Shown piece after piece: positions 1 through 64,000 of a stretch of 64,000 nucleotides of DNA. A program made the position numbers and the translations under genes. Source of the DNA: Trypanosoma brucei. Lineage: Eukaryota. The notes beneath the pieces are model-generated. The model worked only from the letters and a program-made list of their open reading frames with translations. It was not told where the DNA came from and did not search any database. Position 1 is the first letter of the stretch. Every line of letters begins with the position of its first letter. The DNA lies in NCBI GenBank assembly GCA_000002445.1, contig AE017150.2, forward strand, positions 896,001 through 960,000, written 5' to 3'.

Positions 1-445
1 TGTCCAAGTCCCGGACAGGATCGAGTTCACCCTCCACATGAGTGATGTCTTCCTCCTCGAAAACACGGATCATATGAATAACACCATCACATTCATTGAT
101 GTGAGATAAGAAAGCATTGCCAAGCCCCTCCCCGTGACTGGCCCCGCGTACCAAGCCAGCAATATCACGTATATGAACCTGTGCTGGGACAACAGACGCC
201 GGCTTGTTAAGCTGCACCAGCTTGTCAAATCTGTCATCCGGAATGTTTATGTCCGCCGTATTAGGATCTATCGTGCAAAACGGACGATTTTCCGCTGGAA
301 CTCCCTTTTTGGATAACACGTTAAAAAATGTGGACTTACCAACGTTCGGGAGCCCAACAATGCCGACCTTCAGATTACTGCCTGGCCGCCCGAGGAGAAC
401 CGTAAGGGACTCCTGTGATTTGTCATCCTTCTTCTTAGGTGGCAT
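1..445 (-). CDS. OLA1: Obg-like ATPase 1 (OLA1/YchF family GTPase/ATPase), N-terminal part; C-terminus lies beyond the left window edge
   Basis: Reverse-strand translation starts [62 protein letters not shown]... This carries the G1 P-loop (GLPNVGKST) and the YchF/OLA1-specific N-terminus. The ATG is at 443-445 (complement). Confidence 0.9.
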
Positions 446-658
446 ATATTTCCTTCCAAATTGAAGTTTAGTTAGCACAATTCAGGCGGCTAAGGGTCAA
501 AAGGGTTGAAACAAAATGAAGAAGGTACTTATTTACAACAAGAAGCACCCAGTACACGCAAATACGCATTTTAAAAAAAAAAAGCGCAACAACTCGATAA
601 GCCTTTGGGTTATATGGATGGCTAACATTGGTAAACGAACGTTATGCCGCCATTTATG

Positions 659-1201
659 TCATAGACTGAATCGAGCAATCGACATATCATTAACTGAGCT
701 CTCTTCTTCATCTCCGGTGAAGTGGGTGACACTGGGTTCTTGTACACCGCTTCCACCATCGGTAGAACTATACGAACGACAAGCGCAGGCACAACAATTG
801 TTTTGTAACAATGCCTTCAACTCCTCTAGCTCCCTCGTTTTCGACGATATGAGGGCCGCGTTTTCGGCAAGGGCCTCCAAAAGAACGCGGTCGTCACCAT
901 CGGCATTTAGGGTGCTAATATCGTTGCTCGATAACGTCTGATGTCTTGTCCCTGAATTACGTCCTTCATCATTCAAGAATTCATTGATGTTAGCGTTGCT
1001 CTCCTTTAGTTTTTGAATATACTTTTCAATTTCTTCGATTTTATATGCAATGATCTCCATTTTATCACCATCCGACACAGGACCAATTAGCTTCCGCGGT
1101 AAAGCGGCGCTCCGTCGGAGCATGAACACACCCGGGAGAACCATATCCCCCCAACCATCACTACCGTCACCCGACATATCCTTTATACTAAAACAACACA
1201 C
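659..1201 (-). CDS. hypothetical coiled-coil protein (180-aa ORF; true start may be an internal Met)
   Basis: ORF on the same strand as the flanking minus-strand genes. It includes a heptad-like segment (EIIAYKIEEIEKYIQKLKESNANINEF). No recognisable domain. A plus-strand ORF (516-941) overlaps it and was judged less likely. Confidence 0.4.
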   Translation of the reverse strand: MCCFSIKDMSGDGSDGWGDMVLPGVFMLRRSAALPRKLIGPVSDGDKMEIIAYKIEEIEKYIQKLKESNANINEFLNDEGRNSGTRHQTLSSNDISTLNADGDDRVLLEALAENAALISSKTRELEELKALLQNNCCACACRSYSSTDGGSGVQEPSVTHFTGDEEESSVNDMSIARFSL

Positions 1202-1387
1202 ACAGATGTATATACCTAGAAAAACGAACGTCTCAACAAAGTGAAAGTTTATGTGTGATATAAAGATAAATTTATATCACAGTGACAATCGCAATAACGC
1301 TCCAAGCAATACAAAGCAAAATGAAAGCTTTAACCTGCACTGAGGCATAATTCAAAAAAAAAACTAAAACTAGATTGCCACACATAT

Positions 1388-2935
1388 CTACAATTTTAAC
1401 TTAGAAATGAGCGAAACACAATCTAGGGCTAACTCAACAGCCCTCACAGACCGCCGAAACTCTTCGCAATCCACCATGTGACCACTTGATACATAAGACC
1501 TACCGCTTCTGTACTGCCCAACAACACTATTTGCATATGACATCGAACTCATCAGCTTAGCGTGATCCTCAGCAATTTTCTCTACCTCCTGGACATACGT
1601 TGCCGGAGGCTCCACCAAAGAGGGGTTAAGACAAATAGCATGTGAAACCAGCACGGCGTGTATGGCGCCAGCAAAGTGCCGAAGGTACGCATTCTGACTA
1701 CCGTGACGGGGTAACCGACGGCAAATATACTCAGCTAAAAACAGACAACATATGCCAACGACCCCGCCGTTGGTATACATCGAACCAGAATACACCTCGT
1801 AGGCGTATTGAGCTGCCTTTTCACACACTTCTAGTAGAGCCAACTTGGTGATGGGATCACCAACGGGAATTACTATTGTCGCCACACTGTTTTTTCCATA
1901 TATCCAAAGCCCTCCCTCTCTTGACAGCGTTGCTCTGCGCACCATTCCGACCTTAAAGAAACCCCGCTTCGCTGATCCAGCGTATTCTGCCCACGCACAA
2001 AACTCGTGCTCGGTATGAAATGGTGTTGCTCCCGTTGCATGCTGGATAGCGTCACAGACACACAACGACAACCGCTCAAGAGAGACTATTCCCATGTCAA
2101 AAAGCAGTTCCTTCAGCTCACAACACATCAGGCGCTGGGATCCCAAGAAACTAACCCCTATACTGCCCACCAACGTTAGAAAGTCCTCCAACACAGCACC
2201 TCTCATCTCAAGTGAGCACGAAAACAGCAGTATACCACCTTCTCTACAGTCACCCTCCAACAGCATTCGTGATTCTATGGGCAAGTTAACAGATATAAAT
2301 ACCCCATCTTCCACATAAACCTCACTCAACTGTGTTTCCACAGATGACAATAAACACTGACTAACTTCTAGCATGTGGGCATCACTCGTTAAAAAGTATA
2401 TATTCTTTTTTTGGATCACAACATTAGAAATAAGTTGCGCAAGAAAGGCACAATCACCTTTTGCCAAAACACCGCAGCTGAGCAAAATCGACTCCACTCC
2501 ATGCAAGCAGCAATGACTAAATGTTGACTTACACCTTTCGGACCACAAGAAGCCGAAATAAGCTTCGTTGGCCCACTCCTTCAGCAACTTTACAGCTTGA
2601 TGCAAATACATACGTTTCCGGTAACAACAACTGACGCCGCCTACAACACCATCTACTGCACCGAAAAGCCTACATACTAAAAAACCAACCAGCAAACGCG
2701 ACGATTCTTCATAAAAATAAACTTCATTTAAACCTGAAGCCCGAGAAAGCAGCAAGGCACCAAAAAGCTGATTACAACTGTCCCCGCTTTGCATCATACT
2801 GTATTTGACAACATAGCTAAACCACGCAGCCTTAACACTAATACCAGAAGAATCAACAAACAAAAAACGTCTACGACGCCCATATACTTCAAAAAAACAT
2901 ATATTTAAAAAAGTTAACAACTCTTTCAAATTCAT
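1388..2935 (-). CDS. hypothetical protein (~515 aa)
   Basis: Long minus-strand ORF running 1388-3028. The most upstream 93 nt (2936-3028) lie inside the SIRE-like repeat, so the start is placed at the MNLKELL Met. No domain recognised by eye. Confidence 0.55.
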   Translation of the reverse strand: MNLKELLTFLNICFFEVYGRRRRFLFVDSSGISVKAAWFSYVVKYSMMQSGDSCNQLFGALLLSRASGLNEVYFYEESSRLLVGFLVCRLFGAVDGVVGGVSCCYRKRMYLHQAVKLLKEWANEAYFGFLWSERCKSTFSHCCLHGVESILLSCGVLAKGDCAFLAQLISNVVIQKKNIYFLTSDAHMLEVSQCLLSSVETQLSEVYVEDGVFISVNLPIESRMLLEGDCREGGILLFSCSLEMRGAVLEDFLTLVGSIGVSFLGSQRLMCCELKELLFDMGIVSLERLSLCVCDAIQHATGATPFHTEHEFCAWAEYAGSAKRGFFKVGMVRRATLSREGGLWIYGKNSVATIVIPVGDPITKLALLEVCEKAAQYAYEVYSGSMYTNGGVVGICCLFLAEYICRRLPRHGSQNAYLRHFAGAIHAVLVSHAICLNPSLVEPPATYVQEVEKIAEDHAKLMSSMSYANSVVGQYRSGRSYVSSGHMVDCEEFRRSVRAVELALDCVSLISKLKL

Positions 2936-2957
2936 ACTAATCACGCTAATACAAACC

Positions 2958-3512
2958 TCATAATCAGACGCAAATCCAACATAGAAAAAGAAAAGGGGAT
3001 AAATCCGGTTAATTCCTCCTTCCGCCACACCAGCAGCACAAACACAACAAAAATGACGAAAAATGATACCAAATCACAACTACAAAAGAAAAAAATAAAA
3101 GTTACGAAACCATCCCGACACCTTGAAACATTTGAACAACACAAATAGCTGCGGGGGCTACGACAACCACAACAACGCAGCAACCAGTGGACCCTCTGAG
3201 GGACGGATGCTCGCACCGCAAAGAAAACTTCGGAGAGCACCACACACACACACACACACCCGTCTGAACCGCTCCCGTCGCGAGAAACAGCCTCCGCCTC
3301 TTCTCAGGTCAAGCACCGCTTAATACCACCGAACCAACATTCCCCACTGCATTCCGCACCCACACCACGGAAACACCACCGTCCAGACACGCTACAACAG
3401 TAAATATGAGTAGGGCCCGTCAAAACACACGGCATCCGGTGGGAAATGCCAACACGTTGCCACAAATTGGCGCAATCATGCAAAAGTCACTACCGCAACA
3501 ACCGAGGGCACT
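2958..3512 (-). mobile_element. SIRE-like short interspersed element, apparently intact solo copy (inverted relative to the copy at 4634-5057 plus 9357-9492)
   Basis: Reverse complement of 3089-3512 matches 4634-5057 base-for-base apart from a few substitutions. Reverse complement of 2958-3088 matches 9357-9492. The contiguous copy therefore equals the two pieces that flank the 4.3-kb internal region of the neighbouring element. Confidence 0.55.
3241..3259. repeat. (CA)9 microsatellite inside the SIRE-like repeat (mirrored as (GT)n at 4888-4906)
   Basis: cacacacacacacacacac seen directly; the mirror copy gtgtgtgtgtgtgtgtgtg lies in the right-hand repeat. Confidence 0.9.
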
Positions 3513-3847
3513 CCAGTAGCCTCAGTTGTCATATCTTCGCTTTTCCTCCCGCTCCTGGAGACACCCTTGCTGTCCCACCAACCGCCTGAATCTACGCGCA
3601 CCTGCCCGCAGACGGCCCTTTTGTCACCGGTTTCCGCCCACACCTGTCACCGCAGCAACAGCCCGCCTATACTCCACGAGCCGGTGCCGGCAGAGGGAAG
3701 TGCCTTGCTTTTCGCATAATGCCACTGAACAAAGTCCCAAGCGAAAACAATGAGGGACAGCCGCACAAGACCGCCCAGTAGCGTAGTGACGGCAGCTCAG
3801 ATAGAGCGCTGCGGACCCAATGGATGCCATGACGGCTCTGAGGTTTA

Positions 3848-3861
3848 CCCCCCCCCCCCCC
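3848..3861 (+). repeat. C14 homopolymer (G14 on the minus strand)
   Basis: aggtttaccccccccccccccgtgg seen directly. Confidence 0.95.
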
Positions 3862-4404
3862 GTGGAGGCAAACTCAGCGAGACCGGGGTCAAAGGGCCCA
3901 CTTGCCTTGTTCTGCCGATAAAACATAGAAAGGCGACAGGTGACCCGCGGCATCTGGTTTCCTGTCAGCAAGGTGGTGTCGACCACTGCAGCCCCATCGT
4001 GCAGTGGGTGCCATTCCCCAGCGTAAGAAAAGCATCGGTTGGGTGTGTGCCCTATCTGGTCCCCGGATGAACCTTCCCAACATATCGCTAGTCACATTCT
4101 TTTGCGGCGACCCACCCTCAAGCCCTTGCTAGCGGCCAAAGCTCTTCAGACACGGGTGTACTGGTACTTGTTGAGGATTTCCCTCACCTTATTCGGGTTC
4201 CATCTTTGGTGCTTCAGTGCGTTAGAAGGTCCGCCATATGCTGGCTCGTTGGGTGCATTTTTCGATACGTAGAACACGGTCTCAACGTCTTATTGGCGAA
4301 GCTCCGGCAAATTGCTATGGGGGCCCAGTGACCGGGCAAAGGTCCTACGTTTGAGGAGTCGCGGCTGACGGGCGACTTTTGAGTACCACATTTCAAAGGA
4401 AAAT

Positions 4405-4414
4405 GGGGGGGGGG
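4405..4414 (+). repeat. G10 homopolymer
   Basis: aaaatggggggggggcggcc seen directly. Confidence 0.95.
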
Positions 4415-4633
4415 CGGCCAGTGATTCAATCGGTTCGTCCGGAACATTAAGTGGCCTTGGAGATGAAATCCTTTACTTGCCTCGGAAGCGACGCAAATCT
4501 CTCACTATAGTTGGGGAGAAATAGCCCTCGCCCCTCCGGCGTCCAAGCTTGCACGCGGAAGTACCCTAAGGGTGACGCTACCTAATCATAGAGGGACAAC
4601 GCATCACAAGAACTTCGAACTGCGGAAAGATAA

Positions 4634-5057
4634 GAGTGCCCTCGGTTGTTGCGGTAGTGACTTTTGCATGATTGCGCCAATTTGTGGCAACGTGTTGGCA
4701 TTTCCCACCGGATGCCGTGTGTTTTGACGGGCCCTACTCATATTTACTGTTGTAGCGTGTCTGGACGGTGGTGTTTCCGTGGTGTGGGTGCGGAATGCAG
4801 TGGGGAATGTTGGTTCGGTGGTATTAAGCGGTGCTTGACCTGAGAAGAGGCGGAGGCTGTTTCTCGCGACGGGAGCGGTTCAGACGGGTGTGTGTGTGTG
4901 TGTGTGGTGCTCTCCGAAGTTTTCTTTGCGGTGCGAGCATCCGTCCCTCAGAGGGTCCACTGGTTGCTGCGTTGTTGTGGTTGTCGTAGCCCCCGCAGCT
5001 ATTTGTGTTGTTCAAATGTTTCAAGGTGTCGGGATGGTTTCGTAACTTTTATTTTTG
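4634..5057 (+). repeat. SIRE-like 5' terminal piece of the composite element (right arm of the inverted repeat)
   Basis: Inverted match to 3089-3512. Confidence 0.7.
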
Positions 5058-5867
5058 TGAGGTTGAGAAAGGAATCGTCCATCCTTACCACTTTCCTTGT
5101 TATTCGTTCTTTCCTTTCTTATATATGCATAGAAAAACTATTACTGAGGAAAGTTTTTTAAAAAGGTAAGTAATCGCTGTAAGTTTTGAGAGATGGTAAC
5201 GACAACCCCTCCAACTATATTGGATGCCGAATGGAAAATAAGTTTGAAAGAAATAAGGACTTTTGTGAAGCAGGGCGGTCGGACCACATTTTCATTCGAC
5301 TATTGTCCCCCTTTTGGAAATACAGCGGTACACGTAGACGGTTTGGTGAGGCTTGAAAATGGAGAGCTTCGAGTGATTTTTGACTAGGCAGCTAAATTTC
5401 GTCGATTTACGGAGCTCGTTGGTTTCCTTCAATATGCCCTAAAACATTGAATTCTTGTGTATGTTCAAAGAAAATAGAGATATGTTTCGTAACGAATGTC
5501 TAGCACTAGAAGCAAATAAGTCTAATTTATACCAACAGTACGAAATGACAAGACCACAAATGAATGATGAGCACTGGAGAATGCAAAACCAGTCGATGGA
5601 ACTGAATAGGCAAGTTGAAAGGTTCATGCAAGAAAATTGTGCTTTGAGAGGGGAAATGGAACAGATGCTCTTCCATAACAATAGGTTAGTAGTTGTCATT
5701 GAATCGATAACACCTGAGTTACACCACTGGAAGATATTAGCAAATACGGACGCCACACATAAAACGGATCCAGTTGTCGAACAAGGGAGAGTAAAGAATG
5801 AATCAGATCAAAAGGAAAAAGGTAGAATAGAAATAAAGTTCCCTTTTGACTCATACAAATCACAGTT

Positions 5868-6440
5868 TTGTCAGAAATCAAGCGGTTAACATGTAAGGAA
5901 CCACAAGGTAGGAATCAGAGGCATTCAGCAGGTAAAAATAGCTTTGTGGGCAAGGGTTTTCCCCCTAAAGAAAACATACGGACGTTTAAAGGGGAGATCG
6001 AATACATGACGGAGACATCACCGGAACAGTTTTTTAACTGCGTACAAAGAATTGTTCCCATTACCACAAAAACCGGATTACGGGTCACAATGCGTCTGGG
6101 AGCAATTTGCGGCGTGGATAAGTGCAGTGGGAGTATAAGGATCTCAGAAGGTGGGATAACAGTCGGGAGGTCGATTCACACTTATCTTCGAGTCTTACAA
6201 ACAGCGAAAGCCCATCCGGGGGTGCGAGTGGAAGCGTTGGCAAAGGCAGTACATGACTCAAGGAGGGACGAGGATCCATACCATCAAGCATACCCAAAAG
6301 TTCAAAAACCGACTTCCCAAGTTAGCAGAATACGATGCTTCCGATGTGGGAAGTTGGAGCACTACAGTGCGTCATGCTTCGTTAAGGATGCCAAGGTTCC
6401 GTGGAAGCCAACAAGCGAATACCGGCCCCGGAAACAGTAA
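5868..6440 (+). pseudogene. gag-like ORF fragment with a CCHC zinc knuckle (retroelement ORF1 remnant)
   Basis: 190-aa ORF containing the CX2CX4HX4C knuckle CFRCGKLEHYSASC. Neighbouring frames carry further fragments (5455-5889, 6253-6708). Confidence 0.55.
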
Positions 6441-6870
6441 GCTTCGGGGCCGAGAAAATATTGGAATCCGTATCCATGGTTACGGGGCCAAGGACCCACA
6501 AGTGGGTAATAGCGAATGGAGAAATGCCACGGAAAACTTGCCGGGTAAAGGTCTGATGGTAGAGGAGGACACAGAGGACACAAAGGGAAGAGAGCCAGCA
6601 AGAGAAACGGCATCCCCAGTTTTGCGCCCTACGAAAACACCGGTAAACGAAGTTATCGTTATAAAACTGGCGACCCACGATCCGGTTATGGCGGCGTGGG
6701 CTTCATAATCGAATTGCATAGCAAGGGTCATGAGGACACAGTCAACTTGGGAGCAGCGGCGGTCGATTCTCAGAAGATTCTGCGAGTTTGCGGCAAAACA
6801 CAACGTGGAGCCAAGTGAGGGGAATGTTCCCATCTTCATTGTGAGTTTGTAACTGGACAAAAGCAGCGCC

Positions 6871-7382
6871 GTGAGGTATACAGGAACTCTTTTGTCGATG
6901 CTGGCAGCGGAAAAGGCACTAGCAAGAATGTTTTTGTTGGGTTTGCAGAGAAAAGTGGAGGAAACACCAATAAAGCAGGCCTGCCCCATGGAGATGTGGG
7001 AGCTGGACATGATAAGCGACACAACGGAACTGGAAAGGGAGCGAGTGGCCATGCGTCTGTCTTGGGTCACTGCCAGTCGTTGGGGAGAGATTGCTTCGCT
7101 GCAAAAGGAAAATTTTGTCGCTCATCCTCAGGACGAGGAGGCACTAATCGTCGACTGGGGGGCATCCCAAAGACATTCAAGTTAGATCCACGCAGAGCAG
7201 CGAGATATGTGGTCATCGCGGGCGAGGACGCCAAAAAGTTGAAGAAAGTCGTAAGGTTGATGGTGGATGAAGAAAAACTAACCACCATCAGCACAAGGGA
7301 CGTGGAAAACATTCTGAAACCTTACGCAATGACGGTACATTCTATAAAAAAAAAAGGGGGTCTCTACCTCATGCGACCGTAG
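6871..7382 (+). pseudogene. tyrosine-recombinase (DIRS/VIPER ORF2-like) fragments, frameshifted
   Basis: LSWVTASRWGEIASLQKENF resembles box I (TGLRxGELxxL). ...YAMTVHSIKKKGGLYLM resembles box II (HxLRH..G). The motifs are in two different frames. Confidence 0.45.
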
Positions 7383-8099
7383 CGGTGGTAGAAAACGACC
7401 TCGACTCACACATTCTGGCCCAGATGGGAAAACACGCGGACCCCATGGAATTTCGTCGGAGCACCACTAGGAATTTAGGGTCGTGGGTGGCAGTGCTAAA
7501 CAAGTAAATTTAACAGTGCTCATGCATAAACGGAGGGTGAGTGGGCCACGTTACTGTGGAAGGTTCAGAATCCAACGATAAAAATAATAGGACAGGACCT
7601 TTATTTCAGAGACACAACATTCTCCGACGCACCCATCAAACCAAGGTCGCCTCGGATACTGAGCAACAGGAGTCACCGTAACAACAGATGAATGTGGAGA
7701 CTTTATCGCTAAAATGGATCAAGTAACGACTGAATAGTCAATATTTACAGCTCTTCAATGATGTTTGGGAGACCATGCGCAGACCGGCCAGGAAAGAAGG
7801 TCGGGAATACGAGCCAAAATTGACGATTTCAGACCAGAATACTATCACCGTGGAAAGAGAGGGTACAATTCAGAAAGTGTCCAACAACCCTACCACGGGT
7901 TGGGCGGTGCCCTTCACGGTAGTTGAAGAGAAGCCAACGGGTTGTCGAGGGCGAATCATTACATGGCCAAAGTCTAAGAATGCACAGGACGATTATGAAG
8001 CTATTGTTCCTCTGGGACACGTGCCACGCTACCTGGATGCTGTCCATGATGAGGGTGCAGCGCTTTGTGATTTAAAAGCTTCGTTTTCTTAAAAGCGGG

Positions 8100-8335
8100 C
8101 TTGCTGATGGACACCCGATCAGGTTTCTTATGCCGGACGGCAGGTGGAAAGCTCGTGGAACTTGCCCGACTTCCTATGGGTTACAAGTGTGGCCCGGGAG
8201 TCTTACACACGGCCCCGTGTGTATTGGCCGGGGACTCTGCAGTAGTGAAAGCTGAATATGCAGCGCCTTCGTAGCTAAAAGTACATGTGTGGATTGATAA
8301 TATTCGTATTAGCAGTCCACGGGAAGTTGTAAACT
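8100..8335 (+). pseudogene. reverse-transcriptase fragment (motif B-like LPMGYKCGPG and motif C-like VWIDNI) with an in-frame stop
   Basis: Frame-0 translation ...VELARLPMGYKCGPGVLHTAPCVLAGDSAVV...(stop)...VWIDNIRISSPREV. The motif spacing of ~35 codons is typical of an RT. Confidence 0.5.
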
Positions 8336-9356
8336 GATGGAACAAGGTGATTAGAAGAAACATGTTACAGCGCGGCGCAACTTCATGGAAAAGCAAGTCC
8401 ATCACCGCACTATATGATTTCATTGGAGTCCACTTTGGTCATGGTTCAAAGATGGTGCCATTGAGCAAAAAAACGGTGCGGAAACTCAGGAGGCTATCCC
8501 ACTGAGAGGGTTACTGTTGACAGTTTGGAGAGCATAGTATCCCGAATGATGTATGCGGCAGGGGCACGGGGAGGTTCTCTGTTCCGACATTTTTTTTTCT
8601 TAAAGATGGTAAGACGGCGCTTGTCGGAGCTCAACAGGTGTGTCTTGGCGCAGAACGACATGGCACGGCTTTCCCTCCAGGCAATCCGCATGGGGCAGGA
8701 GTGACTAAGCGGGTTGATCGAAAAAGAACCCGTTAAGCCGTCAAGGTAATTACCGACTTCTGCAACATCGGTTACCGATGCTTCTATACACGGCTGGTGA
8801 GCTTCACTTTTTAAGGACAATGGGAAAGTATGGGCTTCAGGAGGCCAGCGGGCACAACCTCCACATTGTATCTCTCATACCAAGGCGAGAGCAGTGACAT
8901 TGGCATTGAGAGCTTTTCAGGGCAGCCTGCTTAATAATATTTACGTATGTGTGGATAATACTACAGTTATGCATGTCACGAAAAAAGGTAACACACACTC
9001 CGATGCTTCGGTTCAAGAAGTAAGTTTAATAGATCATGTTTATCTGGAGGAAGGCATCGAGGCTCTTTGGGACTATGTTGTTTCATTAGCGAATTTCGCT
9101 GATGGTATCTCACGGAGGAGGGCGGTTTTTCCATCGGACTTAGCGAAAGGGTGGAACTTGTGATAGGGAGCGCGGGAGGCGGGATGAGAACGCTTTCACC
9201 AATTCCTTATCGTAAGTGTTTTGTTTCTTTCATTGTCTTAATATTGGGAGTTTTACCTACATTGAAAAAGCTTACCGTGATACCCCAAAATTGGCCATTT
9301 AAATAATTATATCTTTATCATAATTCTCTTCTATATGTAGGAGTAGGTAAGGTGCA

Positions 9357-9492
9357 AACTATTCTTTTCTTTTGTAGTTGTGATTTGGTATCATTTTTCG
9401 TCACTTTTGTTGTGTTTGTGCCGCTGGTGTGGCGGAAGGAGGAATTAACCGGATTTATCCCCTTTTCTTTTTCTATGTTGGATTTGCGTCTG
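9357..9492 (+). repeat. SIRE-like 3' terminal piece of the composite element
   Basis: Inverted match to 2958-3088 (ttcttttgtagttgtgatttggtatcatttttcgtca...). Confidence 0.7.
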
Positions 9493-9748
9493 ATTATAAG
9501 ATTCATCCGTGCGTGTTGTATAATTATTGATTGTTTTATGTTTGTAATTGGTTATTTGTTGCTTGTTTCTTATATTGCTCTTTTATTTGCTTCGTTGATA
9601 TGCTCAAATATATTCTTTTACATGTTTGTAGTGTAGTGTAGTTGAAGGAAAGGGTCCTAGTTTGTACCTGAGTATTGTGTTACTCTTTTTTATATATGGG
9701 AAGGAATTGCCAATGCTTATATCTGCCTCCTTTGTGTCTTACCAGCGC

Positions 9749-10378
9749 ATGATCGTTGCAGAACATCGTGTTACGGCTACAATGAAAGGTGTTGTTGATG
9801 TTATGCTCGAGCAGCTTCCTCGTTATGACACTAAAGCCGTCTATCAGTATGATGAAAGCGTGTTTCATTTTCTTGTTGAAAATGAACTTGTGTACGGTTG
9901 TGTCACAGGTGTGGATCACACAAAGCGCGTGGTATTTGAATTTTTGTCACGTATCCGTGATTTCTTTAAAAAAGAGTTTGCTGGTAGCGATAGGCGATAT
10001 CCACGACCCTCGGCTATTTCTTTCAGTGCTTGCAGTAAATTCGGCGCAGTGCTTTCAGATAATATGCGGTCATTCAATGAAACTAATAGTACAGATAAAC
10101 TTGGTGAAATTAATAAACTTGTTGATGATACGAAGCATACAATGTTGGGGAACATAGACGTGCTAATTGATCGCGGGGAGCGAATTGAATTATTGTGTCA
10201 TAAGACGGAAGTGCTTAACACCGGATCCCGTGCTTTTCAGTCCAGTGCTAGGTCGTTAAAGTGGAAAGTGTGTATGGGAAAGATGCGGTTTGTTATTGGG
10301 ACGTTTTTACTTTTCCTTTTCTTTGCGACCATATCTTTCATTTTCATTTGCGGCACTAACCTCAAGTGCAAAAAGTAG
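9749..10378 (+). CDS. longin-domain R-SNARE (VAMP7-like vesicle-associated membrane protein)
   Basis: N-terminal longin-like region (MIVAEHRVTATMKGVV...LVYGCVTGVDHTKRVVFEFLSRIRDFF). R-SNARE motif (KLGEINKLVDDTKHTMLGNIDVLIDRGERIELLCHKTEVLNTGSRAFQSSARSLKWK). C-terminal TM segment (FVIGTFLLFLFFATISFIFI). Confidence 0.8.
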   Translation: MIVAEHRVTATMKGVVDVMLEQLPRYDTKAVYQYDESVFHFLVENELVYGCVTGVDHTKRVVFEFLSRIRDFFKKEFAGSDRRYPRPSAISFSACSKFGAVLSDNMRSFNETNSTDKLGEINKLVDDTKHTMLGNIDVLIDRGERIELLCHKTEVLNTGSRAFQSSARSLKWKVCMGKMRFVIGTFLLFLFFATISFIFICGTNLKCKK

Positions 10379-10512
10379 GAAACACGCTATCACGTAGTCG
10401 GACATTTTTTCATAGTGTAGTTTTTTATAGTTATTTCCACTTTGAAAAAAAAACATTGGTCACTTATTGCAGTTGCAGAGTAAGTGGTATTTGACAGATA
10501 CCTGCTGTTTTA

Positions 10513-11778
10513 TTGCATTATCTTTCGGGTCTTATCACTAAAAAGCAAAAAGAAGCTATACAAGGAAAGGGAAACTTGTCAAGGAAGTCCATTCTAAAAG
10601 AACCTATGGTGGTTACTTTGGTGGAACCAACGAAATGGGCTAATTTAATAGAGGAATACCCAGACACTCTTTATTCTTCCGAATCGGCAAAGAATGTTGA
10701 AAATGTACTCTCGAAAACGTCTACGAGGAGGCACCAAAAAGTGCTGTTCAACGCCGCCAAACCCTTTATGCCAAAAATGATACACGATTGCATTGGTACT
10801 TCGATTCTGAACTCTCTTGTTAAGTATGGTACTGTTACTACCGTCGACGGCGTTTGCAAAATAGTTTTCGAGTCTTGTGAAAAAATTCTGAGATGCCGAT
10901 GCAGCCCTGAAAATCAACGAATTGAATCGTTGGGTTCGCTTTTGGAACGCATTGTTTACCGCTACGACTGTTTGGGTAATTACCGGCAAAACATCATCGA
11001 AGTACTGAAGTCTCTAAGGCCCTCACAGCTTATGGGCACCCCTGTGCTCTTGTTGGCTGCCGCGCGACTGTTAATTCAAAATAGGGATTTTGCATCTTTG
11101 GTTCTGACAAATAGTGAGGCTCGAACGGAGTTTTTTTCAGCCTCCTTAGTAAGAACGAATAGGGGCGTCGTATCTGCTTTCTGCAAAATTCTTTTATCAG
11201 AAGATGCTTTAAAGGACGGTGAAATGACTGGTCTTTGTTCGGCGTTTATTTTCGATTCCTTTTCCGGATTGTATGAACCAAAAGCCACGCTGCGACCGAT
11301 GAAAGACATAACACTACTACTGGCTAGCTGCGGTTCCATTGATGGGGTCCGAAATCTCGGGAAAAGTCTGGCGCGTTGGCCGGATATTCACGGTAGGGCA
11401 AAGGGTGATGATTATGCCAAAATTGTGGCTCATATTTTATCCCGCCTACCTGATACCGACAGCGGATTGCCGCTTGTTAAGGCAGTTCTTCACTCTGAAG
11501 AGGATATAAATGATCGACTTCGTTGTCGCAAATCATCTCATTTGCATCTTCTCGCTTCAATTGCTGAAAAGCAGTCGTACGTTCAAGTTCTCTCAGAGGC
11601 ATTGGGTACTTCTGTGGAAAAGAAGCTTGCGAGTGCTGTTGTGCAGTACCGAAGAGTGACGAAACCACGAGTGGTTTCGACAAAAGAGTTGCTTTCCCGA
11701 AAGCTTGCCGATATGCGGAAAGGCTCCGGGGAGAATGACAGCGCGCGTAACGTTTCCAAGAGATTCCGTGAATGGTAA
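10513..11778 (+). CDS. hypothetical protein (421-aa ORF; start may be the internal Met at 10606)
   Basis: Long ORF co-directional with its neighbours. No recognisable motif. Confidence 0.55.
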   Translation: MHYLSGLITKKQKEAIQGKGNLSRKSILKEPMVVTLVEPTKWANLIEEYPDTLYSSESAKNVENVLSKTSTRRHQKVLFNAAKPFMPKMIHDCIGTSILNSLVKYGTVTTVDGVCKIVFESCEKILRCRCSPENQRIESLGSLLERIVYRYDCLGNYRQNIIEVLKSLRPSQLMGTPVLLLAAARLLIQNRDFASLVLTNSEARTEFFSASLVRTNRGVVSAFCKILLSEDALKDGEMTGLCSAFIFDSFSGLYEPKATLRPMKDITLLLASCGSIDGVRNLGKSLARWPDIHGRAKGDDYAKIVAHILSRLPDTDSGLPLVKAVLHSEEDINDRLRCRKSSHLHLLASIAEKQSYVQVLSEALGTSVEKKLASAVVQYRRVTKPRVVSTKELLSRKLADMRKGSGENDSARNVSKRFREW

Positions 11779-11942
11779 TGAATATCCTTACTATATATAT
11801 AGCGTTTAGTTTGTCATGGTGTTGAGGGATCATGTGATATTGTGTTATTGCCATTTTTAAAAAAAGTCCTGTACTTAACGCATTACATTTCTCCCCTCCC
11901 TCCTTTCCCCTACGGGAGTGGCAAAAAGGTTTAAAAGGCAGA

Positions 11943-12392
11943 ATGAAGCGTGTAGCTCAGAGTGCCCTTATCGCACGGTCGTGTGGGACATTTCTGTGCT
12001 CGAGGCGATGCAGCTTACTTGAACACAGGACGAAAGGCTCCATGTTCATGAAGCATTTAGATTTATATGCTAGACGGGATCCCCAGCTGGCTCCTTACTT
12101 GCTTAGGGAAGTTGACATAGAATATAAGAGGAGGTGTCGAAAGGTCTCGTTTTGTGCATGGATATGCGTATTTACCGCTGTAACTGCAGTGCAAATTCGT
12201 ATGCAAAGTGAGCAGTTGCACTACATGCGTTTGTACGCCGATTGTGTAGAAGCTGAGCAACGCGCTAAGGATGAGGATGGGATCCGGCGAAGGAAGGCAC
12301 TTGTTGCATTGATGAACGTTGCGAAAGATGCATTCGGTCGGAATCAGTCATGGGGTAATGAAGATCAAGAAAAGGCTCTCAAAGAATTGTGA
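11943..12392 (+). CDS. small hypothetical protein (149 aa) with one predicted hydrophobic helix
   Basis: The ORF is the only evidence. Hydrophobic stretch VSFCAWICVFTAVTAVQI. It sits alone in a 1.4-kb gap between genes. Confidence 0.3.
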   Translation: MKRVAQSALIARSCGTFLCSRRCSLLEHRTKGSMFMKHLDLYARRDPQLAPYLLREVDIEYKRRCRKVSFCAWICVFTAVTAVQIRMQSEQLHYMRLYADCVEAEQRAKDEDGIRRRKALVALMNVAKDAFGRNQSWGNEDQEKALKEL

Positions 12393-13184
12393 ATTATTGG
12401 TGACAATCGGCGTGATAATCGGCAACGTTTCTGAAGGATAGAGAAGCTGCTTTCCCTGTTGACGGTTAGTGCAGCATGGAACTTGTCCTCTGTTTCTTTT
12501 ATTACGCCTACATTTTGCTAACTTTGTTGTAGCGCTGGTTCTTTGTGTTGCGCCTCCTTTTGGGTCGGTGCTGGATTTTAAACCTTAGTAACAAACGTGT
12601 AAACCTTTTTTTTACTCGGGGTGTCGTACATGTCACTGGGCACCATCGTGCATATTCTTATATTCCACTTAAAAGCTTTTTAAATCTTTTTTGAGTGCTT
12701 TGTCATCTAAAGACCGATATGCAGAACTGTCTCGAGCATATATGATTTGTTGGAGATAAGGGGGTTAAAGCGTTTGTATCCATCGTGGTTAGGTAGTCAG
12801 GTCTATTATCATAGTAGTCGAGCAGATGAGGGGGTAGTAAACATTGATGTTTTGTCCCACCTAACGTCAGAGGATCTCCAGTTAGTGGTATGTAATGGAA
12901 ATATTAAACATACACAGCGTAGTTGTATTTTCTTTGCTTTAGGTGAATTTGAGAATCGTGGTCCCTGGCCATACTCCGTCGACTCTCCAAAGTGGCTACA
13001 ATTTTAGCTCCAGAACGCTGGAGGAGGTGGATCAGTGTCTGTGAAAACTAGGTTTACCTGCTGTGCATAAACTTTTTTCCAGTATGCAATTAAATGCAGT
13101 GCTTCTACTTTGCTTTCCTCATTATTTCTTACCATCCAGTTTCCTCATTAAAGGCAACGTATATACTTAGATCTAACCGCATAA

Positions 13185-14654
13185 ATGGATTACGCCGCCG
13201 CAATAAAGCAGCAGGCAGAAGATCTGCAAGACGAGCTGAAGGACTTGGCTTTATGGCAGGAGGAAGTTGCACGTCAGCATGAAGTGAACAAGATGAAAAA
13301 GTCAGCCACATTTGTCACAAACTCTGTTCCTCCTATAAGAGGAACAGTACCATCCCTGAAGGAAGCCGTTTTGAAGAGCGCTGGTGTTGTTGAGAAGGAG
13401 GACCCTGTGAAGAAACAGAAAGACAAAGGTAACGAACTGTTCCAAAGTGGGAAACTCCAGGAAGCAGTGGAGGCATATGCTGTGGGTATAGACCTTGACC
13501 CAGAAGGGCCGATGGCACACGTGCTCTACGGCAACCGAGCGCTTTGTTACTTGAAGTTGGAGAGATGGTCTGATGCCGAACGGGATGCCTCCTCTTGTGT
13601 TCGTCTTAACCGCACATACGCCAAAGGGTACTTTCGCCGCGCTACAGCCAGGAAACAGCTAGGGAATTTAAAAGGTGCGCGTACAGACCTAGAGGCAGTG
13701 TTGGCGCTTTCACCGAATGATGTAAGTGCCACAAATGAGATGTCGTTAGTAACCAAAATGATCCGAGCAGATCGAGATGGCGCTGAACCGGTTACCAGGA
13801 AAAAGATTGTTATTACCGAGGTTGACGACGATGATGATGAGCAATGTGTGGGCGAGGGTGCTCAAGACAAGACGGCCTCTCCAAGTGTGATTGAAAGCAA
13901 CACCGGTCGACACCCTAACACCGTGGGAGATCAGGTAGTGAAAAATGAGATCGCTGAGTTGGAGAGGTTTCGGGCGGCCCAACGAGACGCACAGGAAGCC
14001 AGGTCAAGAGAAAGGGAAACCAAATTGCAGTACAAAGGACGTACTTCGTCGAGAGTGGAGATTGTGGAAGAAATCAACAATGAGAGTAAGGAAGGAGTAG
14101 TTGTTTCTTCGTCCCCTCTGTCACTAAACAACGGAGTGACGTCAGCGTCGGCACAAGAATGTCCTTCGAGAGAACTAGCCGCGGTTTCAACGAGCGGTGC
14201 AGCGCAACGACCGGCGACCTTTAAAGACAAAAAGATGAATGAGCCTGTTGTCCCTCGCATGCTAAAGCCGACTGTAAAGTGGACTAAGGATACTTTGAAA
14301 GCACCCAAGTCGTTTACAGAATTTGAGCGAGTTTTTTTAGACCTTAAGGACGATGAGGAACTGCTCTGTTTTTATGTTTCGGTTATACCCCCTGGGAGCA
14401 TGCAGGTGCTTTTTGGAAGCAATATGACACCTGATATTCTTCTTGGTATGCTGAAAGCGGCAGGAAGGCTTTCAGGAACATCAACGGTTTCTTTTCTCAA
14501 GGGACTGTGTACCGTGAAACGCGTGAGGGATATCTCACTGTTCTTTGATGACTGCGAGAAGAAGGTGGTCGAGGAGGTGATGGATGTTGTTGTCTCTTGC
14601 GGAGCTTCTGATGAGGATGTGAGCCTGTTTAGGCGGCAACTTGGGGTTATATAG
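13185..14654 (+). CDS. TPR-repeat protein (RPAP3/Tah1-like co-chaperone architecture is possible)
   Basis: Three canonical TPR units (KDKGNELFQSGKLQEAVEAYAVGIDLDP...HVLYGNRALCYLKLERWSDAERDASSCVRLN..YAKGYFRRATARKQLGNLKGARTDLEAVLALSPND). An acidic linker follows, then a conserved-looking C-terminal domain. Confidence 0.75.
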   Translation: MDYAAAIKQQAEDLQDELKDLALWQEEVARQHEVNKMKKSATFVTNSVPPIRGTVPSLKEAVLKSAGVVEKEDPVKKQKDKGNELFQSGKLQEAVEAYAVGIDLDPEGPMAHVLYGNRALCYLKLERWSDAERDASSCVRLNRTYAKGYFRRATARKQLGNLKGARTDLEAVLALSPNDVSATNEMSLVTKMIRADRDGAEPVTRKKIVITEVDDDDDEQCVGEGAQDKTASPSVIESNTGRHPNTVGDQVVKNEIAELERFRAAQRDAQEARSRERETKLQYKGRTSSRVEIVEEINNESKEGVVVSSSPLSLNNGVTSASAQECPSRELAAVSTSGAAQRPATFKDKKMNEPVVPRMLKPTVKWTKDTLKAPKSFTEFERVFLDLKDDEELLCFYVSVIPPGSMQVLFGSNMTPDILLGMLKAAGRLSGTSTVSFLKGLCTVKRVRDISLFFDDCEKKVVEEVMDVVVSCGASDEDVSLFRRQLGVI

Positions 14655-14853
14655 ATGGAAACTTTTAATCTGTGTGACTCAGTCGGGGGGGGGGAAGTGC
14701 TTTTTCGTGCTAATTTTTAGTTGAGCATATGCGGCTTTGTGTTTCGCGTCTCTGCCGGTTTCTGGCGTGTTGCGTTGGTTTTCCGCTCCTTTCCAAACTT
14801 CAGTGTCGTTGCTTTTTTTTTTTTGATCCTTTTGCGTGTGGATGCAAGCAAGG

Positions 14854-16056
14854 ATGGTGAAAGAAACAAAATACTACGACGCTTTGGGGGTCCCTCCCAA
14901 TGCTTCCGAAGATGACATTAAGAGAGCTTACCGCAAACTTGCTTTGAAGTATCACCCAGACAAAAATAAGGAGCCTGGAGCAAACGAAAAGTTCAAGGAG
15001 GTTTCGGTGGCCTACGAATGTCTATCGGATGTGGAGAAAAGGAGACGCTACGACCAGTTTGGCGAGAAGGGCGTTGAGTCAGAGGGCGTCGGCATCGACC
15101 CATCGGATATCTTTTCCAGTTTCTTTGGTGGGAGACGCGCACGTGGAGAGGCCAAACCAAAAGATATTGTTCATCAGCAGCCCGTGCCCCTCGAAACTTT
15201 TTATAATGGTAAGACGATTAAGTTGGCTATTATACGTGATCGGCTTTGCGATTCTTGCAACGGTTCCGGCTCTAAAGATCCCAAGGTTTCCTCGCGGTGC
15301 GTGGAATGTGATGGTCGTGGCGTTAAGATAATTACTCGTTCGATTGGACCCGGCTTTGTTCAACAGATGCAGGTCGCGTGTCCAAGGTGCGGCGGAAAGG
15401 GTACGGATATTAAAGAAGAGCATAAGTGCCAGAGTTGCAGAGGCCAACAGATCGTAAAGGATAAAAAGGTTTTTGATGTTGTTGTGGAGAAGGGCATGCA
15501 GCATGGGGACAGTGTGACTTTCCAGGGTGAGGGCGATCAAATACCGGGTGTTCGCCTTTCTGGTGACATTATCATCATACTGGATGAAAAACCCCATCCT
15601 GTCTTCACGCGCAAAGGTGATCATCTCCTCATTCACCACAAAATATCGTTGGCAGAAGCGCTAACAGGTTTCACAATGAACATTAAGCATCTTGATGAAC
15701 GTGCCATTTCTATACGATCCACTAACGTAATCGATCCCCAAAAATTATGGAGCGTGAGCAGGGAGGGTATGCCCATTCCCGGAACGGGTGGCACGGAGCG
15801 AGGTGACCTGGTAATCAAGTTCGACGTTGTATACCCGTCCGCACAAAGCCTCTCTGGAGATGGCATTGAGCCACTGCGCAGAATCCTCGGGTATCCAAAG
15901 CAAGAAGAGCCTGCGCCTGAGGCCACGGAGCACACGCTGGCTGTAACTTACGTTGATCTGGATAGAGAAGCCAGACGCCGTCGCACTGCCGCGAACGACG
16001 ACGACGATGATGCGGGTCAACATGTACACACCGGTGCAACGTGTACGCAGCAATAG
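14854..16056 (+). CDS. DnaJ/Hsp40 type I (J domain, Gly/Phe region, four CxxCxGxG zinc-finger repeats, C-terminal CaaX box)
   Basis: [33 protein letters not shown] (J domain with HPD). [35 protein letters not shown]. The terminal CTQQ is a farnesylation-type CaaX. Confidence 0.9.
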
Positions 16057-16310
16057 TAATTCCAAGCATGAAAAGGAAGAAAGAGGGGTTAAAAGGGAAG
16101 TTGTGCGAGATTTAAGTATTGGATTCACGAGTCCCTACAATGCGAACCTTTTACTTCTAATCTGAATCATCTGGAGAGATGTTCGTGAGAGCGATGACTG
16201 CCATCCAGAATGAAGTGTGGTCTCCCTCCTCCTTTTGTATGTGGCGTTTCTCATCCTTGGAAGAAAGACATAGAGGAGAGATGGGAGCAAAGAATATGCC
16301 CAACTTCTTA

Positions 16311-16345
16311 TATTATTATTATTATTACTATTATTATTATTACTG
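16311..16345. repeat. (TTA)n microsatellite in the DnaJ downstream region
   Basis: tattattattattattactattattattattactg seen directly. Confidence 0.9.
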
Positions 16346-16629
16346 TTTTCTGTTGAGATTAAATTTCTACTAAATATTATTCTGTTGAAACATGCCCCCC
16401 TTTTCATGTACACGCCTGGAAAGGGGGGGAATGAAGGGGAATTCAGTGCGGGGCGCCGCTGCAATTCAAATGCTCTGCTGATAAAAGCTTCTGTTTCCTA
16501 CTGTTTTTTATTGAAAAATAACACTGGTCGTTTGGCGCGTAGGTATCTGAAAGTCTGCAATAAACTCGCGGACGCGGAGTTGTCTATGCACCGTGGATAA
16601 AGGGAACCTGAACTGAGATACAGACGCAC

Positions 16630-17649
16630 ATGCCTGGGGTTAACGTGATGAGCTACAAGCCGCTTGGTGGACCTGTGCTCGGTGTAACGCGGATGTTACA
16701 GATGAGGAATGGGTACACCATTCCTCAGTGTGGGTTTGGGACATACAGAATGACCCCTACCGAAGCCGGGGCGGCTGTCGAATATGCGGTGCAGGCGGGA
16801 TTCCGTCATTTCGACTGCGCCAAGGCTTACTGCAACCAATTTGCTGTGGGTGATGGATTGCGGCGCGCCATATCGTCGGGGAGGGTGAAGCGAGATGATT
16901 TGTTTGTAACGTCCAAGCTCTGGCCAACCGACCAGCATCCTGAAAATGTGGAAAAGGCCTGTAGGGAGACGTTAGAAGAGCTAAAAGTTTCCTATCTAGA
17001 TCTCTACCTCATACATTGGCCTGTTGCGTGGCGCCACTCACCCGAATTTAAAACCGAAGAAGACAAATATCCCAAGCATGATAGCGGCCTGCCTGCCGTG
17101 GACGAGAGAGTGAAACTTACGGACACATGGAGGGCAATGTGTGCACTAGTTGATAAGGGGCTGGTGCGTTCTATTGGGCTTTCTAACTGTTCTGAGAAAC
17201 ATATTGCGGAGGTAATGGGGGACGGTGACTTGTACGCACCTGTGCTTAATCAGATCGAGCTCCATCCTGCACTTGTGCAGCGGGACCTCCTCAACGTACA
17301 CCGCACCAAAAGGATGCTAACAGCATCGTATAGCCCACTTGGGATGCCTTCAAGGTTCACCTCACCGGACTACAAGGGTCTTCTGACTCATGAAGCGCTG
17401 TTGCCCCTATCTGAGCACTCGGGCTTCAGTGTAGCTCGCCTTCTGCTTAACTGGAACCTCGACATGCACAACGTGGTAATTGTGCGCTCGACAAGGAGGG
17501 ACCACATTCAATCAAATGCAAAGGCGTCGCTCTATACTCTCTCCGATCCTGTTCGGATGATACTTGACCGGTTTCAGGATCGTGAAGGAACCGTGAGGAC
17601 AATTAACCCCACAAACTTCACCCACTCCGGCGAGAGTTTCTTTTCGTAA
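16630..17649 (+). CDS. aldo-keto reductase (prostaglandin-F-synthase-like AKR)
   Basis: NGYTIPQCGFGTY..AV..A...G.RHFDCA.AY.N....G..LRRAI......R.DLFVTSKLW ... YLDLYLIHWP. These are AKR signature blocks (catalytic D/Y/K/H context). The true start may be a downstream Met. Confidence 0.85.
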   Translation: MPGVNVMSYKPLGGPVLGVTRMLQMRNGYTIPQCGFGTYRMTPTEAGAAVEYAVQAGFRHFDCAKAYCNQFAVGDGLRRAISSGRVKRDDLFVTSKLWPTDQHPENVEKACRETLEELKVSYLDLYLIHWPVAWRHSPEFKTEEDKYPKHDSGLPAVDERVKLTDTWRAMCALVDKGLVRSIGLSNCSEKHIAEVMGDGDLYAPVLNQIELHPALVQRDLLNVHRTKRMLTASYSPLGMPSRFTSPDYKGLLTHEALLPLSEHSGFSVARLLLNWNLDMHNVVIVRSTRRDHIQSNAKASLYTLSDPVRMILDRFQDREGTVRTINPTNFTHSGESFFS

Positions 17650-17854
17650 TACCGCAGGTAAGTACCTAACAAGTTTTCACGGCCTTGAGCGGGTCTATGT
17701 GACAATGCAATCCCCATCGCAACGTGGACACAACTGGCACATAGACTTTTCCGTGGTGATTAGTCCCCCCGCTGTTTTCTGTCTCTTTAATTTCTTCTCT
17801 GCATACCATTGCTTCGTGTGTTTATTCACATCTTTGTAGGCCAAGTACGTGTGC

Positions 17855-18541
17855 ATGGCGTCCAAGAAAGGAGGGAAGAAGGCTAACGGAGAGGATTTGG
17901 AGGCGGCCATTCTTCGGTGGTTCGAATGCGAGGGTGAACCAGCAACTGTGCAGTCACTGACCGATGCACTTGGAAGTAAGTTCGGTAAGCAACTGGTTCA
18001 AAATACGTTGGAGCAATGTTTAAAGGAACAGAAGCTGTTAGCCAAGGACATAAAAAAGGCACGGTTCTACTTCCTTGCCAGTCCCGCGCCTGGAAGCAAT
18101 GATGAGGGAAGCGATGTAGGCTCGCACAAAATAGATATCGTAAAACAGCTACGACAGTTACGAAATGGGGTCTCCATGCTTTCTTCTGAGTTGAGCGTTC
18201 TCCTGCAGGCCCAGACTTCCTCGAAGAGAGCCACAACGATCGCCTCTCTTGTCTCCGAGTGTGCAGCACTGAGGTCACGGCTTCAGGCACTACATGTGAT
18301 AGCAGGCAAGGAAAGCAGTTGTGTGTCGGACGATGTCTCGCTCCTCATCCACCGTTACAAAAGGGCCAGAGAATTATGGAGGGATCGGAAGCGTATTACG
18401 GTATGCGTCATCGATGCCGTTCTGGGAGATAGTTGTGGCCCGCAGGAGCTTGAGGATATCTTCGGACTGTCCACGGATGAGCAGATGAATCTGTGCCTAT
18501 CTGGAACTGCACTCACACTTCCAGCGACGGTGAGTAGTTGA
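17855..18541 (+). CDS. Hop2/TBPIP-like (homologous-pairing protein 2) winged-helix plus coiled-coil protein
   Basis: N-terminus ...GEDLEAAILRWFECEGEPATVQSLTDALGSKFGKQLVQNTLEQCLKEQKLLAKDIKKARFYF resembles the Hop2/TBPIP winged-helix DNA-binding region (...NRPYS..D.F.NL....GK..VQKALD.L...GKI..KEYGKQKIYF). A long coiled-coil follows. Confidence 0.55.
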   Translation: MASKKGGKKANGEDLEAAILRWFECEGEPATVQSLTDALGSKFGKQLVQNTLEQCLKEQKLLAKDIKKARFYFLASPAPGSNDEGSDVGSHKIDIVKQLRQLRNGVSMLSSELSVLLQAQTSSKRATTIASLVSECAALRSRLQALHVIAGKESSCVSDDVSLLIHRYKRARELWRDRKRITVCVIDAVLGDSCGPQELEDIFGLSTDEQMNLCLSGTALTLPATVSS

Positions 18542-19056
18542 TAGGGACAAACTTTCCTCAAAGCAACAGACGGGGCAACTAAAGGTGATTACAGATAGGA
18601 GGGAATCGGATTATTTAACATCACTTGTGTGTATGTATTAATCATTTATCGTTTGTTCTTTTAACATGGTGTTAACCACGCATACATTGTTTTTATTTTA
18701 CATTTACAGAAGCCATTACTTCATTATTTATTTATTAACTCCGCTGACAGATTTTTAAAAATAAAGGTCTCCATTTCCCTGCGTCATGGACGAAAAAAAG
18801 TTTGAGTTTGTGCCATAATGAATTACTTAACCTCCTTGGGGCCATCATACAGCGATGCAGCAACTGTTCAGTTCCTTTAAAGGTCTTTTTACTTTACTTT
18901 TCCCCCTGTCCAGCTATTTATTTCGTTTTTCTGTTCGGTGCACCATCTTTCGGAGGTGCGAGGGAAGAGAGGAAAAAGAGATAGAAGGCCAGGTGTTCAC
19001 AACACGTTTTCTAACCCTAACCCTGCAGTGTCACGATTATTTTTTCAGGTCTCTAA

Positions 19057-21198
19057 ATGGATGAGCAAAACAGTGAGAGCTCGGATGTGGGGGGCTTACT
19101 TGAAGTTCTCGAAGAGTGTGCGCTTGGTGACTGGGACGTGAGTGCAGATGAGTTGCTGTTAAAGTCGTTGATGACAATGCAGGCGAAGCTTTCCGCCCGT
19201 TTTGACTCTATTCGCGGTATGGTGGACTCCCTTTATGATGAGGCGCGTACGGCCTCGATCCAACTTCAAAACGCCATGAATTCCTTTGCCGTCTTATCAC
19301 AGAGGCAGTTCGTGCAGAACCGTGTGTCGGCAGAAGACGAAGGTAGCGAAAGAGAAACCGAGCCCTCCAAGTCTGATGAAGGCGAGTCAGAGGATAGAGA
19401 AAGGGGTCTTGGGGACGTGGAGGTGAGGGTTGCCCGTATGTGCCAAGAGTGCGTAGACCTTAGCTATCGTGTTCTCAAGAAACGAACAATGCCGTTGCTC
19501 GACGAGGACTCTTCCCTGAGTGAGTATGGTTCGGGGGATGATGAGAGCGAAGGAAGCTCCGCTGAGGTTCGCCGCCCTTCTTGCTCTGAGAATCTCTTCA
19601 TGTCACCCATTACTTCAAGAAAATTTCTCAGCGACCCGTACGGGGGCTACTTTGATAATACTGTCGGCAAAGCAGATTTTACCTCGGGAGGGAGGCGTCG
19701 TCTTGGTGGTTCTACGGGACGAATGGGAAGAGGCTCGCGGCAAAACCCGTCAACGAGATTAGGGGGACCGACGACCGTGCGTCCTGCTGCGCCACCGCCG
19801 TTGCCACCCACTCCCCCACCGGTTCAGATGGCGAAGGCGAAAGGGACTTTGCCCCCACCACCTCCACCGATGCCCACAGGAAAGCTTAAGGCTCCCCCGC
19901 CTCCACCGCCACCGTTTGCGTCGATTGCTGGAAAGACGAGGGCACCCCTGCCACCGCCACCCCCTGCGCCTACTGGAAAGACTCAGGCCCCAGCAGCTCC
20001 ACCCCCTGCGCCTACTGGAAAGACTCAGGCTCCAGCAGCTCCACCCCCTGCGCCTACTGGAAAGACTCAGGCCCCAGCAGCTCCACCCCCTGCGCCTACT
20101 GGAAAGACTCAGGCTCCAGCAGCTCCACCCCCTGCGCCTACTGGAAAGACTCAGGCCCCAGCAGCTCCACCCCCTGCGCCTACTGGAAAGACTCAGGCTC
20201 CAACAGCTCCACCCCCTGCGCCTACTGGAAAGACTCAGGCTCCAGCAGCTCCACCCCCTGCGCCTACTGGAAAGACTCAGGCTCCAGCAGCTCCACCCCC
20301 TGCGCCTACTGGAAAGACTCAGGCCCCAGCAGCCCCGCGTGTCGCCGCACAGACGCAAAAGCAGCAGGCAAAAAAAGGTGTAGCTGCGTTTCTCGACTCT
20401 TCCGACAGTTCGGACGGGTCAGAAGCGAAACCATGTGCGGGGGCTGTGGTAAGACCGGGTCTGGCAGCTCCTTCGCTTGTACGAGAGAATTCAACGCTCC
20501 CGTCACCCGCACCAGTGCTAAGCATGAAGAGGCCACCTGCTGCTTCATCGGGAAAGGGAAAGGTTGCCCTGTTCGACTCGAGCTCGGATAGTGACGAAGA
20601 AAACTCTGGTGTGCGAGCAGCCACTTTCACTGAGAAGGATGACCAACAGTTCCCTAAGGGAGGGGTGGGTGCTGGTGATTTGGCGCGCAAAGGCTCTCCG
20701 AGGGGGGTTCCGAGTCGAGCAACGAGCGGCAGTAGGGTCGGTCCAACTGACCAACAGAAGCTGATATCACCAGTGGGCAGCCCGCGGAGCAGGCGTCCAA
20801 TCTTTTCTAGTTCAAGCGGCAGCTCTCCGGAAGCGACTCCACCGAGGGCGAGTATCAAACAAACCGGTTGCCGAGGTGCGGCTCTCGGGGTATCCAGTAC
20901 CGCACAGGTAGGCGGCGGTAATAACCAAAGCACAACCGCAAAACCTCTCCCAACCACATTTCAATCTGTCGAGAGGAGTGTTCCAGCGTCTCCACCGCCG
21001 CCAGAAGGAGTGCGTGCTAGGAGTGAGGCCGCACCTGCACAGTCGCCCGATGCCGCAGCCAATGTGATGCCTATTGTGAAGACGGAAACTCAACCACAAG
21101 GTGATGACAAAGAGCAGCATACTGCTGCGCCCCTGAAGGTGATACCCAATGTAGCCTTCAGCAAGCGTAAAATAAGCGATAGCGATTCCGACAATTAG
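19057..21198 (+). CDS. proline-rich repeat protein (FH1-like polyproline blocks, 9 tandem APAAPPPAPTGKTQ units, acidic Ser/Asp clusters)
   Basis: PPPLPPTPPP, PPPPPPMP, APPPPPPPF, then 9x APTGKTQAPAAPPP. Also FLDSSDSSDGSE and FDSSSDSDEENSG casein-kinase-like clusters. No FH2 or other globular domain recognised. Confidence 0.7.
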   Translation: MDEQNSESSDVGGLLEVLEECALGDWDVSADELLLKSLMTMQAKLSARFDSIRGMVDSLYDEARTASIQLQNAMNSFAVLSQRQFVQNRVSAEDEGSERETEPSKSDEGESEDRERGLGDVEVRVARMCQECVDLSYRVLKKRTMPLLDEDSSLSEYGSGDDESEGSSAEVRRPSCSENLFMSPITSRKFLSDPYGGYFDNTVGKADFTSGGRRRLGGSTGRMGRGSRQNPSTRLGGPTTVRPAAPPPLPPTPPPVQMAKAKGTLPPPPPPMPTGKLKAPPPPPPPFASIAGKTRAPLPPPPPAPTGKTQAPAAPPPAPTGKTQAPAAPPPAPTGKTQAPAAPPPAPTGKTQAPAAPPPAPTGKTQAPAAPPPAPTGKTQAPTAPPPAPTGKTQAPAAPPPAPTGKTQAPAAPPPAPTGKTQAPAAPRVAAQTQKQQAKKGVAAFLDSSDSSDGSEAKPCAGAVVRPGLAAPSLVRENSTLPSPAPVLSMKRPPAASSGKGKVALFDSSSDSDEENSGVRAATFTEKDDQQFPKGGVGAGDLARKGSPRGVPSRATSGSRVGPTDQQKLISPVGSPRSRRPIFSSSSGSSPEATPPRASIKQTGCRGAALGVSSTAQVGGGNNQSTTAKPLPTTFQSVERSVPASPPPPEGVRARSEAAPAQSPDAAANVMPIVKTETQPQGDDKEQHTAAPLKVIPNVAFSKRKISDSDSDN
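19963..20340 (+). repeat. 9 near-perfect tandem copies of a 42-bp coding repeat (cctgcgcctactggaaagactcaggcYccagcagctccaccc)
   Basis: Seen directly. The only recurrent difference is a synonymous gcc/gct alternation. Confidence 0.95.
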
Positions 21199-21440
21199 GT
21201 TTATTCAGTTGCAGGAAACACAAATGTGGGTAAAAGACCCATACTGTGAGAAATACTTGATCTTTGCTGTTACCTCGGTACCTCTTTTTGATTTAAAAAA
21301 AAGTTAATGAACTCCTTTCAGATGGGTACAGGTATGCTTTCTTCTTTCCATTTACGGTCTTTCTTTTCTTTGCTTTTTCGTTGATTTTTGTGGCGTGCGT
21401 ATGCCGTCGGTGTGGGATGGGCGGCAAGTGAGGGGCCGGT

Positions 21441-22184
21441 GTGTTGAAAACTGGCCATATGCCATGGAACCTTCAAGGCCGGGTCGCAGTTGTGGTTGGA
21501 GCTTCGTCCACCGTTGGTCGGCAAGTGGCTTCACGGCTTGCTGATGAGCACCGTATGCGATTGGCGTGCGTTTCCAGAAGGGGTTGCGGTAGCTCCCTTC
21601 CGTCGGGGTGCGTCGCATTCAAAGCGGATCTCACAGTCGCACCAGAGTCCGACACTGTAATGAAGCAAGTGAAGGAAACACTTGGTCCTGTTTCTCTCCT
21701 TGTAAACTGCGCGGGAGTCACGCTCAACAAAATTCATGTGCGTTGCACAGACACGGACTACGATGTACTTATGAATGTCAACCTACGGGGAGCGCTCCAC
21801 ATCACGCGTTCAGCACTCCGTCATGGTGGCATGCTTCAGGTAGGGGACGGCTCTGTTGTACACATCGGGTCTCTCGTGGGTTGTATGGGCAATGAGGGTC
21901 AGGTTATTTACTCCGCTTCGAAAGCAGCACTGAGTGGCGCAGTGAAGTCGTGGGCGCGTGAGTATGGCCCAAAGAACATTCGCTTTAATGTCATTGCCCC
22001 TGCGTTAATTGAAGGCGAAGGAATGGCCACAACGTTGACGGAGAATCAAATCGAAGAGTGGCGGCAGCGCTGTCCGCTACGGCGTTTGGCTACGGTAACT
22101 GACGTAGTTGATGCAGTTGTGGGTGTAGCATGCTGCCCCTTTATCAGTGGGCAGACTATACATGTAGATGGGGGAATGTGGTGA
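21441..22184 (+). CDS. short-chain dehydrogenase/reductase (3-oxoacyl-ACP-reductase-like)
   Basis: VAVVVGASSTVGRQVA (Rossmann TGxxxGxG variant), NCAG, catalytic YSASKAAL (YxxxK), IRFNVIAPALIE, a PR-type C-terminal motif, GQTIHVDGG. Confidence 0.85.
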   Translation: MLKTGHMPWNLQGRVAVVVGASSTVGRQVASRLADEHRMRLACVSRRGCGSSLPSGCVAFKADLTVAPESDTVMKQVKETLGPVSLLVNCAGVTLNKIHVRCTDTDYDVLMNVNLRGALHITRSALRHGGMLQVGDGSVVHIGSLVGCMGNEGQVIYSASKAALSGAVKSWAREYGPKNIRFNVIAPALIEGEGMATTLTENQIEEWRQRCPLRRLATVTDVVDAVVGVACCPFISGQTIHVDGGMW

Positions 22185-22360
22185 CGGAGCCCCTTACCGG
22201 TGCCATTGCGGAGACGAACAGCGATTAAATCGTTTTATTCTGCTTTGGTGCGCAATGGTTCTGCGGATGCGTACAATTGTGTACAAGACAGTGCTTGTTT
22301 GGCGGAATGGTGTGCGTTGAAACGTGTGATGGATGCATTCCAATTACCTAAACCCAGATT

Positions 22361-22409
22361 TCTTTTTTGTTATCTGCTTCTATTCTACCTTTGTTTCATT
22401 ACTTTGTAG
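22361..22409 (+). promoter_or_regulatory. polypyrimidine tract plus AG, a candidate trans-splice acceptor for the downstream gene
   Basis: tcttttttgttatctgcttctattctacctttgtttcattactttgtag sits ~30 nt upstream of the ATG at 22441. This is the typical trypanosomatid arrangement. Confidence 0.5.
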
Positions 22410-22440
22410 GCACTGTTGGTGCAAGACTATCCGTAAGCGG

Positions 22441-23496
22441 ATGCGGTTGAGTGTTTCGGGGCGGTCTTCCGCTCGATCGGGAATGAGTAGTGACACACGG
22501 CTCCCCGCTGCAGTCTTAGAGAGAGAGACGAAGGTGATTAACTACAGCCACTCCACTTCACGGGCCATGGCGGCTCAACTGGAGAACTGTGTCCGGTTGA
22601 TCCGCGGCTACCAAGCGTCGTTGCAGTACTGCAACGAAGAAATCGAGGGGGCGTTGCTATCTCTTGGCGTAGCTACGACCCACTCACTGATTTCCTCCAT
22701 TACTTCCGTTATGGAGGGCTTAGACACTCTCTCCGGGGTGTGCAGGGCCATGCACGAGGGGTACAACGAAGAGGTGCGACATCGCGAGGATCTGCATACC
22801 TCGCTGACAGGAGCGTATATATCCTTAAAAGAGCTCCACGAAGCCACTGAGAATGAGTTGAGAGAAGTTGTTGCGGAACGCGACCGAAAAGTGGCGGCAT
22901 TCGGGAAGGCCGTTGCCTACGTTGAGGCTGTGGTTGCGGAAAGGATGCTCTGGCAGGAGGCGAACGGCTACAACTGCGCCGGTCTTCCAGTTGTGGAAAT
23001 GTCTTTTTCTGAGAGCTGCCACGAAGCGCTTAGAAAGTTTGATGATACAGTGTCTGAAGCACAGGGTGAAGGACACAGCAACGCAGAAAGCCTGCTAGCG
23101 TCCACAGATGTCCCCCAAACACTCGCAAAGCGTTGGGACAATGTCGAGAACTTGCGACACACGAATGGACTGCCATCCGCTCGTGTTCTATATGTTCCAC
23201 CGAAGGATGAGGTTGAGTTACTGCGCAATGTGCTGGAGATGGGTACAGGAGACCGCGCATTAATGTGGGACGTCCAGCAGAGAGAAAGGGCGCTCCAGGA
23301 TTCATTAACAAACATACATGTGTTCGGGCACTCATGTCTGAAGGCACTCCACAGTATGCGAGAAGAACTCGCTGAATTTCGGCAGTGGTTCTTAACGATA
23401 GACCGGAAGTGCGAACCAATCGTCGTGGCGATGAGGAAACTCGGGAACGGAGTTTGTGGATTAAGCAGCGCTTCGGATAAGAATCTCCCACATTGA
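22441..23496 (+). CDS. hypothetical protein (~351 aa)
   Basis: The ORF runs 22333-23496, but 22333-22440 reads as a polypyrimidine/AG acceptor region. The start is therefore placed at the MRLSVSG Met. Confidence 0.55.
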   Translation: MRLSVSGRSSARSGMSSDTRLPAAVLERETKVINYSHSTSRAMAAQLENCVRLIRGYQASLQYCNEEIEGALLSLGVATTHSLISSITSVMEGLDTLSGVCRAMHEGYNEEVRHREDLHTSLTGAYISLKELHEATENELREVVAERDRKVAAFGKAVAYVEAVVAERMLWQEANGYNCAGLPVVEMSFSESCHEALRKFDDTVSEAQGEGHSNAESLLASTDVPQTLAKRWDNVENLRHTNGLPSARVLYVPPKDEVELLRNVLEMGTGDRALMWDVQQRERALQDSLTNIHVFGHSCLKALHSMREELAEFRQWFLTIDRKCEPIVVAMRKLGNGVCGLSSASDKNLPH

Positions 23497-23978
23497 AGTG
23501 GCGCGAAATGTCTTTGCTGTAAAGTATTTATGAGGCCAACTCGTCTCCTGCGGTATGTGTGAGTCAATGGGAGCATCCGTTTTCGTTGTTGCGGGGCGGG
23601 TGCAAGGCTGGATGGAGGGAGTAAATATACTTATGTAGAGCCTACACCGACCGAAAGAGGGCGGGCAGTTTGCGTGTCAAAAAAAGCAAAAACTTTGCGT
23701 CGCGAACCTCGCGTTGCCTCCTCTCTTGCTCGTTCTATTAACCCACACTGAGCGTTTCTCATCTTGTTTTTGATGTTTGCCCGCCTTACGCTGTTTTCTT
23801 TTTCTTTTTCGTTGGAACCGTCAAGGCGCTGAGACACTTTGCTTTCTCCTAAACTTGTGCACCCTTCCCCTCCCTAGTGGCGGGCAACTTTTTTCACGCA
23901 TCCTTTTTCTTGCCCATATCCTCCATCATACGGGACGTGTTTGACGTCGGCCTTTACCAGAACGCCAACAGTGGAGAA

Positions 23979-24818
23979 ATGGAGCGGTACAAGCTGCGCC
24001 CATACCCGTCCGCCCGCACTCCGAGCAGTGCTCTGTACCTCTGCGTTGACCAACTGACTGAAAGGGAGCTTGCCGTGAAGGTTATCGGCAAAGGGAACCC
24101 ATCGGCTGATCGCAGGGTCCGGCGGTTGCTTCATGGAGTTCAAATGGTTGCGCGCGCAGGGCCACATCAAAACCTTATCGCCGTCCACGGTGTCTACGAT
24201 TCCGATGGTAATGTATATGTGTTTATGGACTACGCGGAGGGTGGAACGTTATTGAACTACATAAAGCGTCGAGGGCCACTCCCAGAGGGAGTTACTATTC
24301 AGGTTGTAAGACAGCTGTTGGAAGCACTTGCGCACCTCCACGGCCGAGGTGTAATGCATCGCGACATTAAAGCAGAGAACATCCTAATTCGTGAGCCCAC
24401 GGAAGGGAGGAAGCCCCTGGGGCGTGTGTGCATCTGTGATTATGGTTTCGCGACGTGCTCAACCCCAACAAACGAGTGCGTGGGTTCTCCAGGGTACTGT
24501 GCTCCGGAGATAGCTCTAATCGGAATCACGCAAGGACCGAAGGCGGATGAGAATGGCTACTGTTACGATGAGAAGTGTGACATTTGGTCATTGGGAGTCA
24601 CTACGTATGCAATGTTAAGCGGACAGCTCCCCTTTACCGGAGGCACACCAACAGATGTGTTTAAAAGTATCCTTCGGGATAGCGTGCCATTCAGTTCCCC
24701 CACGTGGGGTAATGTAAGCCACGAGGCAAAGAAGTTTGTTCTTTACCTGATGACCTTCAAGGCAAGTAACAGGCCTTCTGCCCGAGCGGCACTGGGGCAC
24801 CCTTGGTTAGTTGTGTAA
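23979..24818 (+). CDS. serine/threonine protein kinase (CAMK-like catalytic domain only)
   Basis: YKL...LGxG-like region, AVKVI (VAIK), HRDIKAENILI (subdomain VIb), DYGFAT (DFG variant), GSPGYCAPE (APE), DIWSLGVTTYAMLSGQLPF (IX). Confidence 0.9.
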   Translation: MERYKLRPYPSARTPSSALYLCVDQLTERELAVKVIGKGNPSADRRVRRLLHGVQMVARAGPHQNLIAVHGVYDSDGNVYVFMDYAEGGTLLNYIKRRGPLPEGVTIQVVRQLLEALAHLHGRGVMHRDIKAENILIREPTEGRKPLGRVCICDYGFATCSTPTNECVGSPGYCAPEIALIGITQGPKADENGYCYDEKCDIWSLGVTTYAMLSGQLPFTGGTPTDVFKSILRDSVPFSSPTWGNVSHEAKKFVLYLMTFKASNRPSARAALGHPWLVV

Positions 24819-25220
24819 GAAAGTTTGCGCACTGGACGTGCGGGAAAGGAATTACATGTGCAAATGTTTAGGAATTTGCTTTCACCGAGGCTCCACCTAA
24901 GGGGAGGAGTGATGACGTGGAGACAGTATCTGAGTAGGGGCATGCACCTCTCTTGTGTATAGTGACTAACGGATTTCTTGCGGGTGTACTTTAGGTCTGC
25001 AGATGGGGGACCTCCAAAAATGGGTCTGCCAACACTAGCTACTACCTTTTCCTCTTTCTTTTTCCACTCACACCGCTGGTTTCTCCAGTCTTTTCCTTGC
25101 ACCAACAATCATCACCGAAAGATACTCCTGTTTTCGCATCACTACCCTGAAGGAGCACTACAAAGGAGGAGAGAAGGCCAAGGAGGGGGTGAAAGAGGAG
25201 GGGGAGGGGCGCAGTAAAGT

Positions 25221-26750
25221 ATGTTTTGTTGCATTTCTAACTGTGTGCCGCACGAACCGGTGGTCTCACGCTCCTCCGGCTGCTTGTACGAGCGGTCGCT
25301 GATTGAGAAGTATATTGCAGAGCACGGATGTTGTCCAATAACTGGTGAGGCTCTTCACAAGGAGGATCTCATTGCAGTGCGCCGGACACCTCTGACGGGT
25401 GCAACTTTTGTGGCGGATGAAACTGTGCCTGCATTGCTTGCGAAGTTGCACTCGCAGTGGGATGCCATTATGCTTGAGCAGTTCGCACTGCGACAGCAAT
25501 TGACACAAACACAACAAGAGCTGGCTCAGGCTCTTCACCAATACGAAGCGGCGTGCCGAGTAATTGCGACATTTCTCAGTGACGGCAAGGCGGAGGAGGA
25601 CACACGCGTGGTAGAACAAACTGAGTCAGGCGCAGGGGATGGTAGCAGCGAAGGAAACCGTGTGGATGAAGAAAGAATTGTCTTACCCGGTGAGGTTGTC
25701 CGGGAACTGGAGGAACACGACTCCGCGCAGCGGCAAAGGCGGAGGACCCGGTCGATGCCAACTACATTGGCGACGCTGCAGTGTGTGCAGGGCTTCACAG
25801 AGCGGAATTCCGTCCATTTGGGGAGAGGAGCATGCGGCGTCAGCCGTCTGGTGTGTGGCAATGTTTTTGTTGGTTTGGACAACGCAGCTATAATACGCTG
25901 CGATGTACGAGGTGGGCAGGTGCAGACCGCGGGTGTCGGTCACGAAGGAGCGGTTCGTCATGTTGTCGCCATGTCGGGGTCTTGCGGTGACGGTAATACC
26001 AGCAACGGCACTCTCCGCGTAATATCTGGATCAGACGATGCATCGTTGCGTTTCTGGGCGTCTGAGGGAGAGGTATTGGTTTGTCAAGGCGTAGTGCGAC
26101 ACCATAAGGGAGGGATCGTTGGTCTCCGCAGTCTCACATCTGGCCGCTTGTTCCTATCCGCAAGTTCTACAGAGGTTGGGCTGGTCGATGCGGTTCGATT
26201 GGATTCTGTTGTGTGCGTCAACGGGGCAACAATGGGATTTTCGCGAATAATCAGTCTGGACGCACATCCGTACGGGGCACTGGCGGCAATAGGAGTGGAA
26301 GGAGCGGGCTTTTGTATATGGTCCACTGCTTACATGTGCGTGGACACCACCGTTTCGCTGAAGGGCAAGGGTGACGTGTGCAGTATTGCTTTTAACGGGG
26401 ACTGCTTCACCCTAGCCACCGGTCTGCGCGATGGAAAGGCTCTGTTATGGGACCTCAGAAATTTGTCCACACCTTTCCGTGAAATATTGCCGGAAGCAAC
26501 CGCGCTAAAGGGATCAGCTCTCAGTGGTGCAGTCTGTACCGTTGCCTTCGATGACTACGGCAAGTATTTAGCCGTAGGCGGGTGCCACACCCGCCTGTAC
26601 GACTGGGCGGCGCCATCTGAAGGTCAACAGGAGTTGTGTACGCTGAACACAGGCCCACAGTCGGTTGCTGGCATCCTTTGGGACGTTGATGCGCAAGGGC
26701 TTGTTAGCTGCAGTGTAGATGGTGTGGTGAAGGAGTACAGATCAACATGA
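25221..26750 (+). CDS. PRP19: PRP19 (U-box E3 ligase / NineTeen-complex splicing factor) with WD40 C-terminus
   Basis: U-box MFCCISNCVPHEPVVSRSSGCLYERSLIEKYIAEHGCCPITGEALHKEDLI. A PRP19 coiled-coil block ...WDAIMLEQFALRQQLTQTQQELAQALHQYEAACRVIATFL. WD-repeat-like C-terminal half. Confidence 0.85.
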   Translation: MFCCISNCVPHEPVVSRSSGCLYERSLIEKYIAEHGCCPITGEALHKEDLIAVRRTPLTGATFVADETVPALLAKLHSQWDAIMLEQFALRQQLTQTQQELAQALHQYEAACRVIATFLSDGKAEEDTRVVEQTESGAGDGSSEGNRVDEERIVLPGEVVRELEEHDSAQRQRRRTRSMPTTLATLQCVQGFTERNSVHLGRGACGVSRLVCGNVFVGLDNAAIIRCDVRGGQVQTAGVGHEGAVRHVVAMSGSCGDGNTSNGTLRVISGSDDASLRFWASEGEVLVCQGVVRHHKGGIVGLRSLTSGRLFLSASSTEVGLVDAVRLDSVVCVNGATMGFSRIISLDAHPYGALAAIGVEGAGFCIWSTAYMCVDTTVSLKGKGDVCSIAFNGDCFTLATGLRDGKALLWDLRNLSTPFREILPEATALKGSALSGAVCTVAFDDYGKYLAVGGCHTRLYDWAAPSEGQQELCTLNTGPQSVAGILWDVDAQGLVSCSVDGVVKEYRST

Positions 26751-27103
26751 TAAATTATTAAGCGGGTGGATGGGTGTAACTGTTAGCGAGGATCACTTGA
26801 GGGATGGCAGTGCGAGCCCACACTGTTGGTGCCCCTATCTCTGTGTACGCACTTTTCCGCTTGTCAGCACCAAGTAATCACTAATGTGAATGGGAAGGTA
26901 CAAAAAAATAGTGTTACCGCTCGTGCCAGACACTCTTGATATGCATCTATGCATAAGTGTTTTATATGCAAGGTTCTTCAATTTGCTCTGACTTTTTTCT
27001 GTTCGGCTATTATTCTTACACATCTCTGCCATTCTCCTAATCTGCTTGCTGACATCTGTGTTTTTTTTTAGGTGGTGTCTGCGCTGTTAGCCACCATCGA
27101 GGG

Positions 27104-28285
27104 ATGAGTGAGTTCCCGTTGGTGTCACCTAACGTGGATTCTGATCGTCCCCCCTTAGGTGCGGCACCCCGTTTCTTCCTTGGAGAGTCGAACTTCAGCG
27201 TGTATGAAGAAATGGCCAGGCAATTGAAGGAAATGGGGTGGTGCGAAGTGCGGTCGAAAGGTTGGCTCCCGACGTGTGATGTCATTTTGGGAGATCGCTT
27301 CACAATTCCATACCCACTGCTTCGCTGCGAGTGCTTACCACCTACTTCACGTTACAGCGGCAGCAGGTGGCTAAATTATTTTCGAGGATCGCACCGGCTG
27401 ACGTTAAAGGCATCCATGGCACGCCTGTTGCAGAAGGCTGACAGCACCTGCGGAGAGTGGATGCCGCGGTCATATGTTCTTGGTGGTGATCAAGAGCGAC
27501 GGAAGGACGATAGAGAAGCTTTCCTGGAGCACGCAGTGAGGGACCCCACTCAAGTGTGGATCATCAAACCGAGCAGTGGCTGCAAGGGAAAGGATATTGT
27601 GTTGACACGCAGCGTGGCGGAGCTTGAAGTTTTCATCTCGGAGTTGGACCCGAAGTGCCGCAGAATATACTTGGTACAGCAGTACGTTCAGCGTCCGCTG
27701 CTCTATCGAGGGAGGAAGTTTGACATGCGCGTTTGGGCGCTGCTGAAATCGCCGTACACAATATATGCCTTTACAAAGGGAAGTTGTCGCACTTCCAGTA
27801 GTCCGTATGACCCAGACGACATCGAAGACTATCTCGTTCACCTCACAAATCACTGCCTACAGGAAGATGCTCCGGAGTTTGGACAGTACGAGGAAGGCAA
27901 CGAGTTATGGTTTGAGGAAGTCGGTGCTTACTTGCATGAAGTTTACCGAAAGCGAGTCCTTGAGGACCGCATCCTGCCACAGATTGCTAGCATCATTATT
28001 CGTACACTGCTAGCCGCGCGGGCAGAGCTTCAAGTGCTGGAAAACGAACCCTATCAATGCTTCCAGTTGTTTGGTTACGATGTCATCGTGGACGAGGGGT
28101 TAAGCGTAATGTTATTGGAGATAAACGGATCGCCGGGGGTCGCGAGCAAGTATTTGCAGCCACTAGTACGCGAGATAATTAAACTCGTCGATGGAGGCGA
28201 GGCGTTGAACGAGTGGGACGTTGATGCGGTTGGATTTGTAAAACTCTGGGCGGAGGGCGATGAATTGCCTATCGGGAGCACGTGA
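27104..28285 (+). CDS. tubulin-tyrosine-ligase-like (TTL/TTLL family) protein
   Basis: WIIKPSSGCKGKDIVL (ATP-grasp), RIYLVQQYVQRPLLYRGRKFDMRVWALL, HLTNHCLQ, FQLFGYDVIVDEGLSVMLLEINGSPG. These are the conserved TTL-domain blocks. Confidence 0.8.
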   Translation: MSEFPLVSPNVDSDRPPLGAAPRFFLGESNFSVYEEMARQLKEMGWCEVRSKGWLPTCDVILGDRFTIPYPLLRCECLPPTSRYSGSRWLNYFRGSHRLTLKASMARLLQKADSTCGEWMPRSYVLGGDQERRKDDREAFLEHAVRDPTQVWIIKPSSGCKGKDIVLTRSVAELEVFISELDPKCRRIYLVQQYVQRPLLYRGRKFDMRVWALLKSPYTIYAFTKGSCRTSSSPYDPDDIEDYLVHLTNHCLQEDAPEFGQYEEGNELWFEEVGAYLHEVYRKRVLEDRILPQIASIIIRTLLAARAELQVLENEPYQCFQLFGYDVIVDEGLSVMLLEINGSPGVASKYLQPLVREIIKLVDGGEALNEWDVDAVGFVKLWAEGDELPIGST

Positions 28286-28576
28286 GGTAGATCCAAGGCC
28301 GTGGTTCGATCACCACAGCTGCACCTTTGGGTTCCAAAACAATCGCTTCCCTCTTGTCGTTTCCATTCTTCTTCCCCTAACATTTTTCCACTTATGCTGT
28401 TGTATGCGTATGTTTGTATTTATAGAGATAGATCGGTGGCGGATATATTAAAAGCAGCGCTTTTGTGTCTCTTGTGCTCACCCTCATTGAGCGCGGGCGT
28501 ACCTTATCCCTTCCCCCCGTCTCCCTTTCTTTTTAATAATAATAATTCCAATTACCTCTTCGTTTAGGTACACGGT

Positions 28577-28951
28577 ATGTCTGGTGGTGTTAATCCCACT
28601 GTTCGCCTCAGCGCCACCGCTGGTGGAGGCACTGGCACCGCAGGCAACAATGAGCAGGCGCCACAGCCGAGTGATGCCTCAGTGTCCAAACCGCAACCGA
28701 TAATGTCACGCGCCGCACGGAGACGTGCAAAGAAACCACCGGTTATTGTAACCCCTCAAATGCGGGAAGACGCACGGGAGAGGTTGAGGGAGCTACGGAA
28801 GTACCACCGGTTGCTGAAATCTAACGGAGCGCGCCGGAAGTTGGCGAAGCTTCGCGCACAGAAGCGCCAAAGGGATGTGAACCCCGTGGATGAGGTCTGC
28901 GCCCGTTTCGACACCGACTGTAGACCGCGAAAGAAGAGTCGGCGTGAGTAA
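28577..28951 (+). CDS. small basic hypothetical protein (124 aa, Arg/Lys-rich)
   Basis: Co-directional ORF with a basic C-terminal half (RAARRRAKKPP...KLAKLRAQKRQRD...RPRKKSRRE). No domain recognised. Confidence 0.45.
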   Translation: MSGGVNPTVRLSATAGGGTGTAGNNEQAPQPSDASVSKPQPIMSRAARRRAKKPPVIVTPQMREDARERLRELRKYHRLLKSNGARRKLAKLRAQKRQRDVNPVDEVCARFDTDCRPRKKSRRE

Positions 28952-29430
28952 AAGCAGAAGATGCGGTAGCAGCAGCGACAGAAGCTCGAGACAAAAGGTG
29001 GAGGCACCGAACTGCTGGCCGTAAGGAAGGCGCCTTGGGGGCAGCGAAAGGCGCAAAAGTAAAAAAAACAAAGAGGAGTGGGCATGAAATTGCTAGTGGT
29101 GGGGTTCTTTCCATACTAGTGGGCGGAGCTGCGGGCTATTTTTCTTCTGCATGGGGTCGTCAGTTCTGCGAAAAAAAATAATATCATCCTGAGGCGCTGC
29201 TGCACGCACCCTCGCGTGAAGAACCCCAATATGTATTCGGTTAAAATCGCTTTAATTGATTTGTTGTTTCTAGTGCAGACTGCTGCACCGCGGCCCATAC
29301 CCTTCCCTCCAAGGTTTCCTTTTCACCTGTTGTTTCTCGTATTGCAAATCTCCTCTCCACTTTGTTACTGGCTTGGGTAGGATCTACATATAGAGAGAAC
29401 ACGTGTGGGTATTGGTGTCTGCAGTGAGAA

Positions 29431-32400
29431 ATGAATGAAGAACCACCTCAGATGGGGAAGTTATTGCTGGAAGCAGAGATCCCAGAGGAACTGTTGAAGG
29501 ACAAAACACCACAGGAACAAAACATAATCATGCGCGGTCACCTAACGCAGCGCCGCTTCGAGCAGAACGAAACGCCTGTTGTTCGGGATGTGGTGCGGCA
29601 AAAGGTGAAGGAAGACGTACGACAGCTGGGGCTGAAAACATATCCTGCGCAACGACGAGCGCAGACGACTAACCAACTGAACGTCATGCGGGAGATGCAC
29701 CAGGCCACGAAATTCAGAAATCCTACGGCAGCCCCATTGCCAATGCGGTTACCGCCACTTCTAGGAAAAATGCTGCGGCGGCAAAACAGTACGGGTGCGA
29801 AATCTACGCTGCTCGCACAGGATGGCGGTGCAAGTGCGGTGAACCCCGACGCTGAGGTTGAGAAGGATGGAAAGAGGTTGGCCTCGGCACAAGGGCAAGG
29901 TGACAGAGTTAATCCCTCTGCGAGTGGACGAAAATACTTTTTGTTGGAAGATTTTGATAGCACCGATTTTGAGCTTCATACGCCGGAAGAGTGGGTTGCG
30001 CTCGGCGAAGCATGTGGGGGTACGCCGGCGCGGTCGCGCTACTTCATCAAAACAACGAATGGGACGGAGTGGCGTCCATGTCGTGTCGTGGCGTACAATG
30101 AGTCCAGCTGTTGCTACCGCATCGTGTGGGAGTGCGATGGTTGTAGCAAGTGGACCACCAGGCTGAACATTATATTTGATGATGAAAGCGAGTTGAAGTG
30201 GCTTGAGCGTGTACGGCAAGCTGAGGCATATCGAGATGAAACAGAAGCAGCGCTTCGGAGTCGCCTGTACATAGAACAGCTCGACAAGAGCATTCTGGCT
30301 CCAATGGATCAGGTGCAAATGGAGCGGATTCTCTCCCTCGTTGCCCGTCGGTTTCCAATCACAACGCTATCGCTTGTTGATTGTTGTACGCGCGAGGTGG
30401 AAGAACTCTACTATTACAGTCTCAAGCGAGCGCAACACTGGCGGGAGATGGTGAGTGACCCAGAGGAACGGAAGAGAGCACACTTACTGGGACTTCCACC
30501 TCCACCGCCAGGGATGGTGACCGAGACATATACTGAGTCGACGAAGGAGTTACGCGGCACAATTGACACACCATCACCCAATTTTGAGGCCGCACGACAG
30601 TTCGTGGCGGAAAATCTCTTCCAGACACATTTGCTACTGAATACGACCATTCATTCCATTCACTCACAGTGGGGCGAGTACAAGTCTCAGTTGTTCTGCT
30701 TAACACAGTACGGCAAGGGTGACACACCGCTGCAGCTCCGATTGTTCAGTGACATGCAGTCGCACCGCGGTATTGCCACTGCCGAGAAGTTGCGGAATGA
30801 GTGGAGTATGAACGTACGGTACACAATCCTGAACAAGCTGGACCTCCATTTCAAGTTTTATGAAGATGATATAAATCGATACAACGGCAGTCGCATGAAC
30901 CGCTTTGTGAACCTTGTCAACATCATGATGACATCTCAGCTACGTGAGTTACTGGTCGCCTCGCTACAGGAATATGCCGACTTTATCTATCAGTACCGTA
31001 CAGTACCGCTTGACGGCGATGAGGAGATGGAAGAGCTTCAGGAAGACATTGAAGAGGCTCAACACTGGGTGAGACGTCAAAACGAGTGGAAAGCGAAACT
31101 GCGCGCTGACGCTGAAGGAGAACAAGAGCGGTTGCGCAGTGGTGGCGCATCGGCTGGCCCCACAGGCAGTTCCCGCCGTGTCCCGCCTAAGGCCGAAGAG
31201 GAAGATGCGGATGGGGAGGTACCCTTTGTTTGGCGGCTGGGCCAATTCCGGAACAGTATACCGTACACAAGGAGAGTAGTCGAAATGACGATGAACACAC
31301 GCGGCTTACAGCCACTGTTTATACTGAACCTCGTGGAGGAGGACGGCCGCGTTGTATTCTTCCCCACACTTGAGGAAGTCAAACTTCGTGTGCGCGGTGT
31401 CTTTGAGAGCTGTTTCGAACATGCGGATAGAATACAAGGTATGGGTGATCAGCTTTTCCCCTTGTTGCAGCTCCCGCAGGTGATACTCCAACCTCTCGGC
31501 CCGCAGGAACCAGTTGTGTGTGAGGCACGTCGCTTGATTGACAAGGCTCTTGAGGACAACGTCGAGGCCCCTATGCAGCTTCTGCAAATGTACCAAACTT
31601 TTGAGTACATACTACGACTTGATCCTAACGACCTTGTTGAGGAGGCAAACGAGCGTCAGTTGTCCTTGCACGACTTCGACTGGACGTTCGAGCGACTCAC
31701 TCGTGACAAGGAGCGCATTGTGCACCGTACGCATAATCATGTCAAGTACGAAATGTTTTTTATTGACTGTACAGGGATTAAAACAACACTAATCACAAAA
31801 GCAACCAATGTTCAGGACGCGTTGATGGAAGCACTAGCGCAGCGTCTAAGGGGAAATTGTACTTCTATTATAAATGAATATAATATGATGAGTAATCGCA
31901 TGGCGGTGGAGCCTCGAACACCGGAAGAGTTGCAGGAGCTACGTGACTTCCTTGATGCTATTCCGGGCCGTCAGGAACAAATAAACGTGGTGTTCGACAC
32001 CGTCACCTCTGGCTTTGACCTTCTGTTCAAATACAGATATGACTTCTCCCCTGAGGCTTGCTACGACTACCACACAGCATATGAATGGCCGCGGCTCTTA
32101 CAACAGGGGTTGGAGGATGGGAATTTCCGCAGCAGAGAGTACCGCACACTCCTTATGCAGGTTCTCCGCGACAACTGCGAGGTGCTCACAGAAAACATTG
32201 TCCGTTTGGCCAACACTGTGGAGGACTTCACCCATTTTGGCGACGATGCACGCGCCGATCAGTACTACGAGCATGCTAAAGCATTGGAGCAGCGCATCAG
32301 GGAACACCAGGCCCAAATGCAACTGTACAACAGCCATGAGACGCTATTTGCCCTTCCGCAATCGAAGTGGCCGCAACTGAAGGCTATTAAAGCGCAACTG

Positions 32401-35400
32401 GAACCGTATTACGTGCTGTGGGAGGTTGTAAGTCACTTTCAAAACGAGAGTGAGCGCTGGCTGAATACGCGCCTCCACGCGCTACAACCGTTCGAAGCTG
32501 ATCGACAACTAACGGACTGGGCGAAAAAGGTAGCAGTTGTGTCTAAAAAGATTAAGGAGGCGGAACCACTAGCTGTGGCAAAGCGAATCCGTGAAAATAT
32601 AGCCATCTTCAAGCCGAACATTTCTCTGCTGTATGCGCTTCGGAGTAACTTACAGGCGACGCACTGGAAAGCCATTTTCCAAGTGTGCGGTGTGCCGAGG
32701 GAAAAGCAAAATTTAGGTGCCGGAGGCTCGGAGTCAAACGATTCTCGGCCATTCAGTGACTTCATCAAACTAGGCATGCTGGACTTCATGCCTCAGATAG
32801 AAAGCATCGCAGCCGTAGCGCAGAAGTCGTTCGAGTTGGAAAGTGAGCTCATGGCGATGGAGACGGAATGGAAGAAGCTCCTCTTTGAGATTGAGCCGTA
32901 CCAAGATACATACAAGCTCAAGGCAAATGATATCATGCAGTTGACTTTGGATGAGCACATACTAAAGACGCAATCTATGCTGGGGAAGCCGATTGTGCGC
33001 CAAGCTCCCGCGCTTCAGGCGCGCGTACTACAGTGGGAGAAACTGCTAGACAAGGTTCAATGTACAATGGATGAATGGTTCAAGTGCCAGGGCACGTGGG
33101 CTTACCTTGAGCCTATTTTTTCGTCTGCGGATATTTCCCGCAGCTTGCCAAAGGAGAAACAGCTTTTTGTTGTCATCGATGAGTCGTGGCACAAAATTAT
33201 GGAACAGGCGCGCACCACACCGCAGATACTAACTAGATGCCAAGATGAATTGCTGCTGCGGACGCTAGTTGAAAATAACAACAACCTTGACATCATTCTT
33301 AAGAAGCTGCAACAATTTCTCGAAACGAAGCGAATGGCCTTTCCGAGGTTCTACTTCATTTCTAATGAGGAGTTGCTTCAAATATTGTCGGACAGCAAGG
33401 ATCCATACCTCGTGCAACCGTATCTCAGCAAGTGTTTTGAAGGCATTAAGCGTATTCATTTCGCGGATGCGCATGATATCCTTGCAATGGAATCATCTGA
33501 AGGGGAAGTCGTGCGTCTAGTAAAGACAATTAACCCGAATGATTTCCAAAATAGAGTAGAGTTATGGTTGCAGGGTCTGGAGACTACTATGAAGGAAACC
33601 ATTTTAGACCAACTGAAGCAGGCGACGGCTGATTATGTACAACGCAAAAAGCGGGCAGAATTTATTCGTGCATGGCCAGGCCAGGTGGTTATTGCCATCT
33701 GTTCGCTTTATTGGACTATGGAGGCAACAGAGGCGATGAGTAAGGAGGGAACTGTGGGTCTGACAAGTTACCACGAGAAGTGTGTTGGACAGCTCGACGA
33801 ACTTATTGTACTCGTGCGAGATCGCAACCTCGCAGTGGTGGAACGGTGCACGTTGGAAGCGCTGGTCGTAGTGGAAGTGCACGCGAAGGATATCATAGGG
33901 CAGCTTTCAGAGAAAGGTGTGGATTCACCGAAAAGCTTTGACTGGCTGGCTCAGCTACGGTACTACTGGGAGGAGGGCCACCTTCAAGTGCATCAAATTA
34001 ATGCCTCGCTACGCTACGGCTACGAGTACTTGGGTAACACCGGCAGGCTTGTCATCACACCGTTGACGGACCGTTGCTATCGGACTCTCATTGGTGCACT
34101 GCACTTAAACTACGGTGGCGCACCGGAAGGCCCTGCTGGTACCGGAAAGACAGAAACAACAAAGGATCTTGCGAAAGCTCTGGGTAAGTACTGTGTGGTG
34201 TATAACTGCTCAGATCAGATCACAGCGAAGGATATGGCAAAGCTCTTCAAAGGCCTATCGCAGTCAGGATCGTGGGGGTGCTTTGATGAATTCAACCGTA
34301 TTGAAATTCAGGTCCTTTCTGTGATCGCGCAGCAGGTAGCGGTAATTCAGGAAGCTATTATCCAGAAGCGCTCGGAATTTATATTCGACGGCGCGCAGAT
34401 TCGCTTGGATCCTGGCTGTGCTATCTTTATCACCATGAATCCTGGGTACGCTGGACGTGCTGAGCTTCCAGATAACCTCAAGGCGCTTTTTCGACCGGTG
34501 GCAATGATGGTGCCCAACTATGCTATGATTGGTGAGATTCAGCTGTATTCATACGGTTTCCTCTATGGTAAGGAGTTGGCGGAAAAGATCGTCGCCACTT
34601 ACCGTCTGTGCTCGGAACAGCTATCATCTCAGGACCACTATGACTACGGTATGCGTGCCGTGAAGGCTGTGTTGACTGCGGCTGGTCGCTTGAAGAGGGC
34701 GTACCCTGACGAAGACGAAATGGTACTGATGCTGCGTTCCATCCAAGATGTTAACCTTCCCAAGTTCCTGACGCAGGATGTGGAACTTTTTAAGGGAATC
34801 ATTTCCGATTTGTTCCCCGGTGTGAACTTACCAGAACCCGACTATGTGGACATGCACAATGCCCTTGTGAAGGTGTGTACAACACGTAATTTGCAGCTCA
34901 CGCCCTACTTTGAGCTGAAGGTGAGGCAGACGTATGAAATGATTGTTGTGCGTCACGGAATGATGTTGGTTGGGTATTCTTTTGGTGGAAAAACGAAGGT
35001 ATTGCACTGTCTGTCAGAGTCTCTTGGCCTCATGGAAGCTGTTGGGAAGGAACGACGCACACGTCTCTTCACAATGAATCCAAAATCAGTAACGATGCCA
35101 CAGTTGTACGGCAAGGTGGAGCAGTCGGGTGAATGGACGGACGGTATTCTACCCTACAGATTCAGGCTCGCTGCGCAGGACACTTCCACCGACCGTAAGT
35201 GGCTTGTCCTTGACGGGCCTGTAGATGCAGTGTGGATTGAGAACATGAATACTGTCCTCGACGATAATAAAAAACTCTGCCTTCAGAATGGTGATATCAT
35301 CGCAATGTCCAAAGAGATGAATCTTATATTTGAGGTACAAGATCTCGCGCACGCTTCACCCGCCACCGTCTCCCGTTGTGGTATGGTATATGTGGAGCCG

Positions 35401-38400
35401 GACTCCCTTGGTTGGCGTTGCCTAATCGACTCCTACTTCAACACCATTCCGGAGCAGCTGCGAAAGGAAGAAGCTGCCGTAGCAGCTCTGCGCAAACTTG
35501 TGGACGTTTTTCTGCAACCTATGCTGGATGTGGCGCGGAGGGAGGTAAAACCGGTGATTCCCCAGGGTGCCCTTGTGGCTGTGTCGGGCTTTATCAAGCT
35601 CTTCTCGACGCTCTTGTCCAGCCTCCCCTCTGCTGAAGAGACCGCGGCGGCGGCGGCCGTAGACCCCTCCACGCTAGAGCGCAACCTTCTAATGAAGATT
35701 GAGGGCTGGTTTCTTTTCTCGCTTGTTTGGTCCGTCGGGGGATGCCTCTTTACAAAGGATCGCGCTATATTCAGCAATGCACTGCACACTCTAATTTCCT
35801 CCGCAGCTTCAGAGGGCTTGTACAAATTTGTCCTTCCCCTTATGGAAAACAAGCGCTCCTTCTTCGACTTCCGTCTAGAAACGGAGGACGGCGTTCGTTT
35901 CGCCCAATGGATCGACTACGTGCCGAGTTTGGTTATTGAAGAGGAGACCGAATACCAAGACGTCATTGTACCAACAAGCGCACAGTTGAGGTTCTCGTAC
36001 CTGACGCAACTTATGATCAATTCCATGCATCCAGTTCTCCTAGTTGGTGACACAGGAACTGGTAAGACAATTATGATGAAGGCTTTGCTAAAGTCGCTTC
36101 CTGAGGACACATACGCGCTCAATATGATCCAGTTTTCCGCGCAAACATCCGCTGGTAACCTCCAGCGGCGCATCGATGGTAGTTTAGAAAAGCGCCGCAA
36201 GGGGGTATATGGCCCGCCCATCAACAAAAGAATGATTATCTTTGTTGACGATACCAACCTGCCCCAAGTGGAGGAATATGGCGCCCAACCACCAATTGAA
36301 CTGCTCCGTCAGTTTCTTGACCATGGTGCCTGGTACAACCACTCGAAGGATGGCATTGAGTACCGTCGGTTGGTGGATGTTTTGTTAGTCTGTGCGATGG
36401 GTCCTTCAGGTGGAGGACGGAGTGAAGTTACCCAGCGGTTTGCCAGGCATTTCAACAGTATCGCCGTTCCAGCCTTTGACGAGCCAACCCTACAGAAGAT
36501 ATTCACAACCCTGATAGACTGGATTTTGGGGAAGGGTTTCCCTCCGGCGCTTCGAGGGATGGGTTCGGCACTTGTCAGTGCGACAGTGGAGCTTTACGAA
36601 ACGTTAGTGGACAAGTTGAAGCCCTCACCGGAGAAATCACACTACACTTTCAACTTACGTGACGTGAGCAAGGTGTTTCAAGGTATCGACATGGCTAATC
36701 CGGCTAAAATCACAGATGAGTTGAAACTTGGGCAGTTGTGGTTGCACGAAGTCTCCCGCGCCTTTGCCGATCGCTTCACGGAAGATAAGGACACGGCATG
36801 GTTCTTCGGCGAGGTATGCAAGTTATCGATGAGTCACCTGAAGTTATCGTTAGATAGTGTCAAAACTGCGGAGATTCCAACTCTGTTCTCCACGTTTATG
36901 AACGAAGAGGGTGTTTATGAGGAGATCACTGATGCGGCGGAGGCCCGAAGGGTGCTGGAGGGTAAAGTAGAGTCGTACAATGCTTTGTCGGGCTCTGGAG
37001 AGCTGGATCTCGTTATATTCAATTATGTGCTGATACACGTAGCGCGCATCTGCCGGGTTCTTCACCAGCCTGGTGGCCATCTTCTTCTGATCGGTGTCGG
37101 TGGAAGCGGGCGGCGGAGCTGCGCTAGGTTCGCCGCTTTTCTGCAAGAATGTGACTACATGACCATTACACCCACGAAGGACTACGATCATTCCAACTTC
37201 TTAGATGACATCCGTACCCTGTTGTTGCGCACGGGTAGAGATGGTTACACCACTGTCTTTGTTATGGCGGACACACAGATCTCATCAGAAAATTTCTTGG
37301 AAGATATTTGTAGTCTTCTGAACACCAGCGAGGTTCCTGGTATATGGGACGCGAAGCAGGATAAGGAAGCATATGAGGATGCCGTGGCTGCGCTCCGTGA
37401 GGTTGGAAAGGAGCTCGGTCGTCCTGATAGTGCCGAGGCTTTACAAGCCCTATTCACGGAGCGCTGTAGAAAGTACATGCACATTGCCCTCTGTTTCTCG
37501 CCCATTGGCAGTGCGCTACGTGATAGACTTCGTAAGTTTCCCTCCTTAGTGAACTGCACAACCATTGATTGGTTCAGTGATTGGCCAGAAGACGGTCTGC
37601 GCTCCGTCGCGGCAAGGTTCCTTTCAAAGGTGGAACTCACGGAACGGGAGCGCGCGGCGGCGGAGGAGATGTTCGTGCAGTTTCAGCAGCAAGTGCGTGA
37701 CCTTGGAAGAGTGTACTTTGATGAAATGAGGCAGTATACCTATGTGACGCCAACTTCCTACTTGGATCTGCTCTCAACTTTTGCCCGCATGCTGTGCGAA
37801 AAGCGGACAGAGCTCACGGCCATGATGCACCGTTACGCCAATGGTTTGACGCAGTTGAAGAAGACGGAGGACCAGGTTGAGGTCATGCAGCAGGAGCTGG
37901 CTCTAATGCGACCGGAGCTTGCGAAGAAGCAGCTGGAGACGGATAATCTAATCAAAGAAGTGGAACTGGAGAGTAAACTCGCGGAGGAGCAGCGCGCCAT
38001 CGTTGCCGTGGATGAAGCGGCAGCGAATGAACAGGCAGCAGCTGCAAAGGAGATCAAAGATGCTTCGCAGCAGAAGGTGGATGAGGCGCAGCCGCTCGTG
38101 GAGCAGGCGCAGCGTGCGGTTCTCGACCTAGATCCAAAGGCTCTGCAGGAGATCAAGGCACTTAAAACGCCACCTCAGGGTGTGAAGTATGTAATTGAAG
38201 TTCTGTGTACGTTGCTGGGTGGGCAGTATAAACCGAAGGCAGTGCGTGACGCCCTCACGGGAAGCGTAACAGTTCCATACTGGGAACATGCCAAAGTTAC
38301 ACTGCTTACGGCAGAGTTCAAGAGCACGCTGCTGAATGCGTATCCTGTGATTGTCGATACCGCACCTAATGAGCAAATAGAGGAAGTGAAGAAGAAGATG

Positions 38401-41400
38401 ACAAACGACATGTTCAAAAACGAGAACATTAAAAAGACTTCTGTGGCGCTTCTTGGTGTGGCGACGTACATCCGAGCGGTGGTGGAGTACTACAAGCAGA
38501 ACAAGATTATTAAACCGCTACTGGCGCAAGCCGCGGCGGCGCAGCAAGAATACGATGCTGCCATGGAAAGTTTAAACAGGAAGAAGGAAGAACTGCGTAT
38601 TGTAAATGAAAAGTTAGAGGCGCTCACGAATCACCTTGAGGCCGTGAAGAAAGATAAACAGGATCTGGAAGAGAAGGTAAACGACACAGATGTCAAACTT
38701 ACTCGTGCGAAAAAACTTATCGAGGGCCTCGGCGGTGAAAAGGTGCGGTTTGCCGGGGAAAGCAAGCGATTTGAAGAAGAGCTCAAGTACGTGGTGGGCA
38801 ATGTCGTTGTTAGCGCCGGTGTCGTCGCCTACATGGGACCATTCTTGCACAAATACCGTGAGAGGGCCACTCGAACATGGCTTGACATGTGCAAGAAACA
38901 TAACATGTTGGTGTCAGAAGACTTTGCGCTGGCGAAGTTCGTTGGGTCGCCCATCGATATCCAAGCATGGAAGCTCCAACAGCTCCCCTCCGATAGCTTC
39001 TCAATTGACAATGCAATCATCGTGAAGACATCTGGTAGGTGGCCATTGTTCGTAGATCCGCAACAACAAGCGAATAACTGGATTCGAAACATGGAGCGCG
39101 CCAACGATTTGATTATCACGCGACCTTCAGAGGCCGACTGCATGAAAGTAATCCGGAATGCCGTCTCGCAAGGGCAACCCGTGTTGTTTGAGTGCGTAGA
39201 GGAGACGTTGGACCCGACTCTTGAAAATCTGCTTCTTAAGCGCCTGACACGGGAGGGAAATCTCATGGTAGTCCATCTCGGAGAGCCTGTCGTTTATAAT
39301 GAAGGTTTCCGCTTCTACATGACAACCAAGCTTCCACGGCCACACTACCTCCCGGAGGTGAGCACAAAAGTGACGTTGATTAATTTCATGATAACTCAAC
39401 ATGGCCTGCAAGACCAGTTGTTACAGCGTGTCATGATGAGTGAACGGCGCGAAGTTGAGGAGAAGAAGCAGGCCCTGACGCTGGAAGCGGCAGAGAACCA
39501 GGCGAACTTGAAGACGACGGAGGATAAAATTCTCGCGATTCTATCGTCCGAGGGGAATATACTAGAAAGTGAGACGGCTATCGAGGAGCTCGACAGCTCC
39601 AAGGTGCAAAGTGACCAGATCGCGAAGCGCCAGGGAGAAATTGAGGCGATGGAGCGCATTAGTGACCGCACGCGAAGCCTTTTTGTTCCTGTTGCTAACC
39701 TAGGCGCGACTCTTTTCTTCTGTGTAACAGAGTTGGCTAACATTGACCCCATGTATCAGAATTCGCTGAGCTCCTATGTGACAATCTTTCAGGAGGCTCT
39801 GCAGACCAGCGAGGCGTCTGAAGACGTGGAGGCACGCAACCTCAACATAAAGTTGACATTTCAAAAATCACTGTATCAACGGATCTGCCGTTCTCTGTTT
39901 GCTCGGGATCAGCTCCTCTTCTCTTTCATTATGTGCCTAAAGGTGCACGAGGTGGATCCGAGGCAATTACGTTGGCTGCTTACAGGTGGTTTTGAGGCGG
40001 ATGAGGGAATGACACCTAACCCCTTCGCATCATGGCTCCCTAGTCAATGCTGGAAACTTGTTTGGCGCGCCAGCACACAGCTCCCAGAACTGAAGTCACT
40101 GCAGGATATGGTACGTGAATATGAGTCGTTCTTCCGTAGTTACTACGAGGAGCCTGATCCTTTCGCTGTTGAGAAACCAGAAGCTATTGCTCAACTGTCT
40201 GACATATTGCAACTCATTATCGTTCGCTGTTTTCGCACAGACAAGATCGTCCCCGCGGTGACGGCGTACGTACATCATAAACTGGGCAGTTTTTTTGTTG
40301 AGCCGTCACTGTACACTCTGGACGAGGTGGTTACTGAGCTTGAAGCTGATCCTTCAGTACCACTAGTTTTGGTACTGTCGCCTGGTGCCGACCCAAATGT
40401 GGAGCTGGACCGTCTTGCGGAGCAGCGAGGGATGAGTGCTCGTCTTTCTAAGCTTTCTTTAGGCCAGGGTCAAGGTGTGTTCGCGCGTGAACTCATAGAG
40501 GAGGGCGTGCAAGCTGGAAACTGGGTGCTGTTGCAGAACTGTCATCTATACCAAGACTTTATGCCGGAACTTTCGCGTATTATTGAGAACTACAGCGATA
40601 GCACGGCCAAAATGAACCTGCATGCACAATATCGCCTCTGGCTCACATCACTTCCGAGCGAAACGTTCCCCATCTCCATCCTGCAGAACGGTGTGAAGCT
40701 TGTGCAGGAACCACCAAAAGGACTAAAGAGCAACCTCCTTCAGTCGTATCTTTCTGATCCTGTTTCCGATCAGACCTTCTTCAACTCCTCAAATAAGCCT
40801 GAGGCGTGGCGCAGAATGCTTTTCGGGTTGTGCTTCTTCCATGCCGTAGTGCAGGAACGTCGCCAGTTTGGACCGCTAGGATGGAACCGTATGTATGAGT
40901 TTAATGATACCGACAGGCGCATCAGCGTGCGGCAGTTGCACATGTTTCTTGAAGAGAGTGACGAAATACCGTACGAAGCCCTTCTGTACCTTACCGGGCA
41001 ATGCAATTACGGGGGGCGTGTAACAGACGACTGGGACCGCCGCTGCCTCATGGCAATTCTCTCGCTGTACATAACCCCCATGGTCCTCGACGATGATTAT
41101 GCATTCTCCGCTGAGGCACCTGAATACTTCGTCCCTCCATTTGGAGAGTACAACTCCTACGTGGAGCATATTCAAGAGTTGCCGCTTCAGCAACCACCCG
41201 CTGTATTTGGCCTACATGAGAACGCGAATATCACAAAAGATGAGAGAGACGCAAGGAATCTGCTTGAGGCTACGCTCTTGACTCAACCAAGGGACTCCTC
41301 TGACACTACATCAAAGTTAGATCCAAAGGCAACGGTTAAGGAAATGGCACACCACGTCTTCTCTCGTCTCCCGGTACTATTCGACATTGAGCAAATACAG

Positions 41401-42171
41401 CAAAGACATCCCATTGATTACTCCCAATCAATGAATACTGTATTGTTGCAGGAGTCGATCCGTTACAACCGGCTCCTGTTTATTGTGCGGCGAACGCTTG
41501 TTGATGTGCAAGACGCCATAAATGGTACTGTAGTAATGAGTGCCGACCTTGAAGAGGTGTTTAATGCAATGTACGATGGTAAGGTGCCCGAAGTATGGAA
41601 AAAGCGATCCTATCCATCGCTTAAACCATTTGGTTCATATGTAAACGATTTGGTAGAGCGGTTGGGGTTTCTGCAGACATGGTGTGATGAGGGACCGCCT
41701 TGTACCTTCTGGTTGAGTGGATTTTACTTCACTCAGTCATTCTTAACTGGTGTTATGCAGAACTACGCTCGTAAGTGGAAGATACCTATTGATAAGTTAA
41801 TATGGCAGTTTACTGTGATGAAGGAGGAAACATGTGAAGAAGCTCCCGAGGATGGTTGTTACATTTATGGGTTGTTCTTGGAGGGAGCCGGCTGGGATCC
41901 GGTTGAAAACGCGTTGTGTGAGAGCAAGCCGAAGGAACTCTTCGTCAAGTTCCCGCTGTTGAAGTTGGTGCCTTGCCGTCCCCAAGACCTTCCGGATTCA
42001 CCGGTGTATAAGTGCCCTTGCTACAAGACAACTGACCGACGCGGTGTGCTCTCAACAACTGGGCACTCAACCAATTTCATTCTTGTGATTGATTTGCCAC
42101 GTTTGAAGACGACAGAAGAGAGCCACTGGGTACTCCGGGGGGCAGCCCTCTTCACGCAGTTGCCGTTTTAG
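29431..42171 (+). CDS. dynein heavy chain, axonemal (4246 aa; the size and position of AAA1 suggest an inner-arm-type single-headed DHC)
   Basis: AAA1 P-loop GPAGTGKTETTKDLAKALG at ~aa 1566. Downstream AAA2-AAA4 Walker motifs (GDTGTGKT, GVGGSGRRS). A coiled-coil stalk, then a C-terminal domain. One uninterrupted 12.7-kb ORF. Confidence 0.95.
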   Translation: MNEEPPQMGKLLLEAEIPEELLKDKTPQEQNIIMRGHLTQRRFEQNETPVVRDVVRQKVKEDVRQLGLKTYPAQRRAQTTNQLNVMREMHQATKFRNPTAAPLPMRLPPLLGKMLRRQNSTGAKSTLLAQDGGASAVNPDAEVEKDGKRLASAQGQGDRVNPSASGRKYFLLEDFDSTDFELHTPEEWVALGEACGGTPARSRYFIKTTNGTEWRPCRVVAYNESSCCYRIVWECDGCSKWTTRLNIIFDDESELKWLERVRQAEAYRDETEAALRSRLYIEQLDKSILAPMDQVQMERILSLVARRFPITTLSLVDCCTREVEELYYYSLKRAQHWREMVSDPEERKRAHLLGLPPPPPGMVTETYTESTKELRGTIDTPSPNFEAARQFVAENLFQTHLLLNTTIHSIHSQWGEYKSQLFCLTQYGKGDTPLQLRLFSDMQSHRGIATAEKLRNEWSMNVRYTILNKLDLHFKFYEDDINRYNGSRMNRFVNLVNIMMTSQLRELLVASLQEYADFIYQYRTVPLDGDEEMEELQEDIEEAQHWVRRQNEWKAKLRADAEGEQERLRSGGASAGPTGSSRRVPPKAEEEDADGEVPFVWRLGQFRNSIPYTRRVVEMTMNTRGLQPLFILNLVEEDGRVVFFPTLEEVKLRVRGVFESCFEHADRIQGMGDQLFPLLQLPQVILQPLGPQEPVVCEARRLIDKALEDNVEAPMQLLQMYQTFEYILRLDPNDLVEEANERQLSLHDFDWTFERLTRDKERIVHRTHNHVKYEMFFIDCTGIKTTLITKATNVQDALMEALAQRLRGNCTSIINEYNMMSNRMAVEPRTPEELQELRDFLDAIPGRQEQINVVFDTVTSGFDLLFKYRYDFSPEACYDYHTAYEWPRLLQQGLEDGNFRSREYRTLLMQVLRDNCEVLTENIVRLANTVEDFTHFGDDARADQYYEHAKALEQRIREHQAQMQLYNSHETLFALPQSKWPQLKAIKAQLEPYYVLWEVVSHFQNESERWLNTRLHALQPFEADRQLTDWAKKVAVVSKKIKEAEPLAVAKRIRENIAIFKPNISLLYALRSNLQATHWKAIFQVCGVPREKQNLGAGGSESNDSRPFSDFIKLGMLDFMPQIESIAAVAQKSFELESELMAMETEWKKLLFEIEPYQDTYKLKANDIMQLTLDEHILKTQSMLGKPIVRQAPALQARVLQWEKLLDKVQCTMDEWFKCQGTWAYLEPIFSSADISRSLPKEKQLFVVIDESWHKIMEQARTTPQILTRCQDELLLRTLVENNNNLDIILKKLQQFLETKRMAFPRFYFISNEELLQILSDSKDPYLVQPYLSKCFEGIKRIHFADAHDILAMESSEGEVVRLVKTINPNDFQNRVELWLQGLETTMKETILDQLKQATADYVQRKKRAEFIRAWPGQVVIAICSLYWTMEATEAMSKEGTVGLTSYHEKCVGQLDELIVLVRDRNLAVVERCTLEALVVVEVHAKDIIGQLSEKGVDSPKSFDWLAQLRYYWEEGHLQVHQINASLRYGYEYLGNTGRLVITPLTDRCYRTLIGALHLNYGGAPEGPAGTGKTETTKDLAKALGKYCVVYNCSDQITAKDMAKLFKGLSQSGSWGCFDEFNRIEIQVLSVIAQQVAVIQEAIIQKRSEFIFDGAQIRLDPGCAIFITMNPGYAGRAELPDNLKALFRPVAMMVPNYAMIGEIQLYSYGFLYGKELAEKIVATYRLCSEQLSSQDHYDYGMRAVKAVLTAAGRLKRAYPDEDEMVLMLRSIQDVNLPKFLTQDVELFKGIISDLFPGVNLPEPDYVDMHNALVKVCTTRNLQLTPYFELKVRQTYEMIVVRHGMMLVGYSFGGKTKVLHCLSESLGLMEAVGKERRTRLFTMNPKSVTMPQLYGKVEQSGEWTDGILPYRFRLAAQDTSTDRKWLVLDGPVDAVWIENMNTVLDDNKKLCLQNGDIIAMSKEMNLIFEVQDLAHASPATVSRCGMVYVEPDSLGWRCLIDSYFNTIPEQLRKEEAAVAALRKLVDVFLQPMLDVARREVKPVIPQGALVAVSGFIKLFSTLLSSLPSAEETAAAAAVDPSTLERNLLMKIEGWFLFSLVWSVGGCLFTKDRAIFSNALHTLISSAASEGLYKFVLPLMENKRSFFDFRLETEDGVRFAQWIDYVPSLVIEEETEYQDVIVPTSAQLRFSYLTQLMINSMHPVLLVGDTGTGKTIMMKALLKSLPEDTYALNMIQFSAQTSAGNLQRRIDGSLEKRRKGVYGPPINKRMIIFVDDTNLPQVEEYGAQPPIELLRQFLDHGAWYNHSKDGIEYRRLVDVLLVCAMGPSGGGRSEVTQRFARHFNSIAVPAFDEPTLQKIFTTLIDWILGKGFPPALRGMGSALVSATVELYETLVDKLKPSPEKSHYTFNLRDVSKVFQGIDMANPAKITDELKLGQLWLHEVSRAFADRFTEDKDTAWFFGEVCKLSMSHLKLSLDSVKTAEIPTLFSTFMNEEGVYEEITDAAEARRVLEGKVESYNALSGSGELDLVIFNYVLIHVARICRVLHQPGGHLLLIGVGGSGRRSCARFAAFLQECDYMTITPTKDYDHSNFLDDIRTLLLRTGRDGYTTVFVMADTQISSENFLEDICSLLNTSEVPGIWDAKQDKEAYEDAVAALREVGKELGRPDSAEALQALFTERCRKYMHIALCFSPIGSALRDRLRKFPSLVNCTTIDWFSDWPEDGLRSVAARFLSKVELTERERAAAEEMFVQFQQQVRDLGRVYFDEMRQYTYVTPTSYLDLLSTFARMLCEKRTELTAMMHRYANGLTQLKKTEDQVEVMQQELALMRPELAKKQLETDNLIKEVELESKLAEEQRAIVAVDEAAANEQAAAAKEIKDASQQKVDEAQPLVEQAQRAVLDLDPKALQEIKALKTPPQGVKYVIEVLCTLLGGQYKPKAVRDALTGSVTVPYWEHAKVTLLTAEFKSTLLNAYPVIVDTAPNEQIEEVKKKMTNDMFKNENIKKTSVALLGVATYIRAVVEYYKQNKIIKPLLAQAAAAQQEYDAAMESLNRKKEELRIVNEKLEALTNHLEAVKKDKQDLEEKVNDTDVKLTRAKKLIEGLGGEKVRFAGESKRFEEELKYVVGNVVVSAGVVAYMGPFLHKYRERATRTWLDMCKKHNMLVSEDFALAKFVGSPIDIQAWKLQQLPSDSFSIDNAIIVKTSGRWPLFVDPQQQANNWIRNMERANDLIITRPSEADCMKVIRNAVSQGQPVLFECVEETLDPTLENLLLKRLTREGNLMVVHLGEPVVYNEGFRFYMTTKLPRPHYLPEVSTKVTLINFMITQHGLQDQLLQRVMMSERREVEEKKQALTLEAAENQANLKTTEDKILAILSSEGNILESETAIEELDSSKVQSDQIAKRQGEIEAMERISDRTRSLFVPVANLGATLFFCVTELANIDPMYQNSLSSYVTIFQEALQTSEASEDVEARNLNIKLTFQKSLYQRICRSLFARDQLLFSFIMCLKVHEVDPRQLRWLLTGGFEADEGMTPNPFASWLPSQCWKLVWRASTQLPELKSLQDMVREYESFFRSYYEEPDPFAVEKPEAIAQLSDILQLIIVRCFRTDKIVPAVTAYVHHKLGSFFVEPSLYTLDEVVTELEADPSVPLVLVLSPGADPNVELDRLAEQRGMSARLSKLSLGQGQGVFARELIEEGVQAGNWVLLQNCHLYQDFMPELSRIIENYSDSTAKMNLHAQYRLWLTSLPSETFPISILQNGVKLVQEPPKGLKSNLLQSYLSDPVSDQTFFNSSNKPEAWRRMLFGLCFFHAVVQERRQFGPLGWNRMYEFNDTDRRISVRQLHMFLEESDEIPYEALLYLTGQCNYGGRVTDDWDRRCLMAILSLYITPMVLDDDYAFSAEAPEYFVPPFGEYNSYVEHIQELPLQQPPAVFGLHENANITKDERDARNLLEATLLTQPRDSSDTTSKLDPKATVKEMAHHVFSRLPVLFDIEQIQQRHPIDYSQSMNTVLLQESIRYNRLLFIVRRTLVDVQDAINGTVVMSADLEEVFNAMYDGKVPEVWKKRSYPSLKPFGSYVNDLVERLGFLQTWCDEGPPCTFWLSGFYFTQSFLTGVMQNYARKWKIPIDKLIWQFTVMKEETCEEAPEDGCYIYGLFLEGAGWDPVENALCESKPKELFVKFPLLKLVPCRPQDLPDSPVYKCPCYKTTDRRGVLSTTGHSTNFILVIDLPRLKTTEESHWVLRGAALFTQLPF

Positions 42172-43190
42172 ATGTAGACTTACGCGATGTACCAAATGCA
42201 AAACTTCTTAGGAAAGGAGAAGAGCTGTGTAGAAATATATATATTTAGTTGTGATAGAAAAAGATGAAGAGTAGATCAGACTGCTAGTTTATTGTGTACC
42301 TCCGTGTTGTTGGTGTTTGTCTGATGTGGTTTCGTACTCCCCCCCCCCGTTTCCATCACTTTGAATGTTTATATTTGCATTTGAAACCCCTATAGTCGAT
42401 ACCCCGCCTCGCACGCACTGCAGTTTGCAATGTGAAGATGGAATGGACGATTGTATCAAACCCCTTTTTCTATTACTAATGGGTTTTGACATGTACACTA
42501 CCACAGCACGTGTGTTCTTGAACGATAGCATGTCACCCCACCTTCCTCCCTCCGCCTCTTCCCTGCTTGATGCTTCTTGTTTCACTTCATAGTAGTAGTA
42601 GTTTCTTACCTCTATGCTAGGTTGTGTTGTGCGCCTACACGCCTCTTGCCGCTGTGAAGCTCACCATACCACCAGCGGGTGTGAGACGGCAGTCGCCGCT
42701 AACCGGCCATTTGTCGCAATGTGGAGGGAAAGAAGTGGTTGTGGCAGCAGACTAGCGGGGGAGCGCATGCGGAATCAGTGGGAATGAACACTTTCCAATG
42801 CCGTTGCAACTATTTTACTGCTTCTTCCTGTATGCATATATATATATATAATTTTCTTCCTTCACTGTAGACGGATGTCTTTCATTGTCACGGTACTTTA
42901 AGTGACCAAACCAGACTATCTTACTGTTCCATGTTTCTCTGCTTCTGACATAGTACGGTAAATACTATAGTAAACGCTTTTTAGAGATACATAAAGGAGG
43001 GGGATAATAAAAGTGGCAAACGCAGCATAGATAGTATTTGGTTTATCGTTGGCAGCCGTTGAAGGGTGGGTGAGTTTTGAAGTGCCGTTACGTACACCGA
43101 CCGCGTAGCCTAGTACCTGGTTCATTTAAAGGAGGAAAAGGAGAACGGAAGTATTATTCATCCCATCTCCCCTCTCGTCAGCTCATTTCG

Positions 43191-45299
43191 ATGCGCGTTG
43201 TATACCAGCGTTTCTTCCCGGTGCTTCTTCTTTTACTCAGCCTTGAGCACCTCTGCAGCCGACATGCGTGCGCGGACGAAGGAGAGGAAGGAGGCGTGAA
43301 TCACACAGTGGGAGGCAACCTTACGGGCACGCATTCGTACCGTTCGCCATCTCTGCTTTCCATAGGCGATTCACTTGTCACCGTGTCCGAAACATGGGAT
43401 CCGTCGGACACGGAGCAGTACGTTGACGTGATTACCGAGTATAGCGCCCATTACGGGGCCCCGGCAGTAACACAGGTGGCGGTGCGTAACGATACGTTGG
43501 ATTTTCATGCTGTGTATAAGCATAAGGAGGACCGTGAAAGTACGATGCACCCCACCGCTGTTGCGATAGACGGAATGATATTTGTCCTTATATTTTGCAA
43601 AAATATAGGTGCCAGTGGCAACCAAACGGGAGACGCAGTGATCATGCCGCATGTAGCCAAGGGTGTGGTGTTACCAGGCGGCGCGACGGGCAACGTGTGG
43701 GTAAACTGGACGCAGCTGATGCCCATCAGATCACTGCTTCCCAAAGTTATCGAGGGGAAGAGAGTTAGTATGTTTTTTGGTGGCGGTGGGAATACTATTG
43801 TGATGACGAAGGGGACGCTTGTCATGCCTGTGCAAATGGTAAGAACGGACGATCAACGGTTCGCCACGATTATATACTCCTCAAACAACGGCACCAGCTG
43901 GACCGTTGCAAAAGGTTTCACGGATTCAGGGTGTAGGGAGTCCTCAGTTCTTATCTGGAAGCGTAAAATGCTTCTTGTTGCGCGGTCCGACGATGGTTAT
44001 ACTAAAGTGTTTGAATCGGACTACATGGGCGACGTATGGACGGAGTCCCTCGGGACAATATCTCGAGTATTAGGAAATTCACCCGATCGGAGAGGGCCTG
44101 GAAATCAGGGTAGTGCCATCACCATCCCTCTCGGAAACGAGACGGTTATGTTTTTCACTCAAACAACCGTATCCAATAGCTCTGACAGCAATGAGGGAGA
44201 CATTAATCGAATCGACCAGCGCATCTGGTTTAGCGATGGCAGCCGCATGGTTAAGGTCGGACACATTTACTGGAACGACCACTTATCAAGCAGCCGTAGT
44301 TATCTTTTGTACTCCAACAATAGGCTCTTGTGTGCCTACGAGATGGGTGCAGAGAAGGCGTATGCTATCACCGTCAGGAGCCTGGTTGGTGAATTGGAAA
44401 ATGCAAGATTTGCGCGAGAGACGTGGGCGAGACAGGATGCATATATCTCAGGTATATGCTCTTCAGCGAAGGAAAGCGCACCCTGTGCGAGCGGTGTTCC
44501 CGTAGATGGCCTTGTTGGGCTCCTTTCCAGCATGGTAAACGGGACTGCGTGGGTGGATGCTTATTTTTCTGTGAACGCTAACTTCGTTGGAGGTTTGGCC
44601 GGCCCTGCGGGTCTGACATTTGAAGGAACAGCACGCGGGGGTCGGTGGCCTGTTGGTGTGCAGGGGCAGAATCAACGATTTCACTTCGCCAACACTCATT
44701 TCACGCTGGTGCTGACACTGACAATTCATGAGCAAACTGCACCTAGAGCTCCAGTGCTTGTTACACGTCTTTACGAGAATGGGAGCTACATAGACTTGGA
44801 ATTCTCATACACAGATGACAAGAGATGGCATATAAAGTATGGTGCGGAATACGGCTCGACATCTGGGCAATGGGCGTTAAACCAAGAACACCAGTTAGCA
44901 TTTGTGCTCCGTGGTGGTACTATCGCTGTGTATCTCGACGGGAAACGTATGCCAACGATGGCAAGGATGTTAGCAGGAAACGGTAATCTGCTCAACATCA
45001 CCCATTTTTATATTGGTGGCTATGGCACGGTAAAGCAAAGCCCCAGAGACAGGTTAACCATACGAAACGCTATGCTGTACAACCGCCCATTGAAAAAGGC
45101 AGAGATCGACAAGTTGTTCGCAGCGAAAAGCGGGATAACCGCTGCAACAAAAGGCATAGAACCACTCACACCCAAGTGGAATCATAAAACCAAAGACCTT
45201 GAACCGCAGAGTGGTGATGGGCGCGCAGACCACGCGTTCCGTACCCCTTCATGGGCATTACCTTTGTTTGTTCTGCACTTATATTCCCTATTTATGTAA
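43191..45299 (+). CDS. trans-sialidase-like surface protein (predicted catalytically inactive family member) with N-terminal signal peptide and C-terminal hydrophobic GPI-type signal
   Basis: Signal peptide MRVVYQRFFPVLLLLLSLEHLCS. Degenerate Asp box SSNNGTSW. The family-defining VTVxNVxLYNR motif is present as LTIRNAMLYNRPL. A hydrophobic C-terminus (WALPLFVLHLYSLFM). No FRIP motif seen. Confidence 0.8.
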   Translation: MRVVYQRFFPVLLLLLSLEHLCSRHACADEGEEGGVNHTVGGNLTGTHSYRSPSLLSIGDSLVTVSETWDPSDTEQYVDVITEYSAHYGAPAVTQVAVRNDTLDFHAVYKHKEDRESTMHPTAVAIDGMIFVLIFCKNIGASGNQTGDAVIMPHVAKGVVLPGGATGNVWVNWTQLMPIRSLLPKVIEGKRVSMFFGGGGNTIVMTKGTLVMPVQMVRTDDQRFATIIYSSNNGTSWTVAKGFTDSGCRESSVLIWKRKMLLVARSDDGYTKVFESDYMGDVWTESLGTISRVLGNSPDRRGPGNQGSAITIPLGNETVMFFTQTTVSNSSDSNEGDINRIDQRIWFSDGSRMVKVGHIYWNDHLSSSRSYLLYSNNRLLCAYEMGAEKAYAITVRSLVGELENARFARETWARQDAYISGICSSAKESAPCASGVPVDGLVGLLSSMVNGTAWVDAYFSVNANFVGGLAGPAGLTFEGTARGGRWPVGVQGQNQRFHFANTHFTLVLTLTIHEQTAPRAPVLVTRLYENGSYIDLEFSYTDDKRWHIKYGAEYGSTSGQWALNQEHQLAFVLRGGTIAVYLDGKRMPTMARMLAGNGNLLNITHFYIGGYGTVKQSPRDRLTIRNAMLYNRPLKKAEIDKLFAAKSGITAATKGIEPLTPKWNHKTKDLEPQSGDGRADHAFRTPSWALPLFVLHLYSLFM

Positions 45300-46560
45300 A
45301 ACACGGAGCTGTCCCGGTGCAGTGTGACGAATTGGAGGGGCCGTGCACCACCTGGGGTAGCTTTTCTCAGTGCCCCTCCCCCTAACTCCCATTAATACAC
45401 AGGCATATATTTTTTCCAAACATGAGCGAACGGTGCTTTCCACCACTGATTTTATGCAATAAACAAAAGCACATATATGCGTATACATATATAAACTCTT
45501 TTTAAATAACTGTCACGATTCATCTCTCCCCCCACTCCCTTGTTTTCCCCCTTCTGTTACCTATATCACATTCGATCCGCAACATGTTAAGGGCGAATGT
45601 AATCAAATAGCGATGGTACACTCGTCCCAGAGGAAAGCACAAAATGCCAGTCTTGTCGCTTTTATCCCTCTTCCCCCGCACCAGTTTTTTGCGTTGAATA
45701 AATAAATTATGGGGTGAACATCAACGGCCACTATGAGCGACTGTGGAGGTGGGAAGAATGGTGGAGGCACCTCTTGGCGGTGCAACATTAGCCACGACCG
45801 TTGGCGAATACATTGAAAACCATTTGAACAGGAAACAGAGGAGCAATCCCTGGAGTAAAAACCGCTTTGTTTCGTATTCTTTTTTAAAAGGAGTGAGTAA
45901 ACGTGTACGGCTGGAGGTGTGCCCCCACAGCAACGCACATTCTCGTAGGCAACGTACCGCTACAACTGCTCTAATGTTGGCCTGACGCCTACCGTGGAGC
46001 TGACGGAATCGGCCCAACGATACAAATATTGCTCTACACAACGTTGATAACAAATTGGTTGACACATACAATGAACGTGAAATAGCGTATCTTATCCCTG
46101 CACCCAAAATAAAAGGGAGTTAAGCACGAAAGAACGCTTTGCATTACCTCAACTTTTCACCGTATACACAAATAAGTATCACCAGAGGAAATATTACGAA
46201 TACCAACTACTACAACAGACAATCAAACAAAAAATTCAAAACACCACTAATGAAAAACACACAACCACCGCACCACATCAAAGAAAAAATAACAAAGGCT
46301 CAAACAGCTAATATAAAGAAACATCATAATTCATAAGACCTCCATCAAAGAAACCAGTAATAGCACAATAAACTACATCCCTTCTTACCTTCTCCATTAT
46401 GATAATAAATGTTTTGAGTACCTGTGTCTCACTAACCAATTTGTTGGGATATGTGATATGGCTGCTCTCTTCCATTATTATTTGTGTTATCCTTTTCATA
46501 TTTCTTGTTTATTATCCTCGAGTGTATGTGTGATTATTTGATATCTTGTGTAACTCCTTT

Positions 46561-46616
46561 TTCTATTGTCACTGTTGCATTTCCCCTTTACTGACACGCT
46601 CTTCCCTCTTTCCCGC
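46561..46616 (+). promoter_or_regulatory. polypyrimidine tract upstream of each array ORF, a candidate trans-splicing signal repeated in every unit
   Basis: ttccccttta(c)tgacacgctcttccctctttcccgc lies 45-60 nt upstream of each ATG (46660, 48594, 50522, 52441, 54366, 56306, 58246, 60186). Confidence 0.45.
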
Positions 46617-46659
46617 ATATGTGTGTATTTGATAAACTCATAAGGAAGCAACACTGACA

Positions 46660-47763
46660 ATGAGCATGGACACCCGTATGGTGAATTTTGGTTTTACGCG
46701 TGCTGCTCTCCTGTGCGGTCTTTTATTATTGCTAACTGCCGTGTGTCCGCTGCATGTGACTGCTGCTGATAATGGACGTGTGATCGTTAATGTTAAATCC
46801 TATTTTTCAATGGACAATTTTGCTTTTGCTCATCGAGGCAATTACTTCGTAAGCTACAAAAATGCTGCGGCATATTGTGGCGACAATGGTGCTGTGCTTC
46901 CTGCCGATCAAACGGAGGCGGCGCACCAAAGTTTGCAGAGCGCAATAAAGCGTGTAATTACGGGTTCGGATGCTTTCAGCTACCTTGGTGGAGATGCTGT
47001 GTACAGTAGTGGCGAAGCAATTGAAGCTGATAAGCGTTGTAAGCCTGGAGACGCGGCATCTTCCCGCTATTGTGTGTATCGTTGGAATAAGGGATTGTTT
47101 GCAAAGGCTTTGCCTGATGGTCAGGGGGTGGCGTTCTGGCGTGGTTCATATGTCAAATACGGTGGTGCGGCCTCAATGAATGGTTACCCATCCTTTTGGG
47201 GTAGTGAATATCCCAAGCGTGGTCAGTTGTATACCCTTTCATGGTATCATACAGGAGATGATGTGACTACCTGGTATGATGGAAAAGATATGTCAGGACG
47301 CATAAAGTGGGCGAGTGATAATCCCGATACAAAAACTGAAAACTACGTTATCTTATGTGAAGTCCACGATTCTATCAGCACGACGACAACCACAACAACT
47401 ACAACTACGACAACAACTACCACTACAACTACAGCTGCACCTGCCTCAGGCGAAGTACCGGAACCAACTGTGACAAAGGATGAAGAAGTTACTGTGACAA
47501 CTGTGTCATTGGAAGAGAGAAGTAATTGGCACATTATTCTCATAGCTCTAATTTCTGTTGTTTCCCTCATTGTGTTGCTACTTTTCCTTTTACGTTGGTT
47601 TTGTGATTATGATGTTAAAAAGGAGATCATTCCCATGACGCTGCGTGAAGTTGTTGGAGAGCCGTTGTTTGTCCTGGAGCCAACACCTTTTGTTCCCCCA
47701 GAGGGTTTTGCTGCTCCTCCCTTAGCCCTGCAATATTATAACCAAATGAGAACCAGTGAATAA
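46660..47763 (+). CDS. array copy 1: type I membrane protein with signal peptide, C-type-lectin-like domain, ~18-Thr stalk, TM helix and a 54-aa cytoplasmic tail
   Basis: MSMDTRMVNFGFTRAALLCGLLLLLTAVCPLHVTAAD (signal). CTLD-like blocks (A.YC..NGAVLPADQTEAAHQSL; AFSYLGGD; YCVYRWNKG; YPSFWGSEYP; YVILCEV; 4 Cys). Poly-Thr. TM segment WHIILIALISVVSLIVLLLFLL. Tail RWFCDYDVKKEIIPMTLREVVGEPLFVLEPTPFVPPEGFAAPPLALQYYNQMRTSE. Confidence 0.8.
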   Translation: MSMDTRMVNFGFTRAALLCGLLLLLTAVCPLHVTAADNGRVIVNVKSYFSMDNFAFAHRGNYFVSYKNAAAYCGDNGAVLPADQTEAAHQSLQSAIKRVITGSDAFSYLGGDAVYSSGEAIEADKRCKPGDAASSRYCVYRWNKGLFAKALPDGQGVAFWRGSYVKYGGAASMNGYPSFWGSEYPKRGQLYTLSWYHTGDDVTTWYDGKDMSGRIKWASDNPDTKTENYVILCEVHDSISTTTTTTTTTTTTTTTTTTAAPASGEVPEPTVTKDEEVTVTTVSLEERSNWHIILIALISVVSLIVLLLFLLRWFCDYDVKKEIIPMTLREVVGEPLFVLEPTPFVPPEGFAAPPLALQYYNQMRTSE

Positions 47764-48593
47764 TATTAGCGTCACATCGTGTATCACATGGGTGGTGGTT
47801 GAGTGATGTTTAGGATCAAGTGGGGTAATGAATACTGTACCGCTTTCATCCTACGTTACGGACCGTCACAATTTCTAGCTTCGTGTATTGTTTCACTTCC
47901 TATTATTACTTTCAGTAGTGCTCAATACTTCATTGTTTCATATAATTATTACTTTTATGTTCCTAATATTAACGGTCTCCTTGTACCATGTTGGCTCTGC
48001 GAGGGACTTCCGATGTGTGGCATCACTTCCCTCCGACCACATCATTGTTCTTTTAGTGTGTGACCCATTGAACCATCTTTACTGTTTGATGTCCCATTGT
48101 TTCGTTGTTGTTAGTGTTGATTATTTATTTCGTGTGTGGGTGTCATGTTTAGTTCGCGTTATTTCATGTTTTACTTCCATGTATATGTGGGAGGCTTGTA
48201 GGTCCTCCCTGTTACGTGTGATGTATTGCTATACGTGTAACTTGCAGCACTTAATTATTTTAAAAACCTGTACGACGCTGTGTTAAACGAGAGTTCCATA
48301 GTGTTCAATCCCTGCGTTATAGTTGGTCCATTATGATAATAAATGTTTTGAGTACCTGTGTCTCACTAACCAATTTGTTGGGATATGTGATATGGCTGCT
48401 CTCTTCCATTATTATTTGTGTTATCCTTTTCATATTTCTTGTTTATTATCCTCGAGTGTATGTGTGATTATTTGATATCTTGTGTAACTCCTTTTTCTAT
48501 TGTCACTGTTGCATTTCCCCTTTACTCACACGCTCTTCCCTCTTTCCCGCATATGTGTGTATTTGATAGACTCATAAGGAAGCAACACTGACA

Positions 48594-49691
48594 ATGAGCA
48601 TGGACACCCGTATGGTGAATTTTGGTTTTACGCGTGCTGCTCTCCTGTGCGGTCTTTTATTATTGCTAACTGCCGTGTGTCCGCTGCATGTGACTGCTGC
48701 TGATGGTGATAATGGACGTGTGATTGTTAATGTGAAGGAGTATTTCTCCATGCCTAATTATGCATTTATTCGAAGAAGAAAGTATATGGTTGATCACGAA
48801 AGCACCAATCGTTACTGCGTGTATTTTGGTGCCGAAGTTGCTGCCGATCAAACGGAGGCGGCACACCAAAGTTTGCAGGATGCTATGAAGCGTGTAATTA
48901 CGGGTTCGGATGCTTTCAGCTACCTTGGTGGAGATGCTGTGTACAGTAGTGGCGAAGCAATTGAAGCTGATAAGCGTTGTAAGCCTGGAGACGCGGCATC
49001 TTCCCGCTATTGTGTGTATCGTTGGAATAAGGGATTGTTTGCAAAGGCTTTGCCTGATGGTCACGGGGTGGCGTTCTGGCATGGTTCATATGTCAAATAC
49101 GACGGTGCGGCCTCAATGAATGGTTACCCATCCTTTTGGGGTAGTGAATATCCCAAGCGTGGTCAGTTGTATACCCTTTCATGGTATCATACAGGAGATA
49201 ATTCGACTACCTGGTATGATGCTGATGGGGTGTCAGGCACTATTCGTTGGACAAGTCGAAACTTTGACACGAAGTCTCAGGATTACGTTATTGTTTGTGA
49301 AGTTCAAAGATATGTTACTGTGGCAGCTGATAACTACACAACAACTACCACTACAACTACAGCTGCACCTGCCTCAGGCGAAGTACCGGAACCAACTGTA
49401 ACAAAGGATGAAGAAGTTACTGTGACAACTGTGTCATTGGAAGAGAGAAGTAATTGGCACATTATTCTCATAGCTCTAATTTCTGTTGTTTCCCTCATTG
49501 TGTTGCTGCTTTTCCTTTTACGTTGGTTCTGTGATTATGATGTTAAAAAGGAGATCATTCCCATGACGCTGCGTGAAGTTGTTGGAGAGCCGTTGTTTGT
49601 CCTGGAGCCAACACCTTTTGTTCCCCCAGAGGGTTTTGCTGCTCCTCCCTTAGCCCTGCAATATTATAACCAAATGAGAACCAGTGAATAA
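48594..49691 (+). CDS. array copy 2 (divergent patches 1 and 3; only 8 Thr in the stalk)
   Basis: Same conserved N- and C-termini. Its private patch 1 is KEYFSMPNYAFIRRRKYMVDHESTNRYCVYFGAEV. Patch 3 (GDNSTTWYDADGVSGTIRWTSRNFDTKSQDYV) is shared with copy 3. Confidence 0.8.
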   Translation: MSMDTRMVNFGFTRAALLCGLLLLLTAVCPLHVTAADGDNGRVIVNVKEYFSMPNYAFIRRRKYMVDHESTNRYCVYFGAEVAADQTEAAHQSLQDAMKRVITGSDAFSYLGGDAVYSSGEAIEADKRCKPGDAASSRYCVYRWNKGLFAKALPDGHGVAFWHGSYVKYDGAASMNGYPSFWGSEYPKRGQLYTLSWYHTGDNSTTWYDADGVSGTIRWTSRNFDTKSQDYVIVCEVQRYVTVAADNYTTTTTTTTAAPASGEVPEPTVTKDEEVTVTTVSLEERSNWHIILIALISVVSLIVLLLFLLRWFCDYDVKKEIIPMTLREVVGEPLFVLEPTPFVPPEGFAAPPLALQYYNQMRTSE

Positions 49692-50521
49692 TATTAGCGT
49701 CACATCGTGTATCACATGGGTGGTGGTTGAGTGATGTTTAGGATCAAGTGGAGTAATGAATACTGTACCGCTTTCATCCTACGTTACGGACCGTCACAAT
49801 TTCTAGCTTCGTGTATTGTTTCACTTCCTATTATTACTTTCAGTAGTGCTCAATACTTCATTGTTTCATATAATTATTACTTTTATGTTCCTAATATTAA
49901 CGGTCTCCTTGTACCATGTTGGCTCTGCGAGGGACTTCCGATGTGTGGCATCACTTCCCTCCGACCACATCATTGTTCTTTTAGTGTGTGACCCATTGAA
50001 CCATCTTTACTGTTTGATGTCCCATTGTTTCGTTGTTGTTAGTGTTGATTATTTATTTCGTGTGTGGGTGTCATGTTTAGTTCGCGTTATTTCATGTTTT
50101 ACTTCCATGTATATGTGGGAGGCTTGTAGGTCCTCCCTGTTACGTGTGATGTATTGCTATACGTGTAACTTGCAGCACTTAATTATTTTAATAGCTTATA
50201 TGAGGTTACATTAAACGAGAGTTCCATAGTGTTCGGTATCTGCGTTATAGTTCATCCATTATGATAATAAATGTTTTGAGTACCTGTGTCTCACTAACCA
50301 ATTTGTTGGGATATGTGATATGGCTGCTCTCTTCCATTATTATTTGTGTTATCCTTTTCATATTTCTTGTTTATTATCCTCGAGTGTATGTGTGATTATT
50401 TGATATCTTGTGTAACTCCTTTTTCTATTGTCACTGTTGCATTTCCCCTTTACTCACACGCTCTTCCCTCTTTCCCGCATATGTCTGTATTTGATAGACT
50501 CATAAGGAAGCAACACTGACA

Positions 50522-51610
50522 ATGAGCATGGACACCCGTATGGTGAATTTTGGTTTTACGCGTGCTGCTCTCCTGTGTGGTATTTTATTATTGCTAACTG
50601 CCGTGTGTCCGCTGCATGTGACTGCTGCTGATGGTGATGGACGCGTGATTGTTAATGTGAAGACGTATTTCTCTGTTCCCACATATGCGTTCATTAGGAA
50701 AGGTAGATATGCTGTTAATTACGAAAATGCTAATTATTATTGCGTCTTCTTTGGTGCTGTGCTTCCTGCCGATCAAACGGAGGCGGCGCACCAAAGTTTG
50801 CAGGATGCTATGAAGCGTGTAATTACGGGTTCGGATGCTTTCAGCTACCTTGGTGGAGATGCTGTGTACAGTAGTGGCGAAGCAATTGAAGCTGATAAGC
50901 GTTGTAAGCCTGGAGACATTGCATCTTCCCGCTATTGTGTGTATCGTTGGAATAAGGGATTGTTTGCAAAGGCTTTGCCTGATGGCTGGGGGGTGGCGTT
51001 CTGGCATGGTTCATATGTCAAATACGACGGTGCGGCCTCAATGAATGGTTACCCATCCTTTTGGGGTAGTGAATATCCCAAGCGTGGTCAGTTGTATACC
51101 CTTTCATGGTATCATACAGGAGATAATTCGACTACCTGGTATGATGCTGATGGGGTGTCAGGCACTATTCGTTGGACAAGTCGAAACTTTGACACGAAGT
51201 CTCAGGATTACGTAGTCACCTGTGAGGTTCAAACTGATATTATCACGACGACAACCACAACAACTACAACTACAACTACAGCTGCACCTGCCTCAGGCGA
51301 AGTACCGGAACCAACTGTGACAAAGGATGAAGAAGTTACCGTGACAACTGTGTCATTGGAAGAGAGAAGTAATTGGCACATTATTCTCATAGCTCTAATT
51401 TCTGTTGTTTCCCTTATTGTGTTGCTACTTTTCCTTTTACGTTGGTTCTGTGATTATGATGTTAAAAAGGAGATCATTCCCATGACGCTGCGTGAAGTTG
51501 TTGGAGAGCCGTTGTTTGTCCTGGAGCCAACACCTTTTGCTCCCCCAGAGGGTTTTGCTGCTCCTCCCTTAGCCCTGCAATATTATAACCAAATGAGAAC
51601 CAGTGAATAA
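50522..51610 (+). CDS. array copy 3
   Basis: Private patch 1 is KTYFSVPTYAFIRKGRYAVNYENANYYCVFFGAV. Patch 3 is shared with copy 2. The tail has a single V->A change (TPFAPPEG). Confidence 0.8.
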   Translation: MSMDTRMVNFGFTRAALLCGILLLLTAVCPLHVTAADGDGRVIVNVKTYFSVPTYAFIRKGRYAVNYENANYYCVFFGAVLPADQTEAAHQSLQDAMKRVITGSDAFSYLGGDAVYSSGEAIEADKRCKPGDIASSRYCVYRWNKGLFAKALPDGWGVAFWHGSYVKYDGAASMNGYPSFWGSEYPKRGQLYTLSWYHTGDNSTTWYDADGVSGTIRWTSRNFDTKSQDYVVTCEVQTDIITTTTTTTTTTTTAAPASGEVPEPTVTKDEEVTVTTVSLEERSNWHIILIALISVVSLIVLLLFLLRWFCDYDVKKEIIPMTLREVVGEPLFVLEPTPFAPPEGFAAPPLALQYYNQMRTSE

Positions 51611-52440
51611 TATTAGCGTCACATCGTGTATCACATGGGTGGTGGTTGAGTGATGTTTAGGATCAAGTGGAGTAATGAATACTGTACCGCTTTCATCCTA
51701 CGTTACGGACCGTCACAATTTCTAGCTTCGTGTATTGTTTCACTTCCTACTATTACTTTCAGTAGTGCTCAATACTTCATTGTTTCATATAATTATTACT
51801 TTTATGTTCCTAATATTAACGGTCTCCTTGTACCATGTTGGCTCTGCGAGGGACTTCCGATGTGTGGCATCACTTCCCTCCGACCACATCATTGTTCTTT
51901 TAGTGTGTGACCCATTGAACCATCTTTACTGTTTGATGTCCCATTGTTTCGTTGTTGTTAGTGTTGATTATTTATTTCGTGTGTGGGTGTCACGTTTAGT
52001 TCGCGTTACTTCATGTTTTACTTCCATGTATATGTGGGAGGCTTGTAGGTCCTCCCTGTTACGTGTGATGTATTGCTATACGTGTAACTTGCAGCACTTA
52101 ATTATTTTAAAAACCTGTACGACGCTGTGTTAAACGAGAGTTCCATAGTGTTCAATCCCTGCGTTATAGTTGGTCCATTATGATAATAAATGTTTTCAGT
52201 ACCTGTGTCTCACTAACCAATTTGTTGGGATATGTGATATGGCTGCTCTCTTCCATTATTATTTGTGTTATCCTTTTCATATTTCTTGTTTATTATCCTC
52301 GAGTGTATGTGTGATTATTTGATATCTTGTGTAACTCCTTTTTCTATTGTCACTGTTGCATTTCCCCTTTACTCACACGCTCTTCCCTCTTTCCCGCATA
52401 TGTGTGTATTTGATAGACTCATAAGGAAACAACACTGACA

Positions 52441-53535
52441 ATGAGCATGGACACCCGTATGGTGAATTTTGGTTTTACGCGTGCTGCTCTCCTGTGCGGT
52501 ATTTTATTATTGCTAACTGCCGTGTGTTCGCTGCATGTGACTGCTGCTGCTGATGGTGATGATGGACGCGTGATTGTTAATGTTAAATCCTATTTTTCGA
52601 TGGTGTACCGTGCTTTTTTCCGCAATAAAACTTACTTCGTTAGTTATGAAAACGCTGAAGCATATTGTGTTGAAAACGGTGCTGTGCTTCCTGCCGATCA
52701 AACGGAGGCGGCGCACCAAAGTTTGCAGGATGCAATGAAGCGTGTATACTCCATTTTTGTTGCTTTCAGCTACCTTGGTGGAGATGCTGTGTACAGTAGT
52801 AGCGGAGTAATTGAGTTTAATAAACGATGTAATGCTGGAGACATTGCATCTTCCCGCTATTGTGTGTATCGTTGGAATAAGGGATTGTTTGCAAAGGTTT
52901 TGCCTGATGGTCACGGGGTGGCGTTCTGGCATGGTTCATATGTCAAATACGACGGTGCGGCCTCAATGAATGGTTACCCATCTTTTTGGGGTAGTGAATA
53001 TCCCAAGCGTGGTCAGTTGTATACCCTTTCATGGTACCATGAACACGAAGATGTGACTACCTGGTATGATGCTGAAAGTGTAGCTGGACAGCTGGTGGCA
53101 GCAAGCAACAATCCCGAGACCACAAACAAGAACTACGTTATCTTATGTGAAGTCCATGATTCTATCAGCACGACGACAACCACAACAACTACCACTACAA
53201 CTACAGCTGCACCTGCCTCAGGCGAAGTGCCGGAACCAACTGTGACAAAGGATGAAGAAGTTACTGTGACAACTGTGTCATTGGAAGAGAGAAGTAATTG
53301 GCACATTATTCTCATAGCTCTAATTTCTGTTGTTTCCCTCATTGTGTTGCTACTTTTCCTTTTACGTTGGTTTTGTGATTATGATGTTAAAAAGGAGATC
53401 ATTCCCATGACGCTGCGTGAAGTTGTTGGAGAGCCGTTGTTTGTCCTGGAGCCAACACCTTTTGTTCCCCCAGAGGGTTTTGATGCTCCTCCCTTAGCCC
53501 TGCAATATTATAACCAAATGAGAACCAGTGAATAA
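52441..53535 (+). CDS. array copy 4 (the most divergent ectodomain)
   Basis: Its patch 1 is unique (KSYFSMVYRAFFRNKTYFVSYENAEAYCVENGAV). Its patch 2 is unique (KRVYSIFVAFSY...SSGVIEFNKRCNAGD). Its patch 3 is unique (EHEDVTTWYDAESVAGQLVAASNNPETTNKNYV). Confidence 0.8.
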   Translation: MSMDTRMVNFGFTRAALLCGILLLLTAVCSLHVTAAADGDDGRVIVNVKSYFSMVYRAFFRNKTYFVSYENAEAYCVENGAVLPADQTEAAHQSLQDAMKRVYSIFVAFSYLGGDAVYSSSGVIEFNKRCNAGDIASSRYCVYRWNKGLFAKVLPDGHGVAFWHGSYVKYDGAASMNGYPSFWGSEYPKRGQLYTLSWYHEHEDVTTWYDAESVAGQLVAASNNPETTNKNYVILCEVHDSISTTTTTTTTTTTTAAPASGEVPEPTVTKDEEVTVTTVSLEERSNWHIILIALISVVSLIVLLLFLLRWFCDYDVKKEIIPMTLREVVGEPLFVLEPTPFVPPEGFDAPPLALQYYNQMRTSE

Positions 53536-54365
53536 TATTAGCGTCACATCGTGTATCACATGGGTGGTGGTTGAGTGATGTTTAGGATCAAGTGGAGTAA
53601 TGAATACTGTACCGCTTTCATCCTACGTTACGGACCGTCACAATTTCTAGCTTCGTGTATTGTTTCACTTCCTACTATTACTTTCAGTAGTGCTCAATAC
53701 TTCATTGTTTCATATAATTATTACTTTTATGTTCCTAATATTAACGGTCTCCTTGTACCATGTTGGCTCTGCGAGGGACTTCCGATGTGTGGCATCACTT
53801 CCCTCCGACCACATCATTGTTCTTTTAGTGTGTGACCCATTGAACCATCTTTACTGTTTGATGTCCCATTGTTTCGTTGTTGTTAGTGTTGATTATTTAT
53901 TTCGTGTGTGGGTGTCATGTTTAGTTCGCGTTATTTCATGTTTTACTTCCATGTATATGTGGGAGGCTTGTAGGTCCTCCCTGTTACGTGTGATGTATTG
54001 CTATACGTGTAACTTGCAGCACTTAATTATTTTAATAGCTTATATGAGGTTACATTAAACGAGAGTTCCATAGTGTTCAATCCCTGCGTTATAGTTCATC
54101 CATTATGATAATAAATGTTTTGAGTACCTGTGTCTCACTAACCAATTTGTTGGGATATGTGATATGGCTGCTCTCTTCCATTATTATTTGTGTTATCCTT
54201 TTCATATTTCTTGTTTATTATCCTCGAGTGTATGTGTGATTATTTGATATCTTGTGTAACTCCTTTTTCTATTGTCACTGTTGCATTTCCCCTTTACTCA
54301 CACGCTCTTCCCTCTTTCCCGCATATGTGTGTATTTGATAGACTCATAAGGAAACAACACTGACA

Positions 54366-55475
54366 ATGAGCATGGACACCCGTATGGTGAATTTTGGTTT
54401 TACGCGTGCTGCTCTCCTGTGCGGTATTTTATTATTGCTAACTGCCGTGTGTTCGCTGCATGTGACTGCTGCTGATGGTGATGATGGACGCGTGATTGTT
54501 AATGTGAAGGAGTATTTCTCCATGCCTAATCGTGCATTTATTCGTGATGGGGAGTACCATGTAAGTTACTACAATGCTAACGCATATTGTGTCGACAATG
54601 GTGCTGTGCTTCCTGCCGATCAAACGGAGGCGGCACACCAAAGTTTGCAGGATGCAATGAAGCGTGTAACTAATTCTTTTGTTGCTTTCAGCTACCTTGG
54701 TGGAGATGCTGTGTACAGTAGTGGCGGAGTAATTGAAGCTGATAAGCGTTGTAAGCCTGGAGACATTGCATCTTCACGCTATTGTGTGTACCGTTGGAAT
54801 AAGGGATTGTTTGCAAAGGCTTTGCCTGATGGCTGGGGGGTGGCGTTCTGGCATGGTTCATATGTCAAATACGGTGGTGCGGCCTCAATGAATGGTTACC
54901 CATCCTTTTGGGGTAGTGAATATCCCAAGCGTGGTCAGTTGTATACCCTTTCATGGTATCATAAAGATTATGATGTGACTACCTGGTATGATGGAAAAGA
55001 TATGTCAGGACGCATAAAGTGGACGAGTAAAAACACTGCTACAAGAACCGAAAACTACGTTATCTTATGTGAAGTCCACGATTCTATCAGCACGACGACA
55101 ACCACAACAACTACAACTACGACAACAACTACCACTACAACTACAGCTGCACCTGCCTCAGGCGAAGTGCCGGAACCAACTGTGACAAAGGATGAAGAAG
55201 TTACTGTGACAACTGTGTCATTGGAAGAGAGAAGTAATTGGCACATTATTCTCATAGCTCTAATTTCTGTTGTTTCCCTCATTGTGTTGCTGCTTTTCCT
55301 TTTACGTTGGTTTTGTGATTATGATGTTAAAAAGGAGATCATTCCCATGACGCTGCGTGAAGTTGTTGGAGAGCCGTTGTTTGTCCTGGAGCCAACACCT
55401 TTTGTTCCCCCAGAGGGTTTTGCTGCTCCTCCCTTAGCCCTGCAATATTATAACCAAATGAGAACCAGTGAATAA
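54366..55475 (+). CDS. array copy 5
   Basis: Patch 1 is KEYFSMPNRAFIRDGEYHVSYYNANAYCVDNGAV, shared with copies 6 and 8. Patch 2 is private (KRVTNSFVAFSY). Patch 3 is KDYDVTTWYDGKDMSGRIKWTSKNTATRTENYV. Confidence 0.8.
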   Translation: MSMDTRMVNFGFTRAALLCGILLLLTAVCSLHVTAADGDDGRVIVNVKEYFSMPNRAFIRDGEYHVSYYNANAYCVDNGAVLPADQTEAAHQSLQDAMKRVTNSFVAFSYLGGDAVYSSGGVIEADKRCKPGDIASSRYCVYRWNKGLFAKALPDGWGVAFWHGSYVKYGGAASMNGYPSFWGSEYPKRGQLYTLSWYHKDYDVTTWYDGKDMSGRIKWTSKNTATRTENYVILCEVHDSISTTTTTTTTTTTTTTTTTTAAPASGEVPEPTVTKDEEVTVTTVSLEERSNWHIILIALISVVSLIVLLLFLLRWFCDYDVKKEIIPMTLREVVGEPLFVLEPTPFVPPEGFAAPPLALQYYNQMRTSE

Positions 55476-56305
55476 TATTAGCGTCACATCGTGTATCACA
55501 TGGGTGGTGGTTGAGTGATGTTTAGGATCAAGTGGAGTAATGAATACTGTACCGCTTTCATCCTACGTTACGGACCGTCACAATTTCTAGCTTCGTGTAT
55601 TGTTTCACTTCCTATTATTACTTTCAGTAGTGCTCAATACTTCATTGTTTCATATAATTATTACTTTTATGTTCCTAATATTAACGGTCTCCTTGTACCA
55701 TGTTGGCTCTGCGAGGGACTTCCGATGTGTGGCATCACTTCCCTCCGACCACATCATTGTTCTTTTAGTGTGTGACCCATTGAACCATCTTTACTGTTTG
55801 ATGTCCCATTGTTTCGTTGTTGTTAGTGTTGATTATTTATTTCGTGTGTGGGTGTCATGTTTAGTTCGCGTTATTTCATGTTTTACTTCCATGTATATGT
55901 GGGAGGCTTGTAGGTCCTCCCTGTTACGTGTGATGTATTGCTATACGTGTAACTTGCAGCACTTAATTATTTTAATAGCTTATATGAGGTTACATTAAAC
56001 GAGAGTTCCATAGTGTTCAATCCCTGCGTTATAGTTCATCCATTATGATAATAAATGTTTTGAGTACCTGTGTCTCACTAACCAATTTGTTGGGATATGT
56101 GATATGGCTGCTCTCTTCCATTATTATTTGTGTTATCCTTTTCATATTTCTTGTTTATTATCCTCGAGTGTATGTGTGATTATTTGATATCTTGTGTAAC
56201 TCCTTTTTCTATTGTCACTGTTGCATTTCCCCTTTACTCACACGCTCTTCCCTCTTTCCCGCATATGTGTGTATTTGATAGACTCATAAGGAAACAACAC
56301 TGACA

Positions 56306-57415
56306 ATGAGCATGGACACCCGTATGGTGAATTTTGGTTTTACGCGTGCTGCTCTCCTGTGCGGTATTTTATTATTGCTAACTGCCGTGTGTTCGCTGCA
56401 TGTGACTGCTGCTGATGGTGATGATGGACGCGTGATTGTTAATGTGAAGGAGTATTTCTCCATGCCTAATCGTGCATTTATTCGTGATGGGGAGTACCAT
56501 GTAAGTTACTACAATGCTAACGCATATTGTGTCGACAATGGTGCTGTGCTTCCTGCCGATCAAACGGAGGCGGCGCACCAAATTTTGCAGGATGCTATGA
56601 AGCGTGTAATTGCGGCTTCGGATGCTTTCAGCTACCTTGGTGGAGATGCTGTGTACAGTAGTGGCGGGGCCATTGTGGCTAATAAGCGTTGTAAGCCTGG
56701 AGACATTGCATCTTCACGCTATTGTGTGTATCGTTGGAATAAGGGATTGTTTGCAAAGGCTTTGCCTGATGGCTGGGGGGTGGCGTTCTGGCATGGTTCA
56801 TATGTCAAATACGGTGGTGCGGCCTCAATGAATGGTTACCCATCCTTTTGGGGTAGTGAATATCCCAAGCATGGTCAGTTGTATACCCTTTCATGGTATC
56901 ATAAAGATTATGATGTGACTACCTGGTATGATGGAAAAGATATGTCAGGACGCATAAAGGGGACGAGTAAAAACCCTGCCACAAAGACTGAAAACTACGT
57001 TATCTTATGTGAAGTCCACGATTCTATCAGCACGACGACAACCACAACAACTACAACTACGACAACAACTACCACTACAACTACAGCTGCACCTGCCTCA
57101 GGCGAAGTACCGGAACCAACTGTGACAAAGGATGAAGAAGTTACCGTGACAACTGTGTCATTGGAAGAGAGAAGTAATTGGCACATTATTCTCATAGCTC
57201 TAATTTCTGTTGTTTCCCTTATTGCGTTGCTACTTTTCCTTTTACGTTGGTTTTGTGATTATGATGTTAAAAAGGAGATCATTCCCATGACGCTGCGTGA
57301 AGTTGTTGGAGAGCCGTTGTTTGTCCTGGAGCCAACACCTTTTGTTCCCCCAGAGGGTTTTGCTGCTCCTCCCTTAGCCCTGCAATATTATAACCAAATG
57401 AGAACCAGTGAATAA
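56306..57415 (+). CDS. array copy 6
   Basis: Patch 1 is shared with copies 5 and 8. Patch 2 (ILQDAMKRVIAASDA...GGAIVANKRC) is shared with copy 7. Patch 3 (KGTSKNPATKTENYV) is shared with copy 7. Confidence 0.8.
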   Translation: MSMDTRMVNFGFTRAALLCGILLLLTAVCSLHVTAADGDDGRVIVNVKEYFSMPNRAFIRDGEYHVSYYNANAYCVDNGAVLPADQTEAAHQILQDAMKRVIAASDAFSYLGGDAVYSSGGAIVANKRCKPGDIASSRYCVYRWNKGLFAKALPDGWGVAFWHGSYVKYGGAASMNGYPSFWGSEYPKHGQLYTLSWYHKDYDVTTWYDGKDMSGRIKGTSKNPATKTENYVILCEVHDSISTTTTTTTTTTTTTTTTTTAAPASGEVPEPTVTKDEEVTVTTVSLEERSNWHIILIALISVVSLIALLLFLLRWFCDYDVKKEIIPMTLREVVGEPLFVLEPTPFVPPEGFAAPPLALQYYNQMRTSE

Positions 57416-58245
57416 TATTAGCGTCACATCGTGTATCACATGGGTGGTGGTTGAGTGATGTTTAGGATCAAGTGGAGTAATGAATACTGTACCGCTTTCA
57501 TCCTACGTTACGGACCGTCACAATTTCTAGCTTCGTGTATTGTTTCACTTCCTACTATTACTTTCAGTAGTGCTCAATACTTCATTGTTTCATATAATTA
57601 TTACTTTTATGTTCCTAATATTAACGGTCTCCTTGTACCATGTTGGCTCTGCGAGGGACTTCCGATGTGTGGCATCACTTCCCTCCGACCACATCATTGT
57701 TCTTTTAGTGTGTGACCCATTGAACCATCTTTACTGTTTGATGTCCCATTGTTTCGTTGTTGTTAGTGTTGATTATTTATTTCGTGTGTGGGTGTCATGT
57801 TTAGTTCGCGTTATTTCATGTTTTACTTCCATGTATATGTGGGAGGCTTGTAGGTCCTCCCTGTTACGTGTGATGTATTGCTATACGTGTAACTTGCAGC
57901 ACTTAATTATTTTAATAGCTTATATGAGGTTACATTAAACGAGAGTTCCATAGTGTTCAATCCCTGCGTTATAGTTCATCCATTATGATAATAAATGTTT
58001 TGAGTACCTGTGTCTCACTAACCAATTTGTTGGGATATGTGATATGGCTGCTCTCTTCCATTATTATTTGTGTTATCCTTTTCATATTTCTTGTTTATTA
58101 TCCTCGAGTGTATGTGTGATTATTTGATATCTTGTGTAACTCCTTTTTCTATTGTCACTGTTGCATTTCCCCTTTACTCACACGCTCTTCCCTCTTTCCC
58201 GCATATGTGTGTATTTGATAGACTCATAAGGAAACAACACTGACA

Positions 58246-59355
58246 ATGAGCATGGACACCCGTATGGTGAATTTTGGTTTTACGCGTGCTGCTCTCCTGT
58301 GCGGTCTTTTATTATTGCTAACTGCCGTGTGTCCGCTGCATGTGACTGCTGCTGATGGTGATGATGGACGCGTGATTGTAAATATCAATACTATAATTTC
58401 TATGGTCAATCGTGCATTTATTCGTGATGGGGAGTACCATGTAAGTTACTACAATGCTAACGCATATTGTGTCGACAATGGTGCTGTGCTTCCTGCCGAT
58501 CAAACGGAGGCGGCGCACCAAATTTTGCAGGATGCAATGAAGCGTGTAACTGCGGCTTCGGATGCTTTCAGCTACCTTGGTGGAGATGCTGTGTACAGTA
58601 GTGGCGGGGCCATTGTGGCTAATAAGCGTTGTAAGCCTGGAGACATTGCATCTTCACGCTATTGTGTGTACCGTTGGAATAAGGGATTGTTTGCAAAGGC
58701 TTTGCCTGATGGTCACGGGGTGGCGTTCTGGCATGGTTCATATGTCAAATACATTTTTGCAGGCCCAATGAATGGTTACCCATCCTTTTGGGGTGGCGAA
58801 CATCCCAAGCGTGGTCAGTTGTATACCCTTTCATGGTATCATAAAGATTATGATGTGACTACCTGGTATGATGGAAAAGATATGTCAGGACGCATAAAGG
58901 GGACGAGTAAAAACCCTGCCACAAAGACTGAAAACTACGTTATCTTATGTGAAGTCCACGATTCTATCAGCACGACGACAACCACAACAACTACAACTAC
59001 GACAACAACTACCACTACAACTACAGCTGCACCTGCCTCAGGCGAAGTACCGGAACCAACTGTGACAAAGGATGAAGAAGTTACTGTGACAACTGTGTCA
59101 TTGGAAGAGAGAAGTAATTGGCACATTATTCTCATAGCTCTAATTTCTGTTGTTTCCCTTATTGTGTTGCTACTTTTCCTTTTACGTTGGTTCTGTGATT
59201 ATGATGTTAAAAAGGAGATCATTCCCATGACGCTGCGTGAAGTTGTTGGAGAGCCGTTGTTTGTCCTGGAGCCAACACCTTTTGTTCCCCCAGAGGGTTT
59301 TGCTGCTCCTCCCTTAGCCCTGCAATATTATAACCAAATGAGAACCAGTGAATAA
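58246..59355 (+). CDS. array copy 7 (carries private substitution clusters)
   Basis: Private NINTIISMVN at the start of the ectodomain. Private KYIFAGPMNG and WGGEHP in the otherwise invariant core. Patches 2 and 3 are shared with copy 6. Confidence 0.8.
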   Translation: MSMDTRMVNFGFTRAALLCGLLLLLTAVCPLHVTAADGDDGRVIVNINTIISMVNRAFIRDGEYHVSYYNANAYCVDNGAVLPADQTEAAHQILQDAMKRVTAASDAFSYLGGDAVYSSGGAIVANKRCKPGDIASSRYCVYRWNKGLFAKALPDGHGVAFWHGSYVKYIFAGPMNGYPSFWGGEHPKRGQLYTLSWYHKDYDVTTWYDGKDMSGRIKGTSKNPATKTENYVILCEVHDSISTTTTTTTTTTTTTTTTTTAAPASGEVPEPTVTKDEEVTVTTVSLEERSNWHIILIALISVVSLIVLLLFLLRWFCDYDVKKEIIPMTLREVVGEPLFVLEPTPFVPPEGFAAPPLALQYYNQMRTSE

Positions 59356-60185
59356 TATTAGCGTCACATCGTGTATCACATGGGTGGTGGTTGAGTGATG
59401 TTTAGGATCAAGTGGAGTAATGAATACTGTACCGCTTTCATCCTACGTTACGGACCGTCACAATTTCTAGCTTCGTGTATTGTTTCACTTCCTATTATTA
59501 CTTTCAGTAGTGCTCAATACTTCATTGTTTCATATAATTATTACTTTTATGTTCCTAATATTAACGGTCTCCTTGTACCATGTTGGCTCTGCGAGGGACT
59601 TCCGATGTGTGGCATCACTTCCCTCCGACCACATCATTGTTCTTTTAGTGTGTGACCCATTGAACCATCTTTACTGTTTGATGTCCCATTGTTTCGTTGT
59701 TGTTAGTGTTGATTATTTATTTCGTGTGTGGGTGTCATGTTTAGTTCGCGTTATTTCATGTTTTACTTCCATGTATATGTGGGAGGCTTGTAGGTCCTCC
59801 CTGTTACGTGTGATGTATTGCTATACGTGTAACTTGCAGCACTTAATTATTTTAATAGCTTATATGAGGTTACATTAAACGAGAGTTCCATAGTGTTCAA
59901 TCCCTGCGTTATAGTTCATCCATTATGATAATAAATGTTTTGAGTACCTGTGTCTCACTAACCAATTTGTTGGGATATGTGATATGGCTGCTCTCTTCCA
60001 TTATTATTTGTGTTATCCTTTTCATATTTCTTGTTTATTATCCTCGAGTGTATGTGTGATTATTTGATATCTTGTGTAACTCCTTTTTCTATTGTCACTG
60101 TTGCATTTCCCCTTTACTCACACGCTCTTCCCTCTTTCCCGCATATGTGTGTATTTGATAGACTCATAAGGAAACAACACTGACA

Positions 60186-61295
60186 ATGAGCATGGACACC
60201 CGTATGGTGAATTTTGGTTTTACGCGTGCTGCTCTCCTGTGCGGTATTTTATTATTGCTAACTGCCGTGTGTCCGCTGCATGTGACTGCTGCTGATGGTG
60301 ATGATGGACGCGTGATTGTTAATGTGAAGGAGTATTTCTCCATGCCTAATCGTGCATTTATTCGTGATGGGGAGTACCATGTAAGTTACTACAATGCTAA
60401 CGCATATTGTGTCGACAATGGTGCTGTGCTTCCTGCCGATCAAACGGAGGCGGCGCACCAAAGTTTGCAGAGCGCAATAAAGCGTGTAATTACGGGTTCG
60501 GATGCTTTCAGCTACCTTGGTGGAGATGCTGTGTACAGTAGTGGCGGAGTAATTGAAGCTGATAAGCGTTGTAAGCCTGGAGACGCGGCATCTTCCCGCT
60601 ATTGTGTGTATCGTTGGAATAAGGGATTGTTTGCAAAGGCTTTGCCTGATGGCTGGGGGGTGGCGTTCTGGCGTGGTTCATATGTCAAATACGGTGGTGC
60701 GGCCTCAATGAATGGTTACCCATCCTTTTGGGGTAGTGAATATCCCAAGCGTGGTCAGTTGTATACCCTTTCATGGTATCATAAAGATTATGATGTGACT
60801 ACCTGGTATGATGGAAAAGATATGTCGGGACGCATAAAGTGGGCGAGTGATAATCCCGATACAAAAACTGAAAACTACGTTATCTTATGTGAAGTCCACG
60901 ATTCTATCAGCACGACGACAACCACAACAACTACAACTACGACAACAACTACAACTACAACTACAGCTGCACCTGCCTCAGGCGAAGTACCGGAACCAAC
61001 TGTGACAAAGGATGAAGAAGTTACTGTGACAACTGTGTCATTGGAAGAGAGAAGTAATTGGCACATTATTCTCATAGCTCTAATTTCTGTTGTTTCCCTT
61101 ATTGTGTTGCTACTTTTCCTTTTACGTTGGTTCTGTGATTATGATGTTAAAAAGGAGATCATTCCCATGACGCTGCGTGAAGTTGTTGGAGAGCCGTTGT
61201 TTGTCCTGGAGCCAACACCTTTTGTTCCCCCAGAGGGTTTTGCTGCTCCTCCCTTAGCCCTGCAATATTATAACCAAATGAGAACCAGTGAATAA
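60186..61295 (+). CDS. array copy 8 (a mosaic of copy 5/6-type patch 1 with copy 1-type patches 2 and 3)
   Basis: Patch 1 equals copies 5/6. SLQSAIKRVITGSDA, AFWRGSYVKYGG and KWASDNPDTKTENYV equal copy 1. Confidence 0.8.
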   Translation: MSMDTRMVNFGFTRAALLCGILLLLTAVCPLHVTAADGDDGRVIVNVKEYFSMPNRAFIRDGEYHVSYYNANAYCVDNGAVLPADQTEAAHQSLQSAIKRVITGSDAFSYLGGDAVYSSGGVIEADKRCKPGDAASSRYCVYRWNKGLFAKALPDGWGVAFWRGSYVKYGGAASMNGYPSFWGSEYPKRGQLYTLSWYHKDYDVTTWYDGKDMSGRIKWASDNPDTKTENYVILCEVHDSISTTTTTTTTTTTTTTTTTTAAPASGEVPEPTVTKDEEVTVTTVSLEERSNWHIILIALISVVSLIVLLLFLLRWFCDYDVKKEIIPMTLREVVGEPLFVLEPTPFVPPEGFAAPPLALQYYNQMRTSE

Positions 61296-64000
61296 TATTA
61301 GCGTCACATCGTATATCACATGGGTGGTGGTTGAGTGATGTTTAGGATCAAGTGGAGTAATGAATACTGTACCGCTTTCATCCTACGTTACGGACCGTCA
61401 CAATTTCTAGCTTCGTGTATTGTTTCACTTCCTATTATTACTTTCAGTAGTGCTCAATACTTCATTGTTTCATATAATTATTACTTTTATGTTCCTAATA
61501 TTAACGGTCTCCTTGTACCATGTTGGCTCTGCGAGGGACTTCCGATGTGTGGCATCACTTCCCTCCGACCACATCATTGTTCTTTTAGTGTGTGACCCAT
61601 TGAACCATCTTTACTGTTTGATGTCCCATTGTTTCGTTGTTGTTAGTGTTGATTATTTATTTCGTGTGTGGGTGTCATGTTTAGTTCGCGTTATTTCATG
61701 TTTTACTTCCATGTATATGTGGGAGGCTTGTAGGTCCTCCCTGTTACGTGTGATGTATTGCTTACGTGTAACTTGCAGCACTTAATTATTTTAATAGCTT
61801 ATATGAGGCTGTATTAAATAAGAGTTCCATAGTGTTCGGTGTTTGCGGTTTAGTTTGTTCACTATGATAATAAATGTTGTGTGTGCCTTTGTCTCACTAA
61901 CCAATTTGTTGGGATATGTGATATGGCTGCTCTCTTCCATCCTTGTTTGTTGTGCTGTGCTCCCTGTTTTTTTTGATCTCTGTTTTTTTTTTTCATATTT
62001 TAAAATATTGGTTTATATATATTCTATCTAAGTATATTTGTTGAGCTTTCTCTGGTTTTCTCTTTTTTTTTTTAGTGAAGGTTACTGATTAATTTGTCTT
62101 TTATCATGTCCATAGAGGATGCCGTTGTCGGTGTGCATGCACTGTCCTTGGTGTGATGCATGTTTTTGTAACTGCTAACACTTTTAGGTTGTCGTTTTGT
62201 TTTGCGTGTGTTGTCTTTATGGGATAATACATTGCTTCATCTACAGTTGTTTGTGGCTATATTCAAGAGCGTAGAGCAATGATAATGTTACAAATTCCGC
62301 GCGGAGACACGGGTCTAAAAAGCATCTGTAAAATGTCACAACAAGGAATCGGCTGCAATGCGCGGTGGCCCATAAAACCATGTGAAGACGTGTGTGTGAA
62401 TGTGTGCAGGAAAGAGAGTGCACATGCCTCGGGATCATGCATGCTGGCACCTTTTAATTCCGTGAAAACAGCAAGAAGATAAAGCAAAACGAAAGATCTG
62501 AGGCCGCCGGATTTAACACTTCGGTCATGTGAGGAAGCAGAGAGGCACAAAAAGGGCATCGGGGGATTCACAAAAGGGACCACCAAAGTTGCAGGTCATC
62601 TCATCCATTTGTCCCAAAATGTCCCCGCCACGGGGAGCGATGCGAGACAAAGATCTGCTTTACCTGCATATTTCGCCTACGTTTTGCAATTGTGTTGTCG
62701 CTCAGCGGCTGACCTAACGATAAAAGCGCATCAATGGGAAAGGAAAGGAGCATGGAAAGCGCTCCTAAAAGAAAGCAAGGCACAGATAGCGTACAGAGGG
62801 AACAACAGCTGCCACATATATATGGTAAATTGTTTGAACAAAGGCAATCACTATGGGAACGCATGCCACAACATGTCTTGGGTAACCTCTCAGGCGATCC
62901 TTTAGAAGCAAAAGGGAGACCTGTCTGAAGAAACGTTGGAGAGCAAAGAAAGGAAAAAGATTAAATTGACCCTTTCGTCCACTGAGTGTGCCGACTGGGT
63001 GAACGGTTGAGGAAACGCAACGAGACACGGGTCGCTCAAACCGGGGCAGGCAGAAAATTTCCCCGAAAACCCAAGGGACAAATCACCAGGAAAATAAGGC
63101 AGGGAGGTGGAATGTCATATGTGCCCGAGGAAGTTGCAGAGAAAGGGGGAATTGGCAGGCTACAAGTGCAACAAACCGAATCACCCTGTCAAAAACCGAT
63201 GACATGGTCATGCGAACAAGTTGAAACCAAAGTTCCCCATTCACCGCAACACCAGTGCCCAATAATCACTGCGTGGAGAGAAAATGAAGTGAAAATTTGA
63301 TTCCTATTTTGTAAGTGGCTGGCACGTTTCTCATGCATGCTCTTCAAGACGGAAGGCTCTGAACTGAACACAGAAGTGCAGCATCCTTATTTTACTAAAA
63401 GCACGAACCCAAGCAGGAGTGGGCGGGGATCTGCGTCAGCTGAAACTGTTATACCAAGAATCGCAATCAAATCAGACGTTGCTGCACTGCTATTGATAGT
63501 GGGAACGGGTCAAATAGCGTAGTGGGTGCAGCGGCAACGCACAAGAAACATGAAGCGAAAAGGGGGATTAGGGAAATGTTGGACGAGGCCCAACTGGGGA
63601 ACGTGCAGGTTAAAAGCACAGTGAAGCTAGGAAAGGGGGGAAAATAGACTGCCTACCGGAACCGGGATAAACAAACAAAGGGGAGGAGTGCATGTTATAG
63701 TTAACTCCTTTACCACGAGTGAAATGAAAGCCCCTTTCGCATTGAAGAGAAGCGTATGGTTTCCAGACATTGCAGATAAACAGTTGGAAGAAGCTTAGCA
63801 CAAATTCGAGGAGCGAGTGGAGGAGGTTGGAGCTTTCCCTCGTTACGTATTCGAAGAAGGTCCTTACTTTAAACGTAAGGCGGAGGTTACTTTTGCGCTG
63901 GAAAATATCGAAACCCGTGAACAGCGCCGTTTGTATGTCAAGGTTTTTACGAGACGGCAAATGAAATGAAAGTTTCGCATTACACTGCTTCGTAAAGAAT

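What the first reader, a model, noticed from the sequence alone, without database searches (positions are those of the whole stretch)
46394..61960. Eight-copy tandem array encoding a lectin-like ectodomain / poly-Thr stalk / TM / cytoplasmic-tail protein family not assignable to a known trypanosome surface family
Eight ~1.93-kb head-to-tail units each carry a ~365-aa ORF with a cleavable-looking signal peptide. The ~190-aa ectodomain has a block pattern and 4-Cys spacing that fits a C-type-lectin-like fold: A.YC..NGA.LP...E....SL, AFSYLGGD (the WIGL position), YCVYRWNKG, YPSFWGSEYP (the EPN/WND loop position) and YVILCEV (the C-terminal FxCE position). A run of 8 to ~18 Thr follows (a mucin-like O-glycosylation stalk), then one TM helix and a 54-aa cytosolic tail. 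The classic T. cruzi surface families (TS, mucins, MASP, GP63, DGF-1, amastin, TASV) do not have this lectin + mucin-stalk + TM + sorting-tail architecture. The architecture is instead reminiscent of selectin/CD23-type receptors and of apicomplexan mucin-like C-type-lectin adhesins. It looks like a candidate glycan-binding receptor/adhesin system.
Basis: partly seen in the sequence, partly recalled or inferred. Interest (0 to 1): 0.92.

Follow-up and report, generated by a model that had tools for sequence, protein, structure and literature searches.

The report
Trypanosoma brucei IGP40 gene array
The eight-copy repeat is real, but it is the already described IGP40 "invariant glycoprotein" gene array on Trypanosoma brucei chromosome 2: its lectin-like fold is confirmed, it is not a new family, and published tagging places the protein in the ER rather than on the cell surface.

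Summary
Eight head-to-tail units of 1919-1940 bp span window 46390-61950, and each carries a 362-369 aa ORF with a signal peptide, an ectodomain of about 205 aa, a run of 8-18 Thr, one TM helix and a 54-aa tail.

The family is not unassigned, and the organism is T. brucei, not T. cruzi:
- Pfam PF16825 "IGP family C-type lectin domain" matches end to end at E = 4.5e-80.
- ORF2 is identical to a TREU927 chromosome 2 protein.
- ORF1 matches Tb927.2.5290 in the supplement of Allison et al. 2014, who named this subfamily IGP40.

What is already published:
- IGP40 localises to the ER in bloodstream forms, and retention needs the lumenal domain.
- Knockdown of the subfamily slows growth.
- The array's mosaic variation and copy number were described in 2007 and 2010.
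- The poly-Thr tract and up-regulation in salivary-gland epimastigotes were described in 2021.

The canonical Ca2+/sugar-binding motifs (EPN/QPD, WND) are absent, so glycan binding is unproven. Verdict: already known, low interest. The ligand and the protein's location in insect stages remain open.

The parts
46390..61950 (+). Whole tandem array: eight units of 1919-1940 bp, each a 1.1-kb CDS plus about 0.83 kb of intergenic DNA. This is the T. brucei chromosome 2 IGP40 array, Tb927.2.5290-5360.
   Evidence: Self-BLAST shows 93-100% identity between units. The array is collinear with the T. b. equiperdum locus L001.
46660..47763 (+). IGP40 copy 1 (367 aa, 18 Thr). Its N-terminus matches the Tb927.2.5290 row of the published alignment.
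48594..49691 (+). IGP40 copy 2 (365 aa, 8 Thr). It is identical to TREU927 XP_951702.1 / AAX80008.1.
50522..51610 (+). IGP40 copy 3 (362 aa, 12 Thr).
52441..53535 (+). IGP40 copy 4 (364 aa, 12 Thr). It is the most divergent copy in the core segment (nt 251-420 of the unit).
54366..55475 (+). IGP40 copy 5 (369 aa, 18 Thr).
56306..57415 (+). IGP40 copy 6 (369 aa, 18 Thr). This is the representative copy used for the Pfam, homology and structure work.
58246..59355 (+). IGP40 copy 7 (369 aa, 18 Thr).
60186..61295 (+). IGP40 copy 8 (369 aa, 18 Thr). It is a mosaic: the N patch is identical to copies 5 and 6, while the core and C patch are closest to copy 1.
56306..56413 (+). Copy 6: signal peptide region (about aa 1-36, hydrophobic core LLCGILLLLTAVC).
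   Evidence: Kyte-Doolittle 19-mer maximum of 2.36. The paper reports a predicted signal peptide in all 20 IGPs. The cleavage site itself is inferred.
56408..57031 (+). Copy 6: folded lumenal/ecto domain (aa 35-242) with a C-type-lectin-like fold. The Pfam PF16825 match covers aa 64-236 (56495-57013).
56423..56552 (+). Copy 6: N-terminal variable patch (about aa 40-82), covering the first strands and helix alpha1. The equivalent position applies in every unit. Coordinates are approximate.
   Evidence: Pi of 0.22-0.32 against about 0.01 in the flanks. dS 0.85, dN 0.24, dN/dS 0.29.
56903..57042 (+). Copy 6: C-terminal variable patch (about aa 200-245), covering the W-Y-D strand, the following loop and the last strand. 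Coordinates are approximate.
   Evidence: Pi of about 0.25. dS 0.62, dN 0.23, dN/dS 0.37.
57032..57085 (+). Copy 6: poly-Thr tract (aa 243-260, 18 Thr, mixed ACN codons). It is followed by a Thr/Pro/Glu-rich linker that runs to aa 291.
   Evidence: Tandem Repeats Finder and the codon list. Tract length varies between copies: 8, 12 or 18.
57179..57244 (+). Copy 6: transmembrane helix (about aa 292-313).
   Evidence: Kyte-Doolittle 19-mer maximum of 3.28-3.41.
57251..57412 (+). Copy 6: 54-aa cytoplasmic tail. It carries the conserved P-M-T-L-R-E motif and a C-terminal YNQM (YxxPhi-like) motif, and has no KKxx ER-retrieval signal.

Best explanation
Identity (very secure): this is the Trypanosoma brucei chromosome 2 tandem array of eight IGP40 genes (Tb927.2.5290-5360). 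IGP40 is a subfamily of the kinetoplastid-restricted 'invariant glycoprotein' (IGP) family, Pfam PF16825.

Protein: each gene encodes a type I membrane protein. It has a cleavable signal peptide, a divergent C-type-lectin-like domain of about 205 aa, a poly-Thr/Thr-Pro-Glu linker, one TM helix and a short conserved tail.

How it most likely works:
- Shown in the literature for bloodstream forms: the protein resides mainly in the ER. Its lumenal domain is what retains it there, because replacing that domain releases the TM and tail to endosomes and the cell surface. Knockdown of the subfamily slows growth.
- Inferred, about 0.45: the CTLD module self-associates and/or binds a specific protein or glycoprotein partner in the early secretory pathway. 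This would be an ERGIC-53-like cargo or conditioning role, as Allison et al. proposed.
- Inferred from the sequence: any binding does not use the classical Ca2+-dependent sugar site, since the EPN/QPD and WND motifs are missing.

The array: transcription is polycistronic, so the array gives gene dosage. Gene conversion keeps the signal peptide, stalk, TM, tail and intergenic DNA nearly identical. Two old, divergent patches at the N- and C-terminal ends of the lectin domain are kept as distinct isoform cassettes and shuffled into mosaics.
For: Identity:
- PF16825 matches at E = 4.5e-80 over profile positions 1-173 of 173.
- The best homologues are all T. brucei, T. congolense and T. vivax proteins carrying PF16825.
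- ORF2 is an exact match to TREU927 XP_951702.1 on the 1,193,948-bp contig.
- ORF1 matches the Tb927.2.5290 row of the IGP alignment in the paper's supplement.
- The ten-member family is listed as Tb927.2.4760.4920 and .5290-.5360, and the paper counts ten IGP40 genes.
- Predicted mass is 40.2-41.0 kDa and pairwise identity is 82-96%, against the paper's 85-100%.
- The array sits in a housekeeping, same-strand gene run.

Fold:
- AlphaFold2 pLDDT 92.8.
- All top 50 Foldseek hits are CTLDs.
- The family profile hits the DEC-205 and SP-A CTLDs by sequence.

Function (all from PMC4497807):
- ER co-localisation with BiP.
- No surface signal, while the BiPN-IGP40 chimera reaches the surface and endosomes.
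- RNAi growth defect.
- The authors' ERGIC-53 analogy.

Array dynamics:
- Diversity profile, dN/dS by region and segment-wise mosaicism.
- These agree with Jackson 2007 and 2010: array 12, PHI p < 0.001, 8 copies in T. b. brucei against 24 in T. b. gambiense.
Against: - The ER localisation rests on one C-terminally HA-tagged, ectopically expressed copy (Tb927.2.5330) in bloodstream forms only.
- Transcripts peak in salivary-gland epimastigotes, where no localisation has been reported.
- No ligand, cargo or oligomer has been shown for IGP40 itself; oligomerisation was shown only for IGP48.
- Long-maintained isoform diversity in two patches (dS 0.6-0.85) is not an obvious expectation for an ER housekeeping factor.
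- A conserved cytoplasmic PMxLRE motif and a YxxPhi-like motif hint at post-ER trafficking information that the published chimeras did not reveal.
- The 81.7% minimum identity is slightly below the paper's quoted 85% lower bound.
Confidence: 0.85

Rival explanations
1. Same genes, different function. IGP40 proteins are stage-specific, mucin-like surface adhesins of salivary-gland epimastigotes. The O-glycosylated poly-Thr stalk holds the lectin-like head away from the membrane, where it mediates attachment to tsetse epithelium or parasite-parasite (gamete) contact. The ER location in bloodstream forms would then be a stage-specific or tagging effect.
For: - Transcripts are 4-10 fold higher in salivary-gland parasites than in bloodstream forms.
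- They are 2-3.7 fold up relative to the proventriculus and are found mainly in BARP-positive epimastigotes.
- NetOGlyc predicts O-glycosylation of the Thr run, and the authors themselves propose adhesion or gamete fusion.
- Thr-rich stalks are conserved in T. congolense and T. vivax homologues.
- Old, maintained isoform patches and copy-number expansion to 24 in T. b. gambiense are typical of host-interface families.
- The TM and tail alone can reach the surface.
Against: - There is no protein-level or localisation data for insect stages.
- Full-length IGP40-HA was not detected at the surface, and it migrates at about its predicted mass in bloodstream forms, so there is no heavy O-glycosylation in that stage.
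- dN/dS in the variable patches is 0.29-0.37, which means purifying selection rather than diversifying selection.
- IGP48 stays in the ER in stumpy forms as well.
Confidence: 0.3
2. The ectodomain is a genuine Ca2+-dependent carbohydrate-recognition domain, a classical C-type lectin that binds host or parasite glycans.
For: - There is weak sequence similarity to PF00059 (E = 0.18; the paper quotes 1.24e-4).
- Invariant E-Y-P-like and W-Y-D strings lie roughly where EPN and WND would be (positional inference).
Against: - There is no EPN, QPD or WND motif.
- PF00059 scores below its gathering threshold (13 against 22.6 bits).
- The profile-profile alignment to a canonical CTLD covers only the beta1-alpha1-alpha2 region (42 columns).
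- The second Cys pair is not at the canonical beta3 / beta4-beta5-loop positions.
- Many CTLDs with this fold bind proteins rather than sugars (established knowledge of the CTLD superfamily).
- IGP48 knockdown gave no detectable change in glycans.
Confidence: 0.1
3. One reading: a previously unassigned lectin-mucin surface receptor family of T. cruzi-type trypanosomes, i.e. a new family.
For: The architecture as described is accurate. A 2021 paper also called it a 'novel family', without noticing the earlier IGP work.
Against: - A dedicated Pfam family exists and matches at E = 4.5e-80.
- The family was named and characterised in 2014.
- The organism is T. brucei.
- The array was catalogued in 2007 and 2010.
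Confidence: 0.01
4. The array is an assembly artefact, or the copies are decaying pseudogenes.
For: Highly similar tandem repeats are prone to misassembly. Only one of the eight window proteins is found verbatim in the protein collection.
Against: - All eight ORFs are intact, with conserved Cys residues and motifs.
- Variation is structured and under purifying selection.
- An independent T. b. equiperdum assembly has a collinear array.
- Individual genes have published transcript data.
Confidence: 0.01

Closest known systems
IGP40 subfamily of the T. brucei invariant glycoproteins (Tb927.2.5290-5360, plus Tb927.2.4760 and .4920); Allison et al. 2014, PMC4497807
   Same: These are the same genes. 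ORF2 is an exact protein match, ORF1 matches the published alignment, the core polypeptide is about 40 kDa, and PF16825, the type I topology, the tandem array and the housekeeping locus all agree.
   Different: Nothing of substance differs. Two minor points: five of the eight copies have no N-glycosylation sequon, although the family is defined as glycoproteins with at least one site, and the minimum pairwise identity of 81.7% is slightly below the quoted 85%.
IGP48 and IGP34 subfamilies (for example Tb09.v4.0147 = P0019-like; the chromosome 6 paralogue P0014, presumably IGP34 like Tb927.6.380)
   Same: The same PF16825 lectin-like domain with the same four invariant Cys, the same type I topology, and ER localisation shown for IGP48.
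   Different: The lectin domains are about 37-40% identical to IGP40; the paper quotes 25-30% for the full-length proteins. IGP48 has a DENTTV-repeat 'trimerisation' stalk carrying about 15 N-glycan sites, where IGP40 has a poly-Thr tract. Oligomerisation, immune recognition and the ER-morphology phenotype were shown only for IGP48.
Canonical animal C-type lectin-like domains (tetranectin 1htn, collectins CL-K1/SP-D/SP-A/MBP, dectin-2, CD93)
   Different: - The domain is about 205 aa against 115-130 aa, so roughly 90 residues are extra.
- There is no EPN/QPD or WND motif.
- The second disulphide pair (C129/C140) is in a non-canonical position.
- PF00059 scores below its threshold.
- Sequence similarity is limited to the N-terminal third.
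- The family is restricted to kinetoplastids, with 37 representatives among 1.84 billion proteins.
ERGIC-53/LMAN1 cargo receptor (the functional analogy proposed by Allison et al.)
   Same: [quoted passage not shown] It lives in the early secretory pathway, oligomerises (shown for IGP48) and gives subtle, cargo-specific phenotypes.
   Different: There is no sequence relationship. To my knowledge ERGIC-53 has an L-type (legume-like) lectin domain rather than a C-type one, and no such Pfam hit was found here. ERGIC-53 uses a C-terminal KKFF signal, whereas the IGP40 tail ends in QMRTSE with no KKxx and retention maps to the lumenal domain.
ISG65/ISG75 invariant surface glycoproteins of T. brucei
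   Same: Similar size, type I topology, tandem arrays in housekeeping regions, and mosaic variation. ISG65 is the neighbouring entry in Jackson's array tables.
   Different: There is no homology; the paper recovers them as separate clades. ISGs are on the surface and in endosomes, while IGP40 is in the ER in bloodstream forms.
Selectins, CD23 and apicomplexan lectin-mucin adhesins
   Different: Selectins have EGF and SCR domains and a functional Ca2+/EPN site. CD23 is a type II protein with a coiled-coil stalk. Neither is an ER resident, and no relationship beyond the shared superfold was found.

Membership tests
IGP family (Pfam PF16825 / DUF5075) | The PF16825 HMM scores above its gathering threshold across the full domain. 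| tested here: met
   267.8 bits against a 22.6-bit cut-off, E = 4.5e-80, profile positions 1-173 of 173, aa 64-236. A second copy scores 263.6 bits.
IGP family (Pfam PF16825 / DUF5075) | Type I topology: an N-terminal signal peptide plus a single TM helix and a short cytoplasmic tail. | tested here: met
   There are two hydrophobic segments only, at about aa 7-38 and about aa 292-313, followed by a 54-aa tail. This rests on hydropathy alone, because SignalP and TMHMM were not available.
IGP family (Pfam PF16825 / DUF5075) | Restricted to kinetoplastids, with lineage-specific tandem expansions. | tested here: met
   Only 37 representatives reach E <= 1e-3 among 1.84 billion proteins. All named homologues are Trypanosoma. 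There is an eight-copy array here and a collinear, shorter array in T. b. equiperdum.
IGP family (Pfam PF16825 / DUF5075) | [quoted passage not shown] | tested here: not met
   Copies 1, 5, 6, 7 and 8 have no N-x-S/T sequon. Copies 2, 3 and 4 have one or two. This is a descriptive criterion rather than one of homology, so it does not affect membership, but 'glycoprotein' status for most copies would depend on O-glycosylation.
IGP family (Pfam PF16825 / DUF5075) | Expression from a housekeeping (non-telomeric) polycistronic region. | tested here: met
   The array follows a same-strand run of SNARE, RPAP3-like, DnaJ, aldo-keto reductase, kinase, Prp19, TTL, dynein heavy chain and trans-sialidase-like genes.
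IGP family (Pfam PF16825 / DUF5075) | ER localisation, with retention through the lumenal domain. | not testable with these tools
   Literature only: IGP40-HA (Tb927.2.5330) co-localises with BiP, and BiPN-IGP40 escapes to the surface and endosomes.
IGP40 subfamily | Sequence identity with the named genes Tb927.2.5290-5360. | tested here: met
   ORF2 is an exact match to TREU927 XP_951702.1. The N-terminal 120 aa of ORF1 match the Tb927.2.5290 row in the supplement. Eight consecutive gene IDs correspond to the eight ORFs.
IGP40 subfamily | A core polypeptide of about 40 kDa, and 85-100% identity within the subfamily. | tested here: met
   40.2-41.0 kDa. Pairwise identity is 81.7-96.2% with a mean of 88.5%, so the minimum is marginally under 85%.
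Classical C-type lectin CRD (Pfam PF00059, Ca2+-dependent sugar binding) | The CTLD fold. | tested here: met
Classical C-type lectin CRD (Pfam PF00059, Ca2+-dependent sugar binding) | PF00059 scores above its gathering threshold. | tested here: not met
   13.0 bits against a 22.6-bit cut-off, E = 0.18, covering aa 66-106 only.
Classical C-type lectin CRD (Pfam PF00059, Ca2+-dependent sugar binding) | EPN or QPD plus WND motifs that form Ca2+ site 2 and the sugar-binding site. | tested here: not met
   None of these motifs occurs anywhere in the protein. The positional counterparts appear to be E-Y-P and W-Y-D, an inference.
Classical C-type lectin CRD (Pfam PF00059, Ca2+-dependent sugar binding) | Two canonical disulphides: alpha1 to beta5, and beta3 to the beta4-beta5 loop. 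| tested here: inconclusive
   C75 lies in helix alpha1 and C235 in the last strand, which fits the first pair. C129 and C140 lie before the YRWN strand, not at the canonical second-pair positions.
Mucin-type O-glycosylated stalk proteins | A Thr/Ser/Pro-rich tract that actually carries O-glycans. | not testable with these tools
   The tract is present: 8-18 Thr plus a TAAPASGEVPEPTVT linker. NetOGlyc prediction was reported in PMC8483307. However, IGP40-HA migrates near its predicted mass in bloodstream forms, which argues against heavy modification in that stage.
ERGIC-53-type cargo receptors | An L-type lectin domain and a C-terminal di-lysine/KKFF signal. | tested here: not met
   There is no L-type lectin Pfam hit, and the tail ends in QMRTSE with no KKxx or KxKxx. 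The resemblance is an analogy of architecture and behaviour only.

The most novel reading that the evidence does not exclude
The ER picture may be incomplete. In salivary-gland epimastigotes the IGP40 isoforms might be released to the cell surface as O-glycosylated, lectin-fold adhesins. Their two anciently diverged and recombining patches would then give different binding specificities, for attachment to tsetse epithelium or for parasite-parasite or gamete recognition. That would reconcile the 2014 'ER protein' and 2021 'novel polythreonine membrane protein' papers, which do not cite each other's view, and it would make this the first CTLD-based adhesion system described in a kinetoplastid.
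Probability: 0.2. Interest if true: 0.55.

Novelty: already known. Interest (0 to 1): 0.12.

Why it matters
As a discovery it matters little. The family has been named since 2014, has its own Pfam entry, has been localised and knocked down, and its array dynamics and poly-Thr tract are published.

What this analysis adds is modest:
- A high-confidence structural confirmation that the PF16825 domain is a true, enlarged CTLD fold lacking the classical Ca2+/sugar site.
- A quantified picture of two old divergence islands (dS 0.6-0.85) inside an otherwise homogenised array.
- The observation that the 2021 tsetse-stage paper re-described these genes as a 'novel family' without linking them to IGP40.

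The real open questions can only be answered experimentally: what the domain binds, whether the Thr tract is glycosylated, and where the protein sits in epimastigotes.

Tried and rejected
- **First structure prediction.** The 20-sequence alignment (A3) gave only pLDDT 57, with the conserved middle unmodelled. Foldseek on that model returned only CTLDs but none significant (best E = 0.06). I replaced it with a 40-sequence alignment that includes distant representatives.
- **Word-indexed homologue searches.** The exhaustive representative search was what gave the needed diversity.
- **Profile-profile alignment to a canonical CTLD.** Using a repeat of P0042, only 42 columns aligned (beta1-alpha1-alpha2) at 34% probability. 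The mapping of EPN/WND equivalents therefore stays a positional inference.
- **3D mapping.** Model coordinates are not exposed to the scripting sandbox, so I could not measure disulphide distances or map the variable patches in 3D.
- **Source record.** The look-up of encoding contigs had no record for the TREU927 protein. I used the T. b. equiperdum locus instead.
- **Diversifying selection on the variable patches.** Considered and rejected: dN/dS is 0.29-0.37 with very high dS, which indicates old alleles protected from homogenisation.
- **RNA genes.** Rfam and tRNA scans of the window found nothing.
- **T. cruzi surface families (TS, mucin, MASP and others).** These are irrelevant, because the organism is T. 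brucei. The weak PF01456 Mucin hit (20.2 bits against a 34.7-bit cut-off) is caused by the Thr tract.

Full report
**1.

- A self-BLAST of one unit against the window finds eight full-length head-to-tail copies at 93-100% identity. Homology starts at 46390, 270 bp upstream of the first ATG, and ends at 61950.
- Start codons are at 46660, 48594, 50522, 52441, 54366, 56306, 58246 and 60186, spaced 1919-1940 bp apart. Each unit holds one + strand ORF of 362-369 aa.
- Hydropathy shows an N-terminal signal-like core and one strong TM segment at about aa 292-313. The 54-aa tail follows.
- The Thr run is 8, 12, 12 or 18 residues, encoded by mixed ACN codons.

**2. It belongs to a known family, in a different organism from the one assumed**

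- Pfam-A gives PF16825 (DUF5075, 'IGP family C-type lectin domain') at E = 4.5e-80. The match covers the profile end to end (1-173 of 173) at aa 64-236. PF00059 Lectin_C reaches only 13 bits against a 22.6-bit cut-off.
- The closest proteins in a 5.8-billion-sequence collection are from T. brucei equiperdum (95%) and T. b. brucei TREU927, then T. congolense and T. vivax ('IGP family C type lectin domain'), all carrying PF16825.
- ORF2 (48594-49691) is letter-for-letter identical to TREU927 XP_951702.1 / AAX80008.1, on the 1,193,948-bp chromosome 2 record.
- Allison, O'Reilly, Sternberg and Field (Microb Cell 2014, PMC4497807) defined the 'invariant glycoprotein' family: IGP34 with 2 genes, IGP40 with 10 and IGP48 with 8. 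Pfam created PF16825 for it.
- The supplementary alignment row for Tb927.2.5290 matches window ORF1. Another paper lists the ten members as Tb927.2.4760.4920 and .5290-.5360. The last range is eight consecutive genes, matching the eight ORFs here.
- Predicted masses are 40.2-41.0 kDa and pairwise identities are 82-96%, which fits 'IGP40'.
- The array lies at the end of a long same-strand run of housekeeping genes (SNARE, RPAP3-like, DnaJ, aldo-keto reductase, kinase, Prp19, TTL, a 4246-aa dynein heavy chain), followed by a trans-sialidase-like gene. That matches the paper's description of IGPs as expressed from housekeeping regions.
- A T. b. equiperdum assembly has a collinear locus with a shorter array.

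**3. The lectin-fold guess was right**

- A first AlphaFold2 run with 20 sequences was poor (pLDDT 57).
- After an exhaustive HMMER search of 1.84 billion cluster representatives (only 37 hits at E <= 1e-3), a 40-sequence alignment gave pLDDT 92.8 and pTM 0.90.
- By sequence, the family profile touches the DEC-205 and SP-A CTLDs, but only over the N-terminal 50 residues or so.
- The domain is enlarged: about 205 aa, of which about 115 superpose.
- C75 sits in helix alpha1 and C235 in the last strand, which is the canonical outer disulphide position. YLGGD occupies the WIGL strand.
- C129 and C140 are not at the canonical inner-pair positions.
- EPN/QPD and WND are absent. The apparent positional counterparts are E-Y-P and W-Y-D, which is an inference.
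- 'CTLD fold' is therefore established at the level of prediction. 'Lectin', meaning sugar binding, is not.

**4. What is already published about function**

- C-terminally HA-tagged IGP40 (Tb927.2.5330) co-localises with BiP in bloodstream forms and migrates near its predicted mass.
- No IGP40 is seen on non-permeabilised cells. Replacing the lumenal domain with BiPN lets the TM and tail reach endosomes, the lysosome and the surface.
- RNAi against the subfamily slows growth. The mRNA rises in stumpy forms.
- The authors propose ER retention by oligomerisation (shown for IGP48) and an ERGIC-53-like role.
- Separately, transcripts are 4-10 fold higher in salivary-gland parasites than in bloodstream forms.
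[quoted passage not shown] It reported expression mainly in BARP-positive epimastigotes and suggested adhesion or gamete fusion. That paper contains none of the words IGP, 'invariant glycoprotein' or lectin.

**5. Array dynamics**

- Nucleotide diversity among the eight units is close to zero in the signal peptide, stalk, TM, tail and most intergenic DNA.
- It reaches 0.22-0.32 in two patches of the lectin domain, CDS nt 121-250 and 601-740.
- Nei-Gojobori estimates give dS 0.85 and dN 0.24 in the N patch, and dS 0.62 and dN 0.23 in the C patch. The stalk, TM and tail give dS 0.07.
- These patches are old sequence islands under purifying selection (dN/dS 0.29-0.37) that have escaped homogenisation. 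They are not sites of recent positive selection.
- Segment-wise distances show mosaics. Copy 8 has the N patch of copies 5 and 6 (0 differences) but the core of copy 1 (2 differences, against 17-18 to copies 5 and 6). Copies 2 and 3 share a C patch but differ in the N patch.
- This reproduces what Jackson reported for 'array 12, Tb927.2.5290': Ds 0.156 and Dn 0.078, PHI p < 0.001, multiple breakpoints, 8 copies in T. b. brucei and 24 in T. b. gambiense.

**6. Mechanism, with what is shown and what is inferred**

- Shown here: identity, topology, CTLD fold, absence of canonical sugar-site motifs, and a gene-converted array with protected cassettes.
- Shown in the literature: ER residence in bloodstream forms, retention that depends on the lumenal domain, a growth phenotype, and stage-regulated mRNA.
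- Inferred: the CTLD module self-associates and/or binds a specific partner in the early secretory pathway without the classical Ca2+ site. The array supplies both dosage and a small panel of isoforms.
- The main live rival, at about 0.3, is that in epimastigotes the proteins act at the surface as mucin-like adhesins.

**7. Verdict**

Novelty is 'already known' and interest is low. The residual value lies in the unresolved ligand, the location in insect stages, and the disconnect between two published descriptions of the same genes.

Noticed in passing
window 46660-61295 (all eight CDS); copy 6 patches at about 56423-56552 and 56903-57042: Inside an array otherwise homogenised to almost 100% identity, two islands at the two ends of the lectin domain keep very old divergence (dS 0.62-0.85, dN/dS about 0.3). 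They are shuffled into mosaics; copy 8 combines the copy 5/6 N patch with the copy 1 core. Recombination in this array was reported in 2010, but I did not see the island pattern or its structural placement described.
   Followed up: yes
window copies 1, 5, 6, 7 and 8 (46660-47763, 54366-55475, 56306-57415, 58246-59355, 60186-61295): These five copies have no N-x-S/T sequon at all. [quoted passage not shown] By gene order, the copy used for localisation (Tb927.2.5330) would be copy 5, one of the copies without a sequon.
   Followed up: partly
cytoplasmic tail, e.g. copy 6 at about 57281-57298 (aa 326-331, PMTLRE): A juxtamembrane P-M-x-L-R-E motif is conserved from T. brucei to T. congolense, T. 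vivax and more distant family members (P0027, P0031). The published chimeras found no role for the cytoplasmic domain. The tail also has a YNQM (YxxPhi-like) motif near the C-terminus.
   Followed up: partly
literature (PMC4497807 versus PMC8483307): The 2021 tsetse-stage transcriptome paper presents Tb927.2.5290-5360 as a 'novel family' of polythreonine membrane proteins. It contains none of the words IGP, 'invariant glycoprotein' or lectin, so the 2014 ER-localisation work and the 2021 adhesin hypothesis have not been confronted with each other.
   Followed up: yes
intergenic DNA, unit nt about 1601-1700 (e.g. window 48260-48359, 57906-58005); array 5' edge at 46390: There is a short intergenic spot with two or three distinct haplotypes: units 1 and 3, units 2 and 4-7, and unit 8. 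The surrounding intergenic DNA is otherwise identical. The spot overlaps the unit coordinate (about 1670) at which array homology begins upstream of copy 1.
   Followed up: no
window 43077-45299 (+); the likely true start is the ATG at about 43191: A trans-sialidase-like gene (BNR_3 plus TS_C domains, with a hydrophobic C-terminus) lies immediately upstream of the array. It is syntenic in T. b. equiperdum (L001 783-2891).
   Followed up: partly
window about 3030-9660: This is an ORF-poor interval between a minus-strand ORF (1388-3028) and the long plus-strand gene run. GC skew changes sign near 4 kb, which fits a divergent strand-switch region. Overlapping frameshifted ORFs at 5455-7382 include a sub-threshold CCHC zinc knuckle (5868-6440, 19.1 bits against a 20.8-bit cut-off), possibly a retroelement remnant.
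   Followed up: partly
window 61951-64000; L001 15569-17893: The sequence downstream of the array has no ORF longer than 116 aa. It is 96.6% identical to the T. b. equiperdum locus, where it leads into an RHS (retrotransposon hot spot, PF07999) fragment and then a minus-strand ABC transporter. The array therefore seems to sit near the end of its transcription unit.
   Followed up: partly
window 1388-3028 (-), 10513-11778, 19057-21198, 22333-23496 (+): Four sizeable ORFs (387-713 aa) have no Pfam match at E <= 0.1.
   Followed up: no
P0042 (1190-aa protein from the representative library, source unknown): This was the only non-IGP protein picked up by the IGP profile (E = 6e-6). It has six canonical CTLD repeats separated by Thr/Pro-rich linkers, plus a TM helix, so it is an independent example of CTLD heads on Thr-rich spacers.
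   Followed up: no

What the first reader, a model, noticed from the sequence alone, without database searches (positions are those of the whole stretch)
46780..60900. Three discrete hypervariable patches are shuffled in a mosaic pattern between copies while everything else (including ~830 bp of non-coding DNA per unit) is homogenised
Copy-to-copy differences are not spread evenly; they are confined to three patches. Patch 1 covers ~aa 45-80 (between RVIVN and GAVLPADQTEAAHQ). Patch 2 covers ~aa 93-125 (KRV... to KRCKPGD). Patch 3 covers ~aa 195-230 (WYH... to NYVILCEV). A few single switch sites lie outside them, such as W/H/Q in DG(W)GVAFW(H/R)G. Patches are exchanged independently. Copy 8 has patch 1 of copies 5/6 but patches 2 and 3 plus the W-R switch of copy 1. 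Copies 2 and 3 share patch 3 but differ in patch 1. Copies 6 and 7 share patches 2 and 3, and copy 7 has a private patch-1 start. Signal peptide, stalk, TM, tail, UTR-like regions and unit junctions are >98% identical. This is the signature of segmental gene conversion combined with diversifying selection on specific surface loops. It is plausibly the ligand-binding face of a lectin fold and is analogous to MASP/TcMUC conserved-ends, variable-centre logic. Here it occurs in a strict tandem array.
Basis: seen in the sequence. Interest (0 to 1): 0.88.

Follow-up and report, generated by a model that had tools for sequence, protein, structure and literature searches.

The report
Mosaic variable patches in IGP40 array
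Eight tandem copies of a known Trypanosoma brucei lectin-like membrane protein gene (IGP40) are kept almost identical by recombination, except for a few short segments that hold old, very different sequence versions which are reshuffled between copies; the pattern is real, but there is no sign of positive selection and the array was already known to undergo gene conversion.

Summary
The region is the 8-copy IGP40 array of T. b. brucei TREU927 chromosome 2 (Tb927.2.5290-5360), which is array "Tb12" of Jackson 2007. In the coding sequence, 77% of variable sites lie in 33% of its length. Nucleotide diversity is 0.32, 0.11 and 0.27 in the three patches, against 0.003 in the spacer. Recombination is strongly supported (PHI z = -10.2; Rmin 25).

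The patches are therefore old sequence versions that escape homogenisation and are reshuffled. The same patch types occur in T. b. equiperdum and T. b. gambiense in other combinations (21 combinations in 24 copies; 135 shared polymorphisms and no fixed differences in the patches).

The family, the array and gene conversion in it are published; only the patch-level picture appears to be new.

The parts
46393..61950 (+). Whole repeated region: 8 tandem units of the IGP40 array (Tb927.2.5290-5360; array Tb12 of Jackson 2007)
   Evidence: Direct-repeat families with spacing of 1,919-1,940 bp. Unit homology starts 267 nt upstream of the first ATG and runs 655 nt past the last stop. The ATG-to-stop span of 14,635 bp equals chr2 942,660-957,295 in PMC1855330.
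46660..47763 (+). Copy 1 CDS (367 aa)
   Evidence: ORF; Pfam PF16825 E = 5e-85; both IGP40 qRT-PCR primers match.
48594..49691 (+). Copy 2 CDS (365 aa)
   Evidence: ORF; identical to TREU927 XP_951702.1.
50522..51610 (+). Copy 3 CDS (362 aa)
   Evidence: ORF.
52441..53535 (+). Copy 4 CDS (364 aa)
   Evidence: ORF; PF16825 E = 1.5e-84.
54366..55475 (+). Copy 5 CDS (369 aa); lectin domain aa 41-237 was modelled
   Evidence: ORF; AlphaFold model pLDDT 93.6.
56306..57415 (+). Copy 6 CDS (369 aa)
   Evidence: ORF.
58246..59355 (+). Copy 7 CDS (369 aa)
   Evidence: ORF; two extra variant tracts that are shared with gambiense copies.
60186..61295 (+). Copy 8 CDS (369 aa)
   Evidence: ORF; mosaic of copy-5-like and copy-1-like tracts.
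46789..46899 (+). Patch 1, copy 1 (beta0-beta1-alpha1)
   Evidence: Coordinates; own patch type, shared with equiperdum e1.
46927..47055 (+). Patch 2, copy 1 (end of alpha2, alpha2-beta2 loop, start of long loop)
47251..47373 (+). Patch 3, copy 1 (beta3-beta4 hairpin tip and beta4-beta5 loop)
48729..48839 (+). Patch 1, copy 2
   Evidence: type shared with e2 and g2.
48867..48995 (+). Patch 2, copy 2
49191..49313 (+). Patch 3, copy 2
   Evidence: 7 nt differences from copy 3.
50654..50764 (+). Patch 1, copy 3
   Evidence: 36 nt differences from copy 2.
50792..50920 (+). Patch 2, copy 3
51116..51232 (+). Patch 3, copy 3
52579..52689 (+). Patch 1, copy 4
   Evidence: In equiperdum this type (e5) sits with a different patch 3.
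52717..52845 (+). Patch 2, copy 4
53041..53163 (+). Patch 3, copy 4
   Evidence: In equiperdum this type (e3) sits with the copy-5 patch 1.
54501..54611 (+). Patch 1, copy 5
   Evidence: identical to copies 6 and 8 (0 differences).
54639..54767 (+). Patch 2, copy 5
54963..55085 (+). Patch 3, copy 5
56441..56551 (+). Patch 1, copy 6
56579..56707 (+). Patch 2, copy 6
   Evidence: 2 differences from copy 7.
56903..57025 (+). Patch 3, copy 6
   Evidence: identical to copy 7.
58381..58491 (+). Patch 1, copy 7 (INTIISMVN start)
58519..58647 (+). Patch 2, copy 7
58843..58965 (+). Patch 3, copy 7
60321..60431 (+). Patch 1, copy 8
   Evidence: identical to copies 5 and 6.
60459..60587 (+). Patch 2, copy 8 (copy-1/copy-5 mosaic)
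60783..60905 (+). Patch 3, copy 8 (copy-5 start, copy-1 remainder)
48263..48351 (+). Non-coding variable mini-patch in spacer 1; the equivalent segments are 50191-50279, 52110-52198, 54035-54123, 55975-56063, 57915-58003, 59855-59943 and 61794-61882
   Evidence: 2-3 haplotypes, diversity 0.080 against 0.003 in the rest of the spacer; polymorphisms shared with equiperdum.

Best explanation
This is the IGP40 ('invariant glycoprotein', Fam77, Pfam PF16825) tandem array of T. brucei chromosome 2. It evolves by concerted evolution.

Shown:
- Homologous recombination between the repeats keeps about three quarters of each 1.94-kb unit nearly identical. That covers the signal peptide, the middle of the lectin domain, the stalk flanks, the TM segment, the tail and nearly all of the spacer.
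- Three main coding segments, plus a few minor coding segments and one non-coding one, hold old, deeply diverged haplotypes ('patch types'). Their synonymous divergence is 10-15 times that of the flanks.
- The same patch types occur in different combinations in three T. brucei subspecies, so they predate the split of those subspecies.
- The patches differ from the rest of the domain in age of divergence, not in dN/dS.

Inferred:
- The recombination consists of unequal sister-chromatid or homologue exchange plus short-tract gene conversion.
- The conserved linkers between patches serve as the homology for exchanges, so that patches, and pieces of patches, are recombined into new mosaics.
- The diversity persists because these are the structurally tolerant parts of the lectin-like domain, and once diverged they are poor substrates for homogenising conversion. 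Selection for functionally different paralogs may reinforce this.
- The outcome is a set of co-transcribed paralogs with a constant scaffold and combinatorially different ectodomain segments.
For: Identity of the locus:
- PF16825, E = 5e-85.
- Both IGP40 qRT-PCR primers of PMC4497807 hit all 8 copies.
- Copy 2 is identical to XP_951702.1.
- The array span equals the Tb12 coordinates in PMC1855330.

Homogenised flanks against diverged patches:
- Nucleotide diversity is 0.003 in the spacer against 0.32 in P1.
- pS is 0.54 (P1) and 0.43 (P3) against 0.034 in the C-terminal part.

Recombination:
- PHI z = -10.2 and Rmin 25.
- Shared-tract test: in 15 of 28 pairs, 0 of 2,000 permutations matched the longest shared tract.
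- Explicit mosaics.
- LD r2 falls from 0.52 at 10 nt or less to 0.08 at 121-250 nt.

Old, shared patch types:
- In the patches, 135 polymorphisms are shared with the equiperdum array and none are fixed. All 4 fixed differences lie in the homogenised parts.
- Copy 4's patch 1 and patch 3 are uncoupled in equiperdum copies e5 and e3.
- There are 21 distinct combinations among 24 copies.
- Copy 7's tracts recur in gambiense copies.

No excess of amino-acid change: pN/pS is 0.42-0.71 in the patches and about the same as in the rest of the domain.

Tolerant positions:
- Array-variable sites have higher entropy across the wider family (2.87 against 2.15 bits, p = 4e-8).
- They overlap the sites that vary among T. 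vivax paralogs (odds ratio 2.8, p = 9e-4).

A non-coding mini-patch behaves in the same way.

Prior literature: Jackson 2007 recorded a gene-conversion event in this array and proposed that less conserved regions 'may rapidly escape conversion'.
Against: - Whole patches are sometimes copied: patch 1 is identical in copies 5, 6 and 8. So divergence is not an absolute barrier, and without some force that favours diversity the patch types might be expected to be lost.
- pN/pS inside the patches equals that outside. This is not what a simple 'less constrained regions diverge faster' model predicts.
- The equiperdum and gambiense assemblies have frameshifts and gaps.
- The TREU927 assembly may merge two haplotypes.
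- The subspecies compared are very close, so sharing between them says the patch types predate a recent split, not that they are ancient in absolute terms.
Confidence: 0.8

Rival explanations
1. One reading: positive diversifying selection on ligand-binding surface loops of the lectin domain drives amino-acid change in the patches, and gene conversion spreads and recombines the variants.
For: - Variation is concentrated in the ectodomain.
- Patches 2b and 3 are the entry to the long loop, the beta3-beta4 hairpin tip and the long beta4-beta5 loop.
- Three short windows have pN/pS of 1.0-1.6: aa 101-110, 171-180 and 196-205.
- Within patch 1, the family-invariant core residues (F58, V66, C75, G79) are kept.
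- Helix alpha1 shows a rough i/i+3/i+4/i+7 pattern of low variability.
- T. congolense homologues are surface-exposed (PMC5349194).
Against: - Region-wide pN/pS is 0.42-0.71 and no higher than in the rest of the domain.
- pS in the patches is as inflated as pN.
- Variable sites are not enriched in loops or in polar residues.
- Patch 1 is beta0-beta1-alpha1, away from the canonical CTLD sugar site.
- The canonical EPN/QPD and WND motifs are replaced by EYP and WYD, as read from the sequence.
- A non-coding mini-patch shows the same pattern.
- IGP40-HA is in the ER of bloodstream forms, and transcripts peak in the insect stage (PMC4497807, PMC8483307).
Confidence: 0.2
2. Purely neutral escape. 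After the duplications, the least constrained segments diverged beyond the identity needed for homologous recombination. Mismatch-repair rejection of heteroduplex then shields them from homogenisation, and no selection for diversity is involved.
For: - pN/pS is below 1.
- A non-coding patch is retained as well.
- The patches coincide with positions that are variable across the family.
- Jackson 2007 proposed this in general terms for T. brucei arrays.
- The gambiense array is dominated by one patch-1 type, which shows that diversity can be lost.
Against: - Patches are demonstrably converted or duplicated as wholes (0 differences among copies 5, 6 and 8 in P1), so the shield is leaky.
- TREU927 nevertheless keeps 5 or more patch-1 types in 8 copies.
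- pN/pS is no higher in the patches than elsewhere in the domain.
Confidence: 0.35
3. Assembly artefact: the mosaics are chimeras created when a 15-kb array of near-identical repeats, or two allelic arrays of a diploid, were assembled.
For: - About 1.35 kb between patch 3 of one copy and patch 1 of the next is nearly identical, so the order of copies is hard to assemble.
- Jackson 2007 notes that homologous chromosomes were not distinguished.
Against: - Patches 1 to 3 of one gene span only about 580 nt, which is within one Sanger read (my inference), so the combinations within a gene are directly read.
- Two independent assemblies of other subspecies show the same patch types in further combinations.
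- The copy number and gene lengths equal those of the published annotation.
Confidence: 0.04
4. Local hypermutation: the patches are mutational hot spots, for example through error-prone repair, rather than old haplotypes.
For: Both pS and pN are raised together in the patches.
Against: - Variation forms a few discrete haplotypes with strong short-range LD (r2 0.52 at 10 nt or less).
- Patch 1 has zero differences among copies 5, 6 and 8.
- There are 135 polymorphisms shared between subspecies in the patches.
Confidence: 0.04

Closest known systems
T. brucei tandem gene arrays under concerted evolution with allelic gene conversion (Jackson 2007, BMC Evol Biol 7:54; array 12, Tb927.2.5290)
   Same: It is the same locus: chromosome 2, 8 copies of 1,104-1,110 bp, and an identical span. 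That study reported average Ds 0.156 and Dn 0.078 and one significant conversion event in the CDS. It noted that non-coding regions of arrays are often more conserved, and that less conserved regions may escape conversion.
   Different: That study gave array-wide averages and one event. It did not describe the three discrete patches, the roughly 100-fold range of diversity within a unit, the many exchanges (Rmin 25), or the reshuffling of the same patch types in other subspecies.
IGP ('invariant glycoprotein') family, subfamily IGP40 (Allison et al. 2014, PMC4497807); also Fam77 of the cell-surface phylome (PMC3605285) and the TcoClecs of T. congolense (PMC5349194)
   Same: Same genes: the paper's IGP40 representative is Tb927.2.5330, and both of its primers match. 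They are type I membrane proteins with a C-type-lectin-like ectodomain, encoded in tandem arrays.
   Different: The papers describe 85-100% identity within a subfamily and treat the copies as equivalent. The literature I searched does not mention patch-wise variability or recombination (no occurrence of 'gene conversion' or 'recombination').
Cassette-type variation systems with variable blocks between conserved linkers (Neisseria pilE/pilS minicassettes, Borrelia vlsE, mosaic VSG formation). This comparison is from my own knowledge and was not tested here.
   Same: Variable blocks are separated by conserved sequence that can guide segmental gene conversion, giving combinatorial mosaics.
   Different: Those systems have silent donors feeding one expression site and are driven by antibody pressure. 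Here all eight copies are complete ORFs with the same flanks in one polycistronic unit, and there is no evidence of programmed switching or immune exposure.
T. cruzi MASP / TcMUC
   Same: Conserved N- and C-terminal parts, a more variable middle, and a Thr-rich stretch.
   Different: They are not homologous. The Pfam Mucin match is below threshold and covers only the poly-Thr run (E = 0.0018, 18.7 bits against a cutoff of 34.7). The anchor is a TM segment, not GPI. Variation is confined to discrete segments of a folded lectin-like domain. The genes form a strict tandem array rather than dispersed families.
Duplicated genes with 'islands of divergence' in a background of gene conversion (the Teshima and Innan models; primate opsin and RH genes; NK-receptor CTLD clusters such as Ly49 and KIR). 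This comparison is from my own knowledge.
   Same: Conversion homogenises most of the sequence, while short regions stay diverged and are exchanged as blocks.
   Different: In the classical cases the islands are usually attributed to selection at known functional sites. Here no ligand or function is known and dN/dS gives no signal.

Membership tests
IGP family, IGP40 subfamily (Pfam PF16825 / Fam77) | Significant match to the PF16825 (DUF5075) domain | tested here: met
   E = 5.4e-85 and 1.5e-84, covering the full 173-position profile.
IGP family, IGP40 subfamily (Pfam PF16825 / Fam77) | Identity with the published IGP40 genes on T. brucei chromosome 2 | tested here: met
   The IGP40-RTF and IGP40-RTR primers match all 8 copies exactly. 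Copy 2 is identical to XP_951702.1 of TREU927. The array span equals the published coordinates.
IGP family, IGP40 subfamily (Pfam PF16825 / Fam77) | Type I membrane topology: signal peptide, ectodomain, one TM segment, short tail | tested here: met
   There is a hydrophobic N-terminus and a single hydrophobic stretch, WHIILIALISVVSLIVLLLFLL. This stretch is helix 292-317 in the full-length model, which is of low confidence. No dedicated predictor was run.
IGP family, IGP40 subfamily (Pfam PF16825 / Fam77) | ER localisation and N-glycosylation | not testable with these tools
   Localisation comes from PMC4497807 only. N-X-S/T sequons are present only in copies 2, 3 and 4.
[quoted passage not shown] | Double-loop alpha/beta fold superposable on solved CTLDs | tested here: met
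[quoted passage not shown] | Sequence-level membership of Pfam Lectin_C (PF00059) | tested here: not met
   The best match has E = 0.18 and 13 bits against a cutoff of 22.6, and in copy 4 only. PDB sequence hits to CTLDs have E = 0.18-0.7.
[quoted passage not shown] | Ca2+/carbohydrate-binding motifs (EPN or QPD in the long loop; WND in beta4) | tested here: not met
   Read from the sequence and the secondary-structure map, the equivalent positions read S-E-Y-P and W-Y-D. Sugar binding is therefore unproven.
[quoted passage not shown] | Conserved disulfides alpha1-beta5 and beta3-(beta4-beta5 loop) | tested here: inconclusive
   Four nearly invariant Cys are present (C75, C129, C140, C235). 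C75 (alpha1) and C235 (beta5) fit the first pair. C129 and C140 lie in the long loop, not at the canonical sites. No coordinates were available to check the bonds.
Tandem arrays evolving in concert with allelic gene conversion (sensu Jackson 2007) | Head-to-tail repeats that include the non-coding spacer, with chimaeric copies supported by recombination tests | tested here: met
Tandem arrays evolving in concert with allelic gene conversion (sensu Jackson 2007) | Copies within one genome are more alike than positional counterparts in another genome | tested here: inconclusive
   There are only 4 array-wide fixed differences against equiperdum, all outside the patches. The patches show 135 shared polymorphisms. 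The subspecies are too close for a strong test.
Programmed antigenic-variation cassette systems / MASP-TcMUC-type immune-exposed families | Silent donor copies feeding an expression site, or GPI-anchored immune-exposed products with dN/dS above 1 | tested here: not met
   All 8 copies are intact ORFs with the same flanks. They have a TM anchor. pN/pS is about 0.5. Expression peaks in tsetse salivary-gland epimastigotes (PMC8483307).

The most novel reading that the evidence does not exclude
The patch types are a selected, combinatorial repertoire of recognition surfaces on a mucin-like stalk. They are displayed by salivary-gland epimastigotes, the stage that attaches to the tsetse epithelium and in which meiosis and gamete fusion occur. 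Balancing selection keeps them diverse, for adhesion to varied fly ligands or for self/non-self recognition between mating trypanosomes. The partial patch 1-patch 3 coupling (r2 0.24 at 401-700 nt against 0.08 at intermediate distance) would then reflect co-adapted halves of one binding face.
Probability: 0.12. Interest if true: 0.75.

Novelty: already known. Interest (0 to 1): 0.3.

Why it matters
The genes, the array and the fact of gene conversion in it are published, so this is not a new kind of system.

What the analysis adds is a sharper picture of a family that was named 'invariant':
- Within one 1.94-kb unit, diversity ranges about 100-fold.
- The variable parts are a small set of old patch types, reshuffled within and between T. 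brucei subspecies.
- There is no dN/dS signal.

This has three consequences. Studies that treat the IGP40 copies as equivalent, such as one tagged representative or subfamily-wide RNAi, may miss functional differences between copies. Short-read mapping and expression estimates per copy depend almost wholly on these patches. The array is also a compact natural case for asking whether islands of divergence in converting duplicates are kept by selection or by a homology barrier.

Tried and rejected
1. Full-length AlphaFold with an 18-sequence alignment gave pLDDT 40 and was unusable. It was replaced by a domain-only model built on 42 family sequences.
2. A second word-indexed protein search with a profile added no deeper relatives.
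3. Exact-protein look-ups for TREU927 copies found nothing on record. Only copy 2 is in the protein collection.
4. I tested whether copy 7's private clusters are compensated frameshifts. They are not: other-frame translations do not match, and the clusters are base substitutions.
5. I tested whether patch types were imported from other IGP subfamilies. The nearest family representatives outside the IGP40 group are only 35-50% identical in protein.
6. A nearby dispersed copy was checked as a donor. It lies about 100 kb away on the opposite strand in equiperdum. It shares the whole unit at 91.8% identity and has related but not identical tracts. It therefore belongs to the same pool, but direction and ectopic conversion are not shown.
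7. The PDB sequence search gave only non-significant CTLD hits, plus a spurious match of the TM region to a designed helical repeat.
8. Model coordinates are not exposed to scripts, so solvent accessibility could not be computed. The proxies I used instead (secondary-structure class and hydropathy) were not significant.

Full report
**What is there**

Window 46,393-61,950 holds eight head-to-tail units of 1,919-1,940 bp. Each unit has one + strand ORF of 362-369 aa and about 830 bp of spacer. The proteins match Pfam PF16825 ('IGP family C-type lectin domain') at E = 5e-85.

Their closest relatives are T. brucei proteins at 83-93% identity. T. congolense and T. vivax IGP proteins follow at 36-46%.

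Several lines identify the locus:
- Copy 2 is identical to TREU927 protein XP_951702.1.
- Both IGP40 qRT-PCR primers of Allison et al. 2014 (PMC4497807) match all eight copies exactly.
- The ATG-to-stop span of 14,635 bp, the copy number of 8 and the gene lengths of 1,104-1,110 bp equal those of array 12 ('Tb927.2.5290', chr2 942,660-957,295) in Jackson 2007 (PMC1855330).

The window is therefore T. b. brucei TREU927 chromosome 2, and the genes are Tb927.2.5290-5360, the IGP40 subfamily (Fam77 of the cell-surface phylome; PMC3605285, PMC5349194). A trans-sialidase gene lies just upstream.

**Check of the observation**

- Of 224 variable ungapped CDS columns, 173 fall in the three patches, which make up 33% of the CDS.
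- The variance of counts per 30-nt bin is 51 against a null mean of 4.9, and 0 of 5,000 permutations reached it.
- Nucleotide diversity among units 1-7 is 0.32 in patch 1, 0.11 in patch 2 and 0.27 in patch 3. It is 0.044 in the middle of the domain, 0.020 at the 5' end, 0.011 in the C-terminal part and 0.003 in the spacer. That is a range of about 100-fold within one unit.

The stated mosaic relations hold in outline:
- Copies 5, 6 and 8 have identical patch 1.
- Copy 8 is closest to copy 1 in patches 2 and 3.
- Copies 2 and 3 share patch 3 but differ by 36 nt in patch 1.
- Copies 6 and 7 share patches 2 and 3.

Some details need correction:
- Copy 8's patches 2 and 3 are themselves alternations of copy-1-like and copy-5-like tracts, with at least five switches.
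- Copy 1 carries Q, not W, at the first switch site.
- There are further small variable segments at aa 157, 163 and 170-186.
- The spacer contains an approximately 90-nt segment with two or three haplotypes, with diversity 0.080.

**Recombination**

- The PHI statistic is 0.261 against a permutation mean of 0.374 (z = -10.2; 0 of 2,000 permutations as low).
- Of 4,005 pairs of biallelic informative sites, 1,754 show all four gametes.
- The Hudson-Kaplan Rmin is 25. Recurrent mutation at saturated patch sites may inflate that count.
- In a GENECONV-style test, 15 of 28 copy pairs had a longest shared tract that 0 of 2,000 permutations matched.
- With 24 copies from three genomes, r2 falls from 0.52 at 10 nt or less to 0.08 at 121-250 nt.

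Copy 7's two private clusters are substitution clusters, not compensated frameshifts.

**Other genomes**

The T. b. equiperdum array (L001) has six units. A 20-kb part of the T. b. gambiense array (L003) has at least 13. The same patch types occur there in other combinations:
- In the window, copy 4 joins its own patch 1 to its own patch 3. In equiperdum, e5 has copy 4's patch 1 with the copy-6/7 patch 3, and e3 has copy 5's patch 1 with copy 4's patch 3.
- Copy 7's INTIISMVN and IFAGP...GGEH tracts are both present in g1, g10 and g11. INTIIS occurs alone in g3, g8 and g9.
- Across 24 copies there are 5-10 types per segment and 21 distinct combinations.
- Between the window and equiperdum arrays, the patches hold 135 shared polymorphisms and no fixed difference. 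The only 4 array-wide fixed differences lie in the homogenised parts.

A dispersed single unit lies about 100 kb away on the opposite strand in equiperdum. It shares the entire unit, spacer included, at 91.8% identity. It has no differences in many conserved 45-nt windows and carries its own patch types. TREU927 and gambiense have similar dispersed copies.

**Selection**

By Nei-Gojobori counting on the eight copies:

| Region | pS | pN | pN/pS |
|---|---|---|---|
| Patch 1 | 0.54 | 0.225 | 0.42 |
| Patch 3 | 0.43 | 0.20 | 0.47 |
| Patch 2 | 0.14 | 0.10 | 0.71 |
| C-terminal part | 0.034 | 0.003 | 0.09 |

With 21 in-frame copies from three genomes, pN/pS is 0.49, 0.59 and 0.46 in the three patches against 0.60 in the rest of the domain. 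Only three 10-codon windows with few changes reach 1.0-1.6.

The patches therefore differ from their surroundings in depth of divergence, not in the ratio of amino-acid to silent change. They are old haplotypes that have escaped homogenisation. Region-wide ratios are conservative and synonymous sites are near saturation, so positive selection at single codons is not excluded. It is simply not shown.

**Structure**

A full-length model from a shallow alignment failed, with pLDDT 40. An exhaustive profile search gave about 45 diverse family members. With these, the domain (copy 5, aa 41-237) was modelled at pLDDT 93.6 and pTM 0.90.

On the secondary-structure map:
- Patch 1 is beta0-beta1-alpha1.
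- Patch 2a is the end of alpha2 plus the loop before beta2.
- Patch 2b is the entry to the long loop.
- Patch 3a is the tip of the beta3-beta4 hairpin.
- Patch 3b is an extended beta4-beta5 loop.

By general knowledge of the CTLD fold, patch 1 and patch 2a lie away from the Ca2+/sugar site. The motifs that define sugar-binding CTLDs (EPN/QPD and WND) read EYP and WYD here.

As proxies, variable sites make up 45% of loop, 33% of strand and 39% of helix positions (p = 0.39). Their mean hydropathy is not significantly lower (p = 0.14).

On the other hand:
- The positions that stay invariant inside patch 1 are the family-invariant core residues.
- Array-variable sites have higher entropy in the wider family (2.87 against 2.15 bits, p = 4e-8).
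- They overlap the sites that vary among T. vivax paralogs (odds ratio 2.8, p = 9e-4).

So the patches coincide with structurally tolerant parts of the fold, but 'specific surface loops of the ligand-binding face' is not demonstrated.

**Most likely mechanism**

Shown:
- Recombination between repeats.
- Near-identity of about three quarters of the unit, spacer included.
- Deep, discrete haplotypes in a few segments.
- The same haplotypes in new combinations in other subspecies.
- No excess of amino-acid change.

Inferred:
- Unequal exchange and short-tract gene conversion homogenise the long identical stretches. About 1.35 kb runs from the end of patch 3, through the spacer, to the start of the next patch 1.
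- The conserved linkers inside the domain let patches, and parts of patches, be exchanged.
- The diverged segments are homogenised far more slowly, because they are poorer substrates and tolerate change. Selection for different paralogs may reinforce this.

Whole-patch copying does occur, and one array still holds five or more patch-1 types. I therefore cannot decide between a neutral homology barrier (about 0.35) and selection for diversity.

An assembly artefact is unlikely. Patches 1-3 of one gene span about 580 nt, and two independent assemblies show the same patch types.

**Comparison with what is known**

- Jackson 2007 analysed this very array. It reported Ds 0.156, Dn 0.078 and one significant CDS conversion event between copies 6/7 and 1. 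It considered and rejected ectopic conversion with nearby copies. It also proposed in general terms that less conserved regions may escape conversion.
- Allison 2014 named the family, reported 85-100% identity within subfamilies, and located HA-tagged IGP40 (Tb927.2.5330, which is copy 5) in the ER of bloodstream forms.
- Telleria 2014 and Naguleswaran 2021 found the array and its two dispersed relatives up-regulated in tsetse salivary glands, mainly in BARP-positive epimastigotes. The latter described them as a new poly-threonine membrane family.
- T. congolense homologues (TcoClecs) are surface-exposed.

None of the papers I could search describes the patch architecture. The object, its family and the mechanism are known; the patch-level description is an increment.

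The MASP/TcMUC analogy is superficial, and the resemblance to pilS/vls cassette systems is one of layout only. All eight copies are complete, co-oriented ORFs with the same flanks.

**Verdict**

The pattern is real and statistically solid, and it is correctly attributed to segmental recombination. The claim of diversifying selection on ligand-binding loops is not supported. The novelty is low, because this is a known array in a known family with a known mechanism, with a modest descriptive gain.

Noticed in passing
window 48263-48351 and the equivalent segment of each spacer (50191-50279, 52110-52198, 54035-54123, 55975-56063, 57915-58003, 59855-59943, 61794-61882): A non-coding mini-patch with 2-3 haplotypes. 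Units 1 and 3 differ from units 2 and 4-7, and unit 8 is mixed. Diversity is 0.080 against 0.003 in the rest of the spacer. The polymorphisms are shared with the equiperdum array. The segment ends at about unit coordinate 1,700, where the unit homology upstream of copy 1 begins (about 1,674).
   Followed up: partly
window 46660-61295 (all eight CDSs): N-X-S/T sequons occur only in copy 2 (NST at aa 203, NYT at 247), copy 3 (NST at 202) and copy 4 (NKT at 62), all inside or next to the patches. Copies 1 and 5-8 of this 'glycoprotein' have none. This fits the remark in PMC4497807 that IGP40 (Tb927.2.5330, copy 5) migrates at its core size.
   Followed up: partly
window 47374-47433, 49314-49361, 51233-51280, 53164-53205, 55086-55145, 57026-57085, 58966-59025, 60906-60965: The poly-threonine stalk varies in length between copies. 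It is shorter in copies 2-4, and copy 2 has a unique VTVAADNY insertion before it. Naguleswaran 2021 predicts O-glycosylation of this stalk.
   Followed up: no
patch 1 against patch 3 in 24 copies (window, L001, L003): LD rises again at long range: r2 is 0.24 at 401-700 nt against 0.08 at 121-250 nt. The rarer patch-1 and patch-3 types tend to stay together (the types of copies 1, 2, 3 and 4). This could reflect old lineages or co-adaptation of beta1/alpha1 with beta5 and its loop.
   Followed up: partly
L003 (T. b. gambiense FN554965.1, 690823-711272) and L001 (T. b. equiperdum CM010673.1, 550539-571624): Copy number differs: at least 13 copies in the gambiense stretch (with three 100-N gaps), 6 in equiperdum and 8 in the window. 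The gambiense copies are dominated by one patch-1 type. Equiperdum copies e1, e2 and e5 carry frameshifts or stops, which may be pseudogenes or long-read errors.
   Followed up: partly
L002 4001-5092 (equiperdum); TREU927 and gambiense proteins P0010-P0012: Dispersed single IGP40-like units lie about 100 kb from the array on the opposite strand. They share the whole unit, spacer included, and have a different C-terminal end (…QMMTGQSY or …YYG/YYD). They carry further patch types, and their YAFAAPMNG tract is related to copy 7's YIFAGPMNG.
   Followed up: partly
window 19957-20333: A 42-nt tandem repeat of 9 copies with 97% matches lies inside ORF 19057-21198 (713 aa). In frame it encodes PPPAPTGKTQAPAA nine times.
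   Followed up: no
window 1-10500: The only long minus-strand ORF is 1388-3028; all other long ORFs are on the + strand. GC skew changes sign near 4 kb. This looks like a divergent strand-switch region at the start of a polycistronic unit.
   Followed up: no
window 29431-42171: A very long ORF of 4,246 aa on the + strand. It was not examined.
   Followed up: no
window 46000-62000: G+C drops to 0.41-0.42 across the array, against 0.49-0.56 in the 30 kb upstream. AT skew is about -0.2, meaning the coding strand is T-rich.
   Followed up: no
literature: Naguleswaran 2021 (PMC8483307) presents these genes as a novel poly-threonine membrane family. That paper contains no occurrence of 'IGP', so it makes no link to IGP40. 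The two literatures on this array appear unconnected.
   Followed up: partly

What the first reader, a model, noticed from the sequence alone, without database searches (positions are those of the whole stretch)
47380..47440. Thr-stalk length polymorphism (8 to ~18 Thr) encoded by mixed ACN codons
The poly-Thr stalk is encoded by an irregular mixture of acg/aca/acc/act codons (e.g. acgacgacaaccacaacaactacaactacgacaacaactaccactacaactaca), not by a pure trinucleotide microsatellite. Its length varies: ~18 in copies 1, 5, 6, 7 and 8; ~12-13 in copies 3 and 4; 8 in copy 2. The flanking AAPASGEVPEPTVTKDEEVTVTTVSLEE is invariant. This suggests selection for a Thr-rich O-glycosylated spacer whose length, and hence lectin-head projection distance, is modulated by slippage or unequal exchange.
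Basis: seen in the sequence. Interest (0 to 1): 0.5.

Follow-up and report, generated by a model that had tools for sequence, protein, structure and literature searches.

The report
Variable poly-threonine linker in trypanosome IGP40 genes
The variable run of 8-18 threonines is real, but it is the already published "polythreonine" linker of the Trypanosoma brucei IGP40 lectin-like membrane proteins, and its length changes look like ordinary repeat slippage rather than a tuned feature.

Summary
The window is T. brucei TREU927 chromosome 2. The feature lies in the 8-copy tandem array of IGP40 genes (Tb927.2.5290-5360). These are type I membrane proteins with a C-type-lectin-like ectodomain (Pfam PF16825).

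The Thr runs are 18, 8, 12, 12, 18, 18, 18 and 18, all encoded by mixed ACN codons, and the flank AAPASGEVPEPTVTKDEEVTVTTVSLEE is invariant.

The tract is a cryptic repeat with periods of 6, 12, 18 and 24 bp. Every shorter allele equals an 18-codon allele minus one in-frame block of 6, 18, 24 or 30 bp; the 18- and 24-bp blocks are flanked by 8-17 bp direct repeats. An independent T. b. equiperdum assembly has six copies with 10, 16, 8, 10, 10 and 11 Thr, and every matched copy differs in length from its TREU927 counterpart.

The tract sits where a divergent ectodomain, shared across strains, gives way to a 3' block homogenised by gene conversion.

The feature is published. Naguleswaran et al. 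2021 describe "6-18 polythreonine residues ... likely O-glycosylated". Allison et al. 2014 found IGP40 in the ER, running at its predicted mass. O-glycosylation remains untested, and I found no evidence for adaptive length tuning: whole linkers differ by only 48-54 residues. Verdict: already known, low interest.

The parts
46660..47763 (+). IGP40 copy 1 (367 aa; by gene order Tb927.2.5290): signal peptide, C-type-lectin-like domain, Thr tract, acidic juxtamembrane segment, TM helix, cytoplasmic tail
   Evidence: ORF. PF16825 hit, E 5.4e-85, residues 62-234.
47380..47433 (+). Poly-Thr tract of copy 1: 18 mixed ACN codons. This is the finding.
47434..47526 (+). Invariant acidic/Pro juxtamembrane segment AAPASGEVPEPTVTKDEEVTVTTVSLEERSN of copy 1. 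It forms the rest of the disordered linker.
   Evidence: The equivalent residues in copy 5 have pLDDT below 50.
47527..47598 (+). Transmembrane helix of copy 1 (WHIILIALISVVSLIVLLLFLLRW)
   Evidence: Hydropathy scan. AF2 helix at 292-316 in copy 5.
48594..49691 (+). IGP40 copy 2 (365 aa), identical to XP_951702.1 of T. b. brucei TREU927. The Thr tract is 49338-49361 (8 codons) and is preceded by the divergent QRYVTVAADNY, which contains an NYT sequon.
50522..51610 (+). IGP40 copy 3 (362 aa). Thr tract 51245-51280 (12 codons).
52441..53535 (+). IGP40 copy 4 (364 aa). Thr tract 53170-53205 (12 codons).
54366..55475 (+). IGP40 copy 5 (369 aa; by gene order Tb927.2.5330, the gene tagged by Allison et al.). 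Thr tract 55092-55145 (18 codons).
56306..57415 (+). IGP40 copy 6 (369 aa). Thr tract 57032-57085 (18 codons).
58246..59355 (+). IGP40 copy 7 (369 aa). Thr tract 58972-59025 (18 codons).
60186..61295 (+). IGP40 copy 8 (369 aa). Thr tract 60912-60965 (18 codons; codon 14 is ACA instead of ACC).

Best explanation
The tract is the first part of a disordered linker of about 50 residues, rich in Thr, Pro and Glu. The linker joins the C-type-lectin-like ectodomain of IGP40 type I membrane proteins to their transmembrane helix.

At the DNA level the tract is a cryptic, imperfect repeat with units of 6, 18 and 24 bp. It gains or loses whole in-frame blocks by replication slippage or by misaligned gene conversion between short direct repeats.

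The tract lies at the 5' edge of the part of each 1.93-kb unit that gene conversion keeps nearly identical within a genome. New lengths are therefore spread or erased along the array, giving a mode of 18 in TREU927 and 10 in T. b. equiperdum.

Selection keeps the reading frame and the Thr composition, but length is only loosely constrained (6-18), so most of the length polymorphism is probably neutral.

Shown here: the anatomy, the indel structure, the between-strain variation, the change of evolutionary regime at the tract, and the fold. Inferred: slippage as the actual mutational event, neutrality of length, and selection for Thr.
For: Family and published biology
- Each copy matches PF16825 'IGP family C-type lectin domain' with 264-284 bits against a cut-off of 22.6.
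- Copy 2 is identical to XP_951702.1 of TREU927 chr 2.
- The locus tags and published biology come from PMC4497807, PMC3998935 and PMC8483307.

Structure
- AF2 with a 25-sequence alignment gives a confident ectodomain, pLDDT below 50 for 242-289, and a TM helix at 292-316.
- The Foldseek PDB top 50 are C-type lectin CRDs, with E about 1e-4 and TM-score normalised to target length of 0.5-0.65.

Repeat structure and indels
- TRF finds periods of 6, 12, 18 and 24 bp in the tract.
- Each shorter allele in TREU927 and T. b. equiperdum equals an 18-codon allele minus one contiguous block of 6, 18, 24 or 30 bp with 0 mismatches. The 18- and 24-bp blocks are flanked by 8-17 bp direct repeats.

Between-strain variation
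- Matched copies differ in every case: w1/e1 18 vs 10, w2/e2 8 vs 16, w4/e3 12 vs 8, w6/e4 18 vs 10, w5/e5 18 vs 10, w8/e6 18 vs 11.

Change of evolutionary regime at the tract
- Within TREU927, variable columns are confined to the ectodomain codons. From the tract through the 3' UTR and most of the intergenic spacer the copies are nearly identical; one variable patch lies at alignment columns about 1561-1680.
- The ectodomain has pS 0.24 and pN 0.115. The post-tract region has pS 0.034 and pN 0.003.
- Upstream of the tract, 5 of the 6 equiperdum copies have a TREU927 copy as nearest neighbour (150 shared polymorphic columns, 1 fixed difference). In the coding region downstream, all six have a paralogue of their own genome as nearest neighbour.
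- Jackson et al. reported recombination in this array (PHI p<0.001; PMC2854126).

Family-wide pattern
- The CLEC-to-TM linker ranges from 18 to 288 residues. It is usually Thr/Pro/Ser-rich or made of N-glycan sequon repeats.
Against: - Neutrality of length is inferred, not tested. No population sample or function assay was available.
- The T. b. equiperdum assembly is long-read based (from my own knowledge, not checked here), and several of its six copies are interrupted by frameshifts. Some of its lengths could be errors, although all six tracts are whole-codon variants.
- The coincidence of the regime switch with the tract could also mean that the tract itself influences recombination (rival 3).
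- Conservation of Thr richness across species hints at a specific role, such as glycosylation, that a 'mere linker' reading does not explain.
Confidence: 0.7

Rival explanations
1. Mucin-like O-glycosylated stalk whose length is adaptively tuned. This is the first reader's view, and for the glycosylation part also the view of Naguleswaran et al. 2021. Thr residues would be O-glycosylated, stiffening and extending the stalk. Slippage would generate paralogues that hold the lectin head at different heights.
For: [quoted passage not shown] Its mRNA peaks in tsetse salivary-gland epimastigotes (PMC8483307; PMC3998935).
- The acceptor peptide of the T. cruzi pp-alpha-GlcNAc transferase is KPPTTTTTTTTKPP, a T8 run (PMC3769586).
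- T. brucei has an orphan GT60 homologue, TbOGNT1, with no known substrate (PMC9472816).
- Five of the eight copies have no N-glycan sequon.
- Thr richness is conserved at this position in T. congolense, T. vivax and T. rangeli.
Against: [quoted passage not shown]
- IGP40-HA in bloodstream forms co-localises with BiP and runs at about its predicted mass, with a half-life of about 30 min.
- Whole linkers differ by only 48-54 residues within the array.
- Lengths differ between matched copies of two strains with no relation to ectodomain type.
- The Pfam Mucin model scores 18.7 bits against a cut-off of 34.7.
Confidence: 0.15
2. Assembly artefact: the different lengths come from collapse or expansion of a repetitive array, not from real copies.
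For: - The array is 8 units of 1.93 kb, and copies 5-7 are very similar.
- The T. b. gambiense assembly breaks at a 100-N gap here.
- Copy number is reported as 8 in T. b. brucei against 24 in T. b. gambiense.
Against: - Each tract is only 24-54 bp and lies directly next to the copy-specific hypervariable ectodomain patch (codons about 200-240). A single read therefore links a length to a copy.
- All variants are in-frame whole blocks.
- Independent assemblies of other subspecies also show several lengths.
- The range of 6-18 was reported independently.
Confidence: 0.03
3. The tract is a recombination boundary. The low-complexity ACN repeat would start or stop gene-conversion tracts. This would uncouple an ectodomain that keeps old alleles from an anchor, tail and UTR block that evolves in concert. 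Length change would be a by-product of misaligned conversion.
For: The switch from orthologue-like to concerted behaviour falls exactly at the tract. The modal tract length is genome-specific (18 vs 10), like the downstream block.
Against: - The 5' limit of the divergent region, at the end of the signal peptide around codon 36, has no comparable repeat. Selection that retains ectodomain diversity can set both limits.
- High divergence in the ectodomain would by itself block conversion, as argued in PMC1855330.
- No breakpoint mapping was done here.
Confidence: 0.12

Closest known systems
T. brucei IGP40 subfamily of invariant glycoproteins (Allison et al. 2014, PMC4497807). This is the same family as the 'polythreonine' transmembrane proteins Tb927.2.4760/4920/5290-5360 (Naguleswaran et al. 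2021, PMC8483307).
   Same: It is the same locus and the same genes: a PF16825 domain, type I topology, an 8-copy array on chr 2, and a stretch of 6-18 Thr already described and predicted to be O-glycosylated.
   Different: Nothing essential differs. Added here are the codon-level indel anatomy, the copy-by-copy comparison between strains, the position of the tract at the concerted/non-concerted boundary, and the link between the two papers. The 2021 paper calls the family novel and does not use the IGP name.
T. cruzi TcMUC mucins (T8KP2 repeats carrying GlcNAc-alpha-1-O-Thr)
   Same: Both have homopolymeric Thr runs of about 8 or more in a secretory-pathway protein of a trypanosome. A T8 peptide is the standard acceptor of the GT60 transferase.
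   Different: IGP40 has a TM helix and a cytoplasmic tail rather than a GPI anchor. It has a single run rather than KPP-spaced tandem repeats, and a folded lectin-like head. The Pfam Mucin hit is below threshold. No O-glycans of this kind are known in T. brucei.
Repeat linkers of other IGP family members: IGP48 DENTTV repeats, T. congolense (NATDEEQ)n and (TTTTTPAP)n, and the T. vivax Thr/Ser-rich 132-residue linker
   Same: They occupy the same position, directly after the CEV motif that ends the lectin-like domain and before the TM helix. They share the same tendency to repeat expansion and length variation.
   Different: The repeat units and chemistry differ: N-glycan sequons in some, a pure Thr run here. 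IGP48 repeats were proposed to drive oligomerisation, which is not plausible for a Thr homopolymer.
Stalked C-type lectin receptors with length-polymorphic necks, such as the 23-residue neck repeats of DC-SIGN/L-SIGN (my own knowledge), and ERGIC-53 (the comparison made in PMC4497807)
   Same: All have a lectin-like head on a spacer, followed by a TM helix and a short tail. The spacer is encoded by repeats and varies in copy number.
   Different: Those necks are helical coiled-coil repeats that control oligomerisation. The IGP40 tract is a short disordered homopolymer. There is no sequence relationship.
Coding microsatellites and bacterial-type contingency loci
   Same: Length changes by slippage in a short-period repeat inside a surface or secretory protein gene, and lengths differ between strains.
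   Different: The repeat is imperfect with mixed codons. All changes are in-frame, so there is no on/off switching.

Membership tests
IGP family (Pfam PF16825 / DUF5075), IGP40 subfamily | Match to the PF16825 'IGP family C-type lectin domain' above the gathering score | tested here: met
   283.8 bits (copy 1) and 263.6 bits (copy 2) against a cut-off of 22.6, covering the full profile 1-173.
IGP family (Pfam PF16825 / DUF5075), IGP40 subfamily | Type I topology: N-terminal signal peptide, one TM helix, short cytoplasmic tail | tested here: met
   Hydrophobic N-terminal helix 12-29 and TM helix 292-316 in the AF2 model. The hydropathy scan finds one TMD after the linker. No dedicated signal-peptide predictor was run.
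IGP family (Pfam PF16825 / DUF5075), IGP40 subfamily | Identity with the T. brucei chr 2 genes Tb927.2.5290-5360 (IGP40 representative Tb927.2.5330) | tested here: met
   Copy 2 is identical to XP_951702.1 on the 1,193,948-bp TREU927 contig. Eight tandem copies match the eight locus tags listed in PMC3998935 and PMC8483307. Assigning a tag to each copy is inferred from gene order.
IGP family (Pfam PF16825 / DUF5075), IGP40 subfamily | ER localisation and glycoprotein nature | not testable with these tools
   ER localisation is from the literature only. Copies 1, 5, 6, 7 and 8 have no NxS/T sequon, and glycosidase experiments were done on IGP48 only.
C-type lectin-like domain (CTLD) fold | Structural similarity to solved C-type lectin CRDs | tested here: met
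   Foldseek against the PDB: the top 50 hits are MBP-A, SP-A, SP-D, CL-K1, tetranectin, CD23, dectin-2 and similar, with E 1e-4 to 3e-3 and target-normalised TM 0.5-0.65. The model's ectodomain has pLDDT about 90.
C-type lectin-like domain (CTLD) fold | Ca2+/sugar-binding motifs EPN or QPD together with WND, which define a functional C-type lectin | tested here: not met
   No EPN, QPD or WND occurs in any copy. EYP (EHP in copy 7) and WYD are present; P187, W207 and D209 are conserved family-wide. A structure-based alignment of these positions was not made.
Trypanosome mucins (TcMUC-type, Pfam PF01456) | Match to the Mucin-like glycoprotein profile above the gathering score | tested here: not met
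   18.7 bits against a cut-off of 34.7.
Trypanosome mucins (TcMUC-type, Pfam PF01456) | GPI anchor signal at the C-terminus | tested here: not met
   The TM helix is followed by a conserved tail of about 55 residues.
Trypanosome mucins (TcMUC-type, Pfam PF01456) | Thr-linked O-glycans | not testable with these tools
   Only a published NetOGlyc prediction exists. [quoted passage not shown]
Slippage-prone coding repeat (microsatellite-like) | Short-period tandem repeat structure | tested here: met
   TRF finds periods of 6, 12, 18 and 24 bp with 78-94% matches. The repeat is imperfect.
Slippage-prone coding repeat (microsatellite-like) | Alleles differ by whole repeat blocks bounded by direct repeats, and vary between strains | tested here: met
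   Single-block deletions of 6, 18, 24 or 30 bp with 0 mismatches; the 18- and 24-bp blocks have 8-17 bp flanking repeats. All six matched copies differ between TREU927 and T. b. equiperdum.

The most novel reading that the evidence does not exclude
The IGP40 Thr runs are the natural acceptors of the orphan GT60 enzyme TbOGNT1 in tsetse salivary-gland epimastigotes. That would make IGP40 the first mucin-type (GlcNAc-alpha-O-Thr) glycoprotein of African trypanosomes. Tract length (6-18) would set the glycan load per paralogue, and the glycans might be substrates of the trans-sialidase encoded immediately upstream. The ER location and unshifted mass seen in bloodstream forms would then reflect expression in the wrong life-cycle stage.
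Probability: 0.15. Interest if true: 0.6.

Novelty: already known. Interest (0 to 1): 0.2.

Why it matters
If the Thr runs are glycosylated in the fly stages, T. brucei would have a mucin-type O-glycosylation pathway that glycobiologists currently say has not been found. The orphan GT60 transferase would also gain a substrate. That idea is already in print as a prediction.

The length polymorphism itself adds little. It is the behaviour expected of a cryptic coding repeat inside a tandem array that undergoes gene conversion.

This analysis is useful in three ways. It links two papers that describe the same genes under different names. It shows that the stalk-length differences are small at the level of the whole linker. 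It also documents a clean example of a gene whose two halves evolve under different regimes, with old alleles kept in the ectodomain and concerted evolution downstream.

Tried and rejected
- AF2 with the first 12-sequence alignment gave a useless model (pLDDT 35.5). The 25-sequence alignment worked.
- A profile search of PDB sequences found nothing relevant. Only the fold comparison showed the lectin fold.
- The word-indexed homologue searches returned only 5-7 proteins. The exhaustive representative search was needed to reach IGP34/48-type proteins and the T. cruzi, T. rangeli, T. grayi and T. theileri members.
- Exact look-ups of seven of the eight window proteins, and of the contigs encoding P0003 and P0009, found nothing. 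The TREU927 array could therefore not be compared with a second TREU927 assembly.
- The T. b. gambiense locus that was retrieved is a dispersed copy next to a 100-N gap, not the array.
- I first thought that the ACC/ACA site combined with the 12/18 length states required recurrent indels (a four-gamete argument). The script showed that copy 3 can also be derived from the copy-1 allele with 0 mismatches, so I dropped that argument.
- Rfam and tRNA scans of the whole window found nothing.
- No follow-up paper on the polythreonine family was found in the library.
Full report
**What the window is.** The window carries plus-strand genes from about 5.9 kb onward. These include RPAP3-like, DnaJ, aldo-keto reductase, Prp19, tubulin-tyrosine ligase, a 4246-aa dynein heavy chain and a trans-sialidase. 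They are followed by eight tandem ORFs of 362-369 aa, spaced 1919-1940 bp apart, at 46660-61295. Copy 2 is residue-for-residue XP_951702.1 of Trypanosoma brucei brucei TREU927, on the 1,193,948-bp chromosome 2 record. Published tables list the family as Tb927.2.4760.4920 and the eight tandem genes .5290-.5360 (PMC3998935; PMC8483307). Each copy matches Pfam PF16825, 'IGP family C-type lectin domain', at 264-284 bits against a cut-off of 22.6. This is the IGP40 subfamily of Allison et al. 2014 (PMC4497807).

**Check of the observation.** The quoted 54-nt string is at 47380-47433 and encodes 18 Thr. The eight copies have 18, 8, 12, 12, 18, 18, 18 and 18 Thr, always encoded by a mixture of ACG, ACA, ACC and ACT. 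The segment AAPASGEVPEPTVTKDEEVTVTTVSLEE follows unchanged in all eight proteins. Thr makes up 5-7% of the remaining residues, so such runs are not chance. The tract is not a pure trinucleotide repeat, but it is not irregular either. TRF reports imperfect periods of 6 (ACAACT), 12, 18 (94% matches) and 24 bp. ACA and ACT are over-used relative to neighbouring genes. No other Thr run of this kind exists in the window.

**Anatomy of the protein.** With a 25-sequence alignment, AlphaFold2 models residues 45-240 of copy 5 at pLDDT of about 90. Residues 242-289, which comprise the Thr run and the acidic segment, fall below 50. Residues 292-316 form a helix, and the tail is disordered. Foldseek against the PDB returns only C-type lectin carbohydrate-recognition domains among the top 50 hits, including mannose-binding protein, SP-A/SP-D, CL-K1, tetranectin, CD23 and dectin-2. 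E-values are around 1e-4 and target-normalised TM-scores are 0.5-0.65. The head is therefore C-type-lectin-like in fold. The EPN/QPD and WND motifs that bind Ca2+ and sugar are absent; EYP and WYD stand in roughly corresponding places. The Thr run starts four to five residues after the last strand (YVILCE) and is the first third of a 48-54 residue linker to the membrane.

**How the lengths differ.** A script tested whether each shorter allele can be made from an 18-codon allele by one contiguous deletion.
- The two 12-codon alleles equal the copy-1 or copy-8 allele minus 18 bp, flanked by 11-17 bp direct repeats.
- The 10-codon allele of T. b. equiperdum equals the copy-1 allele minus 24 bp, with an 8-bp repeat.
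- The 16-codon allele is the copy-1 allele minus 6 bp.
- The 8-codon alleles are minus 30 bp.

All fit with zero mismatches and all are in frame. The direction (deletion or duplication) cannot be told. This is the pattern expected from replication slippage or misaligned exchange between short direct repeats.

In copy 2 the short run is preceded by a divergent, six-residue-longer stretch (QRYVTVAADNY instead of HDSIS). Its whole linker is therefore 50 residues, against 54 for the 18-Thr copies and 48 for the 12-Thr copies.

**Independent assemblies.**
- T. b. equiperdum OVI (GCA_003543875.1, locus L001) has the same trans-sialidase followed by six array copies with 10, 16, 8, 10, 10 and 11 Thr. 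Several of these copies are interrupted by frameshifts.
- Two T. b. gambiense proteins have 10 Thr. A dispersed TREU927 paralogue has 6.
- I matched copies by their ectodomain DNA. Every pair differs in tract length: 18/10, 8/16, 12/8, 18/10, 18/10 and 18/11.

An artefact is also unlikely because each tract abuts the copy-specific hypervariable patch within the span of a single read.

**Evolutionary setting.** Within TREU927 almost all variable alignment columns fall in the ectodomain codons, roughly 40-245. From the Thr tract through the rest of the CDS, the 3' UTR and most of the spacer the units are nearly identical, apart from one variable patch at alignment columns about 1561-1680.
- The ectodomain has pS 0.24 and pN 0.115, with patches reaching pS 0.44-0.59.
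- The region downstream of the tract has pS 0.034 and pN 0.003.
- Between strains, 5 of the 6 equiperdum ectodomains are closest to a TREU927 copy (150 shared polymorphic columns, 1 fixed difference).
- In the coding region downstream of the tract, all six equiperdum copies are closest to their own paralogues. For example, all TREU927 copies read CDYDVKK, and all equiperdum and gambiense copies read CDYNVKK.

The tract thus sits at the junction between old alleles that are retained and a block homogenised by gene conversion. Its modal length (18 vs 10) behaves like the homogenised block. Recombination in this array was reported before (PMC1855330; PMC2854126, PHI p<0.001).

**Family context.** The exhaustive search found 32 relatives, named via cluster look-up. 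Directly after the conserved CEV motif, many carry Thr-rich stretches.
- T. congolense TCIL3000_2_1410 has (TTTTTPAP)-like repeats: a 75-residue linker that is 43% Thr.
- T. vivax KAH8616529.1 has a T10 run in a 132-residue linker that is 35% Thr.
- T. rangeli has T5-T6 runs, and T. cruzi has STTTLPPT.
- Others carry N-glycan sequon repeats at the same position, such as IGP48-type ENTT repeats and T. congolense (NATDEEQ)n with 37 sequons.

Linker length ranges from 18 to 288 residues. A repeat-prone, Thr-rich linker of variable length is therefore a family trait, and the onset 'D-x-I-S-T-T-T' is shared across Trypanosoma.

**What is already published.** Naguleswaran et al. [quoted passage not shown] They specify 'a stretch of 6-18 polythreonine residues' (NetOGlyc-4.0) and list these locus tags. 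They report peak mRNA in salivary glands, mainly in BARP-positive epimastigotes, and suggest mucin-like modification and roles in adhesion or gamete interaction. Telleria et al. 2014 saw 4-10-fold higher expression in salivary-gland stages. Both the observation and the O-glycosylation idea are therefore in the literature. The 2021 paper does not use the IGP name. Its remark that the T. congolense and T. vivax relatives have smaller Thr stretches 'if any' holds for homopolymer length but not for the total Thr-rich linker.

**Is the stalk O-glycosylated?** This is unresolved.

In favour:
- The published NetOGlyc prediction.
- The T. cruzi GT60 transferase uses a T8 peptide as acceptor.
- T. brucei keeps an orphan GT60 gene, TbOGNT1.
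- Five of the eight copies have no N-glycan sequon.

Against:
- IGP40-HA (Tb927.2.5330) in bloodstream forms co-localises with BiP, runs at about its predicted mass, and turns over in about 30 min.

Those experiments used ectopic, tagged protein in a stage where the family and TbOGNT1 are weakly expressed. They do not settle the fly stages.

**Verdict.** The tract is a spacer, the slippage-type mechanism fits, and Thr composition looks conserved. O-glycosylation is untested, and the evidence does not support adaptive tuning of the lectin head's projection distance. The most economical account is a disordered Thr-rich linker. Its cryptic repeat changes length by slippage or misaligned conversion, the changes are propagated by concerted evolution, and length is loosely constrained. 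The feature is already known, and interest is low. The residual value lies in the testable link to the orphan TbOGNT1.

Noticed in passing
window 3091-3513 and 4634-5056: A perfect 423-nt inverted repeat (100% complementary, 1120-nt spacer). It sits where ORF orientation and GC skew flip, that is, at a divergent strand-switch region. The spacer contains a C12 run (about 3849-3862) and a G9 run (about 4404-4413). I found no convincing ORF, no tRNA and no Rfam match.
   Followed up: partly
window 46660-61295 vs L001 4257-14913: The two halves of each IGP40 unit evolve differently. Ectodomain alleles are shared across T. brucei subspecies (150 shared polymorphic columns, 1 fixed difference). Everything downstream of the Thr tract evolves in concert within each genome. 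The synonymous divergence in the ectodomain patches (pS up to 0.59) points to old alleles rather than recent positive selection (pN/pS 0.48).
   Followed up: yes
window copies 1, 5, 6, 7, 8 (46660-47763, 54366-61295): Five of the eight 'invariant glycoprotein' copies have no NxS/T sequon at all. Copy 2 has N203 and an NYT sequon directly at the start of its Thr run, copy 3 has N202, and copy 4 has N62. The published N-glycosidase experiments were done on IGP48 only.
   Followed up: partly
window 43077-45299: A trans-sialidase gene (PF13859 and PF22925) lies immediately upstream of the array of Thr-tract proteins, and the order is the same in T. b. equiperdum (L001 783-2891). In T. cruzi, trans-sialidase acts on mucin O-glycans. 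In a polycistronic genome this adjacency may mean nothing.
   Followed up: no
L001 4257-7261 and around 12634: Several of the six T. b. equiperdum array copies are interrupted by frameshifts: copy 1 stops after 262 aa, copy 2 lacks its 5' part, and copy 5 has no long ORF. These are either sequencing indel errors or real pseudogenes.
   Followed up: no
L002 11918-12142: In T. b. gambiense DAL972, a 41-aa IGP40 N-terminal fragment is followed by a 100-N gap. The array, reported as 24 copies in that subspecies, is collapsed in the assembly.
   Followed up: no
window 16311-16345: A trinucleotide microsatellite of about 11 units, read as poly-Leu or poly-Tyr depending on frame, lies in the spacer between the DnaJ and aldo-keto reductase genes.
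   Followed up: no
literature (PMC8483307 vs PMC4497807): The 2021 'novel polythreonine family' and the 2014 'IGP40' are the same genes, but the later paper does not mention IGP. One paper proposes a surface or adhesion role in epimastigotes and the other an ER-resident role in bloodstream forms. The two views have not been reconciled.
   Followed up: partly
window 47803-48285 and the equivalent position in each unit (for example 61335-61785): A 160-aa ORF (MMFRIKWSNEYCTAF...) recurs just downstream of each IGP40 stop codon. It is intact in the T. b. equiperdum units (L001 5375-5857 and others) but broken in window copy 8. It is probably a chance ORF in the conserved 3' UTR.
   Followed up: no
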